Shown: positions 1-64,000 of the stretch, piece after piece | Layout: each line of letters starts with the position of its first letter | Position numbering within the stretch: position 1 is the first letter of the stretch | NCBI GenBank assembly: GCA_013361935.1 | Contig: JABFXC010000054.1 | Location: 678-64,677 of the forward strand | Reading direction: 5' to 3' | From: Gemmatimonadaceae bacterium | Lineage (GTDB): Bacteria > Gemmatimonadota > Gemmatimonadetes > Gemmatimonadales > Gemmatimonadaceae | DNA length: 64,000 nt | Position numbers and translations under genes: made by a program | The notes under the pieces: model-generated | Database searches by the model: none | What the model saw: the letters and a program-made list of their open reading frames with translations, nothing else | What the model was told of the DNA's origin: nothing

Positions 1-1294
1 CCCGCGGATACGACACGCGCACGGCGCGCACGCTCGGCGTCGCGCGCCCGTCGGAGCCGAGGGTGATCGCGAGGCGCAGGTAGCGCCCGGGACCGGAGAG
101 CACGAGGCGGTCGGGAACGTCGCTCGGGTAGCGCGGCGGGAGCGTGCCCGGCGTCTCGTCGCGCGCCTCGAAGACGATTCCCGGCGGCAGCACGTCCGGA
201 TCGGCGAGGAGCGCGGGATCGTCGGCGACGACCGTGCGCACCTTGAGCCAGCTTCCCTCGGGGAGATCGGCGTCGATGGTGATCCGGTGCCACTGCGCGC
301 CCGCGGCTCCGCCGTCGAGCGCGGCGCTCACCCAGCGCCCCGCGGTCGCGAACCCCGACGCGAGGCGGAGCCGCGCGAGCCGGATCGCGCGGTGCACCGC
401 GGCGAGCCGCACCCCGCCGTCGTGCGCGGTGCAGGGTGCGGCGCAGCTCCCGCCCCAGAAGCGCGCGACCTCGGCGCCGTAGATCCGCCGCAGCGCGTCG
501 AGCGCGAGCGCCCCCTCGCCGAGCCCCTGCACCAGCGCGGCGAGCGGGACGTCGCCTGACGGTGCGCCCCCGCGGTCGACGCGAATGAGCCGCGGGTGCG
601 ACGCGTCGGCGACGAGGATCGCGTCGCCGTCCACCATCACCGCGATCGGTGCCGGGTGCGCGGGCAGTCCGTCGGGCGTGCGCGGCACGAACGACGCACA
701 GCGCTCGTGCCTGACGTTCCAGACGCTGATCTCCCCCGCCTTGCGGTCGGCGACGTAGATCCAGCCGTCGGGGGCGACGGCGACGTCGACGGGCTCCTGC
801 AGCCCGGCGACGAGCACGTTCGCGACGTGGCCGTCCTCCGGATCGACGACGACGACGCGGCCGGCGAGCGCGTCGGCGACGTAGAGCAGCCCGCGCCGAT
901 CGAGCGCCAGGCCTGACGGGCGCATGAAGACGCCGGGCTCGATCACGAGCGGGCACTCGCTCCCGTCGCAGCGGCGGACGAGCAGGACGCCGCGCTCGTC
1001 GACGCGGTAGATCTCCCCGTCGAGATCGACGGCGAGCCCGGCGAGCGGCTCGACCGGCGCCGCCAGCGGCACGGGCATCAGCTCGAGCACGTGGCGCGCG
1101 TCGTCGTAGAAGACGCTCGGCTCGAGCCGCGGCAGCCGCCATTCGTCGACGCCGGGCGCGGCGTTGCGGCGCTCGAAGTCCGCGGCGTAGCGGAGGACGT
1201 ACCAGGCCGCGTCGTTCGCGTCGCGGGCGAAGGTCGCCCGCGCCTGGAGCATCCGCGCCGTCGCGGTCGGGTCGAGGAGCGCCGGAAGGGTCAT
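1..1294 (-). CDS. eCIS baseplate protein with NHL-type repeats (Afp12/Pvc12 position); C-terminus lies beyond the window edge
   Basis: Absent from the ORF track because there is no stop inside the window. Manual minus-strand translation from the ATG at 1292-1294 (1 nt after the stop of the upstream gene) reads MTLPALLDPTATARMLQARATFARDANDAAWYVLRYAADFERRN... and stays open to position 1. Repeated blocks GLALDRRGLLYVADALAGRVVVVD, PVDVAVAPDGWIYVADRKAGEISVWN and PIAVMVDGDAILVADASHPRLIRVD look like NHL repeats. The gene sits directly after the baseplate J-like gene. Confidence 0.7.
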   Translation of the reverse strand, partial: MTLPALLDPTATARMLQARATFARDANDAAWYVLRYAADFERRNAAPGVDEWRLPRLEPSVFYDDARHVLELMPVPLAAPVEPLAGLAVDLDGEIYRVDERGVLLVRRCDGSECPLVIEPGVFMRPSGLALDRRGLLYVADALAGRVVVVDPEDGHVANVLVAGLQEPVDVAVAPDGWIYVADRKAGEISVWNVRHERCASFVPRTPDGLPAHPAPIAVMVDGDAILVADASHPRLIRVDRGGAPSGDVPLAALVQGLGEGALALDALRRIYGAEVARFWGGSCAAPCTAHDGGVRLAAVHRAIRLARLRLASGFATAGRWVSAALDGGAAGAQWHRITIDADLPEGSWLKVRTVVADDPALLADPDVLPPGIVFEARDETPGTLPPRYPSDVPDRLVLSGPGRYLRLAITLGSDGRATPSVRAVRVSYPR

Positions 1295-1295
1295 C

Positions 1296-3725
1296 TCAGA
1301 CGACCGTGCCGAGCGTGAGCGAGGTCGCGTCGAAGGAGACGCACTCCTCGGGGCCGAGCAGCACGCGGTCCACCTGCCCGGACTGCGACGGGCAGAGCAC
1401 CAGTTGGCCCTGCCGCGGCGTCGCCGCGCTCGGCGTACGCGTGAACCACGCGGTGAGCGACTCGACGCGCTCCACCCCTTCGGTGCGCGTGACGAGCGCG
1501 ACGAGATCGGCGATGTGCACCTGCCCGCCGAAGGGGAAGCCGGCGCCGTCGTCGCCGCCGGTGAGCGGATGCAGCCACCGCGCGAGCCGGGCGCCGACGA
1601 GGTCCTGCAGCTTGCTCCGCGTGTACCCCGGGCGCGCCTGCACCGCGACCTGCACGTCGCAGAAGCGGCAGTACTGCGGCGGGATGACGTGCACCTCGGT
1701 CGTCACGAGCCGGTGCGCGTCGAGCCAGCGGCAGACGGCGCGGAGGAAGGAGCGCGTCGGCACCGGTTCGCTGCCCGGGAGGTCCGGCACGACGACGACG
1801 CTCACCGCGCCCGCCGCGACGCGCGGGTCGATGCCCAGCGGACCGTTAGGCACCGTCCCGCAGCGCATCGCCAGCGGCGGGGTCGCCGGCACCGGCGTGC
1901 CCGAGCCGGGCCCCGCGGCGATCGTCCGCGCGAGCGGCCGGCGAAGCGGGATCACCACCGCGCGCGCGACGCGCACTTCCGGCGTCTGGCTGGCGATCCA
2001 CTGGAAATCCTCCGCGGTGACCGCGCGGCTGCGGCTGGAGATCTCCTTGCGGACGCGCTCCTCCGCCTGCTCCAGCGTCTCGGCATCGCGGCCGCCGGTC
2101 GCGGGCGTGGGGTTCACGACGCCGGCCACGCCGGCGGCGCCGCTGTCGAGCACCGTGATCGCGCCGACGCCCACCTCGCCGGCGAGCCCGCCGCCCCAGC
2201 GATAGCGCAGCGCGACCACGTCACCCGTGCCCGGAACCAGGGGGATGATCCGTCCGTGCTCGCCGTCGCCGCTGGCGATCGCGCCCGCCTCGCGGTCCAG
2301 GGTGTAGACGCGGGCGAACGGGTCGGCGGCCTCGATCGCGTCGGTCTCGCTCCACTCCTCGAGCGGCGTCGCCGCGTCCACCGACTCCTGCACCGCGAGC
2401 TGCAGCGTCCCGGCGAGCACGTTGCGGTTGGCGAGCGCGAACTCCTGGCGCGGCCGGCCCGTCCCGCGGCCGAGCACCTCGTTGCGGACCGTCGTCGCGT
2501 TGGTCGCGTGCACCGCGTTCAGCGTCACCATGCGCACGCGCATCGCCGGGGTCGCCGCCGTGCCCGGCGGGAGCGCCACGCGGAGCCAGCAGTGCACGCG
2601 CGTGACGGCGCGCAGCGCCGGGTCCAGCGGATGCGCGACCGGAGGCTGCGTCGCCGCCGCCTGCGCCGCCGCCGCGTCGATCCCGTGCTGGATCACCTCG
2701 CGGTACTTCGTCTCGGTGAGCGTGAGCATCGGCGACAGTGGCTGCAGCTGGTCCTGCATCGCCGCGCCTAACGCGAGGCACGCCTGCAGCGGCGTCGTCG
2801 TGCCGGCGGCGCGCATCGGCGCCCAGCTCGCGTCGGGAATCGGCCCGACGGTCATCGGAACGCCGAAGCGCAGCGTTCCCGAGCGCGTGAATCGTGCGGT
2901 GGTGTCGTCGATGCGCCCGGAGATCTGACGCATCGCGCCGGCGGGCGCGTCGTAGTACGCGAGCCAGTCGATCGGCACCGGCGTCTCGCCGGCGGCGACG
3001 GCGGTGCCGCAGCGCTCGTCGGCGGCGAGGTCGGGACGCTCGTCGTCGTCGAAGGAGACCGAGAGCGTCACGCGCGCGCCGCGGAAGCCGGCGTCGGCGG
3101 CGAGGTTCGCGGCGAGCCCGATCCAGAGGTACCGCTGCGCGGCGCGCCCCACGAGCCGCACCGGATCGAGCGGGACGTCCTTGAGCTTCGGCGTCTTCCC
3201 GTCCCAGGTGACGGTGAGCCACTCGGTGTCGTTCGCCGGCACCTGCGGGTAGACCGCCGGCGTCTCGCGCCCGCTCTCCGTGGCGAGCACGTCGTGGATG
3301 AACGGGTTTTTCGTCGTCGCGAGCAGCACCGGCTCCGCGGGCACGACGTCGATCGCGTCGTCGGTCTCGTACGAGGGCGGCGGCGTCCCGACCTTCGCGC
3401 GGACGCGCGCGCCGGCCGCCAGCGTGTAGCCGGCGAGCGTGGTCGGATCGGTGAGCAGCAGCGCGAGCATCGTCGACGCGGCGTGCGCGGGCTGCAGCCG
3501 CACGCCGAGGATCTTGAGCAGCTCGACCTGGGCGCTCTCCGGCACGCGATTGAGCCGCCATCCCACCTGCTCGGCGAGGTACGCGAAAAGCTGGATGAGG
3601 GCGATCCCCGGATCGCTCGCGTTGCGGTCCGTCCACTCCGGCGCGTAGACCGCGATCCGGCGCTCGAGCTCGGCGACGGTGCGGTCGAAGGTGATGTCGT
3701 CCAGCTGCGGCAGCTCGATCGGCAT
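1296..3725 (-). CDS. Baseplate J / T4 gp6-like baseplate wedge protein (Afp11/Pvc11 equivalent)
   Basis: 809-aa ORF. The N-terminus MPIELPQLDDITFDRTVAELERRIAVYAPEWTDRNASDPGIALIQLFAYLAEQ is the typical opening of baseplate J family proteins. There is a 2-nt gap to the upstream gp25-like gene. Confidence 0.85.
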   Translation of the reverse strand: MPIELPQLDDITFDRTVAELERRIAVYAPEWTDRNASDPGIALIQLFAYLAEQVGWRLNRVPESAQVELLKILGVRLQPAHAASTMLALLLTDPTTLAGYTLAAGARVRAKVGTPPPSYETDDAIDVVPAEPVLLATTKNPFIHDVLATESGRETPAVYPQVPANDTEWLTVTWDGKTPKLKDVPLDPVRLVGRAAQRYLWIGLAANLAADAGFRGARVTLSVSFDDDERPDLAADERCGTAVAAGETPVPIDWLAYYDAPAGAMRQISGRIDDTTARFTRSGTLRFGVPMTVGPIPDASWAPMRAAGTTTPLQACLALGAAMQDQLQPLSPMLTLTETKYREVIQHGIDAAAAQAAATQPPVAHPLDPALRAVTRVHCWLRVALPPGTAATPAMRVRMVTLNAVHATNATTVRNEVLGRGTGRPRQEFALANRNVLAGTLQLAVQESVDAATPLEEWSETDAIEAADPFARVYTLDREAGAIASGDGEHGRIIPLVPGTGDVVALRYRWGGGLAGEVGVGAITVLDSGAAGVAGVVNPTPATGGRDAETLEQAEERVRKEISSRSRAVTAEDFQWIASQTPEVRVARAVVIPLRRPLARTIAAGPGSGTPVPATPPLAMRCGTVPNGPLGIDPRVAAGAVSVVVVPDLPGSEPVPTRSFLRAVCRWLDAHRLVTTEVHVIPPQYCRFCDVQVAVQARPGYTRSKLQDLVGARLARWLHPLTGGDDGAGFPFGGQVHIADLVALVTRTEGVERVESLTAWFTRTPSAATPRQGQLVLCPSQSGQVDRVLLGPEECVSFDATSLTLGTVV

Positions 3726-3727
3726 GG

Positions 3728-4147
3728 TCAGCCTCGGCCCTCGAGCAGATAGAAGGGGAAGACGCGGTTGTACGCCTCGTTCGTCACCTCGACCACGTAG
3801 TCGACGTGGACGAGGATCAGCTCCGGCGTCTCGTCGGATGCGACCGCGTCGACGCGCTCGAGGCGGATGCGCGGCTCCCAGTCGCTGAGCGCGCGCCGCA
3901 CCAGCTCGGCGATGCGCGAGCGCGTCGCCGGACCGTTCGGCTCGAACACGAGGTCGCGCACCCCCGCCCCGAACTCGGGGAGCATCACGCGCTCGCTCTG
4001 CGCGGTGAGCAGCACGATCTGGATCGCCTGCTCGATGTCCTCCTCGTAGCGCGCGTAGCGCAGCGATCCGCCCACGGGCTTCACGGGAAACGACCAGCCG
4101 ACGCCGAGATGCGCCTTCGGGTTGCGCTCGCCGGAGGGCGTCTTCAT
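3728..4147 (-). CDS. GPW/gp25-family baseplate protein (Afp9 equivalent)
   Basis: Last 139 codons of tracked ORF 3728..4894, starting MKTPSGERNPKAHLGVGWSFP. Contains LPEFGAGVRDLVFEP and SDWEPRI, typical of the gp25 lysozyme-like fold. ATGA overlap with the upstream spike gene. The remaining N-terminal part of the tracked ORF is Arg/Gly-rich shadow sequence. Confidence 0.85.
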   Translation of the reverse strand: MKTPSGERNPKAHLGVGWSFPVKPVGGSLRYARYEEDIEQAIQIVLLTAQSERVMLPEFGAGVRDLVFEPNGPATRSRIAELVRRALSDWEPRIRLERVDAVASDETPELILVHVDYVVEVTNEAYNRVFPFYLLEGRG

Positions 4148-4920
4148 ATCGCGACTCCGCCGGTGAACGGCGCCGGCGCCTCGTTCGGCGGCCGATGGCG
4201 GTGGAGCTTGTACGGCGTCCCGTCGATGATCGAGCTTCCCGCCGACGACATCATCGTGACGACGTTGCCGGTGATGGTGATCGTCGGCGCGCTGAGCTGG
4301 ATCGAGATCGACGACTCGATGGTCATCGCCCCCGGCTCCTGCATCGTGATCTGCGACGTCGGCGTCCGGATGCTGAGCTTCTGCCCGATGTCGTCGAGCT
4401 CGATGGTGCGCCCGCCGGCGCTCGCGAGGGTGACCTTGAAGCCGCCGACGGTGTCGTCGAGCTCGACGGAGTGCCCGTGGTTCGTGCGCAGCGTGATCTT
4501 GCCGCGGTTGGGCGCGTCGTCGAAGGTGAGCTCGTGGCCGCTCCGCGAGACGATGGTGCGGACGTCGTTGTCCGGCGACTGACGCGCTTGGGCGGGAGCC
4601 GTCGCGTCGCGGTTCCACACCGCGCCGAGGATGATCGGGATGTTCGCCTCCCCGGACTGGAAGCCGACGACGACCTCGTCGCCCTTCTCGGGAAAGAAGT
4701 GCATCCCGCGGTTGGCGCCGGCCATCGGCATCATCACCCGCGCCGGCGCCGAGCGGTCGTCGTCGTCCTGGCCGCTCATGCCGAGGAAGTGCAGCCGGTA
4801 GGTGCCGTCGTCCTCGATGGACACGACGCGCGCCGTGGCCAGCCCGCTCACCGGACGCTGGCGATCCTCCGCCGCGCGCGGGGCGAAGATGCACTCGAGG
4901 ATGTTGTCGAGCTCACTCAT
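4144..4920 (-). CDS. Baseplate spike, gpV/VgrG-like (Afp8 position)
   Basis: 258 aa. OB-fold region GLATARVVSIEDDGTYRLHF...PARVMMPMAGANRGMHFFPEKGDEVVVGFQSGEANIPIILGAVWN is followed by short beta-helix-like repeats (TFDDAPN, VELDDTVGG, IELDDIGQ). 4-nt overlaps with both neighbours. Confidence 0.85.
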   Translation of the reverse strand: MSELDNILECIFAPRAAEDRQRPVSGLATARVVSIEDDGTYRLHFLGMSGQDDDDRSAPARVMMPMAGANRGMHFFPEKGDEVVVGFQSGEANIPIILGAVWNRDATAPAQARQSPDNDVRTIVSRSGHELTFDDAPNRGKITLRTNHGHSVELDDTVGGFKVTLASAGGRTIELDDIGQKLSIRTPTSQITMQEPGAMTIESSISIQLSAPTITITGNVVTMMSSAGSSIIDGTPYKLHRHRPPNEAPAPFTGGVAI

Positions 4921-6323
4921 CGGGCGGATCCCTCGCGATAGGGCGGCAGCTCCATCCCCGGGCGCGACGCGGAGAAGCGCGTTCGCAGCCCGTCGGAGCC
5001 GAGCGTGTGCACGGTGCGGGTGACGTAGTAGAAGCCGTTGAAGGGCGGCCGATAGCCGCGGATCTCCACGTGCCGGCCCGGGCGCAGCCGCGGAAGCCCG
5101 ATCGCCGTCCCCTCGATGGTCAGGAGCTCGCGCGCCTTCTTCCGCAGCAGCGTCTGGGCGTACCAGGTGGCCCGCGTGTCGTCGAGGTTCGAGACGTTAG
5201 GCGGGCCGGCGCGATTCTCGCGCCCGGGAAGGAAGTGCGCGCGGACGAGCGGACCGGGAGTGAGGGTGCCGTCCACCGCCGGATCGACGTGGAGCTCGTC
5301 CTGCACGATCGCGCCGAGCGCGACGCCGCGGACTTCGCGCGGCGTGTGCGGATCGCGGTGCCGGCCGCGCACCTCGGCGGCGGTGAACTGGTCGACGACC
5401 TTCAGCGTCGGCGCGAACTCGAGCAGGCTCTGCTCGCGGTCGAGGCGGAAGATCACGTCCTGCCGCTCGATCGGGTTGGCGCGGCCGCGGTACGGCTCGA
5501 AGCGGAGCACCAGCGGCGCGTTGGTGCGGTCGAGGCTCGCGAACTCGAGGCAGACCTCGTAGTCGAGACGCTCGGCGAGCTTCTGGATGAACTCGAGGTA
5601 CGACTGTCCCTTCTGCACCGCGTCGTTCAGCCCCTGCGAGTCGTTCGTGGCGAAGGAGGGATGATCGACGAGCGGATCGGCGGGGGAGGAGATTGGATAG
5701 TGCGCGCGCTGGAGGACGCGGCGCACCATGCTCGTCTCGCTCAGCCGGTCGAGCTCGATGCGGCGCTCGGTGCGGTCCTTGAGCGTGTTGAGGTCGTCCT
5801 CGCCGGAGATCACGACCTGCGCGCCCTGGCCAGCGGCGAAGGTGAAGCGCATGTCGGTGATCGGGCCGGCGACCATCGGCACCCAGCGCTGCGGGTCGGC
5901 GGTGACGGGCGCGGCGGAGGCGGCGCGGTCGGGCCAGTAGCGGAAATCGACGCGCAGCCGGTCGCCAAAGCCGAGCACCGCGAAGTCGTCGTACTTGAAG
6001 CGCGGCCAGTACGGCGTGCGCCGCGGGTCGAGCCGCTCGCGGGCGTCGATGGGGCCGGCGCTGCCGCCCGTCGGATCATCGGAGGAGCGGTCCGCCGCGG
6101 TCGAGAGATACGCGTTGTTGAGGGTGAGCGAGTACGTGGCGAGCCCGCTGTTCGTGAGCGTCACCTCGGCGCGGACGACGTCGGCGTGGATGTCGGGCGG
6201 GAGGACGTCGCCGGCCTCGCCCTGGGGCTGGAGGGTGGCCGCGAGCTTGGCGAGGCGGACGCCGGGGGCGAAGTAGGCGCTCCCCGGACGCGGACCGTTA
6301 GGCGCTGGCGCGGTGACGGTCAT
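4917..6323 (-). CDS. Baseplate hub, phage late control D / gp27-like
   Basis: 468 aa. The C-terminus LLTIEGTAIGLPRLRPGRHVEIRGYRPPFNGFYYVTRTVHTLGSDGLRTRFSA resembles gpD-type hub proteins. Translationally coupled on both sides. Confidence 0.7.
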   Translation of the reverse strand: MTVTAPAPNGPRPGSAYFAPGVRLAKLAATLQPQGEAGDVLPPDIHADVVRAEVTLTNSGLATYSLTLNNAYLSTAADRSSDDPTGGSAGPIDARERLDPRRTPYWPRFKYDDFAVLGFGDRLRVDFRYWPDRAASAAPVTADPQRWVPMVAGPITDMRFTFAAGQGAQVVISGEDDLNTLKDRTERRIELDRLSETSMVRRVLQRAHYPISSPADPLVDHPSFATNDSQGLNDAVQKGQSYLEFIQKLAERLDYEVCLEFASLDRTNAPLVLRFEPYRGRANPIERQDVIFRLDREQSLLEFAPTLKVVDQFTAAEVRGRHRDPHTPREVRGVALGAIVQDELHVDPAVDGTLTPGPLVRAHFLPGRENRAGPPNVSNLDDTRATWYAQTLLRKKARELLTIEGTAIGLPRLRPGRHVEIRGYRPPFNGFYYVTRTVHTLGSDGLRTRFSASRPGMELPPYREGSAR

Positions 6324-6523
6324 ACGCGGCCCCGGCGCTGCAGCTCGCGCAGCTCGTCGTGGAGGACGTCGAGCACCAGCGAGCGAAGGCGCGCGCGCGA
6401 TCCCGGGTCGTTCTCGAGCAGGCGCAGCATCGCCTCGGCGCCGGCGGTGCCGGGCGCGCCGACGGGCGGCTCGTCGCCCGGGACGAGCTCCACTTCGCTG
6501 TGCACGCGATCGATCTGGAGCAT
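6320..6523 (-). CDS. Small conserved-position hypothetical protein of the eCIS operon (67 aa)
   Basis: MLQIDRVHSEVELVPGDEPPVGAPGTAGAEAMLRLLENDPGSRARLRSLVLDVLHDELRELQRRGRV. Fits exactly between the LysM and hub genes, with a 4-nt overlap downstream. No recognisable motif. Confidence 0.5.
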   Translation of the reverse strand: MLQIDRVHSEVELVPGDEPPVGAPGTAGAEAMLRLLENDPGSRARLRSLVLDVLHDELRELQRRGRV

Positions 6524-6533
6524 GGCGGCGTCC

Positions 6534-7178
6534 TCAGAGCGCGGGGATCCGCAGCGCGGTCCCCGGTGGCACGAACCGCGGGCGCTCGATGTCGTTCTCG
6601 CGGGCGATCGCCCGCCAGAGCCGCGGGTCGCCGTACGCCTCGCGCGCGAGCTGGGCGAGAGTCTCTCCCTCGCGCAGCACCCGCACGCGCGTGCGGTCGG
6701 GGCTGTGCAGCGCCATCCCGCGCAGCTGGACCTCCGGCGCCTGGTACGACTTGAACGTCGTCGTGACGCGCGCGCGGAGGACGGCCCCCGTCTCGCTGAA
6801 GAGCGTATAGCGCTCGCGCAGCTGCGTGACGACGCCGGTGAAGTGCACGTCGCCCCAGGTGAACAGACAGACCGGCGGCGCGTGCAGCTCGCTCTGCACC
6901 GTGACGAAGGTGCGCAGCGCGGCGAGCCGTCCCTCGACCGTCTTGTCGGGGGCCGCGCTCTGCCGCTTGTCCGTGCCGTCGAGGAAGAGCTCGAGCGTCA
7001 GCGTCTGCGCGTCGCCGCGCACGAACTGGAGCAGCGGCATCTGCAGCCCCGGCACCTGCAGCTCGGCGTAGGTGACGCCGCGGTCGACACCGTACTCCGT
7101 CGGGTTGAACTGCACCTCCACCGCCTCGGGCGCGGGGGAGACCGAGATGTTCTGGAGGGTGGCGAGGGCGAGGGTCAT
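6534..7178 (-). CDS. Tube-fold protein with C-terminal LysM domain (tube initiator-like, Afp7/Pvc7-like)
   Basis: 214 aa. N-terminal tube-like region FNPTEYGVDRGVTYAELQVPGLQMPLLQFVRG. C-terminal LysM-like VRVLREGETLAQLAREAYGDPRLWRAIARENDIERPRFVPPGTALRIP. Confidence 0.8.
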   Translation of the reverse strand: MTLALATLQNISVSPAPEAVEVQFNPTEYGVDRGVTYAELQVPGLQMPLLQFVRGDAQTLTLELFLDGTDKRQSAAPDKTVEGRLAALRTFVTVQSELHAPPVCLFTWGDVHFTGVVTQLRERYTLFSETGAVLRARVTTTFKSYQAPEVQLRGMALHSPDRTRVRVLREGETLAQLAREAYGDPRLWRAIARENDIERPRFVPPGTALRIPAL

Positions 7179-7180
7179 CG

Positions 7181-7789
7181 TCAGATCCCCAGCGCGTCCA
7201 TCGCCGCGCCAGCGCCGCCGGGCAGCATCGACGCGCCGACGCGATACAGCCCCTCGTGCGCCAGCTCCAGTGTCTCGATCGCGATCTCACTCGACTTCGC
7301 GTTGAGGCCGGGGCCGTGCATCTTCTCCGGCAGCGCGTTCCGGCAGAACCACACCGCGATCGGCAGCCGGTCGAGCACGGGAAGGCCGAACGAGGTCGGA
7401 CCGCCGGCGAGCGCGCTGATCCCCGTGCCGCGGTCGGTGAGCATGACGAGCACGTTCTTGCGCGCCGGGTCGGCCGTCTTGTAGAGCGTCGCGTAGTACC
7501 AGTCCCAGAGGTCGGGGTTCAGCGTCACCCCCCGCTTGAGAACGAGGTTGGGATACTTCCCCCACTTCACGAACTTTCGCGGCGCGGTGTTCGACCCGCC
7601 CTGCCGGTACTCCTCGGTCTCCATCTCGGCGTCGAGCCCCGAGACCTCGGAGAAGGTGCCGACGATCGCCGCCTTGGCGACGCCTAACGCCGCGCCGGCG
7701 ACGTCGGCGGCGCCCATGCTCGACAGCGGCTTGGCGTCGAGCATCATGACCGTGAAGTCGAAGACAGGGACGGGGTTGACGAGGGTCAT
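7181..7789 (-). CDS. Tail tube protein 2 (T4 gp19-like, Afp5 position)
   Basis: Last 202 codons of tracked ORF 7181..8515, starting MTLVNPVPVFDFTVMMLDAKPL. Motifs FSEVSGLDAEMETEEYRQGG and KYPNLVLKRG parallel tube protein 1. 2-nt gap to the upstream sheath gene. Confidence 0.85.
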   Translation of the reverse strand: MTLVNPVPVFDFTVMMLDAKPLSSMGAADVAGAALGVAKAAIVGTFSEVSGLDAEMETEEYRQGGSNTAPRKFVKWGKYPNLVLKRGVTLNPDLWDWYYATLYKTADPARKNVLVMLTDRGTGISALAGGPTSFGLPVLDRLPIAVWFCRNALPEKMHGPGLNAKSSEIAIETLELAHEGLYRVGASMLPGGAGAAMDALGI

Positions 7790-7791
7790 CG

Positions 7792-9633
7792 CTACTCCAG
7801 GACCTCGATCACGCCCTCGCTCCGGCCGAGGCGGAAGACGAGGAACTCTCCCGGCGCGGCGACCGCGACCCCGAGCTCGACGACGAAGCGCCCGGCGGCG
7901 ATCGACTCCGGCGGGTTCACGCTCGCGTCGCAGCGCACGTAGAACGCTTCCTCGGGGCGCTCGCCGCGCAGCACGCCCGCCTCGAAGAGCGGGACGAGCA
8001 CGCCGAGCGCGATCGTCGCGACGTGCATCCAGAGCGCCGGCGTGTTCGGCTCGAAGACCAGCGGCTCGAGCGCCGCGCGCATCCGCAGCTCGACGGCGGT
8101 GAGCACCCGCCGCACGGGCACGAAGCGCAGCCAGGTGTCGGTGGAGAGCGTGCGCGCGCCGAACAGCTGCACGCCGTAGCCTGGGTACGGACGCATCACG
8201 TTCACCGACGCGCCGGCGATCCCGCTCGCCCCCGGCTCGGGCGTGTAGAGCGCGGCGTGCGCGGCGTCGTCGACCGGCGCAGCGACGCCGACCACCTGCC
8301 GCAGCGTCTCGTTCGCCGGAGCGACGCCCGGCCCGCGCGCGAGGTCGCGCCGCGCGAGGACCCCCGCCGCGTACGCCGCCGGCGGCACGGTGAGCGTCGG
8401 CGCGCCGATCATCTCCTGCGTCAGCAGCCAGGGCCAGTACATCGCCCCCGCCGACATCTCGAGCGTGTCGGCGAACCCCTCGAGCTGGACGAGCCGGTCG
8501 AACTGCGCGATCCACTGCCGCGCCTCCGGCGCGCCCGGCGGGACGTAGCGGCCCGTCGCCGCGTCGGGCATCTCGGGGACGGCGAGCAGGAGCAGCATCC
8601 GCCAGCGCGTCTCGACGCAGCGCGCGAGGAGTGTCCGCTGCGTGGCGAAGAGAGGGCTCATCGCGCCGCCGGCGTAGAGCGGCATCGAGTCGAACAGCGG
8701 CAGCGTCACCGGCTCGCCGGCGACGTCGACCACCGCGCCGGAGGGCACGACGTCATCGCAGGGGATGAAGCACCCCTCGCGCTCCGGCGGCGCGAGCGTC
8801 ACCTGCCGCACCGGACGGTCGACGCGGCGCGCGTGGAGGTCGGGGACGTCGCAGGCGGTGACCTCGTCGAGGAGGAGCAGCCGCTCGAGCCCCGTCGCCT
8901 CGCGCTCCGGCACGCCGGGCACGCCGGCCATCTCGGCGCGCGCGCGATCGAGCTCCACGGCGTCGTCGAAGCGCGGGCGGCGCACGGTCTCCACCCAGCA
9001 GCGGCGGCCGCCGTTCGCGAAGTACGCGCGCACCGCCGAGCCGAGAAACGTTCCGTCGTCGCGCGGCTCGCCGAAGGCGAGCAGGTAGTCGCGCCAGTCG
9101 TCGCAGCGCGCCGCGTCCAGTGCCGGGAGCACCGTCATGCCTAACGCGCCGGCGTCGCGGCGGTAGACGATGTCCGCGACCCGCGCCCACGCGCGGTGCA
9201 TCCCCGGCATCGGGTTGACGCGGAGCTCGAGCTGCGCGTCGTCCGGTGCGCGCTCGGTCCCCGTCGCCGCCGCGTTCCCGCGCACGACCATCAGCTCGGC
9301 GAACGGTCCGTCCTGCTCGGCGGCGACGAGCGCGAAGACGATGCTCTCGCCGGCGAGCATCGGGATCCAGAGCGCGCCGCTCGACACGGCGAGGTTCCGC
9401 GTCTCCGGAACGAGCACGCGCGCGCCGCCGAGCACGAGCTGGAATCCGGCGACGTCGGCGCGGAAGTCGTGGCCCGTCGCCGGGCTTCCGGTCAGCGCCG
9501 ACGGCGTCGTCCCGTCGCGCACCCGCGGCTCGAGCCCGACGAAGCCGACGACGTCCGTGCGCGCGACGACCACCGGCGCCACGCGCGGACGCCGCTCGAC
9601 GTAGACCCCCGGGACGCGGTAGGCGACTCCCAT
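7792..9633 (-). CDS. Contractile tail sheath protein 2
   Basis: 613 aa. N-terminus MGVAYRVPGVYVERRPRVAPVVVARTDVVGFVG and C-terminal RFVPVRRVLTAVELRMRAALEPLVFEPNTPALW...GEFLVFRLG are sheath-family hallmarks. Confidence 0.85.
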   Translation of the reverse strand: MGVAYRVPGVYVERRPRVAPVVVARTDVVGFVGLEPRVRDGTTPSALTGSPATGHDFRADVAGFQLVLGGARVLVPETRNLAVSSGALWIPMLAGESIVFALVAAEQDGPFAELMVVRGNAAATGTERAPDDAQLELRVNPMPGMHRAWARVADIVYRRDAGALGMTVLPALDAARCDDWRDYLLAFGEPRDDGTFLGSAVRAYFANGGRRCWVETVRRPRFDDAVELDRARAEMAGVPGVPEREATGLERLLLLDEVTACDVPDLHARRVDRPVRQVTLAPPEREGCFIPCDDVVPSGAVVDVAGEPVTLPLFDSMPLYAGGAMSPLFATQRTLLARCVETRWRMLLLLAVPEMPDAATGRYVPPGAPEARQWIAQFDRLVQLEGFADTLEMSAGAMYWPWLLTQEMIGAPTLTVPPAAYAAGVLARRDLARGPGVAPANETLRQVVGVAAPVDDAAHAALYTPEPGASGIAGASVNVMRPYPGYGVQLFGARTLSTDTWLRFVPVRRVLTAVELRMRAALEPLVFEPNTPALWMHVATIALGVLVPLFEAGVLRGERPEEAFYVRCDASVNPPESIAAGRFVVELGVAVAAPGEFLVFRLGRSEGVIEVLE

Positions 9634-9639
9634 CGCGCG

Positions 9640-10083
9640 CTACTCGATGTCCAGCCGGTCGTAGGCCAGTTCCATCGTCTCGATCGCGATCTCGTTGCCT
9701 TTCGCGTTCAGCGATGGACCGGTGAGCTTCGTGCACCACGCGTTGGTCAGCTTCCACTTGAGCACCGCGTTGTGCTGGTCGTCGAGGAGGTTGATGGTGA
9801 CGTTGCGCGTCGGCGGGAACGCCGTCCCGCCGTCGCGCACCTCCTTGCGCCATTCCCAGAGGACGAGCGAGCCGGTGATCCCGCGCTTGCAGGTGCAGTT
9901 CGGGTACTTCTCGATGCCGGGGAGCTTGCGCACCGTGTTCATCGCGTCGGCGCCCTCGCGGTACTCGATCGGCGTGTTCTCGCTGTCGAGCCCCGAGACT
10001 TCCTGGAAGGCGGCGATCTGCGCCCCGTCGATCTCGACGGTGAAGTTGAAGGCGCTGTACGGATTCGGTCGTGTGATGGCCAT
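9640..10083 (-). CDS. Tail tube protein 1 (T4 gp19-like, Afp1 position)
   Basis: 147 aa. MAITRPNPYSAFNFTVEIDGAQIAAFQEVSGLDSENTPIEYREGAD...KYPNCTCKRGI is the canonical tube signature. Confidence 0.9.
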   Translation of the reverse strand: MAITRPNPYSAFNFTVEIDGAQIAAFQEVSGLDSENTPIEYREGADAMNTVRKLPGIEKYPNCTCKRGITGSLVLWEWRKEVRDGGTAFPPTRNVTINLLDDQHNAVLKWKLTNAWCTKLTGPSLNAKGNEIAIETMELAYDRLDIE

Positions 10084-10107
10084 GGGCGGCGCTCGGGAGG
10101 GCGGGGG

Positions 10108-12222
10108 TCAGGTCTGGGTCGCGAAGCCGGTGATCTGCTCGATGCGGAAGATGACGAACTCGGCCGGACGCACGATCGCGACGCCGATCTCACAGATGAG
10201 CCTGCCGTTCTGGACGTCGTCGACCGTCATCGTCGACTCGTCGCAGCGCACGCGGTACGCGTCCTCGGGGCGGCGGCCGAAGAGCGCGCCGTCGCGCCAC
10301 TGCGTGTGGAGGAAGGCGCTCACGCTGTCGACGACGCGGCTCCAGGTGTCCGGAGCGTTAGGCTCGAAGACCACCCACTGCGTGCCGCGGTCGATCGACG
10401 CCTCGAGAAAGATCAGGAAGCGGCGGACGTTGATGTAGCGGAACTCGGGATCGCTGGAGAGCGTGCGGCCGCCCCAGACCCGGATGCCGCGCCCCTCGAA
10501 GCGGCGGATGACGTCGACGCCGCGCGGATTGAGCACGTCCTGCTCGCCCGTCGTCACGTACGCGCGCAGCCCCGTCACCCCGCGCACGACCTCGTTCGCC
10601 GGCGCCTTCCACACCCCGCGGTCGTTGTCGACGCGCGCGTAGATGCCGACGACGTGCCCCGACGGAGGCAGCCGCAGCGTGTCGTCGCCGACGGGCACCT
10701 CGACCCACGGCGTGTAGTACGCCGCGTACGACGAGTCGTAGAGATTGCGCGCGGCGAGCAGCGCGTTCACCGACTGCGGGTCCGATGGCGCGTCGAGCAC
10801 GGCGAAGCGGTAGCGCAGCCGCTCGGCCTGCGCGATCAGCGCCGTCTGCACCAGCGCCTGCGTCTCGCCCGGCGCGGCGAGGATGCGCACGTCGTCGATG
10901 TCGGCGAGCGCCTGCAGCCCGGTGCGCAGCCCCGGCCCGCCGTCGACGCCGACGATGTGCGTCCGCGCGCCGACCACCGGTGCGCCATCGGCGCCGCTTC
11001 CCGGCGCCGGACCGCTCGCCTGGCCGTTGAGGTTCACCGGCATCACCGCCTCGGTCGCCGGATCTTCCGCCGAGCCGCCGAACGCCCACGGCGGCTCGAC
11101 CCAGACGAGGCTCGAGCGCTGGTTGATCACCGTCGAGTAGTGGCGGCGCCTGACGGCCGGCGCGGCGTTCCCGGTCCAGGCGAGCCCGCGGAACACCTCC
11201 GTCGTCCGCGACGCGGTGTCCTCGACGGTGACGTCGATCTCGCGCACGATGACGACGCCGGCGACCGTGACGTTGTTCACCGGGGCGCTCACGCGGACCC
11301 GGCTCCCGGGCAGGATCTCGCGCACCGTCAGCTGCGTCACGACCATCGCGCCGCCGTGGACGAGCATGATCGACGCGCCGGGATAGAGCGACGTCGTCGA
11401 CTGCAGCTGGATGATGTCCGTCGCCACGGCGATCGCCGCCGTCACCGCGACCGGAGGCCGGTCGGCGGGAACGACGGTGATCATCAGCCGGTTGCCCCAG
11501 TCGCCCGGGCTCCGCGCGTAGAAGCGCGGACCGGCCGCCGGAGTGACGGGCGCGGTCGCGCTCGAGAATCGCACGATCACCCGGTCGGGCTCGAGCAGCG
11601 TCGGCGTCGCGCCGGCGCCGACGGTCACCGTCACCGCGCCCGTCGCGAAGTCGACCGCCGTGATCCCCATCGCCGTGAGCGCGGTGGGACCGGCGCTGAT
11701 CGGGGCGCCGTTCGCGCCGGTGATCGACACCGTCGTCGTGCCGGCGGGCGTCAGCGGCGCGACGGGGCCGGTCGGGGCGATGCCGACGAGCGAGGAGAGG
11801 AAGAGAACGTTGGACCCGCTCCGCACCTCCACGGTGCTCCGCAGCCGCGTCACCGAGCCCTGGTTGAGCTGGTGCACGGCGAAGGCGAACCCCGGCCGCA
11901 GCGCGCGCGCGATGTAGGCGCGCCGTCCGCCGTTGTCGAAGAAGGCGCGTACCGCGTGGCCGAGGAAGCGGTCGGGGCCCGGCGCATCGGCGGGCGCGCC
12001 GAAGGTCCGCTGGTAGGCGCCGAAGTTCGTGACGAGCAGCGGCGCGTCGTCCGGCGTGATCGCGAAGCCGCCGCCGGCGCCCACCGGGGGCAGCACCCCC
12101 GGCGCCGGCCCGCGGTCCGATTCCCCGACGAAGCCGGCCGTGCTCGTGCTCACTCCCTCGATCGCCTTCAGCCGGGCGGGGATCTCCTCGATGAATACGC
12201 CTGGGGATAGATACTCGGGCAT
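10108..12222 (-). CDS. Contractile tail sheath protein 1 (long form, 704 aa)
   Basis: MPEYLSPGVFIEEIPARLKAIEGVSTSTAGFVGESDRGP at the N-terminus. C-terminal INVRRFLIFLEASIDRGTQWVVFEPNAPDTW...AEFVIFRIEQ. Carries a large Thr/Ala/Val-rich central insertion. Confidence 0.9.
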   Translation of the reverse strand: MPEYLSPGVFIEEIPARLKAIEGVSTSTAGFVGESDRGPAPGVLPPVGAGGGFAITPDDAPLLVTNFGAYQRTFGAPADAPGPDRFLGHAVRAFFDNGGRRAYIARALRPGFAFAVHQLNQGSVTRLRSTVEVRSGSNVLFLSSLVGIAPTGPVAPLTPAGTTTVSITGANGAPISAGPTALTAMGITAVDFATGAVTVTVGAGATPTLLEPDRVIVRFSSATAPVTPAAGPRFYARSPGDWGNRLMITVVPADRPPVAVTAAIAVATDIIQLQSTTSLYPGASIMLVHGGAMVVTQLTVREILPGSRVRVSAPVNNVTVAGVVIVREIDVTVEDTASRTTEVFRGLAWTGNAAPAVRRRHYSTVINQRSSLVWVEPPWAFGGSAEDPATEAVMPVNLNGQASGPAPGSGADGAPVVGARTHIVGVDGGPGLRTGLQALADIDDVRILAAPGETQALVQTALIAQAERLRYRFAVLDAPSDPQSVNALLAARNLYDSSYAAYYTPWVEVPVGDDTLRLPPSGHVVGIYARVDNDRGVWKAPANEVVRGVTGLRAYVTTGEQDVLNPRGVDVIRRFEGRGIRVWGGRTLSSDPEFRYINVRRFLIFLEASIDRGTQWVVFEPNAPDTWSRVVDSVSAFLHTQWRDGALFGRRPEDAYRVRCDESTMTVDDVQNGRLICEIGVAIVRPAEFVIFRIEQITGFATQT

Positions 12223-12232
12223 TGCCCCTCCC

Positions 12233-12949
12233 TCACGGGATCGTGATGAACAGCGTGGATGGCTGGCCGATCGTGACCGGCAGCGGGAACACGGGTGACG
12301 CCGGCGCGACGAGCGCGGCGAACGCGGGCGGCGCGCGGAGCTCGACGCCGATCGACGCCGCGGCGCGGATCGCCGACGCCGGCGGGGGCGAGAGCGTCCG
12401 CACGTTAGGCAGCCGCAGGAGAAAGTCGCCGCCGGCGTCGGTGTACCCGTACGGCGCGCCGGCGGGGATCGGCGGCTCGCCGAGCGTGACGCGGTAGCCG
12501 GCCGCGGGCGCGCCCGCCGCGGTGCGGACGTTCCCGATCACCGCGGTCTCCCCCACCGGCAGGGCGAGCTGGCGCGTCGGCCAGAGACGGCGCGTGACGA
12601 TGAAGTCGCTCCGCACGGGAAAGAGGCCGGCGATCGGCCGCGGCAGCACCACCGCCGCCGGCTCGCGGTCGGCGTACTCACCGCCCGGCGCGCTGACGAC
12701 GACGTCCACCGCGCCGACCGGAGGAAGCGTCGCGTTCGACGCGAACAGCCGGTACGTCCCGTCGGCGGCGCGCCGCGCCGTCCATGGAAGCCGCGGCATC
12801 TCCGGGTACGGCGGGGCGATCGTCTCGACGCGCACGTCGAGGGGAAGCGTGATGGGCGCGCCGGTGAACGCGTCGACGAAGCGGAACGCCACCGCGAGGC
12901 GGTGGCGCACCCACGGATGCGAGATCGGCGCGAAGCCCGGCGCGGTCAT
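12233..12949 (-). CDS. Hypothetical eCIS-associated protein with carboxypeptidase-regulatory-like beta-sandwich
   Basis: Last 238 codons of tracked ORF 12233..13957, starting MTAPGFAPISHPWVRHRL. The segment GNVRTAAGAPAAGYRVTLGEPPIPAGAPYGYTDAGGDFLLRLPNV resembles a CarboxypepD_reg-like domain. ATGA overlap with the DUF4255 gene. Confidence 0.6.
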   Translation of the reverse strand: MTAPGFAPISHPWVRHRLAVAFRFVDAFTGAPITLPLDVRVETIAPPYPEMPRLPWTARRAADGTYRLFASNATLPPVGAVDVVVSAPGGEYADREPAAVVLPRPIAGLFPVRSDFIVTRRLWPTRQLALPVGETAVIGNVRTAAGAPAAGYRVTLGEPPIPAGAPYGYTDAGGDFLLRLPNVRTLSPPPASAIRAAASIGVELRAPPAFAALVAPASPVFPLPVTIGQPSTLFITIP

Positions 12950-13515
12950 GCGGGCACTCCGATCCGCGCGTCGATCACCGGCGCCGGCACCGGTCCCGGC
13001 GGCGGCGAGATGCCGACCACGCGCGCCATGTACGTGAGCGAGAGACGATACGGCACGTCGGCCGCGTCCCAGATGCGGTAGTGATCGTCGAGGCCCAGCG
13101 TCTCGAGCACGAGCTGCACGCCCTCGCCCGCCTCCCACGCGCTCCCGACGAGGTTCGCCGGCCCGAGCTCGGCGCGGTCGTACAGCACCTGCAGCACACG
13201 GCCGAGGATCAGCAGCTCCGCCGCGGTCTCCCGCGCCCACGCGGTGATCAGGTAGCACAGCTCGAGCGGGAGCGGCTGCCGCTGCACGCGGCCGTCGGGA
13301 AGGGTCCGCCTCCGCTCGTTGCGCATCTGCGGGTTGATCGCCACGCGGTAGAGGAAGACGGTGAGCGCGGGACGATCGGGGTTCACGTAGTCCCCGAAAT
13401 CGTCGGGCGTCGCGGCGACGATGCGCAGCGGGTCCACCATCGCCGCCGGGATCCCCGCACGCAGCAGTGTGAGGATCGTCTCGGTCATGTCGCGGAGGAC
13501 GTCGGCGCTCGCCAT
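12946..13515 (-). CDS. DUF4255 / Pvc16 N-terminal domain protein (tail terminator/cap, eCIS hallmark)
   Basis: 189 aa. MASADVLRDMTETILTLLRAGIP...PALTVFLYRVAINPQMRN...LPLELCYLITAW matches the conserved DUF4255 pattern. First structural gene of the operon. Confidence 0.8.
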   Translation of the reverse strand: MASADVLRDMTETILTLLRAGIPAAMVDPLRIVAATPDDFGDYVNPDRPALTVFLYRVAINPQMRNERRRTLPDGRVQRQPLPLELCYLITAWARETAAELLILGRVLQVLYDRAELGPANLVGSAWEAGEGVQLVLETLGLDDHYRIWDAADVPYRLSLTYMARVVGISPPPGPVPAPVIDARIGVPA

Positions 13516-13518
13516 CGC

Positions 13519-13920
13519 TCAGTCCGTACCGCGCTCGACCGGCGCGAGCCGCGAGAGGATCGCCGCGCCGAGTCCGGCCGGCGTGACGTCGGAGACGCTG
13601 CGATGCGTCGGCGTGAGCTCGTGCAGCCGGGCGCTCGCGCCGCGCTCGCTGACGAGGAGGATGCGCGTCCGCGGCGACTGGAAGAGGGCGCGGACGATTT
13701 CGTCGCGCGCGGTCGCGTCGCCGTCGCCGAGGGCACCGAGTATCACACCGTCCGCCCGCGTGCGCGCGACGATCGCGCCGATGTCGTCGTGGCCCTGGTC
13801 CTCCTCGACGTCGACGCGCGGGTGTCGCTCGAGCGCGTCGCGGAGCAGGTCGCGCAGCAGGCGCGGCATGCGCGCCAGCACGATGCGGATTCTGGTCGGA
13901 AGCTCGGCGGGAAGCGTCAC
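13519..13920 (-). CDS. Stand-alone degenerate receiver-like protein
   Basis: 133 aa with a CheY-like alternation (IRIVLARMP..., ADGVILGA..., RILLVSE) but lacking the acidic DD pair and the conserved Lys. Its stop is only 3 nt from the DUF4255 start, so it is probably co-transcribed. Confidence 0.55.
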   Translation of the reverse strand: MTLPAELPTRIRIVLARMPRLLRDLLRDALERHPRVDVEEDQGHDDIGAIVARTRADGVILGALGDGDATARDEIVRALFQSPRTRILLVSERGASARLHELTPTHRSVSDVTPAGLGAAILSRLAPVERGTD

Positions 13921-14014
13921 GCCCGAGAAGTGCGGCCGACCGCTCCTCGTCCGCCATGCACCTTCCGGTGCATCATGGATGGAGGCGGGATCTACACCCT
14001 CGCCTCCATCCCGC

Positions 14015-14749
14015 TCAGACGCGCGGCGATTCTTCCGGGGTCGAGCGCGCCGCGAGCGTGCGCGGCGCGTGGCGGCGCAGCTGGGCCACCGCCTCGGCGC
14101 GGCCGGAGACGCCGAGCTTGTCGAGGATGTTGTGGACGTGCTGCTTCACCGTCGCCAGCTCGATCCCGAGCCGCGCGGCGATCGCCTTGTTCGAGAGCCC
14201 GCCGTCGAGCAGCTCGGCGATGTCGCGCTCGCGCGCGGTGAGCGCGAGTGGGAGCTGGGCGGCGGCGAGCGGCCGGCGGCCTAGCTGGCGGAAGAGCGGT
14301 GCGGCCATGCACGACGAGCAGACCGTGCCCCCGTCGGCGACGCACTCGACCGCGCTCACCAGGTCGGCGAGCGATCCGTGGCTCGGCACGTAGCCGTCGA
14401 CGCCCGCCTCGGCGCAGGCGAGGACGTTCGCCGCGACCTCGATCAGCGCGTAGGCGACGACGCGCACCGCCGGCGCCTCGCGCACCGCGCGGCGGACGAG
14501 CGAGAGGGCGTCGGGCATGGCCATGTCGAGCACCGCGACGTCGACGCCGCCCGCGCGCATCCGCTCGAGCGCGGCGTCCGCGTTGTCCGCCGACGCGATC
14601 ACCTGCACGCAGCCGCGTCCGCTCAGGCTCTGCGCCAGCCCCTCGCAGTAGAGCCTAACGTCCGACACGACCAGCACGGCGATCGCGCGGGGACGAGCCT
14701 TGGCCGGCTCGAAGCCGCTCGCCGATCCCGACGAGGTGATGGGCGACAT
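14015..14749 (-). CDS. NarL/LuxR-family response regulator with atypical receiver domain
   Basis: 244 aa. LuxR HTH: LTARERDIAELLDGGLSNKAIAARLGIELATVKQHVHNILDKLGV. The receiver retains VAVLDMAMPD, but DD is SD (LVVSD), the T/S position is Ala (VVAYAL), and the Lys position reads GYVPSH. Confidence 0.85.
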   Translation of the reverse strand: MSPITSSGSASGFEPAKARPRAIAVLVVSDVRLYCEGLAQSLSGRGCVQVIASADNADAALERMRAGGVDVAVLDMAMPDALSLVRRAVREAPAVRVVAYALIEVAANVLACAEAGVDGYVPSHGSLADLVSAVECVADGGTVCSSCMAAPLFRQLGRRPLAAAQLPLALTARERDIAELLDGGLSNKAIAARLGIELATVKQHVHNILDKLGVSGRAEAVAQLRRHAPRTLAARSTPEESPRV

Positions 14750-14941
14750 GATGTCACCGCGAATCCATTGTCACGAGCGCCGGCCCCGCGACGGGCCGGC
14801 ATGCGATCGGCAATCTGCGTGATTTGTCGCACAAGGGAAGAGGGAACTTCGCGCCCGGTTAACCGTCGCTAATAAACAACTGAGGGGCGGCGGAGGTCCG
14901 CGTGCCCAGCGCGGCGGCCTAACGTTCCACCGACGGTTTGC

Positions 14942-17900
14942 CTAACGGTGGCAGCCGTGCTCCATCGACTCGCGGACCGACCCTTCGATGTCGTCCCCGA
15001 AGGTGGTGTCGAAGACGTAGTACGCGATGAGCCCGCCGGCGAACCCGACCACCGCGCCGACGGTCCCGCAGGCGACCGTTCCGACGCCGGGCACGACCAC
15101 CGTGCATGCGCCGCCCGCGCCCTCGCCGCCGACGATCGCCGCCGCGATCGCCGTCGCCAGCGCGCCGCCGGCCCCGCCGACGGTCCCCGAAACGGAGGCA
15201 CGCGCGGTCTTCGACCAGTAGTCGCTCGGCCCGAAATCGGTGCCGAGCAAGGATTCCTGCAGATACATCCCCCCGAGCGTGATCCCGCCCGACGCGACCC
15301 CGCCCCACGCCGTGCTCCCGGCGAAGCGCGCCGTCGGCGCGAGCATGCTCACCGGCGCCACCGACATCCCGCGCGCGGCGAGCATCTCCGCGGTGAGCAG
15401 CCCGCCCTGCGAGATCCCCATCCGCACGAGCTGGTCGCCGGTCACGGAGATCACCCCGCCCGCGCCGCCGACCCCGACGTTGAGCAGATACCGCCGCCCC
15501 GCGTACGGATCGGCGTTCCACGTCTGCGCCATCTGCGGAAGCCCGAGCAGCGCGCTCGTCGCGAGCCCCACCGCGCCGCCGACCCCCGCCGGCCTGCCGA
15601 GCGTCGCCGGGACGCCGTGCAGCTGCGCTTCCATCAGCTCCGGCGTCGCGATGCGCTCGAAGTACTGCCGCTGCAGCTGCGTCGCCGCGGTGCGGCCGGC
15701 CGGCGTGTCGGCGAACCCGGCGAAGTCGGACGCGCCGCGGAAATCGAAGCGCTGCCGGTAGTCGAGCAGCGGTCGGAGATGCGTCTCGGCCCCGATCCCG
15801 CTCGAGACGACCTGCGACCGGGCACGGTTGGCGACCTGCGCGATCGCGGCGCGGTAGCGGGCCTCCGAGATCTTTCCCGCGACGTAATCGGCGTTCAGCG
15901 CGGTGAAATCGCCGTACGTCACGACCGCCCCCGACGTCCCCTTGTGCTGCACCTGGATCGGCTGCTGTTGCATGAGCGCGGTGAGGATAGGCTCGTAGGC
16001 CGCCGGTCCGCCGCGGATCGAGGCGACGAGCGAATCCTGCGCCGCGGCGAGCGTCTCCGGGTTCACCGCGAAGCGCGTGTTGAGGAGCATCTCCTGCAGC
16101 GTCAGGTTCGGGTTCCCCTGCGTGCGCAGCAGCGCGAGCGCCTGCAGCCGCAGCGCCGGATCGCCCTGCGCGAACGCGACACGCCACGCTTCCTGGACCG
16201 TCGCCAGGCTCGGCGTCCCCCCCGGCGTTCCGGGGAGCTGCGTCTTCAGCTGCGTGTTCAGCCCGGTCGTCGGATCGAGGAAGTCGTATACCGGCGCGTT
16301 CGCCTGCACGTCGTTGAGGTCGATCACCCTCGGCGTCGTCGATCCCGGCATGATGGTCGCCGAGGCGTAGAGCGCCTCGCCCATCGCGCCGCGCCAGTTC
16401 ACGCGAAAGCCGCCGACCTGATCCGGGGTGAATGCGTAGGGCCCGGCGGTGACGACGGGGTCGACGAAGGTCCCCCAGTTGTATCCGGTGGCGGGAGTTC
16501 GCGGCAGCCCTCCCGCGAGCGCGAACCCGCCGCCGATCTGCGGCATTGCCGTGAGGCCTAACGGCGGAAGGAGGGGCGACATCGTCGTTCCCTGGCCGCC
16601 GAGCGACAGAAGTCCCGCCGTCGTCGAGACCGCGGGCGTCATCTGCGCGACGGGCTGCGGCGGGACCGACAGCACCATCGGCCCGGCCGTCGCCGCGGTC
16701 TGCCGCGCGAAGAACTCGGACGGCGACATCCGTGGGATCCCGAGCCGCTGGAGCATCCGGTCGAACTGGTCGGGGGTGACCACGAGCGCGCCACCCGTCG
16801 ACGCGCTCGTCGCCTCGGCATTCGAGTCGGCGCGGTCGATCACCAGCGTCGACGGGATGAGCCCCGGCTCGATCCGGTAGAGCGTCGCCGGCACGGCACT
16901 CACGTCCTCGTTCAGCCACGCGTGACCCGCCTGCGCGCGCCGGTCGCGCTCCGCGCCGACGCGACGCGCGAGGTTCGCGTAGTCCCAGTACTGATCCTCG
17001 CCGTGCCGGTGCGCCGCGTCCTTCGCCCGGATGTAGTCATGCGCCAGCCGCCAGTCGTCGAGGAGCCCCTGGTTGTCGAGCGAGCGCTCGTCCACCGCGC
17101 ACGGATCGAACGCCTGCGCGAGCGTCGCGTAATCGGGGAGCCAGCCACCATCGGTGACACTGGTGTCCGTCGGCCCGGGGGTCCCACCGGCCAGCGTTCC
17201 GTAGTCGGGGAGCCGGCCCGCATCCGAGCTTCCGCCGTCGGCGGTGCCTGCGTCGGCGGTGCCGGCGTCGGTCCCGTGATGCTCCTCCTGCCGCTGCACG
17301 CTCGGCCGCGCGATCGTGCCCTCGCGCTGCTGCACCACATGAACCAGCTCGTGCGCGATCAGCTCGCGACCGGCGCGCGACCGGGGCGCATATTCTCCCT
17401 CGCCGAACACGATGTCGCGGCCGGTCGTGAAGGCACGCGCGCCGAGTGCAGCGGCCGCGTCGGCCGCCGCGCCCCCGGTGTGCACGCGCACCTCATCGAG
17501 CGGCGCGCCGAGTCTCGGCTCGACGAAGGCGCGCGTCTCGCCGTCGAGCGGACGGCCGGCACCGAGCGCGGCAAGCAGCGCCGCCGGCGCATCGCTCCCC
17601 GCGCCGCCCGTGTCGCCGCGCTTCAGGAGCAGCTCCTCCTCGCACTCGGCGCAGAGCGGACGCCCAGCGGCGCACGCCGCGCAGCGCTGCACCATTCCAG
17701 CCGAGCCCGCCCCGCGCGGACTCACCGCCGCGTGCTCCTCCCCGCCGACGAGCCGCTGCGCGACTTCGTTCGCCTCGCGCTCGCGTGCATCCGTCGCGGC
17801 GACGACGCGTGGCTTCGCGCGGATCGCGAGGGCGCGGAGCAGCCTGCGGTTTCCGCGCGCGAGCAGCGCGTCGAGCGCGCCGCGGCCAGACGCGCGTCCG

Positions 17901-17968
17901 CCGCCGCGCGGGGAACTTCCCCGCGCGCGCGCCGGTTGAGCCTCCGCCGTGGTCGTTCGCCCGGACAT
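14942..17968 (-). CDS. DUF4157 (zincin-like, HExxH) domain protein with large unknown middle region and glycine-zipper hydrophobic C-terminus; candidate eCIS cargo/toxin
   Basis: 1008 aa. Disordered basic N-terminus, then Cys cluster QRCAACAAGRPLCAECEEE. DUF4157 core ETRAFVEPRLGAPLDEVRVHTGGAAADAAAALGARAFTTGRDIVFGEGEY...ELIAHELVHVVQQ. The last ~200 aa are Gly/Ala/Val-rich (GVGGAGGVISV, GGVASGGITLGGMY, GTVGGAGGALATAIAAAIVGGEGAGG, GTVGAVVGFAGGLIAYYVF). Confidence 0.85.
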   Translation of the reverse strand: MSGRTTTAEAQPARARGSSPRGGGRASGRGALDALLARGNRRLLRALAIRAKPRVVAATDAREREANEVAQRLVGGEEHAAVSPRGAGSAGMVQRCAACAAGRPLCAECEEELLLKRGDTGGAGSDAPAALLAALGAGRPLDGETRAFVEPRLGAPLDEVRVHTGGAAADAAAALGARAFTTGRDIVFGEGEYAPRSRAGRELIAHELVHVVQQREGTIARPSVQRQEEHHGTDAGTADAGTADGGSSDAGRLPDYGTLAGGTPGPTDTSVTDGGWLPDYATLAQAFDPCAVDERSLDNQGLLDDWRLAHDYIRAKDAAHRHGEDQYWDYANLARRVGAERDRRAQAGHAWLNEDVSAVPATLYRIEPGLIPSTLVIDRADSNAEATSASTGGALVVTPDQFDRMLQRLGIPRMSPSEFFARQTAATAGPMVLSVPPQPVAQMTPAVSTTAGLLSLGGQGTTMSPLLPPLGLTAMPQIGGGFALAGGLPRTPATGYNWGTFVDPVVTAGPYAFTPDQVGGFRVNWRGAMGEALYASATIMPGSTTPRVIDLNDVQANAPVYDFLDPTTGLNTQLKTQLPGTPGGTPSLATVQEAWRVAFAQGDPALRLQALALLRTQGNPNLTLQEMLLNTRFAVNPETLAAAQDSLVASIRGGPAAYEPILTALMQQQPIQVQHKGTSGAVVTYGDFTALNADYVAGKISEARYRAAIAQVANRARSQVVSSGIGAETHLRPLLDYRQRFDFRGASDFAGFADTPAGRTAATQLQRQYFERIATPELMEAQLHGVPATLGRPAGVGGAVGLATSALLGLPQMAQTWNADPYAGRRYLLNVGVGGAGGVISVTGDQLVRMGISQGGLLTAEMLAARGMSVAPVSMLAPTARFAGSTAWGGVASGGITLGGMYLQESLLGTDFGPSDYWSKTARASVSGTVGGAGGALATAIAAAIVGGEGAGGACTVVVPGVGTVACGTVGAVVGFAGGLIAYYVFDTTFGDDIEGSVRESMEHGCHR

Positions 17969-18097
17969 GGATTAGTGTCCAGTCATGAGCGGGAAGTGTC
18001 GCGTGCCGCGCCGCATCGCGCCGATGCGCGGCGACGACCAGCATAGCGTTTGCCATGCGTCGTGAACAGGGGGCCGGCTTCGACGATCGGAGGATTC

Positions 18098-18643
18098 ATG
18101 AGCACCGACAGCATGCGCGCCGCCACTGGCGGTGACGAACGGGAGACAGCGCGCCGCACCGAGATCGCCGTCCTCGCCGGCGGGTGCTTCTGGGGAATGG
18201 AGGACATCCTCCGCGACGTTCCCGGCGTCCTCGACACGGACGTCGGCTACACGGGCGGGTGGCTCGTCAATCCGACCTACCACGACACGCACGACAGCAA
18301 GAGCGGCCACGCCGAGGCGGTGCGCATCACCTTCGATCCGTCGGTGATCGGCTACGAGGAGCTGCTCGAGAAGTGGTTCTTCCGCCTCCACGATCCGACG
18401 ACGCTCAACCGCCAGGGAAACGACGTCGGCACCCAGTACCGCTCGGCGATCTTCCCGCAGTCGCCGGAGCAGAAGGAGATCGCCGAGCGCGTGATCGCGC
18501 GCGTGAACGCATCCGGCAAATGGAAGCGCCCGATCACGACGAGCATCGAGCCTGCGTCCACGTGGTACAGCGCCGAGAAGTACCACCAGGATTACCTGCG
18601 GAAGAATCCCGGCGGCTACACGTGCCACTACTTGAGGGACTAG
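18098..18643 (+). CDS. msrA: Peptide-methionine (S)-S-oxide reductase
   Basis: GCFWGMED active-site motif with conserved downstream GYTGG, HAEAV, QGNDVGTQYRSAIF and YHQDYL. The ATG at 18098 is preceded by GGAGG. The tracked ORF begins at an upstream TTG (18050). Confidence 0.9.
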   Translation: MSTDSMRAATGGDERETARRTEIAVLAGGCFWGMEDILRDVPGVLDTDVGYTGGWLVNPTYHDTHDSKSGHAEAVRITFDPSVIGYEELLEKWFFRLHDPTTLNRQGNDVGTQYRSAIFPQSPEQKEIAERVIARVNASGKWKRPITTSIEPASTWYSAEKYHQDYLRKNPGGYTCHYLRD

Positions 18644-18720
18644 GGGTCGGGGGTCGGAGGTCGGGGGGTCAGCGGTCAACGCCGACGGCTGACTCCCGAC
18701 CCCTGACCCCCTGACTGTTG
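18644..18720. terminator. Imperfect long palindrome built from GGGGTC(R) heptamer repeats between convergent msrA and radical SAM genes
   Basis: ggggtcgggggtcggaggtcggggggtcagc...gctgactcccgacccctgaccccctgac. The right arm overlaps the last codons of the radical SAM ORF. Coordinates are approximate. Confidence 0.4.
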
Positions 18721-20658
18721 GCCCCCGACCCTCTGATGCCGGACGATCCCCGTCATCACGATCTCGTAGTGCAGTCCCTTGATCGCCAGGTTGAACGCTT
18801 TCACGAGATACGTTCCGGGGAAGCGATGCAGCCGACGCTGGCGGGTGAAGTATTCGCCGCTCCAGCGGTAGAGCGCACGCAAGTCGTCGACCGTCGGTGA
18901 GCGGCGCTCGATGCGCTCCTTGAGCCCCGACGCCCACGTCGCGATCTCGTCGAGCCGGCGGCCGGGGTCGGCACGCACCACCGCGTCGTGCGCGCGATCG
19001 ACCAGCGCCGTGAGACGCGCGACGTCCACCTCCGCGATCCGCGCCTGCCCCGAGCTGGCGAGCGCGCGCAGCCGCTTTCGCAGCTCGCTCACCGCTCGCC
19101 CCGCTTCGCGCAGGCTCGCGCGGTCGAGACGCATCGCCTGCCAGAGCAGCCGATAGTACTCGCGTCGCGGCGCGCGGACGAACCCCTGCTTCCAGAGCGA
19201 GCGCGCCCCGGCGAGCAGGTCGGCGCCGCGCATCTCGCGGCCGTGGAAGATGTGCGGCTCGATCCGCTCGAGCAGCGCGCGCGAGCGCCGGTACATCTCG
19301 CCCGGTGAGAAGAGCCGCTGCAGGATGCGATGGTAGCCGCGCTGCATCTCCTCCATCGACATCCGGCGCGGCGAGAACTGCACGTCGTCGTCCGTGTTGT
19401 TTCCGGAGAACTCCGCCTCTCGGAGCCTGCCCTCGGCGCGCAGCCGTTCGGCGAGCGGCGTGTACGGCACGGGCGTGAGCATCCCCGTCATCGCCGTCGG
19501 GATCGCGACGTCGGTCGCGAAGGCGGCGATCGCGTCGGCGGTGTCGAGGGTGTCCTCGTCGCAGCCGAAGATGAACCCCGCCATCACCTCGATCCCCTCG
19601 TGCTGGATCCGCGCCACCGTCGCCCGGATGTCCACCTTCAGGTTCTGCTTCTTGTTCATCCCCTTCAGCGCCGCCGGATCGGGATTCTCGATGCCGAGGA
19701 ACACCTCGGCGAACCCGGCCTCCTTCATGAGAGGCAGCAGGTGCGCGAGCTTCGGGGTGCCGAGGTCGAGGCTCGCCTGCGTGTAGAACGAGAACGGGTA
19801 GTCGTGCTCGCGCTGGAAGTCGATCATCACCTGGAGGATCGACTCGATCGCCTCCGGGTTGCCGACGAAGTTGTCGTCGACGGTGAAGATCCCGCCGCGG
19901 TACCCCAGCGCGTGGAGCGCGCCGAGCTCGCGCCGCACCGACTCGAGCGTCTTCGGCCGGGTGAAGCCGCCGTTGAACTGGATGATGTCGCAGAAGTCGC
20001 AGCGGAAGCGGCAGCCGACCGTCGTCTGCATCATCATCGAGCGATAGTCGCGCACGTCGATCAGGTCCCAGCGCGGAGGCGGGATCGTCTCGAGATCGCG
20101 GAAGATCGTTCGGTCGTTGAGCGCCTTGCGTGAGCCCGGCTCCTGCGCGGCGATCGCCGCGGGGATGAGCAGCAGCGGCTCGCCCTCGGAGTGGCGGCGC
20201 TTCTCCGTCGTCAGCAGGCGATCGATCGTCTCGACCCACTGCCCCCCCTCTCCCCACACGAGAACGTCGAGCCCGCGATGGAGGATCTCGTCGGAGGGCG
20301 TCCGCGGCTCGAGGATGTGCGCGCGATAGCTCGATGGATACGGACCGCCGAGTATCCACGGCGTGTCGAGGCCGCGCGCCGGCCCGTCGAGCACGCGGAC
20401 CAGCGATCGCTTCTGCACCGACATCGCGCTCACGAACACCGCATCCGCCGCGGCGATGCGCAGGCGCAGCTCCTCGTCGCTCGGCCGATCGACGTTGAGG
20501 TCGAGCAGCTCGAGCTGCCAGTGGTCCGGGAGCAGCGCGGCGAAGGTGAGGAGCCCGAGCGGCGGGAAGGCCGCCTTCGCGCCGACCATCGGCATGATGT
20601 GCCGATAGCTCCAGAACGAGCTGGCGGGGAACTCCGGGTAGAGCAGGAGCCCGTGCAT
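18676..20658 (-). CDS. B12-binding-domain radical SAM protein with long C-terminal helical extension (DUF4070-like)
   Basis: CRFRCDFC is the CxxxCxxC cluster motif. The N-terminal Rossmann-like region (AADAVFVSAMSVQ, LGGPYPS) resembles a cobalamin-binding domain. Start taken at ATG 20658, with GGAGG 5 nt upstream; the tracked ORF starts at 20673. Confidence 0.85.
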   Translation of the reverse strand: MHGLLLYPEFPASSFWSYRHIMPMVGAKAAFPPLGLLTFAALLPDHWQLELLDLNVDRPSDEELRLRIAAADAVFVSAMSVQKRSLVRVLDGPARGLDTPWILGGPYPSSYRAHILEPRTPSDEILHRGLDVLVWGEGGQWVETIDRLLTTEKRRHSEGEPLLLIPAAIAAQEPGSRKALNDRTIFRDLETIPPPRWDLIDVRDYRSMMMQTTVGCRFRCDFCDIIQFNGGFTRPKTLESVRRELGALHALGYRGGIFTVDDNFVGNPEAIESILQVMIDFQREHDYPFSFYTQASLDLGTPKLAHLLPLMKEAGFAEVFLGIENPDPAALKGMNKKQNLKVDIRATVARIQHEGIEVMAGFIFGCDEDTLDTADAIAAFATDVAIPTAMTGMLTPVPYTPLAERLRAEGRLREAEFSGNNTDDDVQFSPRRMSMEEMQRGYHRILQRLFSPGEMYRRSRALLERIEPHIFHGREMRGADLLAGARSLWKQGFVRAPRREYYRLLWQAMRLDRASLREAGRAVSELRKRLRALASSGQARIAEVDVARLTALVDRAHDAVVRADPGRRLDEIATWASGLKERIERRSPTVDDLRALYRWSGEYFTRQRRLHRFPGTYLVKAFNLAIKGLHYEIVMTGIVRHQRVGGQQSGGQGSGVSRRR

Positions 20659-20790
20659 GCAGACCTCCGGCATTAGTCGCTGTCCGCGACTATATAGCGC
20701 CTTCCTGGCCCGTTGTCACCCCGAGCCGCATCCGCCGCTCGAGCCCGCCGCGCGCCGCACCCCTCGCCGGAGGACTGTCCGGCCGCCATC

Positions 20791-21426
20791 ATGGCGGCTT
20801 ACCAGCCAATGGAGCGAATGCATGACGGCCGAGCCGAGCGGGACGAAGCAGACTCTCGATCGCGAGCGGTACCGCCTCGCGACCTGATCCCGGCGGTGCG
20901 CGTGCTCGGGATCTTCCGCGCCGTGCGCGCGCTCGGCGCGCTGCGCGGCGCGAGGCTCGTGCGAGTCGCGAGCAGCGCGAACCGCGGGATGCGCGCGCTC
21001 GGCAGCGTGATGGGGCGGCGTGGCATCGGCTACGTCGCCACTCTCTCGCTCGTCGTCACCCTCACCGGCGCGGCGGGGATGTACGCATTCGAGCGCGGCG
21101 TCCCCGGCAGCACGATCGACAGCTTCGCCAGCGCGCTCTGGTGGACGGCGATGATCCTGACGACGATGGGCTCCGACTACTTCCCGCGCACCGCGGAGGG
21201 ACGCCTGCTCTGTCTTCTCCTCGCGACCTACGGCTTCGCGATCTTCGGCTACGTCGCCGCGACGATCGCCAGCTTCTTCGTCGCCCGCGACGCGGACACC
21301 GACCAGGGCGAGATCGCCGGCGCCAAGCAGATCGTCGCGCTCGAGCGCGCGGTAGCCGGACTGAGGTCGCGCATCGACGTCCTCATCTCGACGCTCGGGG
21401 AGTCAGGGGTCAGGCGCCAGGAGTAA
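20791..21426 (+). CDS. Ion channel, S4-like helix plus pore domain (Ion_trans_2-like), non-canonical filter
   Basis: S4-like RVLGIFRAVRALGALRGARLVRV followed by S5, pore helix SFASALWWTAMILTTMGSDYFP and S6. Start uncertain; the ATG at 20791 was chosen and the tracked ORF starts at 20713. Confidence 0.7.
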   Translation: MAAYQPMERMHDGRAERDEADSRSRAVPPRDLIPAVRVLGIFRAVRALGALRGARLVRVASSANRGMRALGSVMGRRGIGYVATLSLVVTLTGAAGMYAFERGVPGSTIDSFASALWWTAMILTTMGSDYFPRTAEGRLLCLLLATYGFAIFGYVAATIASFFVARDADTDQGEIAGAKQIVALERAVAGLRSRIDVLISTLGESGVRRQE

Positions 21427-21494
21427 GGAACTGCGTTGACTGCGGCTGACGCCGTTCCTCACGCCCGGCCGCTGGCCCCGGTAGATTCCCCATC

Positions 21495-22454
21495 GTGCCC
21501 CCCGCTGATCTTCTCGAGTCCTACCGGCCCGCGCTCACCGGCCACTGCTACCGCATGCTCGGCTCCGTCGTCGACGCCGAGGACGCGGTGCAGGAGGCGA
21601 TGCTCCGCGCGTGGAAGGCGATGGACCGCTTCGAGGAGCGCGCGTCGCTGAAGACCTGGCTCTATCGCATCGCGACCAACGTCTGCCTCGACCAGCTCGA
21701 GTCGAGCGAGCGGCGGCGGGTCCGTCCCCTCGACCTCTCTCCGGTACCGGGCGAGGTGCGCGAGGACATGGCGCTCCCGCAGCGCGGACGCGAGCACTGG
21801 GTCGAGCCGATCCCCGACGCGATGGCCCTCCCCGCGGAAGGGACGCTCGATCCCGGCGAGCGCGCGTTGCTGAAGGAGAGCATCCGTCTCGCCTTCGTCG
21901 CCGCGCTGCAGTATCTCCCGCCTCGGCAGCGTGCGGTGCTGCTGCTGACGCAGGTGCTCGAGTTCAGCGCCGCGGAGACGGCGAAGTCGCTCGACATGAG
22001 CGTGGCGGCGGTGAACAGCGCGCTGCAGCGTGCTCGCGGGACGCTCGATGCGCGCAACCCCGCCGTCACCCCGCGCGCGCTGAGCGGGGAGCAGACGCGG
22101 CTCGTCGCACGCTACGTGGATGCCTTCGAACGCTACGACGTCGCCGCGCTCACCGCGCTGCTTCACGAGGAGGCGACGCTCTCGATGCCGCCGTACGAGC
22201 TCTGGCTCCAGGGGCACGAGCCGATCGCGCGGTGGCTGCTCAGCTACGGGATCGGCTGCCGCGGGTCGCGGCTCGTTCCGGTGGACGCGTGCGGCGGGAC
22301 GCCGGCATGGGCGCAGTACCGCGACGGGGGCGCGACGCCATGGGCGCTCCTGATGCTCGAGATCGACGGCGACCGGATCCGCGGGATGACCTCGTACCTC
22401 GACGTCGAGACGCTCTTCCCGCGGTTCGGGGTGCCGATGCGGCTGGGCAGTTAG
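21495..22454 (+). CDS. ECF sigma factor with C-terminal SnoaL/NTF2-like extension (ECF41/SigJ-like)
   Basis: Region 2: [42 protein letters not shown]. Region 4: [44 protein letters not shown]. About 120 aa of extra C-terminal domain ([28 protein letters not shown]). Confidence 0.85.
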
Positions 22455-22460
22455 CGGGGC

Positions 22461-22603
22461 GACGTGGGAGGGACGTGGGGACGGGGGAGCGAGTTGGGGA
22501 GGCGGGGACGACGTGGGACGTGGGAGGTGGGAGGGAGGACTCACACGTCAGACGTCGTCCCAGCCCTGCCCTCGCTCCCCCGTCCCACGTCCACTCCCAC
22601 GTC
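22461..22603. repeat. ~143-nt nested inverted repeat (33-nt outer arms, 10-11-nt inner arms) built from GACGTGGGA units
   Basis: The left arm gacgtgggagggacgtggggacgggggagcgag pairs with the right arm ctcgctcccccgtcccacgtccactcccacgtc (two indels). Inner arms are gggacgacgt / acgtcgtccc. Lies in the sigma-DoxX spacer. Confidence 0.7.
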
Positions 22604-22678
22604 GAGGTCGACCGGCGACGACCGATGAGTTTTCCAGAGAGTGGCCGTCCAACCATGTGAACCCCAACCGAGGTCACC

Positions 22679-23095
22679 ATGACGACGCTTCCTTTCTCCC
22701 TCGCTTCCGACGCCTGGTCGCCGTCGCGCGCCGCGCGCTGGACCGGCCGCGTGCTCAGCGCGATCGCCGTCCTCTTCCTCACCTTCGACGCGGCGATCAA
22801 GCTCGCCGGCGCGCGCGAAGCGATCGAGGGAACGACGCAGCTCGGCTGGCAGCCGCATCATCTCCCGATCCTCGGGGCGATCCAGGTCGTCTGCCTCGTC
22901 GTCTATCTCGTCCCCCGCACCGCGCCCCTCGGCGCGATCCTCTGGACGGGCTACCTCGGCGGCGCGATCGCCACGCACCTGCGGCTCGACAACCCCCTCT
23001 TCACGCACATCCTCTTTCCGATCTACGTCGCGGCGCTGCTCTGGGGCGGGCTCTATCTCCGCGACCCGCGCGTTCGCGCTCTCGTTCGCCGTTAG
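22679..23095 (+). CDS. DoxX-like integral membrane protein
   Basis: 138 aa with four hydrophobic helices (VLSAIAVLFLTFDAAIKL, ILGAIQVVCLVVYLV, LGAILWTGYLGGAIATHL, ILFPIYVAALLWGGLYL). This is a typical partner of ECF41-type sigma factors. Confidence 0.7.
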   Translation: MTTLPFSLASDAWSPSRAARWTGRVLSAIAVLFLTFDAAIKLAGAREAIEGTTQLGWQPHHLPILGAIQVVCLVVYLVPRTAPLGAILWTGYLGGAIATHLRLDNPLFTHILFPIYVAALLWGGLYLRDPRVRALVRR

Positions 23096-23130
23096 GCAGC
23101 GCGCATCCATCACCTCTCACACCGAGACCC

Positions 23131-23592
23131 ATGTCCACCAGCCAGTCGCCCGCGCCGCGCATCAGGAAGCCCGCGACGAAGGCGCCGAAGCCGCGCAAGC
23201 TCTTCGTCAACGTCCCCGTCGCCGACGTCCAGCGCTCCATCGATTTCTTCGAGGCCCTCGGCTTCAGCTTCAACGCCCAGTTCACCGACGCGACCGCCGC
23301 CGCGATGCTCGTCGGCGAGGACGCGTACTTCATGCTCCTCATGCCCGACAAGTTCGCCAGCTTCACGAAGCGCCCGCAGGGCGACCCGACGCGCGAGACG
23401 AACGCGCTCTTCGCCGTGGGCCTCGACAGTCGCGCCGAGGTCGAGGCGATGGTGAAGAGGGCCATCTCCCTCGGCGGCTCGCACGCGCTGGATCCGCAGG
23501 ACCACGGCTTCATGTACGGGTGGAGCTTCTACGACCTCGACGGGCACCACTGGGAGGTCTTCTGGATGGATCCGTCGGTCGTGCAGGGATAG
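23131..23592 (+). CDS. VOC/glyoxalase-fold family protein
   Basis: Last 153 codons of tracked ORF 22513..23592, from MSTSQSPAPR. Contains LFVNVPVADVQRSIDFFEALGF and FYDLDGHHWEVFWMD, typical of the glyoxalase/bleomycin-resistance fold. Confidence 0.75.
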   Translation: MSTSQSPAPRIRKPATKAPKPRKLFVNVPVADVQRSIDFFEALGFSFNAQFTDATAAAMLVGEDAYFMLLMPDKFASFTKRPQGDPTRETNALFAVGLDSRAEVEAMVKRAISLGGSHALDPQDHGFMYGWSFYDLDGHHWEVFWMDPSVVQG

Positions 23593-23693
23593 GGGCCAGG
23601 GCCACCGGCGAGGCGTGAGGAGCCGCGGTGACGGCAGTTGCCGCCGTTCCTTCCGCCTGGCCCCCGGCCCCCGCAAGTGCGGTACATTCCCTC

Positions 23694-24650
23694 ATGCGCG
23701 ACATCCGAGCAGCGACGACGCAGTTCCAGCATGCGCCCGGCGACAAGGCGTACAACCTCGGCCGCATCCGGCACTTCGTCGAGCGGGCATCGAGGGAGAA
23801 GGTCGAGATCATCGCCTTCCCCGAGATGTGCATCACCGGCTACTGGCACACGCGGAAGCTCGATCGCGACGCCTTCGCCGCGCTCTCCGAGCCGGTGCCC
23901 GAGGGTCGGTCGACGCAGGAGCTGCTCGGCCTCTCGCGCGAGCACGGCATGACGATCGGCGCCGGGCTCGTCGAGCGCGACGAGGAGGGGCGCTTCTACA
24001 ACGCGTACGTCGTCGCGATGCCTGACGGGACCTGGGCGGTGCACCGCAAGCTGCACGTCTTCGTGAGCGAGTTTCTCACCCCCGGCGACCACTACACGGT
24101 GTTCGACACTCCGCACGGCTGCCGCGTGGGGGTGCTGATCTGCTACGACAACAACATCGTCGAGAACGCGCGCGCCACCGCGCTCGCCGGCGCGGAGATC
24201 CTCCTCGCCCCGCACCAGACGGGCGGGTGCAACTCGGTGAGCCCGCGCGGGATGAAGCCGATCGACCGCGCGGTATGGGACGCCCGAGCCGAGGATCCCG
24301 CGACGTGCGAGGCGGAGCTCTGCGGGCCGAAGGGGCGCGGGTGGCTGATGCGCTGGCTGCCGAGCCGCGCGCACGACAACGGGATGTACATCCTCTTCGC
24401 CAACGGCGTCGGCCCCGACGACGACGAGGTCCGCACGGGGAACGCGATGATCCTCGACCCCTACGGTGAGATCGTCGCCGAATCGCGCGCGCTCGGCGAC
24501 GACATCGTCGTCGCCGAGCTTGACGCATCGCTGCTCCCCACCTCGTCGGGCCGCCGCTGGATGCGCGCGCGGCGGCCCGAGCTGTACGACTCGCTCACCC
24601 GCCGGACGGGGAACGAGCAGGAGACCCGGCAGGTGCGCTTCGGGAAGTGA
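23694..24650 (+). CDS. Carbon-nitrogen hydrolase (nitrilase superfamily)
   Basis: Glu-Lys-Cys triad contexts: IIAFPEM, AVHRKLH, VGVLICYDN. Start taken at MRDIRAATTQ (ATG 23694). Confidence 0.85.
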   Translation: MRDIRAATTQFQHAPGDKAYNLGRIRHFVERASREKVEIIAFPEMCITGYWHTRKLDRDAFAALSEPVPEGRSTQELLGLSREHGMTIGAGLVERDEEGRFYNAYVVAMPDGTWAVHRKLHVFVSEFLTPGDHYTVFDTPHGCRVGVLICYDNNIVENARATALAGAEILLAPHQTGGCNSVSPRGMKPIDRAVWDARAEDPATCEAELCGPKGRGWLMRWLPSRAHDNGMYILFANGVGPDDDEVRTGNAMILDPYGEIVAESRALGDDIVVAELDASLLPTSSGRRWMRARRPELYDSLTRRTGNEQETRQVRFGK

Positions 24651-25686
24651 AGGCGCCGCGCAGCGACTCCGCCGCGAGCTGCTGCGCCTCGCGCGCCTTC
24701 GCGAGGACGGGCGTCATCCCGAAGAACTCGTGTGTCACGCCGTCGAACACGCGGCGCTGCACGTCGACCCCGCTCTCGCGCAGGCGCCGCTCGAGAAGCT
24801 CGCCCTCGCTCCGCAGCGGGTCGAGCTCCGCGTTGATGATCGTCGCCGGCGGCAGCCCGGAGAGATCGGTGCGGTCGAGGGAGATCGCCGGTGTGGCACC
24901 GTCGGCCGGGGTCCGCAGGTACTGCTCGAAGAACCACTCCATCGCCGGCTTGTCGAGCGGCTGCGCCTCGGCCATCTCGCGATAGCTCTCGGTGTTCGTG
25001 TCGTAGCCGGCGATCGGGTAGACGAGCACCTGGTGCAGCGGGAACTGGATCCCCGCGTCGCGGGCGTTCAGGCAGACGACGGCCGCCATGTTTCCCCCGG
25101 CGCTCTCGCCGACGATCGCGACACGCGAGGGATCGCCGCCCAGCTCGCGCGCGTTGGCGATCACCCACCTGTAGGCGGCGAAGGTGTCCTCGTGCGCGGC
25201 CGGAAACTTGTTCTCCGGCGCCTGACGGTAGTGCGTCGAGACCACGATGCAGTGCGCCTTGTTGCAGATCGCGCGCGCCGACGAGTCGTACGTGTCGATC
25301 GTCGCGATCACCCAGCCGCCGCCGTGGATGTAGAGCGCGACCGGGAGCAGTTGGTCCGACGCGGCGCTCGCCGGCTTGTAGACGCGGATCTCGATGTCGC
25401 CGCCGGGACCGTCGATCTTCCGGTCGTCCACGTCGCCGACCTCCTCCGGGTCGGTGCTCTCCCCACGCTCCCTGAGCAGCGCCTTCACCGCGTCCGCGGG
25501 GGTCGGGTGCTTGCGCGCCAGCTTCGGCGGCAGCTCGTAGAAGGGCCTGGGGTCGGAGGAGATCATGACGCGCAGTACCGCCGCCATCTCCGGGTCGGGC
25601 CGCCGGCCGTCGAACTTCTCGGCGAGCGCCGCGATCTGCTGGGGCGAGCCGTCGTGCGACTTGTCGAAGTGCTGTTGAAGATCCAT
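24595..25686 (-). CDS. Alpha/beta hydrolase, hormone-sensitive-lipase-like esterase
   Basis: HGGGW oxyanion motif (ALYIHGGGWV), nucleophile elbow GESAGGN, and late DPL and H (VTHEF). Its 3' end overlaps the convergent nitrilase gene by 56 nt. Confidence 0.85.
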   Translation of the reverse strand: MDLQQHFDKSHDGSPQQIAALAEKFDGRRPDPEMAAVLRVMISSDPRPFYELPPKLARKHPTPADAVKALLRERGESTDPEEVGDVDDRKIDGPGGDIEIRVYKPASAASDQLLPVALYIHGGGWVIATIDTYDSSARAICNKAHCIVVSTHYRQAPENKFPAAHEDTFAAYRWVIANARELGGDPSRVAIVGESAGGNMAAVVCLNARDAGIQFPLHQVLVYPIAGYDTNTESYREMAEAQPLDKPAMEWFFEQYLRTPADGATPAISLDRTDLSGLPPATIINAELDPLRSEGELLERRLRESGVDVQRRVFDGVTHEFFGMTPVLAKAREAQQLAAESLRGAFTSRSAPAGSPARSPSGG

Positions 25687-25767
25687 CGAGAGAGGTCCTC
25701 GTCAGAAGGAGTCCGCGAGAGACCCCGCCCCCGGCATCGGGAGCGGGGCCGTTCGCGTCGGGGTGCC

Positions 25768-26757
25768 TTACGCGAGGCTCGGAATGAAGAACGGCTGCAC
25801 GATCGCGATGACTTCGGCCTTCGTCAGCGGCTCGTCGAACGCTTCCGTCACGGCATCGGTGCCGCCCATGATCCCGCTCAGCGACGCGGCGTTGATCGAC
25901 GCCTCGGCGCTGCCGTTGAAGACGACGTGCGTCGTGTTGCTCTCCGGCGTCGCGCCGCCGTAGATCTTGCCGAACGCGGCGACGACGTCGGCGCTCGGCG
26001 AGCCCGTCGCGCCGGCGGCCGCGGCGCCACCGCCGCGGATCGTACCGCTCAGCCGCACGACGTCCGGTGCGCCCATCGCCAGCCGGCGGATGCGGCGGAT
26101 GCGCGCGGCGTGGCGCGCTTCCACCGAATGGATGCGCAGCGCCGCCTCGAGCACCGCGTTGTGCGTCGTGTCGTTGTTGCCGATGAGATTCCCCGCCTGC
26201 CCCTTGTAGGCGCGGACGCCCGTGTCCTCGGCCCCCTGGGCGACGGCGAGGAGGAAGGCGGCGTCGGTCGTCGCCGGCTTGAAGGGACCGTTGCCGCTGC
26301 CGCGGCCGCCGGTGAAGTCGAAGTCCGTCGCCGTGAGCGCGCTCGTCGCGCCCTGCTGCTCGAGAAACGCGACGTGCTGCGCCTCGTGCTTCTGGATCTG
26401 CTGCACCGTGGCGAGCGCGGCGCCGGTGATGCTCGCACGAACGCCGACGAAGGCGGCGTTCTGCGCGGCGGAGCCGCTCGTGCCGAGCACCGCCTTGTAG
26501 AACTCGTTCTCGAAGATCTCGAGCGCGAGCGCGAAGTCGAGCACCGCCTTGATGTCGGCGGGGAGCGCGGTGCCCTGGCCGAAGGCCTCGCGCGAGAGCG
26601 CGGCGAGGGCGACGGGGACCGAGGCCATCGCGAGCCCCATGGCGACGGTCGAGCCGACGGCGGCCCCCTTGGCGATCGCCGCGCGGCGTGTGACGAGCCG
26701 GTCGGTGATCTCGGGATCGATCGCGTCGAGAATCGGGACGTTGGTTGTGCTGGTCAT
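25768..26757 (-). CDS. Tat-signal ferritin-like domain protein
   Basis: 329 aa. RRAAIAKGAAVG twin-Arg region. Ferritin-like helices LDFALALEIFENEFY, KHEAQHVAFL, GAEDTGVRAYKGQA and SVEARHAARIR. Confidence 0.75.
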   Translation of the reverse strand: MTSTTNVPILDAIDPEITDRLVTRRAAIAKGAAVGSTVAMGLAMASVPVALAALSREAFGQGTALPADIKAVLDFALALEIFENEFYKAVLGTSGSAAQNAAFVGVRASITGAALATVQQIQKHEAQHVAFLEQQGATSALTATDFDFTGGRGSGNGPFKPATTDAAFLLAVAQGAEDTGVRAYKGQAGNLIGNNDTTHNAVLEAALRIHSVEARHAARIRRIRRLAMGAPDVVRLSGTIRGGGAAAAGATGSPSADVVAAFGKIYGGATPESNTTHVVFNGSAEASINAASLSGIMGGTDAVTEAFDEPLTKAEVIAIVQPFFIPSLA

Positions 26758-26789
26758 GATGAGTGATGCTCCTCGAGTGATGGCGTGAG

Positions 26790-27569
26790 TCAGGAAGCGA
26801 CCGGTGCCGGCTGGTCGGCGGTCGCGGCGTCGGTCTGCTGCTTGGCCACGCTGATCGGCGTCGTCACGAGGTTGAGAGCGGTCACGCGCGCGAGCACCGC
26901 GGCCGGCTCCATCTTCACGTCGAGCCCGCCGATGACGACGTCGTCGCCCGCGAAGGCCCTGCCCGTGGTGTCGCGCGCGTCGCGGATCGCGGCGGCATGG
27001 CGCGCCTCGACGGAGACGATCTTTCCGGCGACGAGCAGATTGCGCGCGTCCTTGAGCTGCTTGCCGGCGCCGTTGTAGGCGGCGACGCCGAGGTCCTCGA
27101 AGCTCTGGGCGTTCTTCAGGATCGTGGCACGGTCGGCGGTGAGCGCGGCGACCGTCGTCGTGTTGAGCGCGAGGGCCGGGATCGCGCTCGAGCCGAGCGC
27201 CGCCTTCAGGAACTCGCGGTGCACGACCTCGTGGTTGCGGATGTCGGTGAGGAGCTCGCGCTCGTTGGTGTCGGTGAAGAGCGTCGCGAAGTTTGCCGCG
27301 CCGACGACCGTGCTGTAGAACGCCGCCTCGAGCTGCTCGAGCGCGTAGGCGTAGTTGAAGATCCCGATGTCGGTGCTCAGGTCGAGCTGGGCGCCGCCGC
27401 CGTTAGGCTGGACGGGATTGTTGTCATCGCCGCTGCACGCGGCGAAGAGCGTCGGGGCGAGCGCGATCGTGCCGCCGACACCGAGCAGCCGGAGGAAGGA
27501 CCGGCGCGTCGACGAGCGCCAGAGATCTTCCGGGCTGTCGATGACGAGCGAGCTGCGGGGTTCGGACAT
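26790..27569 (-). CDS. Tat-signal lipoprotein, ferritin-like domain protein (paralogous partner)
   Basis: Starts MSEPRSSLV (GGAGG upstream). Tat motif TRRSFLRLLGVGG and lipobox LFAAC. Helices NYAYALEQLEAAFY, NHEVVHREFL, FEDLGVAAYNGAG and SVEARHAAAIR. Confidence 0.8.
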   Translation of the reverse strand: MSEPRSSLVIDSPEDLWRSSTRRSFLRLLGVGGTIALAPTLFAACSGDDNNPVQPNGGGAQLDLSTDIGIFNYAYALEQLEAAFYSTVVGAANFATLFTDTNERELLTDIRNHEVVHREFLKAALGSSAIPALALNTTTVAALTADRATILKNAQSFEDLGVAAYNGAGKQLKDARNLLVAGKIVSVEARHAAAIRDARDTTGRAFAGDDVVIGGLDVKMEPAAVLARVTALNLVTTPISVAKQQTDAATADQPAPVAS

Positions 27570-27761
27570 CAGGAGCCTCCATCGGGTGCCGGCCGCATGT
27601 GCTGCGCGCCCCGGCCGGATCGGGACGCGTGCTGACGTCGGCTCATCTGGCACTCGGTGTGGTGGGGCGTTACCGTGCTGCCACCCTCGACCATTCGCGC
27701 GACTGTCGCGCGAGCTCGCGCCTTCGAACCGGCGCGAGCAGGTCCGCATTATGCGGGCCAT

Positions 27762-27784
27762 TCTGTTCCGAATTACCGAACAGA
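27762..27784. promoter_or_regulatory. Candidate operator palindrome upstream of the GntR gene
   Basis: TCTGTTCCG-aatta-CCGAACAGA (8 of 9 positions complementary), located in the most AT-rich part of the divergent spacer about 55 nt upstream of the GntR ATG. Confidence 0.3.
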
Positions 27785-27838
27785 TGCGCTTCAGTCCGAT
27801 AAATTGAACACGTCCTCTGATCAGTTGATCGACCGCTC

Positions 27839-28804
27839 ATGGCAGAATCGACCGTCGAACCCGGCACGACCGTGAGCGATTCGCGCGAGCTCATCGCCGA
27901 CTCGATCCGCCGCCGCGTCCTCCGCGCCGTCCAGGCGGGAACGCTGCGGACCGGCGACCGGCTGCCGAGCGCGCGCGAGCTCGCCGGCGAGTTCGGCGTC
28001 GACTACCGGCTGGTCATCGCCGCGTACAAGGAGATCGCCGGCGAGGGGCTCGTCGAGCTCCGGCCGCGGGGCGGGGTCTACGTCGCCGCGCGCGCCGCGG
28101 GGACGCGTGGCATCCCGCCCCTGCCCGAAGGCTGGTTCGCGGACGTGCTGACACAGGCGCTCGCCCGCGAGATCCCGGTGACGGAGCTGCACGAGTGGCT
28201 GCGGCGCTCCACCGAGACGCTGCGCCTGCGCGCCGTGGTCGTGACCACCACCGCCGATCAGGTGCTCGGGCTCTGCCGCGAACTGCGCGACGACTTCGGC
28301 TTCGAGGCGGAGGGGCTCACCGTGGACGAGCTGCGCGCCGCGGCTTCACCGCCCATCGCGCTTCGCCGCGCCGATCTCGTGGTCACCACCGCCGCGCATG
28401 GTGATTGGCTGCGCACGATCGCCGCCGACCTGCGCAAGCGGCTGATCGTGATCGAGGTCCGGGCCGATCTGGTGATCGGAGAGTGGGCGCTCCTCCTCCG
28501 GCGCCCGGTGTATGCGGTGGTCGGGTCGGTGGAGTTCGGGGAGATGCTGCGGAAGTTCTTCGCGACGACGCCCGGCGTGGCGAACCTCCACGTCCTCGTG
28601 CTCGGGCGCGACGATCTTTCCGCGATCCCCGCCGACGCGCCGACCTACGTGACGCAGCAGGTCCGGCGCGACCTCGGCGGCGCGGTGATCCGCGGCCGCA
28701 TCCTTCCCGCGGCGCGCACCATCTCCAGCGAATCGGCGCGCGAGATCTTCGGCTTCATCGTCCGCCAGAACGTGGAGGCGATGTCGGGGCGGGAGGGACA
28801 TTGA
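27839..28804 (+). CDS. GntR-family transcriptional regulator with uncharacterised C-terminal domain
   Basis: N-terminal wHTH: IRRRVLRAVQAGTLRTGDRLPSARELAGEFGVDYRLVIAAYKEIAGEGLVELRPRGGVYV. Confidence 0.85.
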   Translation: MAESTVEPGTTVSDSRELIADSIRRRVLRAVQAGTLRTGDRLPSARELAGEFGVDYRLVIAAYKEIAGEGLVELRPRGGVYVAARAAGTRGIPPLPEGWFADVLTQALAREIPVTELHEWLRRSTETLRLRAVVVTTTADQVLGLCRELRDDFGFEAEGLTVDELRAAASPPIALRRADLVVTTAAHGDWLRTIAADLRKRLIVIEVRADLVIGEWALLLRRPVYAVVGSVEFGEMLRKFFATTPGVANLHVLVLGRDDLSAIPADAPTYVTQQVRRDLGGAVIRGRILPAARTISSESAREIFGFIVRQNVEAMSGREGH

Positions 28805-29363
28805 CCTCGCCCGCGGCTCGAAGGTCCCCGCGCTCGGCGAGCCAGCGGACGAAGAGCGGAGCGGCCATCTCGAGCACGGCCTGCTCGGCGCGCGGGAGCA
28901 GGCGCGGCCGCAGATCGAAGTGGCAGAGCGTTCCCCATGCGTGGCCGTCGTGCAGGCGCAGCGGCACCCCAGAGTACGAGATCACCGAGTCGCGCGCCGG
29001 ATGGGCGACGAGTCGCGCGTCGCGCGGCGCGTCGCGCGTCGCGAACGCCGCCTCGCGCGCGCAGGTGAGCGCGCAGTAGGTCTCGTCGAGCGGGCACACC
29101 GCGCCCGAGACATTGACCGCCGGGTTCTCGCGGTCGACGAGGAAGATGTTCCGCAGCAGCGGCGGTTCGGCCCGGTAGATCCCGGTGAAGCGGAAGCGCG
29201 TGCGCGCGTTCAGCAGCGCCAGCGCATCGCGTGGGCCGCGCTCTTCGAGCCGCGCCATCACCGCCGCGACGACGCTCGCCGGGGACTCGCCGCTCGACGC
29301 GTGCACCCGCGCGCGATCCAGGCGCGACTCGACGACGCGCTCGCTTTCCCTCTGCCGCTCCAT
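28755..29363 (-). CDS. GAF-like domain protein
   Basis: Last 202 codons of tracked ORF 28755..32042, from MERQRESERV. Contains FRFTGIYRAEPPLLRNIFLVDRENP and SYSGVPLRLHDGHAWGTLCHFD. Start uncertain. Overlaps the GntR 3' end by 50 nt. Confidence 0.6.
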   Translation of the reverse strand: MERQRESERVVESRLDRARVHASSGESPASVVAAVMARLEERGPRDALALLNARTRFRFTGIYRAEPPLLRNIFLVDRENPAVNVSGAVCPLDETYCALTCAREAAFATRDAPRDARLVAHPARDSVISYSGVPLRLHDGHAWGTLCHFDLRPRLLPRAEQAVLEMAAPLFVRWLAERGDLRAAGEVNVPPAPTSPPRSGGR

Positions 29364-29437
29364 CCTGCCTCCAACGGGGTGTGGAGGGGCCGGATTGCAC
29401 AGGCCACGCCACGCGCCTCGCGGCCGTCGGGAGCGGG

Positions 29438-30193
29438 CTACGGTGGAAGAATCGCCGGCCCCGCGTCGTGCCGCACGAACGCCTCCGCCGCCTCGCAGCC
29501 ATGCTCCATCCCGCGGAACCGGCCCATCCGCTCGTGCACGGGATACCACTCCTCGGGCTTCTGGCTCGCGTGCGCGAAGCAGGCGTCGCGCTTGCGTCGC
29601 GCGACGGCGGTGATGTCGACGTAGTCGGTGGGACGGAAGACCTCGGTCTGCTCGCCGGTGAGGACCTCGAAGTAGGCGAGCGGCACCTTTCGTCCCATGC
29701 GCATCCAGGCGTCGTACACGAGGAGCGACGCCGCGCGGTGATCGGGATGCGTATCGACGGGCCAGTGGGTGAAGATCAGGTCCGGCTTCTCGCGTTCCAT
29801 CACCTCGCGCATCGCCGCGTAGGCGTCGCGGTCGACGCGGGTGTCGCCGTCGACCTGGCCGAAGAAGACCGGCCGCGCGCCGAGGATCCGGCAGGCGCGC
29901 TCGGATTCCGCGGTGCGGATGCGCGCCGCGTCGGCGTGCGTGGCGCCCTCGATCCCGGCCTCGCCGCGCGTCAGGTAGAGCGCGACCACCTCGTGGCCGG
30001 CGTCGGCGTAGCGGGCCATGGCGCCGCCGCACCCGCTCTCCGGATCGTCGGGATGTCCCCCGGCGACGAGCACCTTCAGCCGCGCCCCGGACCGCGCGCC
30101 GCGCATCCCGATGCCCGACGGGGCGACGCCGAGCGCGGCGAGCCCGACCGGGGCGGCGAGGAGGCGGAGGGCGTCGCGGCGGGAGACGGGCAT
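29438..30193 (-). CDS. PIG-L/LmbE-family deacetylase with Tat-type signal
   Basis: VLVAGGHPDDPESGCGG and THWPVDTHPDHRA motifs. N-terminal SRRDALRLLAAPVGLAALG. Confidence 0.85.
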   Translation of the reverse strand: MPVSRRDALRLLAAPVGLAALGVAPSGIGMRGARSGARLKVLVAGGHPDDPESGCGGAMARYADAGHEVVALYLTRGEAGIEGATHADAARIRTAESERACRILGARPVFFGQVDGDTRVDRDAYAAMREVMEREKPDLIFTHWPVDTHPDHRAASLLVYDAWMRMGRKVPLAYFEVLTGEQTEVFRPTDYVDITAVARRKRDACFAHASQKPEEWYPVHERMGRFRGMEHGCEAAEAFVRHDAGPAILPP

Positions 30194-30199
30194 CGCTGC

Positions 30200-31978
30200 C
30201 TAACGTGTGGGGTGGTGGGCGCCGATGCTCGCCGCGGCGGGGAGCCAGAGGGTGAAGCAGGACCCCTTCCCCGGCGTGCTGCTCACGGTGACGTCGCCGC
30301 CCATCAGCCGCGCGAGCCGGCGGCTGATCGTCAGGCCCAGCCCCGTGCCGGGCTGCTCGCGCGTGTAGCGACCGTCGCCCTGCACGAAGGGCTCGAAGAT
30401 CTTCTCGCGCTGGGCTTCGGCGATCCCGATCCCCGTGTCCTCGACGTCGAAGGCGACCCACGGGCCGCCGCCGAAGAGATGCGCGCCGCGCGGACCCGCG
30501 GCGACGCCGTGCGCGCAGAGCGTCACGCGTCCGCCCGACGGTGTGAACTTCACCGCGTTGGCCAGCAGGTTCACGACGATCTGCCGCGCGCGCTGCTCGT
30601 CGCCACGGAAGCACAACTCGCCCTCGCCCGTCCAGTCGAGCGTCAGCGACAGCTCCTTCCGCGCCGCCTGCGGCGCGACGAGGGCGAGGGCCGCGTCGGC
30701 GACCGTGCGCGCGAGCACCGGCGCCGTCGCGACGACCATCTGACCCGCCTCCACCTTCGCGAGATCGAGCACCTCGCTCACCAGCGCGAGCAGGTGCTCG
30801 CTGCTGACCCGGATGCGGTGGAGCTGCGCCTGCTGCTCGCCGTTGAGCGGACCGGCGACCTCCATCTCGAGCAGCTGGGTGTAGCCGATCACCGCGTTGA
30901 TCGGGGTGCGGATCTCGTGGCTCATGTTGGCGAGGAACTGCGACTTGAGCCGGTTCGCCTCCTCGGCCTCGCCGCGCGCACGGAGCTGCGCCCGGGAGAG
31001 GAGGAAGAGGACGACGCTCACCGTGACGCCTCCGACGATCAGGGGGACGACGAGCGAGCGCACCGCCGACTCGAAGTTGTGCGTCGACTGGAAGACGATC
31101 GTCCACACCCGTCCCGCGACCTCGATGCGCCTGGTGTCGACGTACGCCGGCGAGCGCGCGCGATCGCCCGCCCTCCCCGACGCGTGCAGCAGCGCCGCCG
31201 AGTCGACGCGCCCCCCGTCGTAGACGGCGAAGTCCACCCGCGGACTGCGCTCGCTGCCGAAGATCCCGGCGAACAGATCGCCGGCGCGGAAGGGCGCGTA
31301 CACGAATCCCGCGAGCGCGGCACGCCGCGCGGCGACCGTCGGCGGCGTCTCCGCGCCGCGATACACCGGCACGTAGAGCAGAAAGCCCGGCTGCTTCCGC
31401 GCGTCGATCTCCTGGACGAGGGTGACGCGCCCGGTCGACGCGGGGCCGCCCTGATCGCGCGCCCGCTCCATCGCCGCGCGGCGCGTAGAATCGGTGAACA
31501 TGTCGTAGCCCAACGCGGCCTGGTTGCGGCGATCCTGCGGCTCGAGGTAGACGATGGTGTGGTATTCGGCGCGCGCCGAGTCGGGCCAGAGGTGGAAGGA
31601 GGCGGCGTCGTGCGCGCGCACCGCGGCCAGGAACCGCCGCAGCTCGGCGGCGGTCACTCGCCGGCTGAACCCGACGCCCTGGATGCCCGGATAGCGCTGG
31701 CCGACGTGCAGCCGGCCGACATATTCCCGGAAGTCGGCGCGCGTGACGGTGTCCGACGCGGCGAACAGTCCCGCCGCGCCGCGAAGGAGCGTGGTGTACG
31801 TGTCGAGTCGCCCGGTGATGCGGTCGCGCGTGCTCTCCACCGCGTTCGCGAAGCGCGCCCGGTCCCGCGCGCGCTGCGCCATCGCCATCAGCGACGCCGC
31901 GGCCGCCGTGAGCAGGAGCGACGCGGCGAGCACGGCGTACGGCAGGGTCGCGCGCGAGAGAGCGGGGAATCGTGACAC
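30200..31978 (-). CDS. Sensor histidine kinase with periplasmic CHASE1-like domain
   Basis: CHASE-like region YPGIQGVGFSRRV...YHTIVYLEP...ALGYDMFTD...FLLYVPVY. H-box FLANMSHEIRTPINAVIGY. N and G boxes LLANAVKFTP, DTGIGI and GTGLGL. Confidence 0.85.
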   Translation of the reverse strand: MSRFPALSRATLPYAVLAASLLLTAAAASLMAMAQRARDRARFANAVESTRDRITGRLDTYTTLLRGAAGLFAASDTVTRADFREYVGRLHVGQRYPGIQGVGFSRRVTAAELRRFLAAVRAHDAASFHLWPDSARAEYHTIVYLEPQDRRNQAALGYDMFTDSTRRAAMERARDQGGPASTGRVTLVQEIDARKQPGFLLYVPVYRGAETPPTVAARRAALAGFVYAPFRAGDLFAGIFGSERSPRVDFAVYDGGRVDSAALLHASGRAGDRARSPAYVDTRRIEVAGRVWTIVFQSTHNFESAVRSLVVPLIVGGVTVSVVLFLLSRAQLRARGEAEEANRLKSQFLANMSHEIRTPINAVIGYTQLLEMEVAGPLNGEQQAQLHRIRVSSEHLLALVSEVLDLAKVEAGQMVVATAPVLARTVADAALALVAPQAARKELSLTLDWTGEGELCFRGDEQRARQIVVNLLANAVKFTPSGGRVTLCAHGVAAGPRGAHLFGGGPWVAFDVEDTGIGIAEAQREKIFEPFVQGDGRYTREQPGTGLGLTISRRLARLMGGDVTVSSTPGKGSCFTLWLPAAASIGAHHPTR

Positions 31979-32100
31979 GGCCGGCGAACATATCCCATCC
32001 GGCTCGACTTCTCCACCCGCGTGAGGCGCCTTTGCCCTGCACCGCCGCGGCCGCTATGCTATGGCGCGCCCGACATCATCGTCCTCGATCCGTCCCCGCC

Positions 32101-33021
32101 ATGAAGATGCACGCCTCCCTCCCGCTCGCGGGAATCGTCCTCGCGCTCGCCGCCCAGGGCTGCGGCAACCAGCCTTCGCGCGGCGCCGAGTCCGCCGCCG
32201 CCGGCCCCGCGGTCACCGCACACGCGATCAGCTACTCCGGCGACTTCCGCGCGCCGCTCGGCGTCCAGCTCTGGACCTTCCGCGAGCTGGCGAAGACCGA
32301 TCCCGTCGCGATGATGCGCACCGTCAGGCGGCTGGGCTTCACGCACGTCGAGACGGCGGGGCTGTACGACATGCCCATCGAGAAGTTCGCGCAGGCGCTC
32401 AAGGACGCCGGGCTGCAGGCGACGTCGATGCACGTCGGCTACGAGGACCTGCGCGATCATCCGGAGACGGTGATCGCGAACGCGAAGGCGCTGGGCGCGA
32501 AGTGGGTGGGGCTCGCCTGGTATCCGCACGAAGGCGCCTTCACCGAGGCCGACGCGCGCCACGCGGTCGCCGACTTCAACAGGTTCGGCCGGACGATGAA
32601 GGACGCGGGGCTCTCCTTCTTCTACCACGACCACGGCTTCGAGCCGGTGCCTAACGGCGACGGGACGCTGCTCGACCTGATGATCCGCGAGACCGATCCG
32701 CAGCTCGTCCACTTCGAGATGGACGTGCTCTGGACCTGGCTGCCCGGCGTCGATCCGGTCGCGCTCATCAGGAAGTATCCGGGGCGCTTCCGGCTCATGC
32801 ACATCAAGGACATGAAGCCCGGCGTCCCGCGCGGCTCGCTCACCGGCGGGCTCCCCGACTCGCTCGAGGCGGCGATCGGCGAGGGACAGGTGCCCTGGCC
32901 CGCGCTCATGCAGGCGGCGCAGCAGGACGGCTTCGAGGAGTACTACATCGAGGATGAGACGCCGGCGCCACTGACCAACGTCCCGAAGAGCATCCGCTAC
33001 CTGGAGACGCTGCGCTACTAG
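32101..33021 (+). CDS. Sugar phosphate isomerase/epimerase (xylose isomerase-like TIM barrel), lipoprotein signal
   Basis: Starts MKMHASLPLAGIVLALAAQGCG (lipobox). Contains GFTHVETAGLY, WYPHE, FYHDHGFE, FEMDV and MHIKD. Confidence 0.8.
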   Translation: MKMHASLPLAGIVLALAAQGCGNQPSRGAESAAAGPAVTAHAISYSGDFRAPLGVQLWTFRELAKTDPVAMMRTVRRLGFTHVETAGLYDMPIEKFAQALKDAGLQATSMHVGYEDLRDHPETVIANAKALGAKWVGLAWYPHEGAFTEADARHAVADFNRFGRTMKDAGLSFFYHDHGFEPVPNGDGTLLDLMIRETDPQLVHFEMDVLWTWLPGVDPVALIRKYPGRFRLMHIKDMKPGVPRGSLTGGLPDSLEAAIGEGQVPWPALMQAAQQDGFEEYYIEDETPAPLTNVPKSIRYLETLRY

Positions 33022-33485
33022 AAGCCGACGTCGAGCGCCGGTAGCACGAGGGAGCGGAAGTAGTCGTTCGCCTCGCGCGCCGGCACCGGCGTCGGGCTTT
33101 CTTCCCACCACTCGAGCACCTGCACGAAGGTGGAGGCGAGGTGGCGCGCGAGAAGCTCGTCGGGAAGGGCGTCCTCCGCCGTCTTCTCGCGCGGGCGGAG
33201 CGCGCGCAGCTCGGCGAGCACGAGATCCGTCAGCAGTCCGAGCAGCCGGGCGCGCGCGGCGGGCCGGTCGTCGTCGCCGAGCGCGGGCAGCCCCTCGGCG
33301 CGATCGAGCTCCACCTGCTCGAGGATGCGCATGCCGAACTCGACGATGCGCTCCCGCGCCCGCGCCGCCGCCGCCGCGCGCGACTCGACGGCTCGCACGA
33401 GCACTTCCTTGATCGCGATCGCGTCATACGCGTCCGCGTACGCGTCGTCCATCGCACCCATGACCGGAGCGTAAGGCGGTCGCAT
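33018..33485 (-). CDS. Orphan TetR-family C-terminal (ligand/dimerisation) domain-like protein lacking an HTH
   Basis: 155 aa. ...LARHLASTFVQVLEWWEESPTPVPAREANDYFRSLVLPAL resembles TetR C-terminal domains. No N-terminal HTH is present in this or an adjacent frame. Confidence 0.4.
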   Translation of the reverse strand: MRPPYAPVMGAMDDAYADAYDAIAIKEVLVRAVESRAAAAARARERIVEFGMRILEQVELDRAEGLPALGDDDRPAARARLLGLLTDLVLAELRALRPREKTAEDALPDELLARHLASTFVQVLEWWEESPTPVPAREANDYFRSLVLPALDVGF

Positions 33486-33513
33486 CGCGGAGGCAAGCGC
33501 CTTTCAACCGCAG

Positions 33514-33729
33514 GCTCCTCCAACTGCAGGGGCTTTATTTGGTGACTGCAACCGCATCAAGGAGTGCCCGAGCCGAGGAGTTTGGGGAGGTCAGGAGCCA
33601 TGGCTCCTGGTAGTCCTCCCCGAACTCCCCGGCTCGGCGTACCAAAGCGTGGTTGCAGTTACCCCATTAAAGCCCAAGCTGTTGCCGAGCCATGTCGCCG
33701 AGCAATGTTGCCGAGCGATGTTGCCGAGC
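33514..33729 (+). repeat. Palindromic MITE-like or structured-RNA-like element, copy A
   Basis: Terminal arm GGGGCTTTATTTGGTGACTGCAACC (33529-33553) pairs with GGTTGCAGTTACCCCATTAAAGCCC (33651-33675). Apical hairpin ggggagg-tcaggagccatggctcctg-...-cctcccc. The 3' side carries four 13-nt units of nATGTTGCCGAGC. Shares its conserved flanks with copy B at 40962-41160. Confidence 0.8.
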
Positions 33730-33782
33730 CGCCGTGAGCGCGTAGGATTCCCCCGGGCACCGACTCACCTCCTCCCCTCGCG

Positions 33783-35546
33783 ATGCGGCTCACCTCACTC
33801 GACTGGATCATCGTCGTCGTCTCGATCGGGATCTCCTTTCTCCCTGCCGTGCTCCTCGCGCGGCGCGCCGGGTCGAGCACGGCGGAGTTCTTCACCTCGG
33901 GACGAGCGGCGCCGTGGTGGCTCATCGGCGTGTCGATGGTCGCGACGACGTTCAGCACCGACACCCCGAACCTCGTCACGAACCTCGTCCGCGAGCACGG
34001 CGTCGCCAACAACTGGGCGTGGTGGTCGTTCCTGCTCACGGGGATGGCGACGGTGTTCTTCTACGCGCGGATGTGGCGGCGATCGGGCGTGCTCACCGAC
34101 CTCGAGTTCTACGAGCTGCGCTACTCCGGACGCCCGGCGACCTTCGTCCGCGGCTTCCGCGCGCTCTACCTCGGCCTCTTCTTCAACCTCGTCATCATGG
34201 CGACGGTGAACCTCGCCGCCGCCAAGATCGCCAACGTCCTCCTCGGCTGGCCGATGGTGAAGACGCTGAGCATCTGCGCGCTGCTCAACGTCGCCTTCGC
34301 CGCGACGTCCGGGCTGTGGGGCGTGCTCGTCACCGACTTCATCCAGTTCGGGATCGCGATGACGGGCTCCTTCGCCGCGGCGTATTACGCGGTGCAGCGT
34401 CCCGAGGTCGGCGGGCTGCACGGGCTGATCACGCGCATCGATCCGAAGACGCTGGGATTCGTCCCCGACTTCGGCGACTGGGGACTGATGCTCGCCGTGC
34501 TCATCATCCCGCTCACCATCCAGTGGTGGTCGGTGTGGTACCCGGGCGCGGAGCCGGGGGGCGGGAGCTACATCGCCCAGCGCATGCTCGCCGCGAAGAG
34601 CGAGAACGACGCGCTCTCCGGGACGCTCTTCTTCAACGTCGCGCACTACGCGCTGCGGCCGTGGCCGTGGGTCATCGTCGCGCTCGCGTCGATGCTCGTC
34701 TTCCCGCAGCTGGCCGACATCCACCGCGCACTGCCGTACGTCGATCCCTCGCTGATCGGCCACGACATGGCGTACCCGGCGATGCTCACCTTCCTGCCGC
34801 ACGGCGTGCTCGGTCTCATGATCGCCGGGCTGCTCGCCGCGTACGTGTCGACGCTTTCGACGCACCTCAACTGGGGGACGTCGTATCTGGTGCACGACTT
34901 CTACCGGAGGTTCGTGCGGCCCGGGCGCGACGAGCGGCACTACGTGATGATCGGACGCATCATCACGGGACTGCTGATGGTCTTGGCCGCGCTGCTCACC
35001 TTCGTGCTCCAGTCGGCGCGGCAGAGCTTCGAGCTGATGCTCTCCATCGGCGCGGGGACGGGGCTGCTCTATCTGCTGCGCTGGTTCTGGTGGCGCGTGA
35101 GCGCGTGGAGCGAGATCGCGGCGATGGTGAGCTCCTTCCTCCTCGCGCTGCTCTTTTTCGCCCTCGCGAAGGGAGGCGCCACGATCCCCTCGCACATCAC
35201 GCTCATCATCTCCGTCGCCGCGACGACCGTCGTGTGGGTCGCCGTGGCGTACCTCGCTCCGCCGACCGACCGCGCGACGCTGCTCTCCTTCTACGAGAAG
35301 GTCCGCCCGCCCGGCCCGGGCTGGAGAGCGATCCGCTCGAGCTCGACGCTTCCTCCCTCTCCCGACAGCCTGCCGATGATGTTCCTCGGCTGGACGTTAG
35401 GCTGCGCTTTCGTGTACGCGGCGCTCTTCGGGGCGGGGAGCTTTCTGTATGGGAGGAACGCGCAAGGAGTCGTGTGGTCGGTGGTGTTCCTCGTGAGCGG
35501 AGTCGGGCTGCTGCGGCTGCTGCCGAGGATGTGGGCGCGGCGGTGA
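33783..35546 (+). CDS. Sodium:solute symporter family transporter
   Basis: 587 aa, about 13 TM helices. N-terminal LDWIIVVVSIGISFLP...EFFTSGRAAPWWLIGVSMVATTFSTDTP is typical of the SSF family. Confidence 0.85.
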   Translation: MRLTSLDWIIVVVSIGISFLPAVLLARRAGSSTAEFFTSGRAAPWWLIGVSMVATTFSTDTPNLVTNLVREHGVANNWAWWSFLLTGMATVFFYARMWRRSGVLTDLEFYELRYSGRPATFVRGFRALYLGLFFNLVIMATVNLAAAKIANVLLGWPMVKTLSICALLNVAFAATSGLWGVLVTDFIQFGIAMTGSFAAAYYAVQRPEVGGLHGLITRIDPKTLGFVPDFGDWGLMLAVLIIPLTIQWWSVWYPGAEPGGGSYIAQRMLAAKSENDALSGTLFFNVAHYALRPWPWVIVALASMLVFPQLADIHRALPYVDPSLIGHDMAYPAMLTFLPHGVLGLMIAGLLAAYVSTLSTHLNWGTSYLVHDFYRRFVRPGRDERHYVMIGRIITGLLMVLAALLTFVLQSARQSFELMLSIGAGTGLLYLLRWFWWRVSAWSEIAAMVSSFLLALLFFALAKGGATIPSHITLIISVAATTVVWVAVAYLAPPTDRATLLSFYEKVRPPGPGWRAIRSSSTLPPSPDSLPMMFLGWTLGCAFVYAALFGAGSFLYGRNAQGVVWSVVFLVSGVGLLRLLPRMWARR

Positions 35547-35565
35547 GCGGGTGGAGGCTCGACAT

Positions 35566-36257
35566 CCGGCTCGGCTGTGATAACAGGGAGCCGGGGAGGG
35601 ACGGGAGAGCGCTGTTTGCAGAGATTGCTCGGCCGTTCCTTGCGACTCTCTCTGGCTTACTGTGAAGAATCGAGCTGGACGCTACGGTTCGCGGCGGAAA
35701 ACCGGATCCTTCAGCTCCAGTCGCCGGATCCCATCCTTCATCAGCTCGACGTGGCAGTTGCAGAGAAGTCCGACGGAAATTCCGGAGAGCTTCATGTACG
35801 TGAGCAGCTGGGCAGTGCAAATCGGGTGCAGATGCTCGACCGCCTTCACCTCGACGATCACCTGCCCTTCGACGATCAGATCGATCCGGTAGCCGGCATC
35901 GATGTCGAATCCTTTGTATCGTAGCGGGAGATATACCTGGCGCTGCACCTCCAGCCCGCGCAACCCGAGCTCGAACGCCAGGCAGTTCTCGTACGACGAC
36001 TCGAGCGCGCCCGGCCCGAGGAACTTGTGCACCTCGATCCCGCCTCCGATGATCTCCTCCGTGAGGGCGTCGTCCACCGGCGACATTCGTCGATTGTTCA
36101 TACCCTATCGCTACACCGGCCCGTCAATCGATCGTCATCTCGTCGCCCCTGACGTCCAAGCGCCGGCGTGGAGCAGAGGAGAAGGTCGGCCGGGCGACGG
36201 CTCCCCCTGAAACGTCTCCCCCGCCCTCGCCGGCTCCCTGTTACACACAGCCGAGCC
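35566..36257. mobile_element. ~690-bp lower-GC cassette bounded by ~42-bp imperfect inverted repeats, carrying a GxxExxY gene
   Basis: The left end CCGGCTCGGCTGTGATAACAGGGAGCCGGGGAGGGACGGGAGA (35566-35609) matches the reverse complement of the right end tctcccccgccctcgccggctccctgttacacacagccgagcc (36215-36257) at about 37 of 42 positions. It fills the whole spacer between the symporter stop (35546) and the kinase start (36272). Confidence 0.65.
35682..36101 (-). CDS. GxxExxY protein (PD-(D/E)XK nuclease-like family)
   Basis: 139 aa. GPGALESSYENCL contains G-x-x-E-x-x-Y. The following RIDLIVEGQVIVEVKA fits a D...E-x-K nuclease core. GC content is visibly lower than in the neighbours. Confidence 0.8.
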   Translation of the reverse strand: MNNRRMSPVDDALTEEIIGGGIEVHKFLGPGALESSYENCLAFELGLRGLEVQRQVYLPLRYKGFDIDAGYRIDLIVEGQVIVEVKAVEHLHPICTAQLLTYMKLSGISVGLLCNCHVELMKDGIRRLELKDPVFRREP

Positions 36258-36271
36258 AAGAGCCCAACCCC

Positions 36272-37585
36272 ATGACCGCCACCTCCGCCCTCCTCTCCGC
36301 CGGGATGAGCCTCGACGCGGCGCGCGCGAAGGCCGAGCTGTTCGCGCGCGCGCGGGGTGCGCTCGGGCGAGCGGGCGGCGGCGCGCACGCGCTCGCCGTG
36401 TTCGTTCCCGGCCGCGTCGAGATACTCGGCAAGCACACCGACTACGCCGGCGGACGCAGTCTGCTCGCGGCCATCGAGCGGGGAATCTGCCTCGTCGCCG
36501 CGCCGCGACCGGACCTCATGATGCGCATCATCGACGCGCGCTCCGGAGAGGAGGCGGGGTTCGCGATCGATCCCGCGCTCGAGCCGGTGATGGGACAGTG
36601 GGCAAACTATCCGATGACCGTCGCGCGGCGACTCGCGCGGAACTTCCCCGAGCTGTCGCGCGGCGCCGACGTCGCCTTCGCGAGCGACCTGCCGCTGGCG
36701 GCCGGGATGAGCAGCTCGAGCGCACTGATCGTCGCCGTGTTCCTCGCGCTCGCCGAGCTCAACGCGCTCGACCAGCTCCCGTCCTACCAGGCCGCGATCC
36801 ATACGCGCGAGGATCTCGCCGCATACCTCGGCTGCGTCGAGAACGGGGAGAGCTTCGGCCCGCTCGCCGGCGATCGCGGCGTCGGCACCTTCGGAGGGAG
36901 CGAGGATCACGTCGCCATCCTCTGCAGCGAGCCGGGCGTCCTCTGCCAGTACGCGTTCTGCCCGGTGAGTTTCGAGCGCTCGATCCCCTTCCCGGCGAGT
37001 CACGCTCTCGTCATCGTGACGAGCGGGGTGGTCGCCGAGAAGACGGGGGCGATGCGTGAGGCGTACAACCGCTCGGCGCGGAACGCGCACGCCGTGCTCG
37101 ACGCCTGGCGCGCGGCGACCGGAGACGATGCGTCGTCGTTAGGCAGGGTGCTCGCCCGCGGGCCGGACGCCGCCGAGCGCCTGCGTGCCGTCGTCACCGA
37201 CCCCGTGCTGCGGGCGCGGCTCGAGGTCTTCGTCGAGGAGACGGCGTCGATCATCCCGCTCGCCGGAGAGGCGCTCGCGCGGGGAGAGCTGGACACGTTT
37301 GGCGCGCTCGCCGCCCGCTCGCAGGAGAACGCCGAGCGGCTCCTCGGCAACCAGGTGCCGGAGACGGCGCATCTCGCGCGCTCGGCGCGGAAGCTCGGCG
37401 CGGACGCGGCGTCGGCGTTCGGTGCGGGCTTCGGGGGGAGCGTCTGGGCCATGGTGCGGGCAGTGGACGCCGAGCGCTTCGCGCACCGGTGGCTCGAGGA
37501 GTACGTCGCCGCCTTTCCGCGGCATGCGGCGCGCGCCGGGACCTTCTCGACGCGCCCCGGTCCGGCGGCGCTGCGGGTGGAATGA
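36272..37585 (+). CDS. GHMP kinase, galactokinase-family sugar 1-kinase
   Basis: GRVEILGKHTDYAGG is the galactokinase signature. SDLPLAAGMSSSSAL is GHMP motif II. TFGGSEDH is also present. Confidence 0.8.
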   Translation: MTATSALLSAGMSLDAARAKAELFARARGALGRAGGGAHALAVFVPGRVEILGKHTDYAGGRSLLAAIERGICLVAAPRPDLMMRIIDARSGEEAGFAIDPALEPVMGQWANYPMTVARRLARNFPELSRGADVAFASDLPLAAGMSSSSALIVAVFLALAELNALDQLPSYQAAIHTREDLAAYLGCVENGESFGPLAGDRGVGTFGGSEDHVAILCSEPGVLCQYAFCPVSFERSIPFPASHALVIVTSGVVAEKTGAMREAYNRSARNAHAVLDAWRAATGDDASSLGRVLARGPDAAERLRAVVTDPVLRARLEVFVEETASIIPLAGEALARGELDTFGALAARSQENAERLLGNQVPETAHLARSARKLGADAASAFGAGFGGSVWAMVRAVDAERFAHRWLEEYVAAFPRHAARAGTFSTRPGPAALRVE

Positions 37586-38412
37586 GCGGGCGCGAGGGGC
37601 TTCCGCGGAAGGCGGTGATCCTCGCCCGCGGGCTCGGCACGCGCATGCGCGCGCGCGACGAGACGGCAGCGCTCGCCCCCGAGCAGGCCGCCGCCGCCGA
37701 CCGCGGGGCGAAGGCGATGATACCGTTAGGCGGGGGCCCTTTTCTCGATTACGTGCTCTCCGCCGTCGCCGACGCGGGGTTCACGGAGGTCTGCCTGGTC
37801 GTCGCGCCGGAGCACGAGGCGATGCAGCAGCGCTACACGCGCGAGGTGGTTCCCCGCCGGCTGCACCTCACCTTCGCCGTGCAGCGCGAGCCCCGCGGCA
37901 CCGCCGACGCCGTGCTCGCCGCGGCCGCGTTCGTGGGCGAGGACGCGTTCCTCGTCCTCAACGGCGACAACTACTATCCGCCCGCGGTGCTCGCCGCGCT
38001 GCGCGAGACGCCGGCGCCGGCGATGGTCGGCTTCAGCCGCGCGGGACTCGTTCGCGACGGGCAGATTCCGCCCGAGCGCATCGCGCGCTACGCGCTGCTC
38101 GACGTCAACCCCGACGGGCTCCTCCGCCGGATCGTCGAGAAGCCGGACGAGGAGACCGCGCGCGCCCTCGGCGACGCGCCGGTGAGCATGAACTGCTGGC
38201 TGCTGACGCCGGCGATCGTCGACGCGTGCCGGCGCGTCGCTCCCTCCCCGCGCGGGGAGCTCGAGCTGCCGAGCGCGGAGCAGCTGCCGATCGACACGAT
38301 GGGGGTGCACGTGCACGTGCTTCCGGCGGACGCATCCGTCCTCGACCTCTCGCACCGTGCGGACGTCGCGACGGTCGCCGCGCGGTTGGAAGATGTGCGC
38401 GTGGCGCTTTGA
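37582..38412 (+). CDS. Sugar-1-phosphate nucleotidylyltransferase (NTP_transferase fold)
   Basis: Starts MSGREGLPRKAVILARGLGTRMR (G-x-G-T-R motif). Contains PRGTADAV and LNGDNYY. ATGA overlap with the kinase gene. Confidence 0.8.
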   Translation: MSGREGLPRKAVILARGLGTRMRARDETAALAPEQAAAADRGAKAMIPLGGGPFLDYVLSAVADAGFTEVCLVVAPEHEAMQQRYTREVVPRRLHLTFAVQREPRGTADAVLAAAAFVGEDAFLVLNGDNYYPPAVLAALRETPAPAMVGFSRAGLVRDGQIPPERIARYALLDVNPDGLLRRIVEKPDEETARALGDAPVSMNCWLLTPAIVDACRRVAPSPRGELELPSAEQLPIDTMGVHVHVLPADASVLDLSHRADVATVAARLEDVRVAL

Positions 38413-38431
38413 CCTTGCTCGCGTGGGTTGG

Positions 38432-38498
38432 ACACGAAGGACACGGAGAAACACGAAGTTGGCGCAATACCCTTCGTGCGCCTTCGTGTCCTTCGTGT
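38432..38498 (+). terminator. 27-bp-stem hairpin made of ACACGAAG-type repeats downstream of the nucleotidylyltransferase gene
   Basis: ACACGAAGGACACGGAGAAACACGAAG, a 13-nt loop, then CTTCGTGCGCCTTCGTGTCCTTCGTGT (23 of 27 paired), followed by tgatttc. Confidence 0.5.
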
Positions 38499-38556
38499 TG
38501 ATTTCAAGAGCACGGTCATCTCGCGGCGCGTACGGTTTTGAGTTACGATCCGGCCC

Positions 38557-39468
38557 ATGCGCACCTCGCTCGTCATCGTCGCGCTCCTCATCGTCGCCGC
38601 CTGCACGGGCGCGCCGGCGCGGATCGTCGTCGGCACTTCGGACAGCGTCGTCGTCAACAACCGCCGCGCGGTTCAGCTCGCGGCGCGCGTGCTCGACGCG
38701 CGCGGACACGCGCTCCCCGACACCGGCGTGCGCTTCGAGTGGCTGTCGGGGACGCTGGCGACGGTGTCGCCGGAAGGGGTGGTCATGTGCAATCGCGCCG
38801 GAGATGCCGTCGTCCGCGCGTCGCTCGGCGCCGTCTTCACCGACGTCCACCTCCTCTGTCGGCCGATTCGAACGCTGCGCGCGCTGTCCGAGCTCCGGTT
38901 CGTCGCCGGGGATTCGACGCAGCCGATCCTCCTCGAGGCACTGGGCCTCGACGGCACGCCCGTGTCCCAAATCGCCGGAGTCGCGACGATCCAGGACGAC
39001 AGGGTGGCGACGCTTACCGGGCTGCGCGTCACACCGCGCGCGCCTGGAAAGACGTACGTCACCGTGCACGTCGGCGATCGCGGCGTCGGTACCGGCGTGA
39101 TGGTCTACGCCCGCGCGGCGACGCTGGCCCCGCCGCGCCCGGAGCAGCCGGGGGTCGCCGTGCCGGTGACGCTGCAGAGCGGCGAAACGCGGCGCTGGCG
39201 GCTGCCGCGCGGCCGCTACATCGTCGGGCTCCTCCCCGATTCGACCGGGGTTCACTTCACCGTGCTCGGCGCCGGCTGCGTGCGTCTCCCCTGGGATCGG
39301 CGGATGATGTGCGAGGCCGATGACGGCATGACGGTGATCGCCTACGCTCCATGGTCGCCCGGAGCAGCGCCGGAGGCGACGGGGGCGATCACCCTCGAGA
39401 CGCTCGTCGGCGGCGACACGCGGCACGCCTCGGCGACACCAACCAGCAACCCCGGACCCCCGCGATGA
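38557..39468 (+). CDS. Lipoprotein with Ig-like (Big_2-like) repeats
   Basis: MRTSLVIVALLIVAACTG is a lipobox. Repeats resemble Big_2 (VVVNNRRAVQLAARVLDARGHALPDTGVRFEWLSGTLATVSPEGVVMCNRAGDAVVRA; DDRVATLTGLRVTPRAPGKTYVTV). Confidence 0.6.
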   Translation: MRTSLVIVALLIVAACTGAPARIVVGTSDSVVVNNRRAVQLAARVLDARGHALPDTGVRFEWLSGTLATVSPEGVVMCNRAGDAVVRASLGAVFTDVHLLCRPIRTLRALSELRFVAGDSTQPILLEALGLDGTPVSQIAGVATIQDDRVATLTGLRVTPRAPGKTYVTVHVGDRGVGTGVMVYARAATLAPPRPEQPGVAVPVTLQSGETRRWRLPRGRYIVGLLPDSTGVHFTVLGAGCVRLPWDRRMMCEADDGMTVIAYAPWSPGAAPEATGAITLETLVGGDTRHASATPTSNPGPPR

Positions 39469-40853
39469 GCGCCGACATCGAACGCCGCGACTTCCTGAAG
39501 ACCATCGCCGTCGCCGGCGCCGGGCTCGGACTCGGCTGCCACCCGGCGGCCGTCGGGCCTAACGCTCCGCCAGGTGCCACCGCGACTCGCGTCGCCCCCG
39601 GCGTCGCGCCTACCGCGCTCTTCACCGCGCCGCCCATCCCGACCGTGCGCGTCGGCTTCGTCGGCGTCGGGCATCAGGGGACGAGCCACGTCGAGAACTT
39701 CACGAAGATCCCGGGGGTCGAGATCCGCGCGATCTGCGACCTTCTCCCCGAGCACGTGGAGCGGGCGCAGAAGATCGTCACCGACGCCGGGCAGCCGAAG
39801 CCGGAGGGCTACTCGCGCGGGCCGGAAGACTACCGGCGCATGTGCGACGAGGCGCAGCTCGACCTCGTCTTCAACGCGACGCCGTGGGAGCTGCACGCGC
39901 CGGTGATGCTCGCGGCGATGAACGCGGGGAAGCACGCGGCGACCGAGGTCCCGATGGCGGCCTCGCTCGAGGAGCTGTGGGCGCTCGTCGAGACCGCGGA
40001 GCGGACGAAGCGGCACTGCGTGATGATGGAGAATTGCTGCTACGACCGGACGGAGATGATGATCCTCCGCATGGTGCGCGAGGGCGCCTTCGGCGAGCTG
40101 CTGCACGGCGAGTGCGGCTACCTGCACGACCTGCGCACCCTCAAGCTCACCGACTACTACGTCAATCGCTGGCGGATCAAGCATTCCATCCGCCGCAACG
40201 GCGACCTCTACCCGACGCACGGCGTCGGACCGGTCGCGCAGTGGATGAACGTCAACCGCGGCAACCGCTTCGACTATCTGGTCTCGATGGCGACGATGTC
40301 GCGCGGGCTGAACCTCTGGGCGGCGGAGCACATCGGCCCGGAGAGCGCCGAGGCGCGGCAGCGGTACGCGTTAGGCGACGTCTGCACGACGGTGATCCGA
40401 ACGACCGGCGGCCAGACGATCGTCGTCACCCACAACACGAGCAACCCGCGCCCGTACAGCCGCAACATCCTCCTCCAGGGGACGAAGGGCCTCATCCGGA
40501 AGTACCCCGAGGAGAAGATCTATCTCGAGGGGCGCAGCCCGAACGACCGCTGGGAGCCGACGACCGCCTACCAGTCACAGTACGAGCATCCGATCTGGAA
40601 GTCTCTCGAGGAGCGCTCCGCGGGCGCGGGCCACGGCGGGATGGACTACATCGAGGACTTCCGCCTCGTCGAGAGCCTTCGCGCCGGCGCACCGACCGAC
40701 ATGGACGTCTACGACGGCGCGGCGTGCACCAGCGTGATCATGATGAGCGAAGCCTCGATCGCGGCGAAAGGCCAGCCGCAGCAGATGCCCGACTTCACGC
40801 GCGGGGCATGGCAGTCGCGGCCGCCGTTAGGGATCGTGCAGGCGGCGGGGTGA
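39465..40853 (+). CDS. Gfo/Idh/MocA-family oxidoreductase with Tat signal (GH109-like architecture)
   Basis: Starts MSADIERRDFLKTIAVAGAGLGLG (twin-Arg). Rossmann motif VGFVGVGHQGTSH. Contains ATPWELHAPVMLAAMNAGKHAATEVP and MENCCY. ATGA overlap with the upstream gene. Confidence 0.85.
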   Translation: MSADIERRDFLKTIAVAGAGLGLGCHPAAVGPNAPPGATATRVAPGVAPTALFTAPPIPTVRVGFVGVGHQGTSHVENFTKIPGVEIRAICDLLPEHVERAQKIVTDAGQPKPEGYSRGPEDYRRMCDEAQLDLVFNATPWELHAPVMLAAMNAGKHAATEVPMAASLEELWALVETAERTKRHCVMMENCCYDRTEMMILRMVREGAFGELLHGECGYLHDLRTLKLTDYYVNRWRIKHSIRRNGDLYPTHGVGPVAQWMNVNRGNRFDYLVSMATMSRGLNLWAAEHIGPESAEARQRYALGDVCTTVIRTTGGQTIVVTHNTSNPRPYSRNILLQGTKGLIRKYPEEKIYLEGRSPNDRWEPTTAYQSQYEHPIWKSLEERSAGAGHGGMDYIEDFRLVESLRAGAPTDMDVYDGAACTSVIMMSEASIAAKGQPQQMPDFTRGAWQSRPPLGIVQAAG

Positions 40854-40865
40854 GGCCCGGCCGTC

Positions 40866-40960
40866 CAGCCTCAGCTCTTCCAAACAGCCTTGCTCTTCCA
40901 AACAGCCTGGCTCTTCCAAACAGCCTGGCTCTTCCAAACAGCCTCGCTCTTCCAAACAGC
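40866..40960 (+). repeat. Tandem repeat, ~5 copies of the 18-nt unit GCTCTTCCAAACAGCCTN
   Basis: gctcttccaaacagcctt, gctcttccaaacagcctg (twice), gctcttccaaacagcctc, gctcttccaaacagcagg. One degenerate copy (gctcctccaactgcagg) precedes element copy A. Confidence 0.9.
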
Positions 40961-40961
40961 A

Positions 40962-41160
40962 GGGGCATTATAGGGTAACTGCAACCACATCAAGGAGTGC
41001 CCGAGCCGAGGAGGCCGGGGAGAACTGCCTCGGGGAGCTGTTGCAGTTGCAAACGCAACGGCTCGTGCAGTTCTCCCGGAACTCCCCGGCTCGGCGTACC
41101 AAAGAGTGGTTGCCGTTACCCTATTAAAGCCCTAGCTGTTGCCGAGCAAAGTTGCCGAGC
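40962..41160 (+). repeat. Palindromic MITE-like or structured-RNA-like element, copy B
   Basis: GGGGCATTATAGGGTAACTGCAACC (40962-40986) pairs with GGTTGCCGTTACCCTATTAAAGCCC (41108-41132). Shares the blocks CATCAAGGAGTGCCCGAGCCGAGGAG and GAACTCCCCGGCTCGGCGTACCAAAG with copy A. The apical hairpin differs (gggagaactgc...gcagttctccc). Two GTTGCCGAGC units lie at the 3' side. Confidence 0.8.
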
Positions 41161-41242
41161 CGCCGGGCGTAACCCCGTGCACGAGTCGGGCGTCCTCTTT
41201 CACCACGAAAGAAGACCATTACCACCGACTCCGAGCACGCCA

Positions 41243-41851
41243 ATGCAGATTCGCCACCTCGCCGCCGCTTTCCTCGTTTTCACCGCCAGCGCCGCCGCCG
41301 CGCAGGCGCCGCAGGCCGCACCGAAGGCCCGCAACGTCGTGCCGACGCTCGGCTTCTCCATCGGCGCCGCCTCGCTCGATCCCGATGCCGCCGCGAGCTC
41401 CAGTGTCGGCGACCAGGCGTGGGGGATCCAGCTCGACGGCGGGGTCGTCGTGAAGAAGCGCTTCCTGCTCGGTGTCGACGTCGGCGGGCAGTTCCTCGAC
41501 GACAAGGCCCAGTTCACCCAGTCGACCACCGGCGGCGACATGAAGTCGAGCGCGTCGGTGACGTACTTCTCGGCGATGGCCGGGCTGCGCAGCGGGATCC
41601 CCGCCTCCTTCCCCATCGGGCTCGCGGTCAATGTCGGCGCCAGCGCGACGGTGGGCCGCCGGAGCATCGACAACTGCGTCGACTGCCACACCGACAAGCT
41701 GAAGATCCCCGGCGGCGGGTTCGTCGAGCCGACGCTGCTGCTCCGCGTGCGGAAGTTCATGATCCGGGCGACGGATCGCGTCTACCTCGGCGGCGACGGG
41801 ATGCGCAGCGTGATCTCGGCGGGAATGCAGTTCGACTTCCACGGCCGTTAG
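41243..41851 (+). CDS. Small outer-membrane beta-barrel-like protein
   Basis: Starts MQIRHLAAAFLVFTASAAAAQA (signal peptide). Alternating-hydrophobic strands. Ends GMQFDFHGR. Confidence 0.6.
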   Translation: MQIRHLAAAFLVFTASAAAAQAPQAAPKARNVVPTLGFSIGAASLDPDAAASSSVGDQAWGIQLDGGVVVKKRFLLGVDVGGQFLDDKAQFTQSTTGGDMKSSASVTYFSAMAGLRSGIPASFPIGLAVNVGASATVGRRSIDNCVDCHTDKLKIPGGGFVEPTLLLRVRKFMIRATDRVYLGGDGMRSVISAGMQFDFHGR

Positions 41852-41862
41852 GCGACACAGCA

Positions 41863-41899
41863 CCGGGCACGCGTCGAGTCCGGTTCGACGCGTGCCCGG
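41863..41899 (+). terminator. Perfect 15-bp stem hairpin after the OMP-like gene
   Basis: CCGGGCACGCGTCGA-gtccggt-TCGACGCGTGCCCGG followed by ttcgatc. The tail is T-poor. Confidence 0.5.
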
Positions 41900-41979
41900 T
41901 TCGATCACACGTCGTCACGAAAACACTTGACGGGTGTGATCCGGAGCGCCACTTTGCGCGCCCGTACGATTCGCACCTG

Positions 41980-42456
41980 ATGCCGGTGGCGGCGCGATGC
42001 CGCGCGCCACGGCGGGCGGCGAGCAAGTCGCAAGGGAGGTGGATCGTGACCGACGCGCGCACCGAGCCCATCGAGGCAGACCCGTTGGAGAGCACGCTGC
42101 CGGCCGCTCCGCTCTCTCCGGACACGGCGATGGAGCTGTGGAGGTGGCTGCGCGCGCAGCGCACCGCGCACTCGTGGGGACTCGCCATCGGTCCGGCGGA
42201 GGTCCGCGCGGTGATGCGTCCCCTCTGCGAGGAAACGCGCGCCCGCGGCGGCCGCGTCGAGCAGCTCATCGTGCTGCTCAAGGAGCTGTGGACGCTGCTC
42301 CCGGCCGAGTCGGGAAGCGGGCAGCCCGCCGACGTCCCCGCGCCCGGCTGGCGTGCGAGCGAGCGCGAGGTGCTCCACGTCGTCGTGCGGCTCTGCATCG
42401 ACGAGTTCTATTCTCCAGTGCCCTTCGTGGACGAGCGTCCGCGCCCGCGCGCCTAA
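41980..42456 (+). CDS. Hypothetical protein
   Basis: 158 codons from MPVAARC (a GTG start a few codons later is also possible). Protein-like segment ELWRWLRAQRTAHSWGLAIGPAEVRAVMRPLCEETRARGGRVEQLIVLLKELWTLL. No recognised motif. Confidence 0.45.
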   Translation: MPVAARCRAPRRAASKSQGRWIVTDARTEPIEADPLESTLPAAPLSPDTAMELWRWLRAQRTAHSWGLAIGPAEVRAVMRPLCEETRARGGRVEQLIVLLKELWTLLPAESGSGQPADVPAPGWRASEREVLHVVVRLCIDEFYSPVPFVDERPRPRA

Positions 42457-42713
42457 CGGCGCCAGCTGAGGGCGAGCAGGTCGGAGGCGGGGAGGGTGCG
42501 CCAGTCGGCGGGATAGTCCCAGACCCGGCGGACCGTGCCGGTGCAGGTGAAGATCAGGCAGACGTCGGCCTTCGCGCCCGGATCGTGGCGTGCGTCGCGC
42601 TCGCTCACCCGCCACTGGACGTAGGACGGATCCACGAAGTCCACGAAACCGCCGCCATCGGCGGTGTCGAGGTACGTCGGGATCGAGCCGTGGATCATCG
42701 CAGCGCGTTGCAC
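42453..42713 (-). CDS. Hypothetical small protein (86 aa)
   Basis: MQRAAMIHGSIPTYLDTADGGGFVDFVDPSYVQWRVSERDARHDPGAKADVCLIFTCTGTVRRVWDYPADWRTL has balanced composition. Its stop overlaps the stop of the convergent gene. Confidence 0.5.
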   Translation of the reverse strand: MQRAAMIHGSIPTYLDTADGGGFVDFVDPSYVQWRVSERDARHDPGAKADVCLIFTCTGTVRRVWDYPADWRTLPASDLLALSWRR

Positions 42714-42819
42714 GGGGGGACGTGCGGAATCGACCGTGGTGCGGCGGGAATCGCCGTGCGCGGTCCGTACAGATTAATACGCAATAATGAAGCCGGTGGT
42801 CGCCGCGGGCGGCACGGTC

Positions 42820-45684
42820 TCAGGGCCGCGCGGGCGGCTGCCGGTCGAGCTCGCGCAGGACGTCGCCCAGCCTGCGCATCTCCTCGCCGTAGGTCGCCCA
42901 ATCGTCGGCGCGCTGCGCCGCACGCGCGCGGTCGTAGTGCTCGCGCGCCTGGCGGAGGAGCGCCGCCGTCTCGCCCGTGACGGCGGTCTCGGGCAGCCGA
43001 AGCGCGGGCGGCTCCGCCGTCGCGCCCCGCTCGTAGAGCGCCGAGAGCGCGTCGTCGAGCGACTCGCCCATCGAGACGCGTCCCTCGTGCACCGCGACCA
43101 CGCGCTTCAGCTCGGGGATCCGTCCGCCCTGCGCACGCAGGTAGATCGGCTGCACGTAGATCAGCGAGCCTTCGACGGGGAGCACGAGCAGCTCGCCGCG
43201 CAGCACCTCCGATCCTCGCTGGTCCCAGAGCGTCACCTGCCGCGAGACCTCGGTGTCCTGGTTGATGCGGTTGACGACCTGGTTCGGGCCGAAGACCAGC
43301 CGCTGGCGCGGGAAGCGATAGACGGCGAGCTCCCCATAGTGCGCGCCGTCGTTCCGGGCGACCATCCACGCGGCGAGGTTGTCCTTCTGCCGCGGCGTGA
43401 AGGGACGCATGAGGATGAACTCCGGCTCCGTCTCGCCGGGCAGGCGCATCACCATGTGCCGCAGGAACGCCTCGCCCTCGCCGCGCCGCGGGTCGCCGAT
43501 CGGACCCGCGGTCCCCGCGCCGCCGGGGATCTGCCACTCGTCCTCGCGGTGGTAGAAGGTCTCCGGGTTCACCATGTGGTACGTCGCGTAGAGCTGCGTC
43601 TGCAGACGGAAGAGATCCTCCGGGTAGCGGACGTGCGCGCGCAGGTCGGCGGGCATCGACGCGAAGGGACGCAGCAATCCCGGATACATCCGGTCGATCG
43701 TGCGGACCATCGGGTCGCGATCGTCCACGCGATAGGCGGCCACGCTGCCGTCGTACGCGTCGATGACGACCTTCACGCTGTTGCGCATGTAGTTGACGCC
43801 GCCGGCGACGCCGCGCGCATACGGGTAGTGATCGGTCGCGGTGTACGCGTCGAGCATCCACGAGAGCCGGCCGTCGGCGCCGATCACGAGATATGGATCG
43901 CGATCGAAGAGCACGAAGGGAAGCGCGCGCCGCGCGCGCTCGCGGACGTCGCGGTAGTAGAGGATACGCGTCGCGCTGGTGAGGTCGCGCGAGAGCAGGA
44001 TGTTGAGCGACCCGAATCGCACGGCGAAGAGCAGGCGGTGGAGGAAGGAGCTCACCGGCACCCCGCCGCGCCCGTCGTACTGCGAGTACACCGCCGCGTC
44101 CCCCTCCCCCGAGGGGAAGTCGAACTCGCGCTGCCGGCTCGGCGCGAGCACGAAGTCGTTCGAGAGCTCGCCGTAGTAGATCTGCGGGCGCGTGACGCGG
44201 ACGTCGACGCTCGACGCCGGCGGCAGGTCCTTGATGAAGAGCACCGGCAGCCCCTCGGCGGTCACCGCGTTCGAGGGCCCGAGGGCGAGCCCCATGCCGT
44301 GCGTGTAGGTGAGGTGCTCGTTGATGAAGCCGCGCGTCGGCAGCGACTGCGTGTCGAGCTCGCGCGGAGAGAGCAGCACCTGCCGCAGCTGGCCGCCCAG
44401 CCGGTAGCGATCGTCGTCGACGGAGACGAAGTCGTAGTAGGTGCGGATCGACTGGATCTGCCCGAAGGTCTGGAGCAGCGGCTCGCGATCCCAGAGGCGG
44501 ACGTTGTCGATGGTCGCGCGATTGCGCGCGACCAGCTCCGCCGTGAGCGGCATCGCCGTGCCCAGCTCCGCCGGCTCGACGCCGTCGATTCCCCACGCCT
44601 GACGCGTGGCGCGGATGTGATCGACGATCTGCGGCATCTCGCGCGCCAGCTCGTTGGGCTGCACGGCGAGTCGCTGCACCAGCGCCGGCACCGCCGCGGC
44701 GAGCACCGCGACCACGAGATAGCCGACGACGACGCGCCCCGCCGTCGCGACGAGCCGCTGCCGCGCCGCGCCCCAGACGATCAGCGCCCCACCGACCAGC
44801 GCGGCGACGCTGAGCACGTGCAGCGCCGGGATGCGCACGTGCAGATCGACGTAGCTCGCGCCGGTCAGTGGAAGGTGCTCGCCGAAGAGCAGCCCGGGGA
44901 TCCCGGCGAAGTGGATCCGCACCGCCATCACGATGAGGAGAAGCGCGGCGAGCGCGGCGAGCTGCGCCTCGCCTCGACGCCCGAGCACCGGCCGCCACCT
45001 GTTCCGGCGTCCCGGCGCGCGGCTGAGGTGGAAGGGGAGCGCGGCGAGCATGGCGAGCACGATGAGCCAGATCGCCGCTCCCGTCACGAGCTCGATCACC
45101 GGCAGGGTGAAGATGTAGTACCCGACGTCGCGCCCGAAGACCGGATCGACGGTACCGAACGGCGTGCGATACCAGTACTGGAGGATCGTCCGCCACTGCG
45201 CGGCGATCGCGAGGCCGAAGACGAGGGATACGAGGACCGCGATGGTTGCGCTGAGGTACCGCACCGCGCGGTCGAGCCCCGAGCGTGCGACGTCGGTGAT
45301 GCCGGACCGTTCGTAGATGTCGCTCATGCGCGTCGCGAGCGCTCGCGTCGTGGATCCGGCGGCCGCGATGCGTGCGCTGGCATAGAGCACGGCGAAGGCG
45401 ACGAGCCCCGCGGGGAGGCCGAGCGTCCACTGGGCGACGATCTTCGTGAAGAAGACGCGCTCGAAGCCGATCTCGCGATACCAGAGCCAGTCCGAGAGCC
45501 GGGTGGCGACGACGGGGAGGACGAGGAAGAGCGCGAGGAAGACGATCAGCGCGTAGAGGATCCACCGGGCGCGGCGCGGGTGGATCTCGACGGGGCGGGC
45601 GCCTAACGGCGGCAGGGGGCGGATGCCGGCGTCGCGGAGGCTGCGGATGATCGGATCGTCGTCGGGGGGCATTCGCTCGCTCAT
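42820..45684 (-). CDS. UPF0182-family large membrane protein
   Basis: 954 codons from MSERMPPDDDP within tracked ORF 42820..47601. Opening RWILYALIVFLALFLVLPVVATRLSDWLWYREIGFERVFFTKI is the family's characteristic start. Multi-TM N-terminal third and a large soluble C-terminal part. Confidence 0.85.
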   Translation of the reverse strand: MSERMPPDDDPIIRSLRDAGIRPLPPLGARPVEIHPRRARWILYALIVFLALFLVLPVVATRLSDWLWYREIGFERVFFTKIVAQWTLGLPAGLVAFAVLYASARIAAAGSTTRALATRMSDIYERSGITDVARSGLDRAVRYLSATIAVLVSLVFGLAIAAQWRTILQYWYRTPFGTVDPVFGRDVGYYIFTLPVIELVTGAAIWLIVLAMLAALPFHLSRAPGRRNRWRPVLGRRGEAQLAALAALLLIVMAVRIHFAGIPGLLFGEHLPLTGASYVDLHVRIPALHVLSVAALVGGALIVWGAARQRLVATAGRVVVGYLVVAVLAAAVPALVQRLAVQPNELAREMPQIVDHIRATRQAWGIDGVEPAELGTAMPLTAELVARNRATIDNVRLWDREPLLQTFGQIQSIRTYYDFVSVDDDRYRLGGQLRQVLLSPRELDTQSLPTRGFINEHLTYTHGMGLALGPSNAVTAEGLPVLFIKDLPPASSVDVRVTRPQIYYGELSNDFVLAPSRQREFDFPSGEGDAAVYSQYDGRGGVPVSSFLHRLLFAVRFGSLNILLSRDLTSATRILYYRDVRERARRALPFVLFDRDPYLVIGADGRLSWMLDAYTATDHYPYARGVAGGVNYMRNSVKVVIDAYDGSVAAYRVDDRDPMVRTIDRMYPGLLRPFASMPADLRAHVRYPEDLFRLQTQLYATYHMVNPETFYHREDEWQIPGGAGTAGPIGDPRRGEGEAFLRHMVMRLPGETEPEFILMRPFTPRQKDNLAAWMVARNDGAHYGELAVYRFPRQRLVFGPNQVVNRINQDTEVSRQVTLWDQRGSEVLRGELLVLPVEGSLIYVQPIYLRAQGGRIPELKRVVAVHEGRVSMGESLDDALSALYERGATAEPPALRLPETAVTGETAALLRQAREHYDRARAAQRADDWATYGEEMRRLGDVLRELDRQPPARP

Positions 45685-45882
45685 CCGGACCTCCAGCGGG
45701 ATCGGTGCGGACGGGGGGGAGACTCCGCGCACCCGGTCAATCTGGGGGAGGGGACGCGGGGTCGCGAGCCGGTAACGGTCCGGCGATCCCCCTCGCGTTC
45801 CAGGCCGGGGCGCGTAGTTTCGGCGGGGATCGCCTCCCGACGCCGGGGGCGCATCGATGACCGACTCTCTGGAGGACCGTGC

Positions 45883-47388
45883 ATGACCAGCCCCCGCAGT
45901 CGTCGCTTCCCCCGCGCTCTCGCCGCAGCGGCGGCACTCGCCTTCGTGCTCGCCGGATGCGAGCGCTCGGCCACCGCGCCCGTCGCGCCCGCTCGCGCCT
46001 TCGCCGGCGCACCATCCTTCGCCACCGTCCCGGCACAGGGCACGGCCGGCACCCTCGACTTCGCGACCTGGAACATCGAGTGGTTCGGCGACGCGGCGAA
46101 CGGCCCCACGAACGAGGCGCTGCAGCAGTCCAACGTGCGTGACGTGATCGCCGGCGCTGACGCAGACATCTGGGGACTCGAGGAAGTCGTCTCGAAGAGC
46201 GCCTTCGATACGCTCGTGGCGCGCCTTCCCGGATATGCCGGCATCCTCGCGAACGACTCCAGCGTCGTGAACGGCCCGCAGTACTACAGTGACTTCAGCA
46301 ACACCGAGCAGAAGGTCGCGCTGGTCTGGAAGACCTCCGTCGCCACGCTGCGCGGCGCGAAGATCATCCTCACGGCGTCCGACTACGACTTCGCGGGCCG
46401 CCCCCCGATGGAGGTGCAGCTCACCACGACGCTGAACGGGGTGACGCAGGACCTCGTCGTGATCGTGCTCCACATGAAGTCCGGCGCGGACGCCACGAGC
46501 TGGCAGCGGCGCCAGAACGCGGGCAATGCGCTCAAGAGCTACCTCGACACGACGTACCCGACGCAGAAGGTGATCGTCCTCGGCGACTGGAACGACGACG
46601 TCGACACGTCGATCCTCGCCGGCAGCCCGACCCCCTACGCGAGCATCGTCGCGGACAGCGCGCGCTACCGCTATCCCCTCAAGGCGCTCTCCGACGCGGG
46701 GCAGACGTCGGAGGTGAACTACGCCGGCTCGCTCATCGACCAGCACCTCGTGACGAACGAGCTGCTCGCCGACTACGTCGCCGGCTCGGGAGAAGTGTTC
46801 CGCGCCGACCAGTACGTGACGAGCTACGGCACGACGACGAGCGACCACTATCCGACCATCACGCGCTACGGCGTCTCCGGCGGCGGCGGAAGCACGAACG
46901 CGGCGCCGACGGCGAGCTTCACGAGCGCCTGCACCGACCTGTCCTGCACCTTCACCGACGCGAGCACCGACAGCGACGGCTCGATCGCCGCGTGGAGCTG
47001 GAACTTCGGCGACGGCGCGACGTCGACCGCGCAGAGCCCGACCCACGACTACGCCGCCGCGGGGAGCTACACGGTGACCCTCACCGTCACCGACAACGCC
47101 GGCGCGACCGGCACGACGACGCGCAGCGTGAGCGTCACCGCGCCGGCGAGCGGGATCACTCTCTCGACCCGCGGCTACAAGGTGAGGGGGAGCGCCCGCG
47201 TCGACCTCACCTGGAGCGGGGCCACCGGCGCGACGGTGGACGTGTACCGCAACGGGACGAGAGTCGCGACGCCCTCGAACACGGGCGCGTACACAGACGT
47301 GCTGGGCAAGGTGAACGGCACGTTCACGTACAAGGTCTGCAACGCGGGCACCACCGTGTGCTCGCCGAATTCGAGCGCGACGTTCTGA
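45883..47388 (+). CDS. Secreted endonuclease/exonuclease/phosphatase-family lipoprotein with PKD-like and C-terminal beta-sandwich domains
   Basis: Lipobox LAFVLAGC. EEP motifs FATWNIEWFG, DIWGLEEV, VIVLHMKSG, GDWNDD and SDHYP. PKD-like FTDASTDSDGSIAAWSWNFGDGATS...HDYAAAGSYTVTLTVTDNAG. Confidence 0.85.
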   Translation: MTSPRSRRFPRALAAAAALAFVLAGCERSATAPVAPARAFAGAPSFATVPAQGTAGTLDFATWNIEWFGDAANGPTNEALQQSNVRDVIAGADADIWGLEEVVSKSAFDTLVARLPGYAGILANDSSVVNGPQYYSDFSNTEQKVALVWKTSVATLRGAKIILTASDYDFAGRPPMEVQLTTTLNGVTQDLVVIVLHMKSGADATSWQRRQNAGNALKSYLDTTYPTQKVIVLGDWNDDVDTSILAGSPTPYASIVADSARYRYPLKALSDAGQTSEVNYAGSLIDQHLVTNELLADYVAGSGEVFRADQYVTSYGTTTSDHYPTITRYGVSGGGGSTNAAPTASFTSACTDLSCTFTDASTDSDGSIAAWSWNFGDGATSTAQSPTHDYAAAGSYTVTLTVTDNAGATGTTTRSVSVTAPASGITLSTRGYKVRGSARVDLTWSGATGATVDVYRNGTRVATPSNTGAYTDVLGKVNGTFTYKVCNAGTTVCSPNSSATF

Positions 47389-47470
47389 GCTGGTGACTTG
47401 CGGCTGTCCGGGGGTGGGGCGAGCTTCGTCGCTTCGAGAGGCCCTGCCCCGCCCCCGCACCGCCGCCCAC

Positions 47471-48763
47471 ATGCAGACCCGTGCCTGCCTGACGCTCCTC
47501 GCCGCGCTCGCGCCGGCGCTTCCGCTCCTCGCGCAGAGCAGCTCCCCGTCATACGCGCGCGTCGATTCGGCTGTGGTCGACGAGCTGCGGCGAACGAGCA
47601 CACCCGGCGCCGCCGTAGCGCTCGTCGTCGGCGACAGCGTCGTCTACGCGAAGGGGTTCGGGAGCACGGCCGCGGATGGCGCGGCGGTGACGCCGGCGAC
47701 GACCTTCCGCATCGCGTCGATCACGAAGGTCTTCACCGCCGCGACGCTCGTCTCGCTCGCCGAGGCGGGGCGCGTCGATCTCGCGGCGCCGATCGGCGCG
47801 CGGCTGGGCGAGCTCCCCGACTCGCTCCGCCGCATCACCGCGCACCAGCTCCTCAGCCATACCGCGGGCCTCATCATGATGCCGGCGCCGGCCACCGGAG
47901 CCGATCCCGCGACCGCGCTCGCCGACGCGGCGGCGCGGGTGCCGGCGCGCGCGGCCTTCACCGCGCCCGGCGAGATCTTCTCCTACTCCAACCTCGGCTA
48001 CCAGCTCGCCGGCCGGCTGATCGAGGTGGCGGGCGAGCGGCCATACGCCGAGCAGGTGCGGCGGACGCTGCTGATGCCGTTAGGCCTCACGGCGACGAGC
48101 TTCGATTCCACGGTGGGACTGGGGGCGCTCCCCTTCGCCGGGCTGTCCTCGAACGTGCTCGACCTGTCGCGCTTCGCGATCGCCTTCATGAACGCGGGAC
48201 GCCCGGACGGATCGCGCGCGCTCACGTCGCCGATGGTCGCCCGCCTCACGGCGCCCGCCGCGCGCTTCCAGAGCGGCCCCGGCGACTACGGCTACGGGCT
48301 GCGGCTGTACCGGCATCGCGGGGTGGACGTGGTGGAGCACGGCGGCGTAGATCCCGCGGGCTATCGCAGCCTGCTGTACATGGTGCCCTCGCGGCGGGTC
48401 GCGGTGATCGTGCTCGCGAACCGCGCCGGGCGTCGGCCGTACGCGATCGCGGACGCGGCGCTCGATGCGCTGATTCCCGGTGCGGTGACGCCGGTCGTCG
48501 CTCCGGCGGCGGTGGTGCCGATGGACTCGGCGGAGATGACGCGCTACACCGGGCGGTACGCGGGCGGGCTGGTCGTGGAGGTCAGCGTCGACAATGGAGT
48601 GCTGACGCTGCACCAGGGCGCGCAGGCGCTGTCGATCCGGAAGCTGGCGAGTGGGGAGCTGGTGGCGGGGGGAGAGGAAGGTCAGTTCATCGCCTTCGTG
48701 CCGGGGAGCGACGGCGCGGTGAAGTACCTGCACTTCAACATGCGGGCGTTCCGGCGGATGTGA
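47471..48763 (+). CDS. Serine hydrolase, beta-lactamase class C / PBP4*-like family
   Basis: Signal peptide MQTRACLTLLAALAPALPLLAQ. SxxK motif FRIASITKVFTA. YSN motif (FSYSNLGY). Confidence 0.85.
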   Translation: MQTRACLTLLAALAPALPLLAQSSSPSYARVDSAVVDELRRTSTPGAAVALVVGDSVVYAKGFGSTAADGAAVTPATTFRIASITKVFTAATLVSLAEAGRVDLAAPIGARLGELPDSLRRITAHQLLSHTAGLIMMPAPATGADPATALADAAARVPARAAFTAPGEIFSYSNLGYQLAGRLIEVAGERPYAEQVRRTLLMPLGLTATSFDSTVGLGALPFAGLSSNVLDLSRFAIAFMNAGRPDGSRALTSPMVARLTAPAARFQSGPGDYGYGLRLYRHRGVDVVEHGGVDPAGYRSLLYMVPSRRVAVIVLANRAGRRPYAIADAALDALIPGAVTPVVAPAAVVPMDSAEMTRYTGRYAGGLVVEVSVDNGVLTLHQGAQALSIRKLASGELVAGGEEGQFIAFVPGSDGAVKYLHFNMRAFRRM

Positions 48764-48812
48764 GCCCTGATCGCCAGCGGGTTCGACCACATCGACCGGG
48801 TGGCGACGCGCG

Positions 48813-49742
48813 CTAGAAGAAGCGCCGGACCAGCTGGACGTTCACGCTCGTCGCGATCACCGGCCGGCACGCCCCCTTCGTCGGGCAGAACGCGGCGAGG
48901 TCGATCGTGCGCAGGTGCACCACCGCGCCCCACAGGTCGGCGTGCGTCAGCATGTCGTGCTGGTACGCGGCGGCCACCCCGAGGTGGTTCACCAGCCGCG
49001 CGACGGTGTTGTTCGCGAAGAAGTAGTAGCTCATCCCGAGCTGCGTCACCGGCGACGACGGCCGGAATCCCCCGACGCTCGGCTCGTACTGGTAGCCGAT
49101 CACCTGCTCGCGCGCGATGAATTCCCAGTGGGTGGGCATCGCGACGACGCTGTTGATCGTCGGGTTCGTGAAGGCGTCCTCGGTGAGCACCATCTCGAGC
49201 AGGTTGAGCCGCTCGCTCGCGTCGCCGTACTTGATGAAGAAGCGGCGGTAGTACTCGTCGAGCTGGAGGGCGAGCCGGTCGAGGAGGCGCTGCGTGATGC
49301 GGTTCGCGGGGCCCGCGAGCGGCGCGGGGACCGTCCCGTTCCGGTAGATGTCACGCCTCACGCTCTCGAAGAGCGCGCGCAATCCTTCGAGGATCGGCCG
49401 AGCGATGTCGGTCGACGCGCGACGGTCGCCGACGACGCGCAGCAGCTCGCGCAGCTCCTTCTGCGTGTTGCGCACGCCCGTCTGGCCGGCGGGATCGCTC
49501 GCGAGGCCACCCCACCCACCGGGCTGCTCCGTGATCCGCGTCAGCTCGGCGTCGTACTCGCCGAACCACTTCCGGATGTCCTCGAAGTCGTCGAAGGTGA
49601 GCGCGAAGTCGTCCTGCGGCGGGCGCGCCGCCGCGGCGACGACGGGCGTCGGTGTCCCCGGCAGCCGGACCGCCGGCGCCTGCGCGCGCAGCGCGGCCGG
49701 GATGAGCGCCGTGGCGAAGAGTGTCGCTCTCAGAAGAGCCAT
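48813..49742 (-). CDS. Secreted hypothetical protein, possible OM beta-barrel C-terminal half (third gene of hydrolase operon)
   Basis: 309 codons from MALLRATLFATALIPAALRAQA (signal peptide). Helical N-terminal half, then strand-like alternation ending VNVQLVRRFF (terminal aromatic). 13-nt overlap with the upstream gene. Confidence 0.6.
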   Translation of the reverse strand: MALLRATLFATALIPAALRAQAPAVRLPGTPTPVVAAAARPPQDDFALTFDDFEDIRKWFGEYDAELTRITEQPGGWGGLASDPAGQTGVRNTQKELRELLRVVGDRRASTDIARPILEGLRALFESVRRDIYRNGTVPAPLAGPANRITQRLLDRLALQLDEYYRRFFIKYGDASERLNLLEMVLTEDAFTNPTINSVVAMPTHWEFIAREQVIGYQYEPSVGGFRPSSPVTQLGMSYYFFANNTVARLVNHLGVAAAYQHDMLTHADLWGAVVHLRTIDLAAFCPTKGACRPVIATSVNVQLVRRFF

Positions 49743-50581
49743 GACGCGATCACCTCCCGGTTGTGAGCGATGTACGACTCGATCATCGAGTGTCCTTCCC
49801 AGAAGCGCTTGAGCGGCGTGTCCGTCGAGAAGAGGCGGAATTCGTCCACGAGGTCGTTGTCGGGGGTGCGCGCGTAGAAGGCGGCGTCGTTGATGTGGAT
49901 GAAGGGGTCCTTGCGGTTGTAGAGCGCGCCGCAGCGGCGGATCATGCTGTACCAGCGCCCGCTCGCCGTGCGCTTGTATGGCTTCCGGCACGCGTTCTCG
50001 GTGAGGTAGCGGTCGGCGCCGAGCGCGTGCAGCACGTGGTAGATCGGCGCGAGCATCGGCGCACACGTGACGAGATTGACGTCGACGACCTGCACGAGCG
50101 CCGCGGTGTCGAAGGCCCGGTAGATCCCCTCGTAGCCGATGTAGGTGCCGAGGCTGTGCGAGAGCACACCGATCCGCGCGTCGTGGATGTCCCCGGTCGG
50201 ACCGACGAGCTCCAGCGCGCGCTTGAGTGCACGCGCATACGTCTGGACGAAGCGGAGCTGCGCCGCATCGAGCGCGCCGCGGAGGAGCACGTTCTCGACG
50301 ACGTCGTACGCGTAATCCTCGAGCGAGTCCTTCACCTGCTCGGGCGTCGCGCTCGGGAGGAGATGGCTGAGCGTCTCGAACTTCTGCCGGATCGCCTCGT
50401 TCGAGTCCTCGTAGATCACCTCGAAGAGATGGATCTCGCGCGCGCCGGTGTACATGACCTTCCGATCGCCCGTGGTGACGAGGGAGCCGCCGGGAAAGAG
50501 TGCCTGCGCCCAGGCGTCGGTGTCCCCCGACTCCGGGTCGCCCATCCCCACGATCATGATCAGGATCTCTGGTATCGGCAT
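49730..50581 (-). CDS. Alpha/beta-hydrolase-like (lipase-like) protein, divergent
   Basis: 283 aa. N-terminal strand ILIMIVGMGD and nucleophile-elbow-like IGVLSHSLGTYIG. No signal peptide. Confidence 0.6.
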   Translation of the reverse strand: MPIPEILIMIVGMGDPESGDTDAWAQALFPGGSLVTTGDRKVMYTGAREIHLFEVIYEDSNEAIRQKFETLSHLLPSATPEQVKDSLEDYAYDVVENVLLRGALDAAQLRFVQTYARALKRALELVGPTGDIHDARIGVLSHSLGTYIGYEGIYRAFDTAALVQVVDVNLVTCAPMLAPIYHVLHALGADRYLTENACRKPYKRTASGRWYSMIRRCGALYNRKDPFIHINDAAFYARTPDNDLVDEFRLFSTDTPLKRFWEGHSMIESYIAHNREVIASWLF

Positions 50582-50612
50582 CGCTCGCTCGCGTGTGAGG
50601 GTGTGGCGGACG

Positions 50613-53114
50613 TCACCCGATCAGGGTGTCGATCTCGGTCGCGACGTCCTTGCTGGTCCAGTAGCGCGTATGCGTCCCCGCGCCGAGGCATCGCTCGGTG
50701 CGGCGATCGCCCGCCCGGCAGAAGCCGGTCGACCAGACGTCGTCCCAGTCCTCCGGCTGCCAGAGCGTGCGGCCGACGTAGTCTCCGGTGGTGTAGAGGT
50801 TCACCCACTTGCTGACCGCGAGGGCGCGGGGATCGGGAGTGCGATCCTCGAAGTCGACCGGCTTCGCGTCATCGTCGCTCGCGTCCACCCAGCGATAGAG
50901 ATGGGGAAAGTTCTTCGCGTAGAGCTGGCGGAGGGGCGATCCCATCGTGAGCAGCCTGACGTCCATCCCATCGAGCGGGACGCTCGGATCCTGCGTCGCG
51001 ACGAGAAAGCGAAGGAAGTCGGCGCTGATCACCGTCCCCTGCGAGTGCGCGACGATGACGATGCGGTCGAAGTATGGGCGTTCCTGCTCCGTCGCGGTGG
51101 CCGGCGCCTTCCGCGCGACGATGTAGCGCAGGAGCGACGCGTAGCGCTCGGCCATCCGCGCTCGCGGCGTGCCGTCGACGGGCGACTCGCGCAAGTAGTT
51201 GTCCACGTCGAGGAGGATGCCGAGGGCGGGACGGGCGCGATTCGCCAGCGTCTTCACGCGCAGCCAGAGCGCGGCGATCGTTGCCGCCGACGCGCCGAAG
51301 ACGATCGCGATGCGCGTGAGGATCGGCGTCATCCCGTTCGGATCGAGGAGCCTGCGCAGCCATGGCCACGACGGCAGCGCGCCGACGTCGCGCAGCGTGT
51401 CGGCCAGTAGGCCGATGAGGATGAAGGCGAGGACCGCCGTGACGAGCACTAGGCCCGCGGCGCGGAGGAGCGCGAAGCCGTCGGTCATCCAGTCGCCGAG
51501 GCGCGACCAGCGCGGAGAGTCCGCGGGCGGCGTCCAGATGCTCGTCGAGATCACGATGACGACGAGCCACGACGCGAGGATCCCGGCGAGGAGCACGATC
51601 ACCAGCGCCAGCCGCAGCCCGGAGGTCCCGCTCTGGGCGATGAGCTTCTCGAGGAAGCGGTGCGTCTGCTCCCCCGGCTGTCCCGGCGGGTCGACCTCGT
51701 CGCGCGGCAGGTCGGGGGCGAGGAAGCGGCTGACGATCGGCAGCGGCGCGCTGGCCGTCGCGTGCGGGAAGATGTCGAGTCGCTCGTGATATCGCGTCGC
51801 GACGTTCAACAGCGACTCGTAGAGCACGAGCGCCGTCATGATGAAGAAGAAGACCGTGACCGCGATGGTGACGCGCGCGGTCCACGAGGCGCGCCCGGCG
51901 CGCGCCTTCTCCGGTTGCGTGCGAGCCGCGCGGTAGACGAGCAGCCGCAGCCCCGACGCGACGAACATCGCCAGCCAGAGCGCGATCCAGCTCAGCATGA
52001 GCGCGACGTAGCTCCACTGGAAGCCGACGAAGCCGACGTTGCGCAGCCGCTCGACGAGAGTCGGCGCGGCGACGAGGGAGCGGCTCGCCCAGACCGGGAC
52101 GATGACGGCGAGGACGATTCCCCATCCCCAGCCGAGCGCGCCGGGGCGCGTCGAGTGGTAGCGGGCGAGGAACCAGGCGAAGGTCGCGATCGCCAGGACG
52201 ACGGCGAGCACCGCGATCGCGACGGACCCGATCCCCTCCGTCCTCGCCTTCGGCGCGTACACGATGGCACCCACCGCTCCGCCGACGGCGAGCAACGCGA
52301 CCGTGATGACGACTCGGGCGGCGTGCCTCATCCGCGCCGCGAAGCCCGCGACCATCATCGCGATGACGACCAATCCGATCGCGGCGATCGCGACCGCGAT
52401 CGGGAATCGCAGCGAGGGACGGAGCGCGGCGGGGACGAAGAGGAAGAGCCAGTCGAGCATCAGCACCGTCGCGACCGGCACCGCGATGGTGAAGAGCCGC
52501 ACCGCCATCGCGTGTACCCGCCGGTACCTCCCCGCGGCCCGCGCGTGGCGGGAACCCTGGTCGTCGGCGCGCGCCTCCTCGAAGGCGATGTCGAGCGTCT
52601 TCCGGCCGAGGTGACAGACGTGCTGGAGGAGCTGGTAGAGCGCGCCGAGCATCCGGAGGAACCCCGCGCCGACGCGCGAGAGGTCGGCCCAGTGCATCTC
52701 GTAGATGTGGACCGTGGTCTCCGTGATCTCCCTGGTCTCCTTCTCTTTGCGCCGGCGCGTACCCGTGAGCTCGATCGTCGCGTACGGCTGCCGGTCGCTC
52801 CGGTATCCCGCGAGCTGCCGTCGCATGAACTGCACGTCGGGGCGGAACGGCTTCAGCTCCGTGTCCAGCTCGACGCGGTCCTCGAAGCGGAAGGCGTTGC
52901 GGATGCGCGCCCAGAACGAGGGGCGGGTCCCGTCCCGCGCGGGACCGGCGCCGACCGGGTCGGTGGGGAGGATGACGTGCTGCTCGCTGAACGCGCGGTA
53001 GTCGGACGCGTTAGGCGCGCAGCGGACGAGCAGCTCGGCGATGCTCCGCGCGGTGGCGTCCTGCGGCGGACTGCCGACGCCATGGACGGCGATAACGGCG
53101 ACGTGCTCGGGCAT
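50613..53114 (-). CDS. Alpha/beta-hydrolase (lipase-like) split by a ~450-aa polytopic membrane insertion
   Basis: 833 aa. N-terminal VAVIAVHGVGSPP (strand plus HG oxyanion-type motif). About 11 predicted TM helices between roughly residues 200 and 620. C-terminal IVIVAHSQGTVISADFL (G/A-x-S-x-G elbow) and LLTMGSPLRQLY. Confidence 0.7.
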   Translation of the reverse strand: MPEHVAVIAVHGVGSPPQDATARSIAELLVRCAPNASDYRAFSEQHVILPTDPVGAGPARDGTRPSFWARIRNAFRFEDRVELDTELKPFRPDVQFMRRQLAGYRSDRQPYATIELTGTRRRKEKETREITETTVHIYEMHWADLSRVGAGFLRMLGALYQLLQHVCHLGRKTLDIAFEEARADDQGSRHARAAGRYRRVHAMAVRLFTIAVPVATVLMLDWLFLFVPAALRPSLRFPIAVAIAAIGLVVIAMMVAGFAARMRHAARVVITVALLAVGGAVGAIVYAPKARTEGIGSVAIAVLAVVLAIATFAWFLARYHSTRPGALGWGWGIVLAVIVPVWASRSLVAAPTLVERLRNVGFVGFQWSYVALMLSWIALWLAMFVASGLRLLVYRAARTQPEKARAGRASWTARVTIAVTVFFFIMTALVLYESLLNVATRYHERLDIFPHATASAPLPIVSRFLAPDLPRDEVDPPGQPGEQTHRFLEKLIAQSGTSGLRLALVIVLLAGILASWLVVIVISTSIWTPPADSPRWSRLGDWMTDGFALLRAAGLVLVTAVLAFILIGLLADTLRDVGALPSWPWLRRLLDPNGMTPILTRIAIVFGASAATIAALWLRVKTLANRARPALGILLDVDNYLRESPVDGTPRARMAERYASLLRYIVARKAPATATEQERPYFDRIVIVAHSQGTVISADFLRFLVATQDPSVPLDGMDVRLLTMGSPLRQLYAKNFPHLYRWVDASDDDAKPVDFEDRTPDPRALAVSKWVNLYTTGDYVGRTLWQPEDWDDVWSTGFCRAGDRRTERCLGAGTHTRYWTSKDVATEIDTLIG

Positions 53115-53299
53115 GGCGCTCCGGGGGGAGGAGGGTCGCGTGCGTCGGCGTCGAGCATGGGCGGGACGGGGAGGATGAGCAAGCTCTCATCGAGTGGTAG
53201 TTGCAGCTGCCCTATCGAAGTCCTGCTGTCGGCCGGCCGCTGTCGTTGAGCCGCTGTTGCCGAACAGCCGGGTCGACGGCGAGGGATCGCGGACGACGC

Positions 53300-54475
53300 T
53301 TACAGCGGTTCCGTCCCCTCCTCGAGGATGCGCAGGTACGCGGAATACCCGAAGAGACGGTTTCGCCGCCGTCCCGTGAGCTCGCGCGCAATCTTCATGT
53401 CGCGCAGTGTCATCAGCGACTTCGTAATCGCGGGAACCGACATCCCCGTTGCGGCAGCGACTTGGCCGATCGATGCCACTGGACGCGCGCGCAACGCGCC
53501 GTGCACTCGCAGAACGGTGCTGGCGGCGCGGCCGAGTTCCTGGATGCGATCCTGATCGCGCTTGAACAGTTTGACGAGCCGCTGGGCTGTGTTGACCGCG
53601 CCGCTCGCCGTCTCGGTCACTCCGTCCGCGAAGAACCCGACCCACCCTTCCCACTCGCCCTTCGTCCGAATTCGATCGAGCCAGCCGTAGTACGCGTCGC
53701 GATTTTTCTTCAGGTAGAGACTGAGATAGAGCAGGGGTTCGCTCAGCACTCCCTCGACGCAAAGAAGCAGTGTCACCATGAGTCGCCCGAGGCGCCCATT
53801 CCCGTCGAGGAAGGGGTGGATCGTCTCGAACTGCACGTGCGCGAGAGCCGCTTTGAGAAGTGGGGAAGTACGCTCCGGTTGATCGTGCAGCCACTTCTCC
53901 AGCGCGCCCATGCAGTCGGGGAGATGTTGCGGCGGTGGCGGGACGAACGATGCGTTTCCTGGGCGGCTTCCCCCGATCCAGTTCTGCGACGTGCGGAAGT
54001 CGCCCGGCTGCTTCGCTCGCCCCCGCCCTCTGGACAGCAGCACTCCGTGGATCTCGCGGAAGAGCCGATTGGAAAGTGGGAAGCCCTCGCGAATTCGCTT
54101 CAGCCCGTGATCGAGTGCCGCGACGTAGTTCGAAACCTCGACCACGTCGTCCATCGGCACCCCCGGCGCATCGCTGGCTTCGAAGAGCAGAAGATCCGAA
54201 AGGGACGACTGAGTGCCCTCGATCTGGGAGGAAAGTACCGCTTCCTTCCTGACGTATGTATAGAGGAAGAGGTGGGTATCCGGCAGCAGCGTCGTCACGC
54301 TATCCAGGCGACCGACCGCGAGCAATGCAGCATCGAGTTTGTCGCGCAGCGCCGCGTCGATCTGAAGCGGTGGCTCCGGCGGCAGGGGTGCCGGAATGAA
54401 GGCCTTGACGCGTTCGCCCCCGACTACCGAAGTGGTCTCGTACCGGCCGGTTGGGCCGCGGGTTGTCTGCCGCAT
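53300..54475 (-). CDS. Fic-family protein (class II, intramolecular inhibitory helix) with C-terminal wHTH-like tail
   Basis: HPFLDGNGRLGR is the Fic motif HxFx(D/E)GNGRxxR. The N-terminal VLSSQIEGTQ contains (S/T)xxxE(G/N). C-terminal IGQVAAATGMSVPAITKSLMTLRDMKIARE looks like an HTH. Confidence 0.9.
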   Translation of the reverse strand: MRQTTRGPTGRYETTSVVGGERVKAFIPAPLPPEPPLQIDAALRDKLDAALLAVGRLDSVTTLLPDTHLFLYTYVRKEAVLSSQIEGTQSSLSDLLLFEASDAPGVPMDDVVEVSNYVAALDHGLKRIREGFPLSNRLFREIHGVLLSRGRGRAKQPGDFRTSQNWIGGSRPGNASFVPPPPQHLPDCMGALEKWLHDQPERTSPLLKAALAHVQFETIHPFLDGNGRLGRLMVTLLLCVEGVLSEPLLYLSLYLKKNRDAYYGWLDRIRTKGEWEGWVGFFADGVTETASGAVNTAQRLVKLFKRDQDRIQELGRAASTVLRVHGALRARPVASIGQVAAATGMSVPAITKSLMTLRDMKIARELTGRRRNRLFGYSAYLRILEEGTEPL

Positions 54476-54517
54476 TCGGATAGGCCGCTATTAAACACTG
54501 GTGAATAGGCGATACCG

Positions 54518-54549
54518 TTATTAAACAAATATGGCGTTTTGTTTAATAA
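54518..54549. promoter_or_regulatory. Perfect 12-bp AT-rich inverted repeat immediately upstream of the Fic gene (candidate operator)
   Basis: TTATTAAACAAA-tatggcgt-TTTGTTTAATAA. An additional half-site CTATTAAACA lies at about 54489-54498. This is the most AT-rich stretch in the window. Confidence 0.5.
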
Positions 54550-54572
54550 GCGCAACCACGTCCTGAGATAGC

Positions 54573-57500
54573 TCAGGCCACCGCCGCAGCGAATGCCTGG
54601 AACAGATCCCCCGGCAATGGATGCCGTAGCCGCCACGTCACCGCCATCGGTAGCTCACCGACGTGCTTCACATACGTCGCCGGCCCGAGAAAGTAGAAGG
54701 CGCGATCATCGGCATTGAGTCGCGCGAAGAGAAGGATCTGGTGCCCCATCGCGACGTGATTCTGGTACCGGCGCCCCATCGGACTCCCGGCGCGCGTAGT
54801 CGACTGGCTCTCCCAGTGAATGAGCTCCCGGCTGATCGCATAGTCCCGATAGCGCGTCGTCGGCGAGAACTGGCCGCTCGTCTTGTCGAGGGTGAAGACG
54901 AAGAGATCCGCCTTCAGCGCCTTGTCGAAATACAGTCCCTCACGCCAAGGCCGCACCTTCACCTTGTCGTCCGCGCCGCAGGCAGCGAGCATCTCGAGGC
55001 GCGCGTACCGGGCGTGCACGTTCAGCGGGACTTCAGGCAGCACATCGAGCGCGAGCGCCACGTGCGGGATGCGCTCGGCGAGAACGTCGAACAGCTCGAT
55101 CAACTCGACCCGGATCGCGGCGTGCTTCCAGACCAGCCGCGCACCTTCTTCCAACGTCGTGTCCGACTCCGCGATCCGGTCGAGCAGTTGTACCACGAGC
55201 ATCCTGAGCAGCCGGCGCTCGCGCAGCGGCAGGGAGGCGACCGCTGGCGGCTCGTCGCCGCGCAGCCACTGCCGCCAGGTATCGAGTCGCTCCCGGTCGT
55301 CCACATGGAGAAGACGGCCGCACGCACGCCGCAGCGTCTCTTCTTCGTCTCCCGAGACCACCGGGCCGAGCCCCGCTGCCGCTCGCAGGTCGGCCCATGA
55401 GTACTTCCCGGTGTAGACGTCCTCGAGATCGAGCCCCGACCCCCGCAGAAACTGACCGAGCGTGATCCCCGGCTGCTCGGTGGCGAGTGCCTTCAGCTCC
55501 GCCGCCTTCTCGCTCCAGCGGTTAGGCACCGAGTATCTGATGTTCTCGAGCACCCGCTCGGTCGCCTTCCGATCGAGCTCCATGTGGCAGCCCGCCGGAA
55601 GGAAGGGGAATCCTTCGGCGACCTGCCGAGTCACGGATGCTCGACTCCCGCCGAGCAACGCCTGGAAGCGCCGATCGTAGCGGAACTCCTTCCGATGCTC
55701 ACCGACGAAATCGAGGACGGTGCACAACGTCTTGTCCGGAGCCTTTCGCAGCCCGCGGCCGAGCTGCTGGAGGAAGAGCACCGCGCTGTCGGTCGGCCGG
55801 AGCATCAACAGCGCATCCACGGCCGGAACGTCGACGCCTTCGTTGAAGAGATCGACCGAGAAGAGGACGTTGATCTCACCCTTTGCGAGCCGGGCAAGTG
55901 CCTGGCGTCGCTCGTCGTCGGGCGTGTCCGCCCATACCGCGACCGCGCGCACCCCCTGCTCGCTGAACACCCGCGCCATGTACCGCGCGTGAGCGACGCT
56001 GACACAGAAGCCGAGAGTGCGAAAGCGATCGATGCGGCCGACGTGCTTCGCGAACTGCTGAAGGACGCTGCGCGCCCATGCGTCGTTCGCGGTTATGAGA
56101 TTCGTCAGCCCTTCGACGTCGTAGCCGGTGCCTCGCTTCCAGGGGATTTCGCGCAGGTCGAGATTGTCGGCGACTCCGTAGTACGCGAAGGGAGTGAGCC
56201 GATGCTGATCGATCGCGTCCCAGAGCCGCAGCTCGGCGGCGATGCGGTCGTCGAACCAGTGGAGGATCGGCAGCCCATCGCTGCGCTCCGGTGTCGCGGT
56301 GAGCCCGAGAAGCTCGACCGGCGCGAGCTTCGACAACAACCGCTCGTACGACGCCGCCGCCGCGTGATGGAACTCGTCGATGATGACGACGTCGAAGTGC
56401 TGCGGACTCAGGTCGGCGAGGCCACTCGCGCTCAGAGACTGGATCGAGGCGAAGACGTGCTCGAAGTCGCGTGGCCGTTTGCCGCCGACCCAGAGCTCCC
56501 CGAAGTTTGCGTCACGCTGCGCATGCGCGAAGGTGCGGCGGCTCTGCTCGAGGATCTCCTCGCGGTGGGCGACGAAGAGAAGCCGGGCGCGCTTGAGCGT
56601 ACGACGAAGCCGCGCATAATCGACCGCAGCCATGACTGTCTTGCCGGTCCCAGTCGCGGAGACAAGCAGGTTGCGGTGACGCCCCTGCTGACGGGCGAGC
56701 TCGATCTCCTCGAGAAGCCGCTCCTGAAACGGCTCGAGGCGGATCTCGATCGGACTCAGTGTGAGACCTGCCTCCGCCTTTTCATTCGTGCCGATTGCTT
56801 CGACGAACCGTTCGCGGTCGTACGGGGCGAAGTCAGGCTGCTGCCAATAGCTGTCGAAGACGGCTGCAATCTTCTCGATGACGGGCCGATTGCGGGCGCT
56901 CGACACGCGCACGTTCCACTCGAGCCCAGTCACCTGCGCCGAGTGCGTGAGGTTCGAGGAGCCGACGTAGGCAGTCGAGTAGCCGGAATCGCGATGGAAG
57001 AGCCACGCCTTCGCGTGCAGCCGCGTACCGCCCGTCTCGTACGACACGCGCACCTCGGCGCCGAGCTCGGCGAGGAGGTCGAGCGCCTCGGCTTCGGTCG
57101 AACCCGTGTAGGTCGTGGTGAGCACGCGGATCGGACGGCCAGCGTCGACATGTCGCTGGAGCGCTTCGCGCATCGGGTTGATCCCGGTGCGTCGGATGAA
57201 GGCCATGACGATGTCGATCCGGTCCGCGGAGGCGATCTCCGCCTGGATCTGGTGTCCGACGCGTGGCTCTCCGGGCGCGTTGGTGAGGAGCGTCGTGTCG
57301 AGGAGCGGGATCAGCGGCGCTTCGAGCTCGTCGACGCTGCCATCCGGCTTTCGTCCGCGGATCGCGCGGAGGATCCGGGCCGGATCGACGGGACGCTCGG
57401 CGCCGAGTGCCTCGGTCTTCGGCTCCTGCGCGATCTGATCGACGAGGCGGCGCGCGATGGCGGTGCCAAGGTTGGCTCGCTCCTCGAGAGGGAACGTCTC

Positions 57501-57668
57501 GACAGCACGTTCGACGACGGAGGCGATGTGAAGGGCGATGCGGTCTGCTGCCTCCGCATTGCGCAGATCGGCGATGGCCGGATCGCCCGGGAGGCCGGGC
57601 TGAGCTAGTTGCTCGGCGAGCGATTCTGTGAGCAGAAGCTCGTAAAGGCCGCGGGGGCGGGGAGGCAT
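54573..57668 (-). CDS. HKD (PLD-like) nuclease - SF2 helicase - DUF3427 fusion protein
   Basis: 1031 aa. HKD motif RLHAKAWLFHRDSGYSTAYVGSSNLT. Walker A SATGTGKT, DEFHH box, TATPER, and motif VI QQLGRGLR. The C-terminal DLFVFTLDKTSGQFSPTTRYRDYAISRELIHWESQSTT...ILLFAR matches my memory of DUF3427. Confidence 0.85.
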   Translation of the reverse strand: MPPRPRGLYELLLTESLAEQLAQPGLPGDPAIADLRNAEAADRIALHIASVVERAVETFPLEERANLGTAIARRLVDQIAQEPKTEALGAERPVDPARILRAIRGRKPDGSVDELEAPLIPLLDTTLLTNAPGEPRVGHQIQAEIASADRIDIVMAFIRRTGINPMREALQRHVDAGRPIRVLTTTYTGSTEAEALDLLAELGAEVRVSYETGGTRLHAKAWLFHRDSGYSTAYVGSSNLTHSAQVTGLEWNVRVSSARNRPVIEKIAAVFDSYWQQPDFAPYDRERFVEAIGTNEKAEAGLTLSPIEIRLEPFQERLLEEIELARQQGRHRNLLVSATGTGKTVMAAVDYARLRRTLKRARLLFVAHREEILEQSRRTFAHAQRDANFGELWVGGKRPRDFEHVFASIQSLSASGLADLSPQHFDVVIIDEFHHAAAASYERLLSKLAPVELLGLTATPERSDGLPILHWFDDRIAAELRLWDAIDQHRLTPFAYYGVADNLDLREIPWKRGTGYDVEGLTNLITANDAWARSVLQQFAKHVGRIDRFRTLGFCVSVAHARYMARVFSEQGVRAVAVWADTPDDERRQALARLAKGEINVLFSVDLFNEGVDVPAVDALLMLRPTDSAVLFLQQLGRGLRKAPDKTLCTVLDFVGEHRKEFRYDRRFQALLGGSRASVTRQVAEGFPFLPAGCHMELDRKATERVLENIRYSVPNRWSEKAAELKALATEQPGITLGQFLRGSGLDLEDVYTGKYSWADLRAAAGLGPVVSGDEEETLRRACGRLLHVDDRERLDTWRQWLRGDEPPAVASLPLRERRLLRMLVVQLLDRIAESDTTLEEGARLVWKHAAIRVELIELFDVLAERIPHVALALDVLPEVPLNVHARYARLEMLAACGADDKVKVRPWREGLYFDKALKADLFVFTLDKTSGQFSPTTRYRDYAISRELIHWESQSTTRAGSPMGRRYQNHVAMGHQILLFARLNADDRAFYFLGPATYVKHVGELPMAVTWRLRHPLPGDLFQAFAAAVA

Positions 57669-57719
57669 CCCGCCGAAGATACGCCTAACGGGCTGCTTGG
57701 CCAGGCTGGCTGCTTCGGG

Positions 57720-58127
57720 TCAGCCCCGGATGGGCTGGCGTGAGGCGCGTTGTGCGAGCGCGAACTCGACGAATTGGCGGTCGGTGGGGGCGAGGGGGAG
57801 CGATTGGATCTCGTGGAGGGTTGCCCAGCGGAGCTCGGAGTGCTCGACGCAGGTGGGGTCGCCGCGGATCTCGGTTGGGACGAACTCGATGACGAATGGG
57901 GAGCCGGGGTCGGCAAACGACACTAACGGTTCGCCGACTTTGACGGCGGCTACGCCGAGTTCTTCCTGGAGTTCGCGGTTGGCGGCGTCGAGAAGGGATT
58001 CGTCAGGCTCGAGTTTGCCACCGGGGAATTCCCAGAGGTTTCCGTGGCGTTTGTGGGGTGGGCGTTTGCAGATGAGGTAGCGGTCGGCGCGCTTGATGAC
58101 GGCGGCGAGAACTTGGATTGCGGACAT
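57720..58127 (-). CDS. NUDIX hydrolase, MutT/NudG-like
   Basis: 135 aa. Nudix box GGKLEPDESLLDAANRELQEELGV, preceded by WEFPGG. Confidence 0.85.
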   Translation of the reverse strand: MSAIQVLAAVIKRADRYLICKRPPHKRHGNLWEFPGGKLEPDESLLDAANRELQEELGVAAVKVGEPLVSFADPGSPFVIEFVPTEIRGDPTCVEHSELRWATLHEIQSLPLAPTDRQFVEFALAQRASRQPIRG

Positions 58128-58289
58128 GTGTTGCTGGCGTGGCTTGGAGAGGCGCGATAATAGCGGCGGCGCCGCGCCGCGGGGAGATCCCTCCGTGGCG
58201 AGGCAATAGGACCGGCCAACGAGGCGTTACGGAGCGACCCGCGTTTCGGCCGCGTTCGTCACGCGACGACGCCTGCGTTCACCTCACGA

Positions 58290-60782
58290 TCACGACGCGG
58301 GTTTCGCCGACTCCTTCACCATCCGCTCGAGCTCGCGGGCCACGGCGCGCCGTGTCTCCGGGTACTTCAGCGTCGCCTGCGCCGCCTGGAGCGCCGGGAG
58401 CGCCACCTTCGAATCCATCCCGCGCGTCAGAGCGCTGACCGCCCATCGCCGCACCCACGCGCGCTGGTCGTTCAGGTCGGACACGAGAAGATCGAGCGCG
58501 TGACGGCTGCCGCGCGATGCCATCGCGCCGAGAGCGAAGACGGGGAGCTGCTGGTCGCCGACGAGCTGTTGCACCTGGGCGAGCATCGTCGTGTCGGCGG
58601 TCCGCACGATCGCGCGCAGCGCCGCGGTCTGGATCGCGTCGCGGTAGCTCGGCGTCGAGAGCCCCTGCGTGATCAGCGCACGGCGGCTCGCGCTGTCCAG
58701 TCGAATCAGCGCGTCGAGCGCGGCAGCGCGCACCGCGTAGCTCGAGTCGCTCTGCCAGGCCGCGCGCGCCAGCTCGATCGAGCGCGCGCCGCCGAGCTGA
58801 CCGAGCGCGGTCATCGCCGCCTGCCGCACCTGGCTGGAGGTGTCGTGTGCAACGCGTGCCAGCGCGGCTGACGAGACCTCGCCGGGCACCGCGCCGAGCG
58901 CGGTCGCGGCATGCACGCGCGTGAGGTAGTAGTCGGCGCCTGTAGCCGCCTCGGCGAGGGCGCGAGCGGCGGCGCTGTCGGCGGGACGCTTCGCGAGCTG
59001 CGCGATCGCCCACTGGCGGTCCCACAGGTCGGCGTCCGAGCGGAGCTGCTGCGCCAGCCACGCCGTCGGCTGGTCGAAGGTCAGCTTCTTCAACACGTGG
59101 TTGCCGTCGTCGAACACGACCATCGTCGGCGCGCCGGTGAGCGAGTCGACGACGACGGTGTCCTCGCGCTGATCGATCGTCACGCGGCGTACGACGTCCC
59201 CGCTCACGGTCCCGACGCGCACGTCGAGCGGCATGCGGAACACTTCCGGAACGACGTAGCGCATCCCCGCGCTGTCGGCCGGGAGCGTATCGCGCTGCGT
59301 CTGGCGCACCACGAGCCGCAACCGCCGCGCGGTCGAGTCATACGCGGCACTCACCGTGAACTCCGGATAGCCCGCTGAGTAGATCCACTCGTTCCAGAAC
59401 CAGTCCAGGTTCTCGCCGGTCGCGTCGAGGAAGGCCTGCCGGAGATCGTCGGTGGTGGCGTTGTCGAGCGCGTGCCGCGCGAGGTAGCGGTTGATCCCCG
59501 CCCAGAAGCGCTGCTCGCCGAGATGATGCTTCAGCATCTCGAGGACGAGCGCGCCCTTCGGGTAGATGTTGTTCGACTCGAGGGCGGCGAGCGGCATCCG
59601 GCGCCGCGCGTCGATGTCCATGAACGAGCGGTACTCGTCGACGTAGTAATCCTGCTCGGCGTGCGCGCCACGCTTCGTCGCCCAGTACTGCCCGGGCATG
59701 AACTCGGCGAACCCTTCGTTGAGCCAGCTGTTCGCCCAGTTTTCCGTGGTGACGTAGTCGCCGAACCACTGATGCGCGAGCTCGTGCGGGATGAGGATGT
59801 ACTGGTACCATGGGCGGTCCTGATACGCGCGCGCGTCGGGGAGCCAGTCGACGAGCGTGGTGGCGCTCACGTTCTCCATCCCGCCGAAGAAGTCGGCGAC
59901 GGTCGTCTGCGCGTACTTCGCCCATGGGTAATCGACGCCCGTCAGGCGCGAGTACACGGCGATCATGTCCGGCGTGACGTGAAAGAGCCGCCACGCGAGC
60001 GCGCTGTCGGCGTGATAGACGTAGTAGTCCACCGGCACGCCGCGCCACGAGTCGTGCACCTTCGCCAGCGGCGCGACGATCAGCGACACGAGGTACGTCG
60101 CGCTCGGGCGTTCCTGGGTCCACGTCATGGTTCGCGTGCCGCCGGCGCCGCGGGTGTCGCGCGCGAGCCGGCCGTTGGAGACGGCGACATAACCCGCCGG
60201 CACCGTCGCCTCGAGCTCCCAGGTCATCTTGTCGTTCGGGAAGTCGTACGTCGGGAACCAGAAGTGGTTGTCCATGTCCTCGCCCTGACTCCAGATCTGG
60301 CGAGGCGTGTGCGGCCGCTGCTCGATGTAGGTGAGCCCGCGGCCGTTCTCGACCTTCCCGTCGTAGTCGATCGTGAAGCGCACCGTCTCTCGGAAGGCCG
60401 CCGGCCGAGCGAGGAAGACGACGAGCGTGTCGCCGTGCCTGGCGGTCCGGAGCGGGGTCCCGCGCGCGTCCTTCACCGTCCGCACGCCGAGCAGCGCGCC
60501 GGCGTCGAGGACGACGGAGTCGAGCGCGGGGCGCAGCGCGACGAGGGTGGTGGCGACGCTGCCCTTGAACGAGGTCGAGTCCCAGTCGAAGTCGCGCAGC
60601 GCGATGCGCTGATGCACGAGGTCGTAGTCGTGCGAGCGCGTGTAGCGGTCGTTCGCGATGCGCTCGAGGTTCGGATTCCCCGCCGGCGCCGTGGGCGCGG
60701 GGCGCGGGGCGGGCGTCGGCTGCTGAGCGGCGAGCGGCGAGGTCGCGAGCGCGACGGCAGCGAGGAGGGGTACGGGTCGCAT
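58290..60782 (-). CDS. M1-family aminopeptidase (aminopeptidase N-like) with C-terminal HEAT-like repeats
   Basis: GGMEN exopeptidase motif, HELAHQWFGD zinc motif and downstream WLNEGFAEF. Start taken at MRPVPLLAAVALATSPLAAQ (signal peptide); an alternative ATG lies at 60836. Confidence 0.85.
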   Translation of the reverse strand: MRPVPLLAAVALATSPLAAQQPTPAPRPAPTAPAGNPNLERIANDRYTRSHDYDLVHQRIALRDFDWDSTSFKGSVATTLVALRPALDSVVLDAGALLGVRTVKDARGTPLRTARHGDTLVVFLARPAAFRETVRFTIDYDGKVENGRGLTYIEQRPHTPRQIWSQGEDMDNHFWFPTYDFPNDKMTWELEATVPAGYVAVSNGRLARDTRGAGGTRTMTWTQERPSATYLVSLIVAPLAKVHDSWRGVPVDYYVYHADSALAWRLFHVTPDMIAVYSRLTGVDYPWAKYAQTTVADFFGGMENVSATTLVDWLPDARAYQDRPWYQYILIPHELAHQWFGDYVTTENWANSWLNEGFAEFMPGQYWATKRGAHAEQDYYVDEYRSFMDIDARRRMPLAALESNNIYPKGALVLEMLKHHLGEQRFWAGINRYLARHALDNATTDDLRQAFLDATGENLDWFWNEWIYSAGYPEFTVSAAYDSTARRLRLVVRQTQRDTLPADSAGMRYVVPEVFRMPLDVRVGTVSGDVVRRVTIDQREDTVVVDSLTGAPTMVVFDDGNHVLKKLTFDQPTAWLAQQLRSDADLWDRQWAIAQLAKRPADSAAARALAEAATGADYYLTRVHAATALGAVPGEVSSAALARVAHDTSSQVRQAAMTALGQLGGARSIELARAAWQSDSSYAVRAAALDALIRLDSASRRALITQGLSTPSYRDAIQTAALRAIVRTADTTMLAQVQQLVGDQQLPVFALGAMASRGSRHALDLLVSDLNDQRAWVRRWAVSALTRGMDSKVALPALQAAQATLKYPETRRAVARELERMVKESAKPAS

Positions 60783-61009
60783 GAAGGCTGGGCTCCAACG
60801 GCTGAACTGCGATTGCACGGGCGGCGCGGACGACATGGATACTATAGCTCCGTCCGCGTCATCCGTATCGGCCCTCCGCGCCCGGCATAGGGCGCTCGCC
60901 CTATTCCGGCGCACCGCTGTGTGCCAAACATTCGTGTCGACGAAGAACCGGGCGTGTGCCAACCAATTGGCGACGCTGGTTCGGCCCTCACCCCCCGGAG
61001 GTAGTTCGC

Positions 61010-62629
61010 ATGAAGCCCTTCGCTCGACACGCCCCGCCCCTGCGCGGACGCACCCTCGCCGGCGCCCTTGCGCTTCTCGTCGCGATCTCCGCCTGCTCCG
61101 ATCGCACCGCCGTCGGCCCGGACCGGCATGCCAGCCCACGGTCGCCCTCCGCGTCGCTCAACGACGGGACGACGCCGGCCGACGACGAGTACCAGCTCAC
61201 CGAACCGGCAAGTCTCGGTTCCCCCTTCCTCGGCCCCGCGGCGTTTGGGCCGCGGCTCCAGCAACTTCCGGGCGGCGCGATCACGGGACAGCCGGCGTTG
61301 GTGTCGTCCGGCCTGCCGAGCGCAGCGGGGTGCACGTCGTTCACCGACGACGTCGCCGGGAAGATCGCCCTCATTCGTCGCGGGACATGCGCCTTCACGG
61401 TCAAGGTGAAGAACGCACAGGACGCCGGGGCCATCGCCGTCATCATCTATGACAACGTGACCGAGGTGCTCCGCGGCATGGCGGGTACCGACGAGACGAT
61501 CACCATCCCAGCTCTCTTCGCCAGCGCCGCCCTCGGGCAGCAGCTGATCTCCACGAACCCGGCGGCGGAGACCCTGAGCGCCGTGGCCGGTGAATTCCCC
61601 ACCCTGAACCTTCCCGCGGACCTCACTGTCACCGCGACCACGGCGACGGCGACCGGCGTCGCCGTGCGCATTTCCATCGGTGCGACGGACAACTCGGGGT
61701 CGGCCAGCGTGAGTTGCTCTCTGCTCGACGACACCGGCAAACAAAATACGGTTCGGTCCTCGACTCTCACCGACGGCACCTTCGTCCTGCAGGACGTCAT
61801 CCCCTTCGGGAGCTGGACGGTGCGCTGCACCGCGAGCGACGCGGCCCAGAACACGACCTCCGGGAGCTTCGCGCTCGTCAGCCGCCCGATGGACACGACG
61901 CCGCCGACGGTCATGGTCCCGCCCGACCTCACCGTCGAGGCGACGGGTCCCGCCGGCGCAGCCGCCAGCTTCGCCGTGACCGCGACCGACGACAGGGATG
62001 GCCCCATCGCGCCCACCTGCACGGCGCCGTCCGGGTCGACCTTCCCGCTCGGCGTCACGACGGTGAGCTGCACTGCTACCGACGCCGCCGGGAATTCAGC
62101 GTCCGCCTCCTTCATGGTGAACGTCGTCGACACGCAGGCGCCGACGATTTCCGCACCCACGCCGATCACGGTGGACGCGACCTCGCCGGCAGGCGCGGTC
62201 GTGACCGTCCCCGCCCCGAACGCGACCGACGTCGTCGGCGTCGCGTTGGCGACGTGCGGAAGTGGCGCGCCGAGCACCTTCCCGATCGGGACGACGAACG
62301 TCACGTGCACCGCCTCCGACGCCGCGGGGAACGTCAGCACCGCGACTACCACGGTCACCGTCCGCGGCGCCCCCGAACAGATCGCCAACCTGATCCAGGC
62401 GACGACTGGCCTCGCTCTCTCGCCGACGCAGACGGCGCAGCTGGTGTCGGCGCTGCAGACCGCGCTCGACGATCCGCGCAACCTCCCGCGCGCATGCCGT
62501 GCGCTGGACGGCTACATCGCGCTCGTGCGGCTCGCCTCGCGCGGGACGCAGCCGGCCATCTCCATGGACCAGGCCGCGAAGCTCATCACCGATGCGACCC
62601 GCATCGAGGCGGTGCTCGGCTGCCGGTGA
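61010..62629 (+). CDS. Lipoprotein with PA (protease-associated) domain and about three HYR-like Ig repeats
   Basis: Lipobox LLVAISAC. PA domain GKIALIRRGTCAFTVKVKNAQDAGAIAVIIYDN. Repeated PPDLTVEATGPAGAAASFAVTATDDRDGPIAPTCTAPSGSTFPLGVTTVSCTATDAAGN-type modules. Confidence 0.75.
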   Translation: MKPFARHAPPLRGRTLAGALALLVAISACSDRTAVGPDRHASPRSPSASLNDGTTPADDEYQLTEPASLGSPFLGPAAFGPRLQQLPGGAITGQPALVSSGLPSAAGCTSFTDDVAGKIALIRRGTCAFTVKVKNAQDAGAIAVIIYDNVTEVLRGMAGTDETITIPALFASAALGQQLISTNPAAETLSAVAGEFPTLNLPADLTVTATTATATGVAVRISIGATDNSGSASVSCSLLDDTGKQNTVRSSTLTDGTFVLQDVIPFGSWTVRCTASDAAQNTTSGSFALVSRPMDTTPPTVMVPPDLTVEATGPAGAAASFAVTATDDRDGPIAPTCTAPSGSTFPLGVTTVSCTATDAAGNSASASFMVNVVDTQAPTISAPTPITVDATSPAGAVVTVPAPNATDVVGVALATCGSGAPSTFPIGTTNVTCTASDAAGNVSTATTTVTVRGAPEQIANLIQATTGLALSPTQTAQLVSALQTALDDPRNLPRACRALDGYIALVRLASRGTQPAISMDQAAKLITDATRIEAVLGCR

Positions 62630-62671
62630 GCGGGTGCCATGTCCTCGTAACAGCTAGCAACGGAGGTACGC

Positions 62672-62720
62672 GGGTCGGGACGGAGTTTCACGGAGCAGTC
62701 CGTGCGACTCCGTCCCGCCC
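62672..62720. terminator. Nested hairpin between convergent HYR-lipoprotein and ettA genes
   Basis: gggtcgggacggagt...cacgga-gcag-tccgtg...actccgtcccgccc. The outer stem is about 14 bp with one mismatch. Confidence 0.45.
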
Positions 62721-62730
62721 GATCACGCCC

Positions 62731-64000
62731 CTACGCCCTCACCAACTTCTTGTACGCAATCCGATGCGGCTGATCCGCATCCGGTCCCTTCCGCTTCTTC
62801 AGGTCCTCGATGTACGCCTGGAAGTTCCCCTCGAACCAGACGACTTCCGAGTTCCCCTCGAACGCCAGGATGTGCGTCGCGACGCGATCCAGAAACCACC
62901 GATCGTGCGAGATGACGACAGCGCACCCCGCGAAGTCCAACAGCGCCTCTTCAAGAGCACGCAGCGTGTCGACGTCGAGGTCGTTGGTGGGTTCGTCGAG
63001 CATCAGCACGTTCCCGCCTTCCATCAACGTCTTCGCCAGGTGCAGCCTGTTCCGCTCGCCCCCTGACAGGTCGCCCACCTTCTTCTGCTGATCCGTCCCC
63101 CTGAAGTTGAAGGAGCTCAGGTACGCCCGCGAGTTGATCTCCTTCTTCCCCACCATGATCTGCTCCTGCCCTTTGCTGATCTCCTGCCACGCCGTGTTCC
63201 CCGCGTTCAGCGTCCGGTTCTGATCCACGTACGCCAGCTGCACGGTCTCGCCGATCTTCAGATCACCCTCGTCTGCCGTCTCCTTGCCGACGATCATCCG
63301 GAAGAGCGTCGTCTTTCCGGCGCCGTTAGGCCCGATGATCCCGACGATCCCGCCCCGCGGCAGGCTGAACGACAGTCCCTCGAACAGCAGCTTGTCCCCG
63401 AACGCCTTCTTCAGGTTCTTCGCGATCACGACGTCGTTGCCTAACCGCGGCGCTGGGGGGATCACGATCTCGTTCGCGGCGATCTTCTCCTGCTGCGCCT
63501 CGCTCGCCAGCTGCTCGTACTGCTGGATGCGCGCCTTGCTCTTTCCCTGGCGCGCGCGCGGCGACATCCGCACCCACTCGAGCTCGCGGTCCAGCGTCCG
63601 CTGCCTGGCGCTCGCCTGCTTCTCCTCGGTCTGCAGACGCGTCTTCTTCTGCTCCAGCCAGCCGCTGTAGTTCCCCTCGTACGGGATCCCCTTTCCGCGA
63701 TCGAGCTCGAGGATCCACTTCGCGACGTTGTCCAGGAAGTAGCGATCGTGGGTGATCGCCACCACGGTCCCGGGATACGCCTCGAGGTGATGCTCGAGCC
63801 ACGCCACGCTCTCCGCGTCGAGATGGTTCGTCGGCTCGTCGAGGAGCAGCATGTCGGGCTCCTCGAGCAGCACCCGGCAGAGCGCGACGCGGCGCTTCTC
63901 TCCACCCGACAGCTTGCTCACGTCGGCATCGGCCGGCGGCAGGCGCAGGGCGTCCATCGCGATCTCGACCTTGTTGTCGAGGTTCCACAGGTCGTGCTGG
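62731..64000 (-). CDS. ettA: ABC-F ATPase, energy-dependent translational throttle protein EttA; N-terminus beyond the window edge
   Basis: The frame is open to position 64000 ([22 protein letters not shown]...). Two ABC signatures [13 protein letters not shown] and [13 protein letters not shown], second Walker [10 protein letters not shown], and a linker rich in Q/E/K/R. The tracked ORF begins at an internal Met. Confidence 0.85.

Follow-up and report, generated by a model that had tools for sequence, protein, structure and literature searches.

The left end of the DNA analysed here (64,000 nucleotides in total, referred to as the window) very probably carries a chromosomal cluster whose genes specify a phage-tail-like contractile injection system (CIS), a member of the 'eCIS' superfamily. 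The DNA comes from a metagenome-assembled genome (MAG) of an uncultured soil Gemmatimonadaceae bacterium. Three eCIS marker domains, Pvc16_N, CIS_tube and eCIS_core, co-occur in the locus. All 13 co-directional minus-strand genes predicted at positions 1 to 13515 were present, in the predicted order. Four of their 12 junctions are 4-nt ATGA overlaps, and the gaps at the others are 1, 2, 2, 2, 6, 10, 10 and 24 nt, with the start of the second tube gene set at 7789. These boundaries hold for the structural operon but are too narrow for the locus, which runs from beyond the left window edge to about 17968 and includes, upstream of the 13 genes, a 133-aa ORF, a LuxR-type response regulator and a 1008-aa DUF4157 (eCIS_core) protein.

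The identity of the parts was established by profile-HMM and structure-database searches, in which family matches were counted against curated cut-offs (Pfam and NCBIfam). The sheath, tube, gp25, J and DUF4255 families were all recovered. All genes described below lie on the minus strand. A Cis16/Afp16-type cap (tail terminator) of 189 aa is encoded at 12946 to 13515 (Pfam Pvc16_N/DUF4255, 124.4 bits, E 5.5e-36). The following gene (12233 to 12949), predicted to be CarboxypepD_reg-like, encodes a conserved accessory protein of 238 aa; the gene was confirmed, and the family name comes from a partial match below threshold (23.3 bits, cut-off 32.3). Searches of PDB, NCBIfam and PHROG gave no match to this protein. 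It is 44% identical over its full length to the product of the same-position gene in one Acidobacteriota MAG, and its AF2 single-sequence model had a pLDDT of 37.

The main sheath protein (Cis2, 704 aa, 10108 to 12222) matched Pfam Phage_sheath_1 and Phage_sheath_1C. Among its PDB matches were 9ezm (8.7e-107, 361 bits), with 54% identity across the C-terminal 270 aa, 8bky (4.2e-91) and Afp3 (1.3e-50, 176 bits). The 613-aa protein encoded at 7792 to 9633 was below the Pfam sheath cut-off (E about 4e-4). Its prediction as a second sheath was borne out as a true paralogue by matches to 8bl4 in the PDB (phmmer, 1.9e-40) and to PHROG tail sheath (2.8e-35), and by a stretch of 219 aa that is 36% identical to the 704-aa sheath, together with common N-terminal motifs. 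DNA repeats 2313 nt apart trace the sheath duplication. The inner tube protein (Cis1, 147 aa, 9640 to 10083) matched Pfam Phage_T4_gp19 with 151 bits. A second tube-family protein of 202 aa (7181 to 7789; Phage_T4_gp19, 105 bits), a Cis1b/Cis5-like tube initiator, is 34% identical to Cis1 and matched CIS tube, Afp5 and Pvc5 proteins in the PDB.

The gene at 6534 to 7178 encodes a 214-aa Cis7/Afp7-type tube-to-spike adaptor with a LysM-like C-terminus. Its predicted tube domain was clear (Pfam CIS_tube, 117 bits), and LysM was suggested by an NCBIfam match at 0.009 and by full-length alignment to solved LysM proteins of the Cis7 type (9rce_H, All3321 (7b5h), 9gtp_P and 7aeb_M). A 67-aa ORF (6320 to 6523) occupies the position of Afp6/Cis6, the spike plug; family scans including Pfam and PHROG gave no match, and its counterparts in relatives are ORFs of 60 to 61 aa (tblastn, 36–39%). 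The 468-aa product of 4917 to 6323 is a putative gp27/gpD-like hub and would be the N-terminal half of an Afp8/VgrG split between two genes. Its position agrees with the prediction as a hub, and its direct family matches are weak (Phage_GPD, 23.9 bits, cut-off 30.1; VgrG_rel, 1.4e-8; phrog_52 tail protein, 6.5e-9), with no match in the PDB sequence search. The C-terminal half is the gp5/gpV-like spike (258 aa, 4144 to 4920; Phage_base_V, 53.5 bits), which aligned with residues of about 370 to 570 of the contiguous Cis8/VgrG chains 7b5h_AJ, 9rce_F and 7aef_q. The baseplate proteins are a gp25-like wedge/sheath initiator (Cis9, 139 aa, 3728 to 4147; Pfam GPW_gp25, 86 bits), a single gp6/J-like protein (Cis11, 809 aa, 1296 to 3725; Baseplate_J, 42.5 bits; TIGR02243, 286.6 bits) and a Cis12-type protein. 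Streptomyces Cis11 (9gtp_1K, 6.4e-47) was the sole PDB match of Cis11. The window holds the N-terminal 431 of the 688 aa of Cis12 (1 to 1294), an NHL beta-propeller (48 bits), and the Tail_P2_I/Cis12 core sits past the left edge.

Identical metagenome contigs prolong the locus leftward by 6.4 kb and supply the remaining part of Cis12, two Cis13-like fibre-like proteins and one truncated gene in the cis14 position. The full Cis12 on one of these contigs also matched Tail_P2_I, TIGR02242, CIS12_fam (7e-44) and 9gtp_E, and the NCBIfam CIS12 and CIS13 models matched the two proteins encoded downstream of Cis11. The locus showed no fibre domain of the Afp13 type. Members of the Cis13b family share an invariant-cysteine core of their own, and their large C-terminal part is without structural match; a modest-confidence model of Cis13b found no structural match in the PDB. 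The order cis7-orf-cis8N-cis8C-cis9-cis11-cis12-cis13a-cis13b-cis14-position is kept, as far as each contig reaches, in related loci of Acidobacteriota, Planctomycetota, Verrucomicrobiota, Myxococcota, Proteobacteria, Actinomycetota and Gemmatimonadaceae. A DUF4157 protein comes next in most of the longer ones. An AAA+ ATPase is encoded in about 10 related loci (most of those reaching far enough), mostly on the opposite strand and convergent; no contig of the source organism carries the ATPase or the 3' end of the cluster, which would be placed by analogy with these loci. A PAAR gene had been suggested as one that may lie past the left edge. This was not borne out for the DNA just beyond it, as a PAAR query gave no match at E<=1e-4 in any of 26 loci (25 relatives, several represented by short fragments, besides the present locus).

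By gene content rather than by phylogeny against dbeCIS references, the locus matches lineage II and its subtype IIb. This bioinformatic class (Chen et al. 2019, dbeCIS, PMC6899500) is characterised by a split afp8 (gp27-like and gp5-like ORFs), one afp11, no PAAR and divergent afp12/afp13, all of which were found here. A small ORF in the Afp6 position is also common to both, the match here being positional. Our literature searches found no experimentally characterised IIb member. The original prediction of an Afp/PVC-like eCIS holds for the superfamily but not for the Afp/PVC type (Ia). The Afp of Serratia entomophila and the PVC of Photorhabdus have the same overall parts list, the same architecture of cap, sheath, tube and baseplate, and likewise multiple sheath and tube paralogues. 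However, they are far more distant (sheath, 176 bits against Afp3 and 361 against 9ezm), their gene order is unlike that of the present locus, in which the cap gene stands first, and they have a contiguous Afp8, PAAR and adenovirus-like Afp13 fibres.

The closest solved sheath belongs to the T6SS-like CIS of Halogeometricum borinquense (clade IIa; PDB 9EZM; PMC11566945). This system shares with the present locus the DUF4255 cap, DUF4157 proteins, the split spike, a Cis12-like protein and the AAA ATPase, the last seen on the present side in relatives. The Halogeometricum cluster has two Afp11 genes, PAAR, DUF6760, one sheath and a link to a six-helix membrane protein, whereas in the present locus Afp11 is single, PAAR is absent, and the sheath/tube pairs and the Cis13 paralogues number two each; a search of its structural proteins for conserved transmembrane helices brought no anchor to light. 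The cytoplasmic CIS of Streptomyces coelicolor (clade IId; 8BKY, 9GTP; PMC12237407) came second among the sheath matches and was the only solved system matched by Cis11, and its Cis7 (LysM) and Cis12 core are homologous to those found here. In contrast to the contiguous Cis8, 190-aa Cis12, absence of fibre-like genes and membrane protein CisA of Streptomyces, the present locus has a split spike and an NHL propeller on Cis12, followed by two Cis13-like genes. The thylakoid-anchored CIS of Anabaena and AlgoCIS of Algoriphagus (Ib) gave clear PDB matches for Cis7, Cis8C and the tube proteins. The same layout is found in an annotated, not studied CIS locus on plasmid NZ_CP095404.2 of Rhodococcus opacus strain 9, which begins with DUF4255, a hypothetical protein, a sheath, a tube and a second sheath, goes on with another tube, Cis7, a small ORF, a split VgrG, gp25 and a single J, and ends with Cis12, a Cis13a-like protein and the ATPase, and which also has no PAAR. 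It differs in having DUF4157 and HEAT-repeat genes mid-operon, an extra 552-aa gene between gpV and gp25, the ATPase on the same strand and no full-length Cis13b.

The locus has its sheath, tube, gp25, J, gpI, gpV and gpD families in common with P2- and T4-like tails, and PHROG tail families matched the sheath paralogue and the hub, so that a defective prophage tail or R-type tailocin, domesticated, cargo-free and killing related bacteria by depolarisation, has to be weighed. A Pfam scan of called ORFs in the rest of the 64-kb window, in which a few ORFs outside the operon had no family match, yielded no capsid, portal, terminase, integrase or lysis genes, nor TssBC/ClpV or T6SS membrane-complex genes, in agreement with the original prediction. 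No tRNA was found in the window. The leftward extension likewise had no phage head, terminase, integrase, holin, endolysin or T6SS genes, and capsid and terminase genes were absent from the syntenic relatives too; the extension showed Cis12, the Cis13-like pair and the cis14-position gene, with DUF4157 proteins and the AAA+ ATPase in the left flank of the relatives. PHROG gave no relatives of Cis13a and Cis13b, of the gene in the cis14 position, or of the 238-aa protein and the 67-aa ORF. Composition is also host-native. The octamer GCCTAACG occurs 28 times in the window against about 1 expected (none of 100 shuffles reached 28), an enrichment that is real and unexplained. Its predicted count of 8 in 1 to 13515 was exact, its density in the locus is at or above that of the host, and tetranucleotide usage of the locus correlates with that of the rest of the window (r=0.965). 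Since both match the host, the suggestion of a long-resident locus is reasonable. With the CIS markers (Pvc16_N, CIS_tube with LysM, eCIS_core/DUF4157) present and phage head, lysis and integration genes absent, the prophage or tailocin reading is largely refuted and very improbable. A canonical type VI secretion system, to which the VgrG-like, gp25 (TssE-like) and tube (Hcp-like) components might point, is refuted by gene content and still more improbable: genes for TssB/TssC, TssJLM, TssA/F/G/K and ClpV were not found, the sheath is of the single-chain phage type, and the locus has a Pvc16 cap as well as a J-like protein.

Upstream of the cap gene, the 133-aa ORF (13519 to 13920) ends 3 nt ahead of it, was also called as a gene on the identical contigs and is possibly the first gene of the operon. 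It gave no match in Pfam and PHROG scans and is not homologous to the same-position ORF of one relative. The gene at 14015 to 14749 encodes a 244-aa response regulator with a receiver (Response_reg, 43.9 bits) and a LuxR/GerE helix-turn-helix (55.1 bits), and a hairpin is seen in the sequence 3' of its stop codon. GerE regulators are reported to adjoin eCIS operons (PMC8213781), and this protein is a putative local regulator. The 1008-aa DUF4157 protein (14942 to 17968) scored 109 bits with Pfam eCIS_core, for which the cut-off is 22. It carries a zincin motif, HELVH, at residue 206, and its C-terminal region (about 790 to 990) is rich in Gly/Ala/Val and in GxxxG. Its gene was absent from the original prediction. 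The DUF4157 domain belongs to the eCIS core and is associated with toxins (PMC8213781).

We infer the assembly roles by analogy with solved homologues. The split trimeric hub/spike (468-aa gp27-like and 258-aa gp5-like proteins) would be ringed by wedges of gp25 (Cis9), one J-like Cis11 and Cis12 bearing the NHL propeller, and the two Cis13-like proteins, whose genes lie just past the left window edge, would occupy the particle periphery. Cis7 and the 202-aa tube paralogue would start the tube, the 147-aa protein would polymerise within the 704-aa sheath, and the 613-aa paralogue probably forms one or more specialised sheath layers. The distal end would be capped by a Pvc16/Cis16 hexamer. Triggering of the baseplate would contract the sheath and drive tube, spike and cargo across a membrane. 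As cargo, the neighbouring DUF4157 protein is the most likely candidate; it is a putative effector whose glycine-rich C-terminus looks membrane-active, and the response regulator beside the operon probably controls expression.

Extracellular action, as originally predicted, is the leading option, held with roughly even confidence. The binding-module look of the fibre-like Cis13 paralogues, particularly the elaborate Cis13b, and of the NHL propeller on Cis12 agrees with it. In Cis12, Cis13a, Cis13b and the remaining structural proteins, no conserved transmembrane helix or anchor could be seen, whereas Anabaena Cis13 has a transmembrane helix and its Cis11 has cage and extension domains. Extracellular action is nevertheless unproven, because the sheaths of solved structure nearest to this one are those of cell-bound or cytoplasmic systems: the top match is the membrane-bound haloarchaeal 9ezm, followed by 8bky and 8bl4 of Streptomyces, which also provides the sole solved relative of Cis11. 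The same machine may instead be kept in the producer, a tentative reading in which particles fire while attached to its cytoplasmic membrane, in the T6SS-like manner of Halogeometricum, or, under stress, from the cytoplasm, in the manner of Streptomyces and Roseiflexus, with contact-dependent killing or regulated cell death as the outcome. In favour of this reading, no lysis cassette lies near the operon, and the Cis13/Cis12 extensions of Anabaena are membrane anchors, not target binders (PMC8894136). Against retention in the producer, besides the lack of an anchor, the gene content is unlike both IIa (two Afp11, PAAR, DUF6760) and IId (contiguous Cis8, short Cis12). Mode of action is not reliably predictable from sequence (PMC12998442). 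The machine itself is of a widespread type, and the original prediction recognised it correctly.

Genes in the window (G+C content of 70-76%) were called from ORF lists and third-position GC, and gene families were assigned using the curated cut-offs of Pfam and NCBIfam. The region from 1 to 13515 was packed with thirteen genes, and all of the co-directional minus-strand structural genes of the original prediction were present there. Intergenic DNA was nearly absent; with the start of the second tube gene at 7789, neighbouring genes overlap by ATGA at four junctions and lie 1-24 nt apart at the others. The Pvc16_N/DUF4255 cap (12946-13515, 124 bits in Pfam), the 704-aa sheath (10108-12222, Phage_sheath_1 and Phage_sheath_1C), two gp19-type tube proteins (9640-10083 and 7181-7789, Phage_T4_gp19), the 214-aa CIS_tube protein (6534-7178, 117 bits), the 258-aa gpV-type spike (4144-4920, Phage_base_V), gp25 (3728-4147, GPW_gp25), the J-like protein (1296-3725, Baseplate_J and TIGR02243 with 287 bits) and the NHL-repeat protein (1-1294, NHL), all on the minus strand, scored above the cut-offs. 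The HMM searches thus recovered the sheath, tube, gp25, J and DUF4255 assignments, and the sheath and tube proteins also matched those of contractile injection systems (CIS) in the PDB. The pairing of a DUF4255 cap with a CIS_tube-LysM protein in one locus was likewise borne out by these scores and by PDB matches of the latter to Cis7, the LysM adaptor.

Four of the earlier assignments were weaker. The 613-aa protein fell below the Pfam sheath cut-off, but it is clearly a sheath paralogue at the sequence level: it matched PDB sheaths (phmmer, 1.9e-40) and PHROG tail sheaths (2.8e-35), and it shares 36% identity over 219 aa and N-terminal motifs with the 704-aa sheath. The 468-aa gpD-like hub gave sub-threshold family matches only and no match in a PDB sequence search. 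The CarboxypepD_reg-like call for the 238-aa protein corresponded to a single partial match of 23 bits; no match was obtained in the PDB sequence search or PHROGs, and a single-sequence AlphaFold2 model reached a pLDDT of 37. The LysM part of the 214-aa protein became apparent chiefly when its full length was aligned with solved LysM-Cis7 proteins. Short direct DNA repeats, 2313 nt apart (one pair 2405 nt), join the two sheath/tube gene pairs at 7792-12222. They record an ancient tandem duplication, which relatives from other phyla share.

A lookup of the J-like protein retrieved 17 metagenome contigs encoding an identical protein. The longest of these, L001, differed from the window by 2 mismatches over 13.7 kb and ran 6356 bp past its left edge. 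This extension holds the rest of the Cis12 gene, two Cis13-like genes and part of a gene in the cis14 position, and contains no phage head, integration or lysis genes. The full NHL protein is 688 aa long with a Tail_P2_I/Cis12 core at its C-terminus; it matched Tail_P2_I and CIS12_fam (7e-44), the latter with a score far below the equivalog cut-off. Two paralogues of 422 aa (Cis13a) and 1225 aa (Cis13b) are encoded after Cis12. The N-terminal domain of the NCBIfam model CIS13_fam matched both (2.3e-11 and 5.7e-6, respectively), again far below the equivalog cut-off. No Afp13-type fibre domain was detected in either protein, Cis13a had no PDB sequence match, and PHROGs returned nothing for Cis13a, Cis13b or the cis14-position gene.

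The core of the Cis13b family is strongly conserved and contains many invariant cysteines (CEPC, DCCGND and ECP..PRPVHGD.C motifs). The core cysteines of the Cis13-like proteins are invariant across phyla, and Cys/Gly-rich clusters (CGCGCGGGC and CDCGGTKGGCGCGGKCGGSCGGDCGCGG; L001 14532-19487) lie just before the conserved domain in both proteins. Cis13b also carries a long proline-rich low-complexity region. AlphaFold2 applied to the Cis13b family (P0121, 45 sequences) gave a mixed model with a pLDDT of 65 and a pTM of 0.36. As Foldseek with this modest-confidence model found only generic beta-sandwiches in the PDB, none better than E=0.07, no fold was assigned to Cis13b. In a hydrophobicity scan, neither Cis13b nor any other structural protein showed a transmembrane helix that is conserved; a hydrophobic stretch near residue 911 of Cis13b includes charged residues and lacks conservation.

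The gene following Cis13b is cut after 197 aa at the end of L001. A protein search with this ORF gave no match, and the gene in the cis14 (afp14) position had no family match in NCBIfam or PHROGs. Pairwise BLAST aligned the ORF with a 569-aa gene of a relative, and it is the homologue of the 535-605-aa gene that relatives carry in this position. The longer contigs, L001 and three others with the identical locus (L002, L004 and L005), all break off inside this gene (L001 19491-20081), at points only a few hundred bases apart. The shared break suggests that the 3', cargo, end of the cluster holds a repeat or varies in sequence between strains.

Two other contractile machines were considered. Pfam scans of the called ORFs of the window, a few of which gave no family, and of the extension detected no genes for phage heads, packaging, integration or lysis, and a tRNA search of the window found none. 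A prophage tail or R-type tailocin was rejected, there being no PHROG match downstream of the baseplate and no lysis or integrase gene. No ORF of the window belonged to a Pfam family of TssB/TssC, TssJLM or ClpV, and a canonical T6SS was rejected with its sheath, membrane complex and ATPase all missing. The called ORFs are in this respect as originally described, with no capsid, portal, terminase, integrase, lysis or T6SS gene detected by Pfam.

We compared the locus with its relatives. A Gemmatimonadaceae MAG encodes a 'hypothetical protein' with 100% identity to the 704-aa sheath, and soil metagenomes yielded many homologues of 50-60% identity. In an Acidobacteriota MAG, a 3.0-Mb contig showed the same gene order from the cap to Cis12. 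A search of GTDB genomes with the Cis13b profile found 79 loci, and the present locus and 25 related loci, several of them short fragments, were compared by tblastn. The order cis7, small ORF, cis8N, cis8C, cis9, cis11, cis12, cis13a, cis13b and the 535-605-aa gene was kept as far as the contigs reach. A DUF4157 protein comes next in most of the longer related loci. Their hosts, nearly all of them MAGs, belong to Acidobacteriota, Planctomycetota, Verrucomicrobiota, Myxococcota, Proteobacteria, Actinomycetota and Gemmatimonadaceae. The same two-sheath, split-spike, PAAR-less layout was found on the linear plasmid NZ_CP095404.2 of Rhodococcus opacus strain 9, a cultured organism.

About ten related loci showed an AAA+ ATPase, encoded on the opposite strand except in two of them. 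No Afp15-type AAA+ ATPase was found in the 64-kb window or the 6.4-kb extension, where the contigs end inside the cis14-position gene; its place downstream of this locus is suggested by synteny in relatives only. Among the parts originally expected beyond the left edge, fibre-like genes were found, the ATPase is indicated by that synteny, and the only candidate for the tape measure is an afp14-position gene that has no family match.

The system had been described as Afp/PVC-like, which corresponds to subtype Ia. The sheath scored 361 bits against 9EZM, the T6SS-like CIS of Halogeometricum borinquense, and 309 and 303 bits against Streptomyces sheaths, whereas Afp3, Anabaena tCIS and AlgoCIS reached only 165-176 bits. 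The sole PDB match of the J-like protein was Streptomyces Cis11. Judged by similarity to solved structures, these PDB searches place the system in lineage II rather than lineage I, and the Afp/PVC label had to be given up.

Six subtypes are distinguished by gene content (PMC6899500). A split afp8 occurs in IIa, IIb and IIc, a single afp11 in Ia, Ib, IIb and IId, and divergent afp12/afp13 in IIa and IIb, while a missing PAAR and, within lineage II, afp6 are found in IIb only (PMC6899500). In the present locus, the 258-aa spike aligned to residues ~370-570 of contiguous Cis8/VgrG chains, indicating that the spike is split into gp27-like and gp5-like genes, and the 468-aa hub and the spike are separate genes. 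There is one J-like gene (1296-3725), with no second copy in the extension and one in this position in relatives. The operon has no room for afp10 (PAAR). The PAAR protein that had been expected beyond the left edge did not appear: tblastn with a Burkholderia PAAR query gave no match at E<=1e-4 in L001 and the 25 related loci (26 loci in all), and Burkholderia and Halogeometricum PAAR queries gave none in the window at E<=0.1. As a positive control, the Burkholderia query retrieved the Halogeometricum PAAR at 7.6e-30. Divergent afp12/afp13 homologues are present as the Cis12 protein and the 422-aa and 1225-aa proteins. Because the gene content shows a split afp8, a single afp11, no PAAR and divergent afp12/afp13, we file the locus as a putative member of subtype IIb. 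The afp6 position is occupied by a conserved 67-aa ORF, which has no sequence match to any family. Sheath identity to IIa, IId and other plasmid-borne references was 47-54% throughout, over the conserved C-terminal domain, and does not separate the subtypes.

The neighbouring classes differ in several components. The Halogeometricum plasmid (IIa) and a Burkholderia plasmid (THE68) carry two afp11 genes, PAAR and DUF6760, whereas the present locus has one afp11 and no PAAR, and DUF6760 was not among the Pfam matches of its operon. The IIa system of Halogeometricum is also linked to a multi-pass membrane anchor, in contrast to the present locus, where the hydrophobicity scan found no transmembrane protein. 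The single afp11, the lack of PAAR and the lack of a transmembrane protein speak against the haloarchaeal T6SS-like class. In Streptomyces IId systems, Cis8 is contiguous, Cis12 is minimal, fibre-like genes are missing and the membrane protein CisA is encoded downstream of the baseplate. The split spike, the 688-aa Cis12 with its NHL domain and the two Cis13-like genes that follow it here speak against that class. A review already mentions eCIS genes in Gemmatimonadetes (PMC8910223), and our literature search found no paper characterising a IIb system.

The limits of 1-13515 first given to the locus proved too narrow, as three more same-strand genes lie upstream of the cap up to ~17968 and further genes lie left of the window. 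A 133-aa ORF (13519-13920, minus strand) ends 3 nt before the cap gene and has no family match; neither it nor the 67-aa protein had a PHROG match, and it was not homologous to the ORF in the equivalent position of a relative. By eye, its sequence resembles a receiver domain without the usual phospho-acceptor aspartate. A response regulator with receiver and LuxR/GerE domains (14015-14749, minus strand) adjoins the operon, and a GC-rich hairpin (GGGATGGAGGCG...CGCCTCCATCC, ~13977-14014) directly follows its stop codon. The third gene (14942-17968, minus strand) encodes a 1008-aa eCIS_core/DUF4157 protein (Pfam, 109 bits) with an HExxH motif, HELVH at residue 206, and no PHROG match. eCIS operons are known to be accompanied by DUF4157 proteins and GerE-type regulators (PMC8213781). 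From its family and position, the 1008-aa protein is probably cargo of the CIS. Its C-terminal ~200 aa contain Gly/Ala/Val-rich hydrophobic stretches with many GxxxG spacings, which suggests a membrane-inserting toxin domain. One or two strongly hydrophobic segments also occur in the DUF4157 proteins of relatives. A sigma-70 promoter scan of 13400-18200 and an Rfam scan of the window found nothing. The right boundary of the locus lies at ~17968; the genes past it are ordinary chromosomal ones, including those for MsrA, a radical-SAM enzyme, an ion channel and a sigma factor.

We examined whether the cluster is native to its host. The non-palindromic octamer GCCTAACG occurred 28 times in the window (13 on the plus and 15 on the minus strand) against ~1 expected, at positions including 1844, 2766, 5195, 6296, 7682, 9139, 10356, 12403, 14653, 14917, 14940, 16556 and 63324; the earlier count of 8 in 1-13515 was exact. 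The limits of the word are sharp: single-mismatch variants at octamer positions 1-3, 6, 7 and 8 had 0-2 copies each, and the window contains 33 CTAAC pentamers, of which 28 belong to octamer copies. The flanks of the octamer are not conserved. Within genes it is read as CCT-AAC or TTA-GGC, codons expected to be rare at this GC3. Other high-GC loci, 1.49 Mb in all, contained it ~80 times less often, and it was nearly absent from the homologous CIS loci of other MAGs. Its overall density of ~1 per 2.3 kb recalls, by analogy, DNA-uptake or other genome-wide signal sequences; a literature search for it returned primers only. For tetranucleotide usage, the correlation between 1-17968 and the remainder of the window was r=0.965, compared with 0.976 between the two halves of that remainder and 0.22-0.93 for homologous loci of other MAGs. 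Together with an octamer density of 0.72 per kb in the CIS region versus 0.34 per kb elsewhere, this correlation indicates that the cluster is compositionally native. The view of a long-resident locus and not a recent import is thus reasonable.

By analogy with solved systems (PMC12237407, PMC8894136), a hub/spike trimer would be ringed by Cis7 and the 202-aa tube paralogue, and these two would nucleate the 147-aa tube. gp25 would connect the first sheath layer to the Cis11/Cis12 wedges, the 704-aa sheath would polymerise round the tube with the 613-aa paralogue in one or more specialised layers, as in Afp and PVC, and Cis16 would close the end. Contraction would then expel the tube, the spike and the cargo, the latter probably being the adjacent DUF4157 protein.

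Where such a particle would act is a separate question. The fibre-like Cis13 paralogues and the NHL propeller on Cis12 look like binding modules, and no structural protein has a conserved transmembrane helix, both in keeping with extracellular action. Against this, the solved systems closest to it are an archaeal 'T6SS' bound to the membrane and the Streptomyces system, which is cytoplasmic, Cis12/Cis13 extensions anchor the Anabaena machine to a membrane (PMC8894136), no Afp13-type domain was detected, and the Cis13b model has no PDB fold match. We consider the chances of an extracellular mode to be about even and those of a cell-bound or cytoplasmic mode to be somewhat lower. In the view of the field, the mode of action is not reliably predictable from sequence (PMC12998442). 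The identification as a CIS of the eCIS superfamily stands, with extracellular action as a candidate mode, the likeliest of those considered.

A possible defence or toxin island lies elsewhere in the window, at 53300-58226 on the minus strand: a block of lower GC (0.65-0.67) that encodes a Fic/DOC protein, a 1048-aa protein with PLD-nuclease, ResIII/helicase and DUF3427 domains, and a NUDIX hydrolase. Sizeable minus-strand ORFs with coding-like GC3 and no Pfam family lie at 50613-53186 (857 aa), 49730-50620, 37726-39558 and 33018-33503.

Overall, the observations of the original prediction were sound and its interpretation was supported, with corrections to the lineage, the boundaries, the expectation of PAAR and the word 'extracellular'. 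The locus is a known kind of system, correctly annotated, in which a specialist would find nothing surprising. Contractile injection systems serve as the basis of engineered protein-delivery devices, and the number of their known modes (extracellular, membrane-anchored and cytoplasmic) keeps growing. The locus shows, with clear synteny, a lineage II layout that falls under IIb by its gene content. No characterised representative of this layout was found, and uncultured Acidobacteriota, Gemmatimonadota, Planctomycetota, Verrucomicrobiota and Myxococcota carry it widely. From the comparison come a parts list that includes two unstudied fibre-like families and a probable DUF4157 cargo, and a prediction for the sequence past the contig end: the remainder of the 535-605-aa gene, at least one large DUF4157 protein and a convergent AAA+ ATPase. 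Loci with this layout were found almost exclusively in uncultured soil bacteria, spread over at least seven phyla; Rhodococcus opacus strain 9 offers a matching layout in culture. With its two sheath/tube pairs, PAAR-less split spike, NHL-propeller Cis12 and two Cis13 paralogues with invariant-cysteine cores, the layout might represent a distinct, experimentally unstudied CIS class, a proposal that we regard as rather unlikely. If it were true, the mode of action could differ from that of free particles, for example by cell-bound or internal firing, as in the closest solved systems, through the Cis13b and NHL modules instead of transmembrane anchors.

Follow-up and report, generated by a model that had tools for sequence, protein, structure and literature searches.

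An octamer, GCCTAACG, is extremely enriched in a restricted set of Gemmatimonadaceae lineages, where it is selected at the DNA level, lacks strand polarity, recurs evenly about every 0.6-2 kb regardless of orientation and against codon preference, and is biased towards native genes. It is a candidate for the first DNA-uptake-type 'self tag' outside the Proteobacteria.

The octamer in a 64-kb window

A both-strand exact-word search of the window, which is the whole 64-kb stretch of Gemmatimonadaceae DNA analysed here, finds 28 copies of GCCTAACG, 13 on the plus and 15 on the minus strand. About one is expected, so the massive over-representation claimed in a preliminary description is reproduced to the copy. 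In 100 dinucleotide-preserving shuffles of the window the mean is 0.97 copies and the maximum 5, the order-3 Markov expectation is 0.54, and GCCTAACG is the top-scoring 8-mer of the window by a wide margin (z ~34). It differs from its own reverse complement and thus is not a palindrome of the HIP1 type. Mean pairwise identity of the sequences flanking the copies is at background, 0.31 in the window and 0.27-0.33 in the wider comparison, and such random flanks indicate a free-standing word rather than a repeat element. The copies and variants are listed below; entries are exact copies unless a variant is named.

1844..1851, minus: sense in a baseplate-J-like gene, G-CCT-AAC-G (Pro-Asn)
2766..2773, plus: antisense in gene 1296-3725(-), CG-TTA-GGC (Leu-Gly)
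5195..5202, minus: sense, CCT-AAC, gene 4917-6323(-)
6296..6303, minus: sense, CCT-AAC, gene 4917-6323(-)
7682..7689, plus: antisense, TTA-GGC, gene 7181-7789(-)
9139..9146, plus: antisense, TTA-GGC, sheath-like gene 7792-9633(-)
10356..10363, minus: sense, CCT-AAC, sheath gene 10108-12222(-)
12403..12410, minus: sense, CCT-AAC, gene 12233-12949(-)
14653..14660, plus: antisense, the sole GTT-AGG reading, gene 14015-14749(-)
14917..14924, plus: intergenic, first member of a direct pair, 23 bp apart
14940..14947, plus: TAG stop (CGT-TAG) of gene 14942-17968(-)
16556..16563, plus: antisense, TTA-GGC, gene 14942-17968(-)
23090..23097, minus: TAG stop of gene 22751-23095(+)
27401..27408, minus: sense, CCT-AAC, ferritin-like gene 26790-27569(-)
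30198..30205, plus: TAG stop of CHASE histidine kinase gene 30200-31978(-)
32649..32656, plus: sense, CCT-AAC, gene 32101-33021(+)
35395..35402, minus: antisense, TTA-GGC, symporter gene 33783-35546(+)
37137..37144, minus: antisense, TTA-GGC, GHMP kinase gene 36272-37585(+)
37724..37731, minus: antisense, TTA-GGC, gene 37582-38412(+)
39557..39564, plus: sense, CCT-AAC, gene 39465-40853(+)
40369..40376, minus: antisense, TTA-GGC, gene 39465-40853(+)
41846..41853, minus: TAG stop of gene 41243-41851(+)
42451..42458, plus: TAA stop (GCC-TAA) of gene 42046-42456(+)
45601..45608, plus: antisense, TTA-GGC, variable N-terminus of UPF0182 gene 42820-45732(-), common only to the closest relative, L015
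48078..48085, minus: antisense, TTA-GGC, beta-lactamase-family gene 47471-48763(+)
53009..53016, minus: sense, CCT-AAC, gene 50613-53114(-)
57683..57690, plus: intergenic, edge of a defence islet
63324..63331, minus: sense, CCT-AAC, ABC-F gene 62731-63999(-)
40825..40832, minus: end variant CCCTAACG, read TTA-GGG
55520..55527, minus: end variant GCCTAACC, within the Type IV restriction/helicase gene of the islet
63439..63446, plus: end variant GCCTAACC, antisense in the ABC-F gene
554..59947: 13 copies of the variant GCCTGACG (A to G at position 5), starting at 554, 709, 911, 11148, 24020, 25220, 44597, 47487 and 50954 on the plus strand and at 30329, 32322, 58001 and 59940 on the minus strand

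With codon-usage-trained gene calls (coding fraction 0.91), the exact copies within coding sequences are read 10 times as CCT-AAC, 10 times as TTA-GGC and once as GTT-AGG (14653). Five more form stop codons (CGT-TAG at 14940, 23090, 30198 and 41846; GCC-TAA at 42451), two are intergenic (14917, 57683), and three variants preserve the core (40825, 55520, 63439); the frame, stop and variant tallies made earlier match these exactly. The copy-free stretches that had also been singled out are unremarkable, since a gap as long as the longest one, 6.5 kb, should turn up ~1.5 times in 27 exponentially distributed gaps averaging 2.3 kb. Overall, the spacing departs from random towards evenness and not towards patchiness. 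No exact copy occurs in the SoFic/Type IV restriction islet, and only ~2 are expected in the Fic/helicase islet at average density. Within the window by itself, 13 copies of GCCTGACG against 7.2 expected are no significant excess; in the pooled clade A described below, this variant reaches ~3x expectation and 5x the rate of negative relatives.

Distribution, placement and selection

The word is enriched 13-65x in three separate Gemmatimonadaceae clades: A (150 copies in 236 kb vs ~3.8 expected), B (28 copies in 127 kb) and C (42 copies in 35.8 kb). Its density is 4.4-12 copies per 10 kb in the 23 sampled loci of these clades, none of them a closed genome, and 24 other Gemmatimonadota loci together hold a single copy in 476 kb; the nearest sisters of the positive clades, Gemmatimonas and all outgroups of similar GC are without it. 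Carriers are metagenome-assembled genomes (MAGs) from many independent studies as well as JGI metagenomes. With 23 independent genomic loci, 18 metagenome loci and random flanks, the signal is confined neither to this region nor to one repeat family, either of which would have refuted the preliminary description by its own terms. In a single-gene NJ tree the positive clades are interleaved with negative ones, so that the distribution looks patchy rather than family-wide, and the presence of the same word in three clades whose sisters lack it would require several losses or a horizontal spread of its reader. There are also dialect-like differences: position 5 may be G in clade A, copies in clade C are spread over all four open frames and have looser ends, and the preferred ninth base differs between subclades. 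Alternative dialect words in word-negative Gemmatimonadota (AGCCAATA in L032, TTCACCAA in L023 and others) all turned out to be ordinary repeats with conserved flanks, the top words of these other loci having flank identities of 0.5-0.9. A literature search returned no published mention of GCCTAACG and none tying Gemmatimonadetes to uptake sequences.

The strands are used equally, with a split of 112:104 in the 23 genome loci, homogeneous between loci, and of 49:51 in independent metagenome loci. Neighbouring copies follow each other in random orientation (95 same vs 98 opposite), and orientation is unrelated to gene-strand bias or to locus-wide or local GC skew, a weak proxy for replication direction. 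Together with the 13:15 split in the window, this bears out the earlier view that the word has no strand polarity and is not Chi/KOPS-like. Copies lie much more evenly than chance would place them (Stouffer Z = -5.3): both short gaps (2.8% vs 18% expected) and long gaps (1.1% vs 8.2% expected) are rare; in dense genomes the mode lies at 500-700 bp, with an exclusion zone below 300 bp. This regularity exists only in the strand-combined set, with no additional regularity per strand. Density climbs from 3.8 to 12.3 copies per 10 kb from compositionally atypical to the most native genes. Only 2 opposite-strand pairs less than 100 bp apart occur among ~220 copies, and DUS-style terminator pairs are absent.

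Selection acts on the DNA word itself and not on the peptides, as the preliminary description had proposed. More than 80% of copies lie within coding sequences, and in clade A 116 of 121 such copies occupy two of the four open frames, 71 of the 94 TTA codons (76%) and 45 of the 190 CCT codons fall within GCCTAACG, and TTA is used 5x as often as in negative relatives. UPF0182 has a conserved QPNE site whose proline codon is CCT in 14 loci spread over all three positive clades and in 0 of ~25 negative lineages, a convergent synonymous choice. The word is also created by non-synonymous change: a two-base TCG to TTA replacement (Ser/Ala to Leu) in the conserved DYP[AS]G block of clade C generates it, and such word-creating changes are multi-base and affect several positions (TCG to TTA; ATC-CGG to GTT-AGG). 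Orthologous instances are conserved in 44 of 62 cases (71%), against 24.8 (40%) expected from composition-matched 8-mers (p = 8e-7). This conservation was computed on close genome pairs because synteny between the window and related loci is too poor for large-scale orthologous-site analysis outside UPF0182.

Phages share the word. It stands at host density in at least one genuine phage, with terminase, portal, protease and capsid, and some of the copies there are stop codons. Phage L200 has four copies, two on each strand, inside 190 bp directly upstream of the small-terminase gene, in addition to a host-level density elsewhere. Phages L106, L113 and L120 are enriched as well, and L281, which is 94% identical to one of the enriched phages, is free of it. 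A cluster upstream of terS is not supported as a recurrent phage feature: the pair in L106 lies ~0.5 kb from a putative terS, and the 15-mer double occurs in other viral contigs at chance level or within heptamer tandem repeats. Terminase and portal probes for related phages retrieved only relatives of <=40% identity, save the same contig and the one 94% relative.

The preliminary description overlooked that GCCTAACG is also the canonical integron attC core site. GCCTAAC/GTTAGGC agrees with the attC core consensus RYYYAAC/GTTRRRY and with the R'' of the aadB attC, an identity of letters only. Soil-metagenome cassette arrays carry the exact 8-mer every 400-700 bp; of 120 metagenome matches at ~560-bp spacing, 66 prove to be genuine cassette arrays whose attC hairpins measure 94-142 nt, and one array adjoins a tyrosine recombinase. 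An attC structure test is passed by 243 of 291 copies from true metagenome arrays. Among 226 genomic copies only two pass even a lax version, and both fold no better than shuffled sequence. Genomic copies were thus rejected as attC sites, none being convincing or having a 57-142-nt imperfect palindrome or bulged hairpin.

Candidate explanations

Why a bacterium should maintain such a word is most readily understood if GCCTAACG is a lineage-specific, DUS/USS-like uptake or self-recognition tag, a plausible reading to which we hold tentatively and in which an uptake receptor and transformation are presumed by analogy. The word would be read on duplex DNA irrespective of orientation, and the resident DNA of certain Gemmatimonadaceae would have to carry it within ~0.5-2 kb of every position. 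Its most likely reader would be a component of a DNA-uptake/transformation pathway, so that the word would correspond in function to the DUS of Neisseriaceae and the USS of Pasteurellaceae. Word-bearing fragments would be preferentially taken up and recombined, so that word-containing alleles would spread by molecular drive and settle where protein and codon constraints permit, that is in the wobble-T frames CCT-AAC and TTA-GGC, in stop codons and in short intergenic spacers. A second copy per fragment would add nothing, which would give rise to the exclusion zone and the even spacing. Even spacing is reportedly also an outcome of the uptake-drive model that Maughan, Wilson and Redfield described in 2010. 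Soil Gemmatimonadetes MAGs of 69-70% GC encode ComEC homologues and their populations recombine (PMC7305173), which is circumstantial, as these homologues are 'two-domain' forms and ComEC is near-universal and hence unspecific. Host density of the word on a lytic phage is not predicted by pure uptake drive; a temperate phage, or one that hitch-hikes on uptake, could show it.

It is possible, though unlikely, that GCCTAACG is instead the site of an abundant lineage-specific chromosomal protein, nucleoid-associated or architectural, or else marks places for repair, for instance by strand-discriminating nicking, and is needed at regular intervals, a kind of role that has been proposed for HIP1. 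This main rival would accommodate the regular, orientation-blind spacing with its exclusion zone and mode, the sharing of the word by phages of the same cytoplasm, including the four-copy cluster in the regulatory/packaging region upstream of terS, and the patchy distribution, which fits gain and loss of a single gene. However, we know of no nucleoid protein with thousands of sites that all match one exact non-palindromic 8-mer, and the 8-mer readers at such density known to us are polar translocases or nucleases. While GCCTAACG is conserved under selection, as HIP1 is (PMC5861425), HIP1 is palindromic and tied to methyltransferase sites and GCCTAACG is not. Perhaps the word has no function and is left behind by sequence-specific mutation or repair, a bias that would convert near-cognates into it in any DNA that replicates in the cell; a mobile methyltransferase paired with a very-short-patch-type repair nuclease, as proposed for HIP1, would be one example. 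Such a bias would explain the phage copies, the strand symmetry, a patchiness of the sort that mobile restriction-modification genes typically show, and why recently acquired DNA lacks the word; a persistent drive also predicts excess orthologous conservation. It is nonetheless quite improbable, since it predicts neither an exclusion zone nor even spacing, and since the word-creating changes are multi-base and at several positions. Moreover, a single-position ratchet can pool the word with no more than one neighbour variant, each with ~4 copies expected in clade A, and cannot yield 150, a 40-fold excess; nor are one-mismatch neighbours depleted overall (209 observed vs 166 expected).

The cluster in L200 lies in the usual cos/pac location, and together with the enrichment of L106, L113 and L120 it evokes a signal by which a phage or gene-transfer-agent family recognises or packages DNA, with preferential transduction of word-bearing host DNA as the drive. 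We consider this very unlikely, because the cluster is the one clear case, the L106 pair and the 15-mer doubles not extending it, because L281 lacks the word and because headful packaging needs no site every 0.6-2 kb. An integron origin, with genomic copies as integrase target (attG-like) sites or cassette relics, draws on the identity of the 7-base core with the attC R''/R' consensus and the aadB R'', on the true cassette arrays among the metagenome matches and on a modal genomic spacing similar to cassette length. It is highly improbable nevertheless: genomic copies lie in frame in conserved housekeeping genes, on both strands, with random flanks and no attC structure, and enrichment of target sites has no known rationale. 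Enrichment of the AAC-breaking GCCTGACG but not of the Y-degenerate GTCTAACG, GCTTAACG and GCCCAACG is the opposite of what an integrase would favour, and the odds of a chance match to this one motif are roughly 1 in 250-500. A polar signal of the Chi (RecBCD/AddAB) or KOPS/AIMS (FtsK) type is likewise suggested by an over-represented 8-mer at ~1 per 4.6 kb per strand in the window, a density similar to that of Chi in E. coli, and a nuclease-attenuating tag could benefit phages. The balanced and homogeneous strand counts, the absence of a relation to GC skew, the random orientation order and the regularity of the strand-combined set alone largely refute it and leave it barely tenable, as does an enrichment of 40-65x, far above known Chi sites. 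Finally, an ordinary repeat family, chance or an assembly artefact is refuted by the shuffles, 0 of 100 of which reach 6 copies, by the random flanks, by copies in frame in conserved genes and by the many independent studies and JGI metagenomes in which the word recurs. Non-polarity, orientation-blind even spacing, native-gene enrichment and host-like phage density exclude Chi/KOPS-type signals and repeat elements.

If GCCTAACG does serve in uptake, it would attest directly to self-biased transformation as a force that shapes the genomes of soil bacteria. To our knowledge, only two proteobacterial families have a documented sequence-specific uptake of DNA, and what HIP1, the other famous hyper-abundant octamer, does is unexplained after decades; GCCTAACG would add a third, independent case in an abundant but barely cultured soil phylum. 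The spacing rule (an exclusion zone, a 500-700 bp mode, blindness to orientation) constrains the mechanism, and since each positive clade has a word-free sister, a natural series of gain and loss, the reader gene should be findable by simple comparative genomics. The word would be a practical signature for binning and host assignment, and its sharing by phages makes it a host-prediction marker for uncultured viruses; its coincidence with the attC core calls for caution in motif-based searches of metagenomes for integrons or uptake sequences. It is appealing, if doubtful in its full extent, to propose that certain soil Gemmatimonadaceae and their phages keep an exact 8-bp 'self' mark every 0.5-2 kb for an orientation-blind putative reader. 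This would be either the first uptake specificity outside the Proteobacteria or a genome-wide landmark of a new class, serving for instance in recombination, repair or the folding of the chromosome; one family would have repeatedly gained or lost the reader gene, and phages would copy the tag.

Comparison with known systems

Interspersed repeats (REP/MITE) are conserved beyond their core and usually extragenic, whereas the flanks of GCCTAACG are at background. Integron attC sites are 57-142-nt imperfect palindromes that lie between cassettes, all in the same orientation, and integrases require their AAC triplet; genomic GCCTAACG forms no palindrome, occupies both strands and tolerates change in that triplet. 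Chi and KOPS/AIMS are, like GCCTAACG, over-represented non-palindromic 8-mers found throughout the core genome, but they are strand-biased with respect to replication and active in one orientation, while GCCTAACG is symmetric and its enrichment an order of magnitude higher. HIP1 (GCGATCGC) of cyanobacteria resembles GCCTAACG as an octamer that is 15-300x over-represented in and outside genes, that beats control octamers in between-genome conservation independently of codon conservation and that is distributed non-randomly (PMC5861425). It differs as a palindrome with methyltransferase sites that extends over most of a phylum with a reported periodicity of 10-90 kb, in contrast to the asymmetric, genus-level and patchy GCCTAACG, which is regular at 0.5-2 kb.

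DUS and USS, to which the preliminary description had likened the word, remain the best analogy, and even orientation-blind spacing and native-gene enrichment now add to the likeness. In all three cases a short non-palindromic word occurs ~1 per kb, equally on both strands and without replication polarity; it is mostly tolerated in genes in a few preferred frames, is evenly spaced, is depleted in foreign DNA and has dialect-like lineage differences, and the frame bias of GCCTAACG in coding sequences agrees with that reported for intragenic DUS/USS (10.1101/2025.10.24.684340). The analogy falters at terminators, where about half of all DUS/USS lie, often as inverted-repeat pairs, and GCCTAACG almost never does, and in its distribution, which is family-wide with dialects for DUS/USS and apparently patchy over three clades of a different phylum for GCCTAACG. 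The DUS of Neisseriaceae come in dialects of the GCCGTCTGAA type, and the minor pilin ComP is their reader. DUS span 10-12 bp and USS consist of a 9-bp core with AT tracts, whereas GCCTAACG is an 8-bp word without flanking preference that, unlike either, is found at host density on a phage.

Placement of the octamer in genes

The octamer GCCTAACG occurs 28 times in the window, 13 times on the plus and 15 times on the minus strand, where an order-3 Markov model predicts 0.54 copies (z ~34, far above every other 8-mer) and dinucleotide-preserving shuffles yield a mean of 0.97 and a maximum of 5. The 15 bases on each side of these copies are unconserved except for a mild preference for G directly 3' of the word (14 of 28), and their mean pairwise identity, 0.31, is the background value. 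It thus stands alone, with sharp boundaries, and does not belong to a repeat element. Gene calls throughout are our own and composition-based, those for the window being trained on lineage codon usage (coding fraction 0.91).

Reading of GCCTAACG copies in the window and in clade A, the window's own among three word-positive Gemmatimonadaceae clades (A, B and C)
Window, CCT-AAC: 10
Window, TTA-GGC: 10, plus a variant at 40825
Window, GTT-AGG: 1
Window, providing a stop codon: 5
Window, intergenic: 2
Window, core-preserving variants: 3
Clade A, frame CG-TTA-GGC: 71
Clade A, frame G-CCT-AAC-G: 45
Clade A, remaining two open frames together: 5

GCC-TAA and CGT-TAG, two of the six frames, include a stop and are occupied only at gene ends, while intragenic copies in clade A lie almost exclusively in the two of four open frames that put T4 at the wobble position. 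Of all TTA and CCT codons in clade A, 71 of 94 and 45 of 190, respectively, fall inside the word, and TTA reaches 1.37 per 1000 codons against 0.28 in negative relatives. In a codon alignment of the UPF0182 gene, the universally conserved peptide Q-P-N-E is encoded as CAG-CCN-AAC-GAG. In 14 loci across all three positive clades N is T and the word is complete; in every one of ~25 negative lineages N is C or G. Clade C has acquired extra copies in this gene through a two-base, non-synonymous change from TCG to TTA (Ser/Ala to Leu) in the conserved DYP[AS]G block, and through ATC/CTG-CGG to GTT-AGG. Across eight phylogenetically independent close genome pairs, the orthologous position keeps GCCTAACG in 44 of 62 instances, against 24.8 predicted from composition-matched 8-mers in the same alignments (p = 8e-7). 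Copies also turn over, since none of the eight in L001, a relative's locus, is common to it and the window over 7.3 kb aligned. The preliminary description, made from the sequence alone, is thus upheld in its claims that the octamer is over-represented on both strands and that the DNA word, not the peptides, is selected, and its frame tallies are reproduced exactly.

In pooled clade A the transition variant GCCTGACG exceeds expectation ~3-fold, and its frequency per kb is five times that in negative relatives; in the window alone its count is not significant (13 against 7.2 expected). In clade A it fills the frames shunned by the A-form (GC-CTG-ACG 20, C-GTC-AGG-C 16, CGT-CAG-GC 12). Clade C uses the four open frames near-equally (11, 11, 11 and 6), is devoid of the G5 variant and has looser word ends, and the preferred ninth base varies between subclades. 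Such differences resemble dialects, as if the specificity of the reader varied slightly between lineages.

Strand, spacing and resident DNA

In the window, a contractile-injection-system cluster (sheath, baseplate J, gpD-like) is accompanied by a UPF0182 gene (950 aa) and by ordinary chromosomal genes.

Features of the window
1-17100: extracellular contractile-injection-system (phage-tail-like) cluster; highest GCCTAACG density, 12 copies in 16.6 kb
53300-57668: low-GC islet, a defence island (PADLOC) with SoFic (E = 1e-115) and, as its neighbour, a PLD-helicase-DUF3427 protein matching Type IV methyl-directed restriction enzymes (E = 2e-245)
12119, 21484, 26187, 31964, 33746, 36480, 44587, 52116, 55605, 60674: GGGGAATC, 10 sites against 1.5 expected, 3 plus and 7 minus; a possible second word, perhaps polar
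1669, 16986, 45173, 59683: palindrome CAGTACTG, 4 sites against 0.12 expected

Over 23 loci the word lies 112 times on the plus and 104 times on the minus strand without heterogeneity between loci, and it splits 49:51 in 18 independent metagenome loci; its strand correlates with neither locus-wide nor local GC skew, itself a weak proxy for replication direction. Spacing is far more even than chance (Stouffer Z = -5.3, p = 6e-8). In most loci the gaps have a coefficient of variation of 0.5-0.73, where random placement gives ~0.95; 2.8% of gaps fall below 0.2 of the mean where 18% are expected, and 1.1% exceed 2.5 times the mean where 8.2% are expected. In dense genomes the gaps peak at 500-700 bp, with an exclusion zone under ~300 bp, and one clade C locus carries ten copies at 376-690 bp intervals, some clade C gaps being shared orthologous gaps and hence non-independent. 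Neighbouring copies are equally often in the same (95) and in opposite (98) orientation, and per-strand spacing is no more regular than with permuted strand labels. Because the regularity is confined to the strand-combined set, any reader would be indifferent to the orientation of GCCTAACG, which argues for duplex recognition and against Chi- or KOPS-type readers; given equal strands and orientation-blind spacing, we reject the latter.

The density of the word rises from 3.8 per 10 kb in genes of the most atypical (low) GC3 to 12.3 in those of the highest, a trend that holds although GCCTAACG itself lowers GC3. The islet at 53.3-57.7 kb has no exact copy. The contractile-injection-system cluster has the highest density, the remaining 47.4 kb of the window sharing 16 copies, and therefore behaves like long-resident rather than newly acquired DNA. 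Earlier remarks on the lack of strand bias, the dense injection-system genes and the islet without an exact copy hold accordingly; the copy-free stretches that were also singled out are statistically unremarkable in a spacing that is overall more regular than chance. We can robustly infer a pressure on the resident DNA of positive lineages to have an exact duplex tag, in either orientation, no farther than ~0.5-2 kb from any position, with a second nearby copy being of little benefit.

Lineages, phages and integron cassettes

UPF0182 as a probe, with one genome per species, yielded 79 loci. Gemmatimonadaceae MAGs supply all the best matches (identity from 90% down to 48%), with other Gemmatimonadota and outgroups coming next, and the relatives compared are MAG fragments of 2-23 kb.

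Copies of GCCTAACG by lineage
Clade A (the window's): 150 in 236 kb, ~3.8 expected
Clade B (weaker): 28 in 127 kb, 1.5-2.2 expected
Clade C (very dense): 42 in 35.8 kb, 0.65-3.9 expected
24 other Gemmatimonadota loci, nine Gemmatimonas among them: 1 in 476 kb, 1-8 expected
Outgroup loci: essentially none

In a neighbour-joining tree of this single protein, on which the phylogeny is based, the three positive clades fall apart from one another, each with a word-free sister at 62-71% amino-acid identity (loci L010/L011, L040 and L060). Word-positive MAGs include those with contigs JBJMNK010000144.1, JANMBU010000045.1, CAWHHI010000020.1 (1 Mb long) and DATBNO010000083.1, and word-free sisters those with QHVE01000033.1, DASUSM010000256.1 and DASSOG010000019.1. 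Since clade C (48-51% UPF0182 identity) lies farther from the window than does the word-free Gemmatimonas group (55-58%), the patchiness is independent of tree details. No alternative word was found among the top-scoring 8-mers of the negative lineages, whose conserved flanks (identity 0.5-0.9) mark them as ordinary repeats. A Pyrinomonadaceae MAG of the Acidobacteriota (L076) carries CATAGACG 10 times in 22.7 kb against 0.57 expected (4 plus, 6 minus), with random flanks (identity 0.30), possibly a separate, independent case of a free-standing, hyper-abundant word in a different soil phylum. Published soil Gemmatimonadetes MAGs of 69-70% GC have genomes of 3.7-4.0 Mb (PMC7305173); by pure extrapolation, such a genome would hold ~1,700 copies of GCCTAACG at the window's density and >4,000 at that of dense lineages.

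Viral contigs were scanned for close pairs of the word, and as the set was ascertained through the word itself, only extra copies were counted. Most hits are chance matches and tandem repeats, but the scan also gave genuine phage contigs (63-69% GC) with dispersed copies on both strands. The best, IMGVR_UViG_3300015615_001045, encodes both terminase subunits, small and large, a portal, a protease and the major capsid protein, and its 21.5 kb include 12 copies (5.6 per 10 kb), six of them outside the sequence used for ascertainment; 33 other high-GC phage loci (357 kb) have three in total. As in the host, copies occupy permissive places, five of them ending a phage gene with TAA and three having the TTA-GGC reading. 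Four copies lie within 190 bp (L200 9300-9490, equal to L080 1980-2170), two on the plus strand (overlapping, 7-bp offset) and two on the minus strand (14-bp offset), all intergenic and directly preceding the small-terminase gene, a placement resembling that of a cos/pac site or an operator; recurrence of this cluster in other viral contigs was not shown. Further viral contigs of 30-70% GC (L436, L437, L442, L427 and others) carry heptamers in short tandem arrays, (GCCTAAC)n or close variants of it, which are unrelated to the dispersed host-type copies.

A single metagenome scan for two same-strand copies ~560 bp apart, likewise word-ascertained and counted by extra copies only, returned 120 contigs. 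Eighteen of them (63-74% GC) are window-like, with random flanks, both strands in use and ~7 extra copies per 10 kb. A further 66 are integron gene-cassette arrays, in which every copy lies on one strand at 400-700 bp spacing and opens a 94-142-nt attC site, GCCTAAC...GTTAGGC, that folds into a long bulged hairpin. These arrays come from soil metagenomes (mean GC 0.60; L298, L338, L290, L344, L383, L395, L316, L360 and ~58 others within L284-L403), and their sites, GCCTAACG...GTTAGGC, form several recurrent families such as GCCTAACG-GATCGCGCTTAAGCT; the L360 array adjoins a divergent tyrosine recombinase and that of L345 an IS110-family transposase. Four metagenome contigs (L368, L389, L350, L284; GC 0.57-0.61) have 4-8 copies with random flanks and no detectable attC structure, and could derive from other word-bearing lineages than the 65-71% GC Gemmatimonadaceae, or be arrays whose attC sites are atypical. 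L347 (JGI10216J12902_106184151, 2.96 kb) is an odd low-complexity, CTA/TAG/GTA-rich contig with 16 copies on both strands in 3 kb, and does not look coding.

Candidate readers of the word

The canonical attC core is letter-for-letter identical to the core of the word (GCCTAAC/GTTAGGC); its consensus is RYYYAAC for R'' and GTTRRRY for R', and the aadB attC has GCCTAAC as R'' (PMC12901181). However, only two of 226 Gemmatimonadaceae copies pass a lax structural test as attC sites, and both fold no better than shuffled sequence. Tolerance is also reversed relative to integrase logic, as the AAC triplet is changeable in the word (GCCTGACG is enriched), and the pyrimidine-degenerate variants GTCTAACG, GCTTAACG and GCCCAACG show no enrichment. 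Because the structure is absent and the variant tolerance opposite, the identity is most probably coincidental, the odds of such a match being roughly 1 in 250-500 for this motif alone.

A repeat element is rejected because the word's flanks are random, and an artefact is rejected as well. A purely mutational or repair origin is disfavoured, since a one-position ratchet is unable to yield a 40-fold excess, the changes that create the word are multi-base, and even spacing is not predicted. In the main rival reading, some abundant protein, architectural or a repair landmark, would have GCCTAACG as its site, a role also suggested for the cyanobacterial octamer HIP1 (PMC5861425). Such a protein would explain the spacing and the copies on phage no less well than an uptake tag, but it is without precedent for an exact asymmetric 8-mer, and we consider it rather unlikely. 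The likeliest of the readings, which we put forward tentatively from the pattern of copies, is that the word could serve as an uptake tag. ComEC homologues are present in soil Gemmatimonadetes MAGs of equal GC, whose populations undergo recombination (PMC7305173); this lends the uptake tag weak, non-specific support. The preliminary description had called the octamer DUS/USS-like, and this likeness to known uptake sequences stands for symmetry, frames, even spacing and dialects; against it count the absence of terminator-embedded inverted pairs of GCCTAACG, the patchy lineage distribution and the copies on phage.

Our literature search found GCCTAACG in no paper, nor any paper tying Gemmatimonadetes to uptake sequences, and a 2025 survey still limits uptake-enhancing sequences to Pasteurellaceae and Neisseriaceae. 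We classify GCCTAACG among the hyper-abundant genome-tagging words. The traits matched to uptake sequences follow that survey and what Maughan et al. (2010) reportedly set out. Uptake sequences are the sole known system that shares with the word the whole of the following set: non-palindromic and strand-symmetric, present at ~1 per kb, frame-restricted within genes, evenly spaced, depleted from foreign DNA and split into dialects.

Follow-up and report, generated by a model that had tools for sequence, protein, structure and literature searches.

A DUF4157 protein at the edge of an eCIS locus, with a nuclease-like domain and a conserved glycine-zipper tail, is a candidate cargo effector

We asked what is encoded by a large gene at the edge of an eCIS (extracellular contractile injection system, phage-tail-like) locus in a Gemmatimonadaceae bacterium, and whether its product could be cargo of that system. 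The window, a 64,000-nucleotide stretch of contig JABFXC010000054.1 (assembly GCA_013361935.1), has a GC content of 72-73% and contains many spurious overlapping ORFs, but the 1008-aa ORF can be taken as a real gene because its GC3 is 0.91. Its product is identical to NUQ92471.1, titled 'MAG: DUF4157 domain-containing protein [Gemmatimonadaceae bacterium]'. From the side of this target gene, the eCIS structural operon (Table 1) reads as a 133-aa ORF, Pvc16, a 238-aa ORF, sheath, tube and a sheath-like gene, followed by gp19 tube, CIS_tube, VgrG/GPD, base_V, gp25 and Baseplate_J. It runs past the left edge of the window (contig L006) with P2_I (688 aa), genes of 422 and 1225 aa, and a partial gene of 197 aa. 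The earlier note on this DNA had placed the target directly upstream of the eCIS; the shared strand was borne out, but a LuxR/GerE-family gene and the 133-aa ORF intervene before Pvc16 and the sheath. GerE regulators have been described as eCIS-associated (PMC8213781). Counted from the target, the cap is two genes away and the sheath four. The target is the outermost gene of the cluster, beyond which the genes are unrelated housekeeping ones. It occupies the 5' edge of the locus, whereas the usual cargo position is 3'.

Table 1. Coordinates of the target gene, the parts of its product and the neighbouring eCIS genes in the window.
Feature	Position	Strand	Basis
Whole gene, DUF4157/eCIS_core protein, 1008 aa	14942..17968	minus (17968->14942)	ORF, ATG start, TAG stop
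Residues 1-60, disordered, Arg/Ala/Gly-rich, putative eCIS loading sequence	17789..17968	minus	composition, AF2 pLDDT
Cys96-x2-Cys99-x6-Cys106-x2-Cys109 cluster	17642..17683	minus	motif check
PF13699 eCIS_core (formerly DUF4157), zincin-like, residues 140-217	17318..17551	minus	hmmscan E=1.3e-31, 109 bits
HELVH (HExxH), residues 206-210	17339-17353		motif check
Low-complexity Gly/Thr/Asp/Ala linker, residues 218-282	17123..17317	minus	composition, pLDDT 22-28
Module A, residues 283-440, two long helices and small sheet	16649..17122	minus	AF2 pLDDT about 85-96
Disordered Gly/Thr/Pro-rich linker, residues 441-511	16436..16648	minus	AF2
Module B1, residues about 512-655, PD-(D/E)xK (restriction-endonuclease-like) nuclease-like core	16004..16435	minus	profile homology
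B1 residues at putative catalytic positions: E531, D562, Q573, K575	16244-16378	minus	alignment to PF21111 relatives
Module B2, residues 656-790, alpha/beta and helical region	15599..16003	minus	AF2 pLDDT mostly >90
Module C, residues 791-1008, Gly/Ala-rich helical domain	14945..15598	minus	composition, AF2
Hydrophobic hairpin, residues 926-989	15002-15193		Kyte-Doolittle
Final helix, residues 967-1003	14960..15070	minus	conservation in 44 homologues
LuxR/GerE-family response regulator, likely eCIS regulator	14015..14749	minus (14749->14015)	PF00196 E=5.8e-15, PF00072 E=3e-11
eCIS structural operon	1296..13920	minus	Pfam, gene calls
Pvc16 cap	12946-13515	minus	Pfam
Sheath	10108-12222	minus	Pfam
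Tube	9640-10107	minus	Pfam
Sheath-like, 613 aa	7792-9633	minus	PHROG tail sheath match
VgrG/GPD	4917-6323	minus	Pfam
Baseplate_J	1296-3725	minus	Pfam

The protein opens with the basic, disordered N-terminus that had been read from the sequence, residues 1-60 having a net charge of +10, low complexity and AF2 pLDDT of 27-31, below 35. By composition these residues contain no Sec-like hydrophobic stretch, and the 1008-aa protein has neither a signal peptide nor an N-terminal anchor. The DUF4157 module with HELVH was likewise recovered (AF2 pLDDT 72-84). This arrangement recalls Cgo1 and Cgo2, the proven lumen cargos of AlgoCIS, for which the N-terminal domain is required for loading and DUF4157 is dispensable (PMC8894135; bioRxiv 10.64898/2026.05.27.728243); Cgo1 toxicity is independent of its HExxH motifs (PMC8894135). 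Like the target, both are encoded in an eCIS cluster and consist of a disordered N-terminal domain, a central DUF4157 and a large variable C-terminal region, and tandem DUF4157 gene pairs such as theirs are common in target-family loci. For the Cgo proteins no modules A, B or C have been described, the relationship established here being DUF4157 only. By analogy with their N-terminal domain, the N-terminal region of the target has a putative loading role; lumen loading is proven for Cgo1 and Cgo2, whereas it is presumed for the target, whose window shows no Afp15-like ATPase.

Outside eCIS_core, about 790 residues matched nothing in Pfam, NCBIfam, PHROGs or PDB sequences in single-sequence searches. 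To that extent the description of some 600 residues without a motif stood, but profile methods revealed a nuclease-like domain within them. In the AF2 model this '600-aa core' resolves into two disordered linkers and two folded modules, A and B. The first linker is not conserved, being gapped and variable in the homologue alignment; the second has pLDDT of 30-33 over residues ~441-487 and differs in length among homologues. Across the family the layout is DUF4157, then A, B1, B2 and C, with or without a terminal Hint domain. Module A is marked by the motifs (F)DPC..L.N, GE..YYDY.NL.RRL..ER and GH.WL, and directly follows DUF4157 in the large majority of the matches listed (150 representative clusters). 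Since relatives sharing only DUF4157 and A bear other effector-type ends (PT-HINT, HopA1 and others), we propose that the two together form a common carrier part of many eCIS effectors, which might serve in processing, chaperoning or refolding.

Module B (residues 512-790) is confidently folded. Its B1 part is modelled by AF2 as a helix (515-539), strands (549-550, 563-565 and 570-574), helices, a strand (631-635) and a helix (637-653), at pLDDT 91-98. A module B profile searched against PDB sequences with hmmsearch reached 4G6U (E=0.025) and 4ZQU (E=0.0045), which represent the CdiA-CT DNases TA271/EC869-o11 and YpIII (PF21111, CDI_toxin_EC869_like). In hhalign, B1 aligned to PF21111 with probabilities of 78-86%, E values of 2e-5 to 5e-6 and scores of 38-39, the alignment covering 116-117 of 140 columns. 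None of 40 shuffled and reversed controls scored above 15.6, and modules A, B2 and C gave no signal against the same family. The active-site residues of the TA271/YpIII DNase are E177/D198/S209/K211 (PMC9086364), and the NFPvFD..SVK motif of the B1 profile aligned with the catalytic D198/S209/K211, so that D562 corresponds to D198, Q573 to S209 and K575 to K211. E531 is invariant in the preceding helix, yet lies six positions off E177 in the hhalign alignment. The PF21111 DNases and B1 have in common the PD-(D/E)xK core, over ~116 aligned columns, and the motifs NF.x(F/Y)D ... S.K ... (A)KF ... LAV(P/N). Judged by these profile comparisons, B1 is remotely homologous to the Zn-dependent PD-(D/E)xK DNase carried by CdiA-CT TA271/YpIII.

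The similarity is seen by profile methods only and lies below Pfam thresholds: single-sequence Pfam scans of the target and 22 relatives did not match PF21111 even at E<=10, and Foldseek with the confident AF2 model returned no PDB match below E=0.5 and no PD-(D/E)xK structure among its top matches. The nuclease-like domain is internal in the target, whereas it is C-terminal in CdiA, and delivery would be by the eCIS rather than by CdiA/CdiB, with no CdiI-like immunity gene accompanying the target. In the family alignment E531 is kept in 39/39 members, D562 in 42/42 and Ser or Gln at position 573 in 42/42, while the position of the catalytic Lys (K575) is Thr in 19/42. With the Lys replaced in these members, part of the family may have lost or changed its activity; the target itself has Gln in place of Ser209. 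The invariance of E531 and D562, in what is the most confidently folded module, argues for functional constraint on B, and with a cryptic PD-(D/E)xK-like domain in the core, toxicity, if any, need not be membrane-based. The B2 part has no relative by Pfam, PDB sequences or hhalign against PF21111.

The tail proved to be Gly/Ala/Val-rich and hydrophobic, as had been claimed: Gly makes up 21% of residues 791-1008, Ala 14% and Val 10%, and a Kyte-Doolittle profile has two hydrophobic segments (926-948 and 967-989). AF2 models the module as four helices, each 30-43 residues long, together with a beta hairpin and a final helix. The claim of GxxxG-like spacing needed revision. The raw count in the tail (12) does not exceed that in composition-preserving shuffles (9.4 +/- 2.4, P=0.2), so the density is accounted for by composition; what is non-random is conservation, with G971, G975, G979 and G991 kept in 43 of 44 homologues. 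These glycines belong to an i+4 stripe along the final helix (G971, G975, G979, Y983, D987, G991, E995, R999 and E1003), each position of which is kept in 34-43 of the 44. The zipper helix runs into the charged stripe D987, E995, R999 and E1003, which suggests a partly soluble helix. Module C closes with a conserved GE.GC.

The tail is the basis of an alternative in which the protein is purely a membrane-active (pore-forming or depolarising) toxin, with the zipper tail toxic, A and B serving as scaffold or for targeting, and the nuclease-like core dead. Within the family, conservation is highest in module C with its final helix, and the module is also found in proteins in which A and B were undetected; it has two hydrophobic segments and long Gly/Ala-rich helices, the catalytic Lys is gone in about half of the family, and depolarising glycine-zipper toxins such as EsxX are known (PMC12744356). 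Against this, module C has no homology to a known glycine-zipper or pore-forming family in Pfam, PHROG, PDB or BFVD, its GxxxG density is compositional, the invariant E531 and D562 argue for functional constraint on B, and the adjacent membrane immunity protein typical of such toxins is absent. What favours a pore former in the tail is limited to its hydrophobic character, the long helices predicted for it and a single conserved glycine zipper, and we regard this alternative as unlikely. EsxX resembles the target in having a conserved GxxxGxxxG in the C-terminal hydrophobic helix of a secreted-system effector (PMC12744356), but no sequence or fold homology was found between them, and the target differs in lacking an adjacent membrane immunity gene and in the charged-stripe continuation of its zipper helix.

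Representative clusters matching the C-terminal 726 aa number 226, about 45 of which have the full DUF4157-A-B-C layout; a terminal Hint domain is present in more than half of the family. The co-occurrence of homologues with eCIS loci, which the earlier note had named as a check, was found in 9/9 loci with readable context, all in eCIS cargo regions (L001, L004, L008, L011/L015, L012, L013, L014, the window and, in part, L010). In five of them the family gene comes immediately after an Afp15-like WHD+AAA ATPase, in the order [632][950][497][AAA][family gene]; none can be seen in the target's own locus as far as it is sequenced. A second DUF4157 protein usually neighbours the family gene and is variable (a 471-aa protein, an AHH nuclease fusion, an OmpA fusion, a second ORF in L012). 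As had been stated, no immunity gene follows the target, and none is conserved near the family loci: the window and related loci have no conserved small downstream ORF, and tblastn with CdiI gave no match below E=0.3 in the window or 10 related loci. Absence of a nearby immunity gene is unusual for an antibacterial DNase.

The fixed spot in five syntenic loci, with conservation unusual for a 'variable' cargo, could equally point to an accessory part of the machine. On that account this eCIS lineage would have conserved the protein as an accessory or translocator and not as a toxin. It would travel inside the tube or attached to the spike, and with its helical tail as conduit or anchor it would let co-packaged DUF4157 toxins or the particle tip pass the target membrane into the cytoplasm, much like phage tape-measure or ejection proteins and Tme/Sle1. 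The position right after the ATPase, the variable DUF4157 protein that usually adjoins and the lack of an immunity gene would fit, Streptomyces DUF4157 proteins bind spike and baseplate proteins (PMC11126660, PMC13277306), and among the weak BFVD matches are tape-measure and glycine-zipper proteins, although none is significant (tape-measure E>1). Yet related loci have a separate gene of 497-579 aa in the tape-measure position, neither PHROG nor tape-measure homology was seen, a tblastn search of 50,697 phage records came back empty, and the target is neither the largest ORF (the 1225-aa ORF is bigger) nor located between tube and baseplate genes. AlgoCIS particle assembly, moreover, does not need DUF4157 proteins (PMC8894135), and the nuclease-like active-site residues are conserved. 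We consider an accessory role quite improbable.

Our preferred reading, held with moderate confidence, is that the gene encodes a cargo effector of the adjacent eCIS, in which a nuclease-like domain is combined with a tail that would insert into membranes. As cargo, the protein is well supported by association, because the architecture is Cgo1/Cgo2-like and the homologue loci fall in eCIS cargo regions; the type of target, the nuclease activity suggested by the sequence of B1 and the membrane insertion suggested for module C are what we infer. The protein would be made in the cytoplasm without a Sec signal, and its disordered basic N-terminal ~60-130 residues would act, as in AlgoCIS Cgo1 and Cgo2, as a loading sequence into the tube lumen, with the zincin-like DUF4157 domain and module A as the carrier part. 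After contraction the payload would act on the target, first the nuclease-like B1 and then the helical glycine-zipper domain C. Module C may enter the membrane via the 926-989 hairpin and self-associate through the G971xxxG975xxxG979 face. It could thereby bring the nuclease domain to or through the cytoplasmic membrane of the target or anchor it there, or it could damage that membrane itself.

A bolder variant, which we think quite unlikely, is a self-translocating effector of two functions, whose zipper domain oligomerises in the target's cytoplasmic membrane as a conduit for its own nuclease domain and possibly for the neighbouring DUF4157 toxin. If true, the protein would bring its own translocon, comparable to the tape-measure or ejection proteins of phages, and be inactive until unfolded, ejected and membrane-inserted, a reading that would explain both the fixed position by the ATPase and the missing immunity gene; the terminal Hint would add a Hedgehog-like self-cleavage at the end of the zipper helix. 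Very improbable is a producer-side role, as a membrane-anchored DUF4157 metalloprotease aiding particle release, lysis or anchoring of the CIS to the producer membrane: the C-terminal hairpin could anchor in the producer's inner membrane, eCIS release needs lysis, to which a contribution of eCIS-associated toxins (EATs) has been proposed (PMC8213781, discussion), and the gene adjoins a regulator at the 5' end of the locus, but there is no signal peptide or N-terminal anchor, architecture and family context fit cargo regions, many relatives have polymorphic-toxin features (PT-HINT, HopA1) and the nuclease-like domain has no obvious part in release.

As a cargo effector the protein is less novel than the earlier note had supposed, since DUF4157 effectors, nuclease fusions included, are already described. 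DUF4157 proteins beside eCIS are a textbook predicted effector class (PMC8213781, PMC11297309), and DUF4157 is already known in fusion with PD-(D/E)xK DNases (PMC7073777). Predicted EATs with DUF4157, among them the BaCT PD-(D/E)xK DNase fusions, share with the target a near-N-terminal DUF4157, a long linker, a C-terminal payload and a place within a few genes of the eCIS core, often without an immunity gene (PMC8213781, PMC11297309, PMC7073777). The target family differs in its own conserved A, B1, B2, C layout, no part of which is in Pfam or matches PDB or BFVD by Foldseek. A DUF4157 effector combining transmembrane helices and a nuclease is also on record in Tme (BN159_7576), a tape-measure-related effector of the Streptomyces davawensis CIS, which, like the target, has an N-terminal DUF4157, predicted membrane-inserting helices, a nuclease or nuclease-like domain and no described immunity gene (PMC11126660). 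Tme is about 2250 aa long, largely disordered or coiled-coil, encoded between tube and baseplate genes and equipped with a C-terminal EndA-like H-N-N nuclease, whereas the target has 1008 aa, lies outside the structural block, carries its PD-(D/E)xK-like domain internally, ends in a hydrophobic domain and shows no tape-measure homology.

Close members of the family share 44-47% identity across two phyla, and more distant full-length members 28%. The CxxC...CxxC cluster noted at the N-terminal side of DUF4157 is present as Cys96/99/106/109; it is partly conserved in close homologues, as CxC....CxxC in the alignment, and is possibly a metal knuckle.

The gene reads on the reverse strand from an ATG at 17968 to a TAG at 14942-14944; in a window of 72-73% GC that is crowded with spurious overlapping ORFs, its frame carries an uninterrupted frame-specific GC3 signal (GC3 0.91). 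Its 1008-residue product matches NUQ92471.1 ([quoted passage not shown]) exactly. A scan for sigma-70 promoters and terminators around the gene yielded nothing informative. The features that the earlier note had read from the sequence, a basic disordered N-terminus, a CxxC...CxxC cluster, a DUF4157 module with HELVH and a Gly/Ala/Val-rich hydrophobic tail, were all recovered. DUF4157 now bears the Pfam name eCIS_core (PF13699), and the target's is the sole such domain within the window. Outside it, single-sequence searches with the whole protein or residues 283-1008 found no match in Pfam, NCBIfam, PHROGs or PDB sequences, as expected of the motif-free core that had been described; profiles, however, revealed a PD-(D/E)xK-like region in module B.

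Features of the locus, the target protein and its Hint-ended relatives
Feature	Position	Strand	Remarks
Target gene	14942-17968	-	at edge of eCIS operon
LuxR/GerE response regulator	14749->14015	-	between target and cap/sheath genes
133-aa ORF	13519-13920	-	flanks Pvc16 cap gene; strong coding GC3
238-aa ORF	about 12233-12950	-	flanks Pvc16 cap gene; strong coding GC3; weak CarboxypepD_reg-like match
Second, divergent sheath-like gene (613 aa)	7792-9633	-	after tube gene; PHROG tail sheath, E=2.8e-35
MsrA (methionine sulfoxide reductase)	18050-18643	+	divergent; start 81 bp from target start codon
B12-binding radical SAM (DUF4070)	18676-20673	-	beyond MsrA
Arg/Ala/Gly-rich N-terminus	residues 1-60		net charge +10; AF2 pLDDT <35
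Cys cluster	Cys96/99/106/109
PF13699 eCIS_core	residues 140-217		E=1.3e-31; HELVH at 206-210
Module A	residues 283-440		small sheet and two long helices (AF2)
Disordered stretch	residues 441-487		AF2
Module B	residues 512-790 (B1 ~512-655, B2 656-790)		alpha/beta domain, pLDDT 91-98 (AF2)
Tail (module C)	residues 791-1008		21% Gly, 14% Ala, 10% Val; two hydrophobic segments
Module C helices (four, 30-43 residues each)	residues 786-815, 823-865, 871-908, 914-948		AF2
Module C end	final helix at residues 967-1003		beta hairpin, then final helix; lower confidence (AF2)
Hint-ended relatives P0112, P0120, P0124, P0125, P0130	L013:7742-11200, L014:5885-9070, L015:10001-13276
Further Hint-ended relatives P0156, P0175-P0198

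On the 3' side of the target and on the same strand lie the regulator, the 133-aa ORF, a Pvc16 cap gene, the 238-aa ORF, and the sheath and tube genes, followed by the second sheath-like gene, two tube-family genes, VgrG/GPD, base_V, gp25 and Baseplate_J. The gene had been placed directly upstream of the eCIS, which holds for the strand, although the regulator and the 133-aa ORF intervene before the cap and sheath genes. Searches of PHROG and NCBIfam with the two ORFs beside the cap gene were both empty, and the Pfam score of the second sheath-like gene fell under threshold (E about 4e-4). Overlapping contigs carry the operon beyond the window edge into P2_I (688 aa), genes of 422 and 1225 aa, and one that is truncated. 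Because the 5' side holds the divergent MsrA gene and then unrelated metabolic genes, the target is the outermost gene of the cluster; the MsrA and radical SAM genes probably have no connection with the eCIS. A reading of the target as tape measure was rejected: the gene stands outside the structural block, the 1225-aa ORF is larger, and a PHROG search was empty. The type and position of the gene are as a specialist would predict.

All homologues on sufficiently long contigs were found in eCIS loci; a distribution mostly away from such loci, which the earlier note had named as speaking against a cargo role, was not seen. In loci L001, L004, L008, L011/L015 and L012, the family gene lies directly after, or is convergent with, an Afp15-like WHD+AAA ATPase gene, and the ATPase-bearing loci keep the order [632][950][497][AAA][family gene], usually adjoining a sigma-54 activator. 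L001 carries two tandem paralogues of 892 and 883 aa beside the ATPase (10001-15327), both with the full DUF4157-A-B-C layout. Other DUF4157 genes recur nearby: a 471-aa gene (L004) and a DUF4157-AHH nuclease toxin (L014) adjoin the family gene, a DUF4157-OmpA protein lies close by in L015, and L012 has a second DUF4157 protein unrelated to the family. The baseplate genes nearest to those of the window are in L013 (P2_I 50% identical), where the family gene comes after a 579-aa gene and no ATPase gene intervenes. Nor was an Afp15-like AAA+ ATPase gene visible in the window's own locus as far as it is sequenced (window 1-14749 and L006:12432-20081); should the ATPase really be missing, cargo loading that depends on it would require another route. 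The regulator beside the family gene also varies by locus, being a LuxR/GerE response regulator in the window and a sigma-54 enhancer-binding protein in the proteobacterial-type loci L001, L004, L008, L010 and L012 (pairwise identity 53-79%).

Work is under way to engineer eCIS particles for protein delivery, and their natural cargos are mostly "DUF4157 plus nothing recognisable". DUF4157 is an eCIS core or marker domain, N-terminal in many predicted toxins, which often have very long linkers and often lack immunity genes (PMC8213781). It is also the strongest single predictor for eCIS-associated toxins, and in 983 predicted EATs it is the sole annotated domain (PMC11297309). The AlgoCIS cargos Cgo1 and Cgo2 (disordered NTD, DUF4157, CTD) fill the tube lumen (PMC8894135); their loading requires the NTD, DUF4157 being dispensable (bioRxiv 10.64898/2026.05.27.728243). 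A PD-(D/E)xK DNase domain, BaCT, has already been reported in fusion with DUF4157 (PMC7073777). In S. davawensis, Tme joins DUF4157 to transmembrane helices and a nuclease (PMC11126660), and the S. lividans CIS cargo Sle1 bears a transmembrane hairpin at its C-terminus (PMC13277306). Since all of these are described, the target is assigned, by its domain content, to the known class of DUF4157 eCIS effectors, and it is probably an eCIS cargo or effector; its predicted payload architecture is conserved and previously undescribed.

A whole-protein search returned 105 proteins. When these were re-checked by BLAST, all except P0002 and P0095 matched only residues ~40-250, the conserved N-terminal motif and DUF4157; P0002 is homologous along the full length (28% identity), and P0095 additionally matches the tail. 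With residues 270-1008 as query, four full-length relatives were found (44-47% identity), one from Neoroseomonas lacus, and a profile of the C-terminal 726 residues reached 226 proteins, 53 at E<=1e-30, among 1.84 billion cluster representatives. A genome-collection scan gave two close relatives only (Neoroseomonas and Falsiroseomonas), a metagenome scan gave three, a word-index search by the 44-sequence profile of the aligned family added few, and tblastn against phage and plasmid collections found no match. We mapped home-made module HMMs on 150 listed matches of the 226. About 45 of the 150 showed the complete DUF4157-A-B-C layout, many had DUF4157-A followed by other C-termini, and some had C, or B and C, with module A undetected. 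Pfam domains in the DUF4157-A-plus-other group were PT-HINT/Hint at the extreme C-terminus (15/54), HopA1 (3) and Tse3_N (2). As DUF4157-A is joined to varied C-termini, module A is, on these predicted layouts, a domain common to many effectors and placed after DUF4157, with modules B-C as one particular payload. If a general adaptor, it would be a candidate handle to load foreign cargo. Cys290 and His349 of module A were weighed as a catalytic pair and rejected, since distant members conserve neither.

The earlier note had called for structure prediction. AF2 on the full-length protein performed poorly when given a 6-sequence alignment (pLDDT 49), and Foldseek on that model was uninformative; residues 283-1008 with the 44-sequence alignment gave confident modules (pLDDT 83.7, pTM 0.64), but whole-model Foldseek against PDB and BFVD found no match under E=0.28 and listed no PD-(D/E)xK structure. 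The predicted fold is thus without a recognised relative at whole-model level.

The profiles of module B told more. A six-sequence profile had no match in the PDB; the 44-sequence profile weakly matched, in module B, CdiA-CT toxins and one restriction enzyme, and a 22-sequence module B profile matched 4ZQU (CdiA-CT YpIII, E=0.0045) and 4G6U (CdiA-CT TA271/EC869-o11, E=0.025). The family's "NFPvFDf...g.lvSVKt" aligns with the toxins' "NFKtYDYfD....vSaKS". Both toxins are Zn2+-dependent PD-(D/E)xK DNases with active site E177, D198, S209 and K211 (PMC9086364, Table 1), and, going by position in the printed alignment, D, S and K of the matched stretch are three of these. We then compared profiles with four PF21111 (CDI_toxin_EC869_like) sequences taken from plasmid records. 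The 22-sequence module B profile matched over 116 columns (prob 77.8%, E=1.9e-5) and a 42-sequence B1 profile more strongly (prob 86.4%, E=4.7e-6); the real comparison scored 38-39, against 9 for a reversed template and at most 15.6 for 40 column-shuffled templates. Modules A, B2 and C gave no signal with PF21111, and no single sequence, target or relative, reached PF21111 in Pfam. The alignment additionally pairs the later elements "AKF" and "LAV(N/P)"; in hhalign E531 falls six positions off E177.

The order of AF2 secondary structure in B1 is that of a canonical restriction-endonuclease core: a helix with E531, three strands with D562 starting the second and Q573-x-K575 in the third, and then helices, the strand "FAVN" and a helix. 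Among the 44 homologues E531, D562 and S/Q573 are invariant where present. Position 575 divides the family (alignment A3, 575/576): 20 members have Lys (subtype "S-V-K-T", the target included as Q-L-K-T), and 19 have Thr, followed by His in 15 of the 19 (subtype "S-V-T-H"). This change of the putative catalytic Lys with its neighbouring His may mean that the catalytic role has moved to another residue or that activity has been lost. B1 is very probably a true homologue of the CDI-type PD-(D/E)xK DNases; whether the target retains DNase activity we judge evenly balanced. On Salmonella Rubislaw plasmid pATCC10717, an unannotated ORF (L016:925-2365) encodes a CdiA-CT nuclease domain of the EC869/YpIII type (PF21111, E=5.5e-54) directly 5' of an annotated CDI immunity gene, an orphan toxin module absent from the plasmid's gene table.

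The tail had been credited with GxxxG-like spacing. The number of GxxxG motifs is no more than expected from composition (12 against 9.4 +/- 2.4 in shuffles). The last helix carries a one-face stripe at four-residue spacing, G971, G975, G979, Y983, D987, G991, E995, R999 and E1003, each conserved in 34-43 of 44 sequences and followed by a conserved "GE.GC" at the C-terminus. Segment 926-948 and the first half of the stripe, with F976, form a hydrophobic hairpin (Kyte-Doolittle peak 1.83). The stripe amounts to a genuine conserved glycine zipper on a single helix face, which points to helix-helix packing or oligomerisation, and it is reasonable to suppose that module C would insert into a membrane. 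If it does so and moves or anchors the nuclease, it would reveal how eCIS cargos get past the last membrane of a Gram-negative target, and it might then be a portable translocation module. A DUF4157 protein after the family gene in L012 (about 12118-15192) has its own Gly-rich hydrophobic block ("MIATMGLGGIGAVGELGLGGSMLLGGGIGIV..."), and such segments may be a recurrent theme in DUF4157 cargos.

For the whole chain, we lean towards an eCIS-loaded effector whose payload combines a CDI-type nuclease-like domain with a glycine-zipper membrane-insertion domain. A pure membrane toxin would accord with module C, which holds the family's most conserved positions, and would leave the active-site pattern of B1 aside; we hold it to be unlikely. 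A conserved translocator or accessory protein is slightly less likely again. It would accord with the absence of a CdiI-like gene or conserved small downstream ORF from every locus examined, which extends what had been remarked for the window; the conserved nuclease-like residues of B1 speak against it. A producer-side function, against which the family's setting in eCIS cargo regions speaks, is very improbable. As an observation the finding stands firm, and its interpretation is reasonable. Its added value lies in the domain dissection and the cryptic nuclease: one "unrecognisable" DUF4157 cargo is resolved into a conserved, widely distributed architecture, with a predicted carrier module A common to many effectors, a putative cryptic CDI-type nuclease fold and a structurally unmatched, zipper-bearing helical domain.

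The target ends without a terminal Hint domain. Of the 44 family members in the alignment, more than half end in a C-terminal Hint/intein-like domain without a toxin domain beyond it, and many DUF4157-A relatives do likewise, the C-terminus of P0112 reading "...HGC|FAPHTPV...HNKVF". Such a layout suggests Hedgehog-style self-cleavage at the effector C-terminus, not the pre-toxin placement in which HINT domains usually occur.
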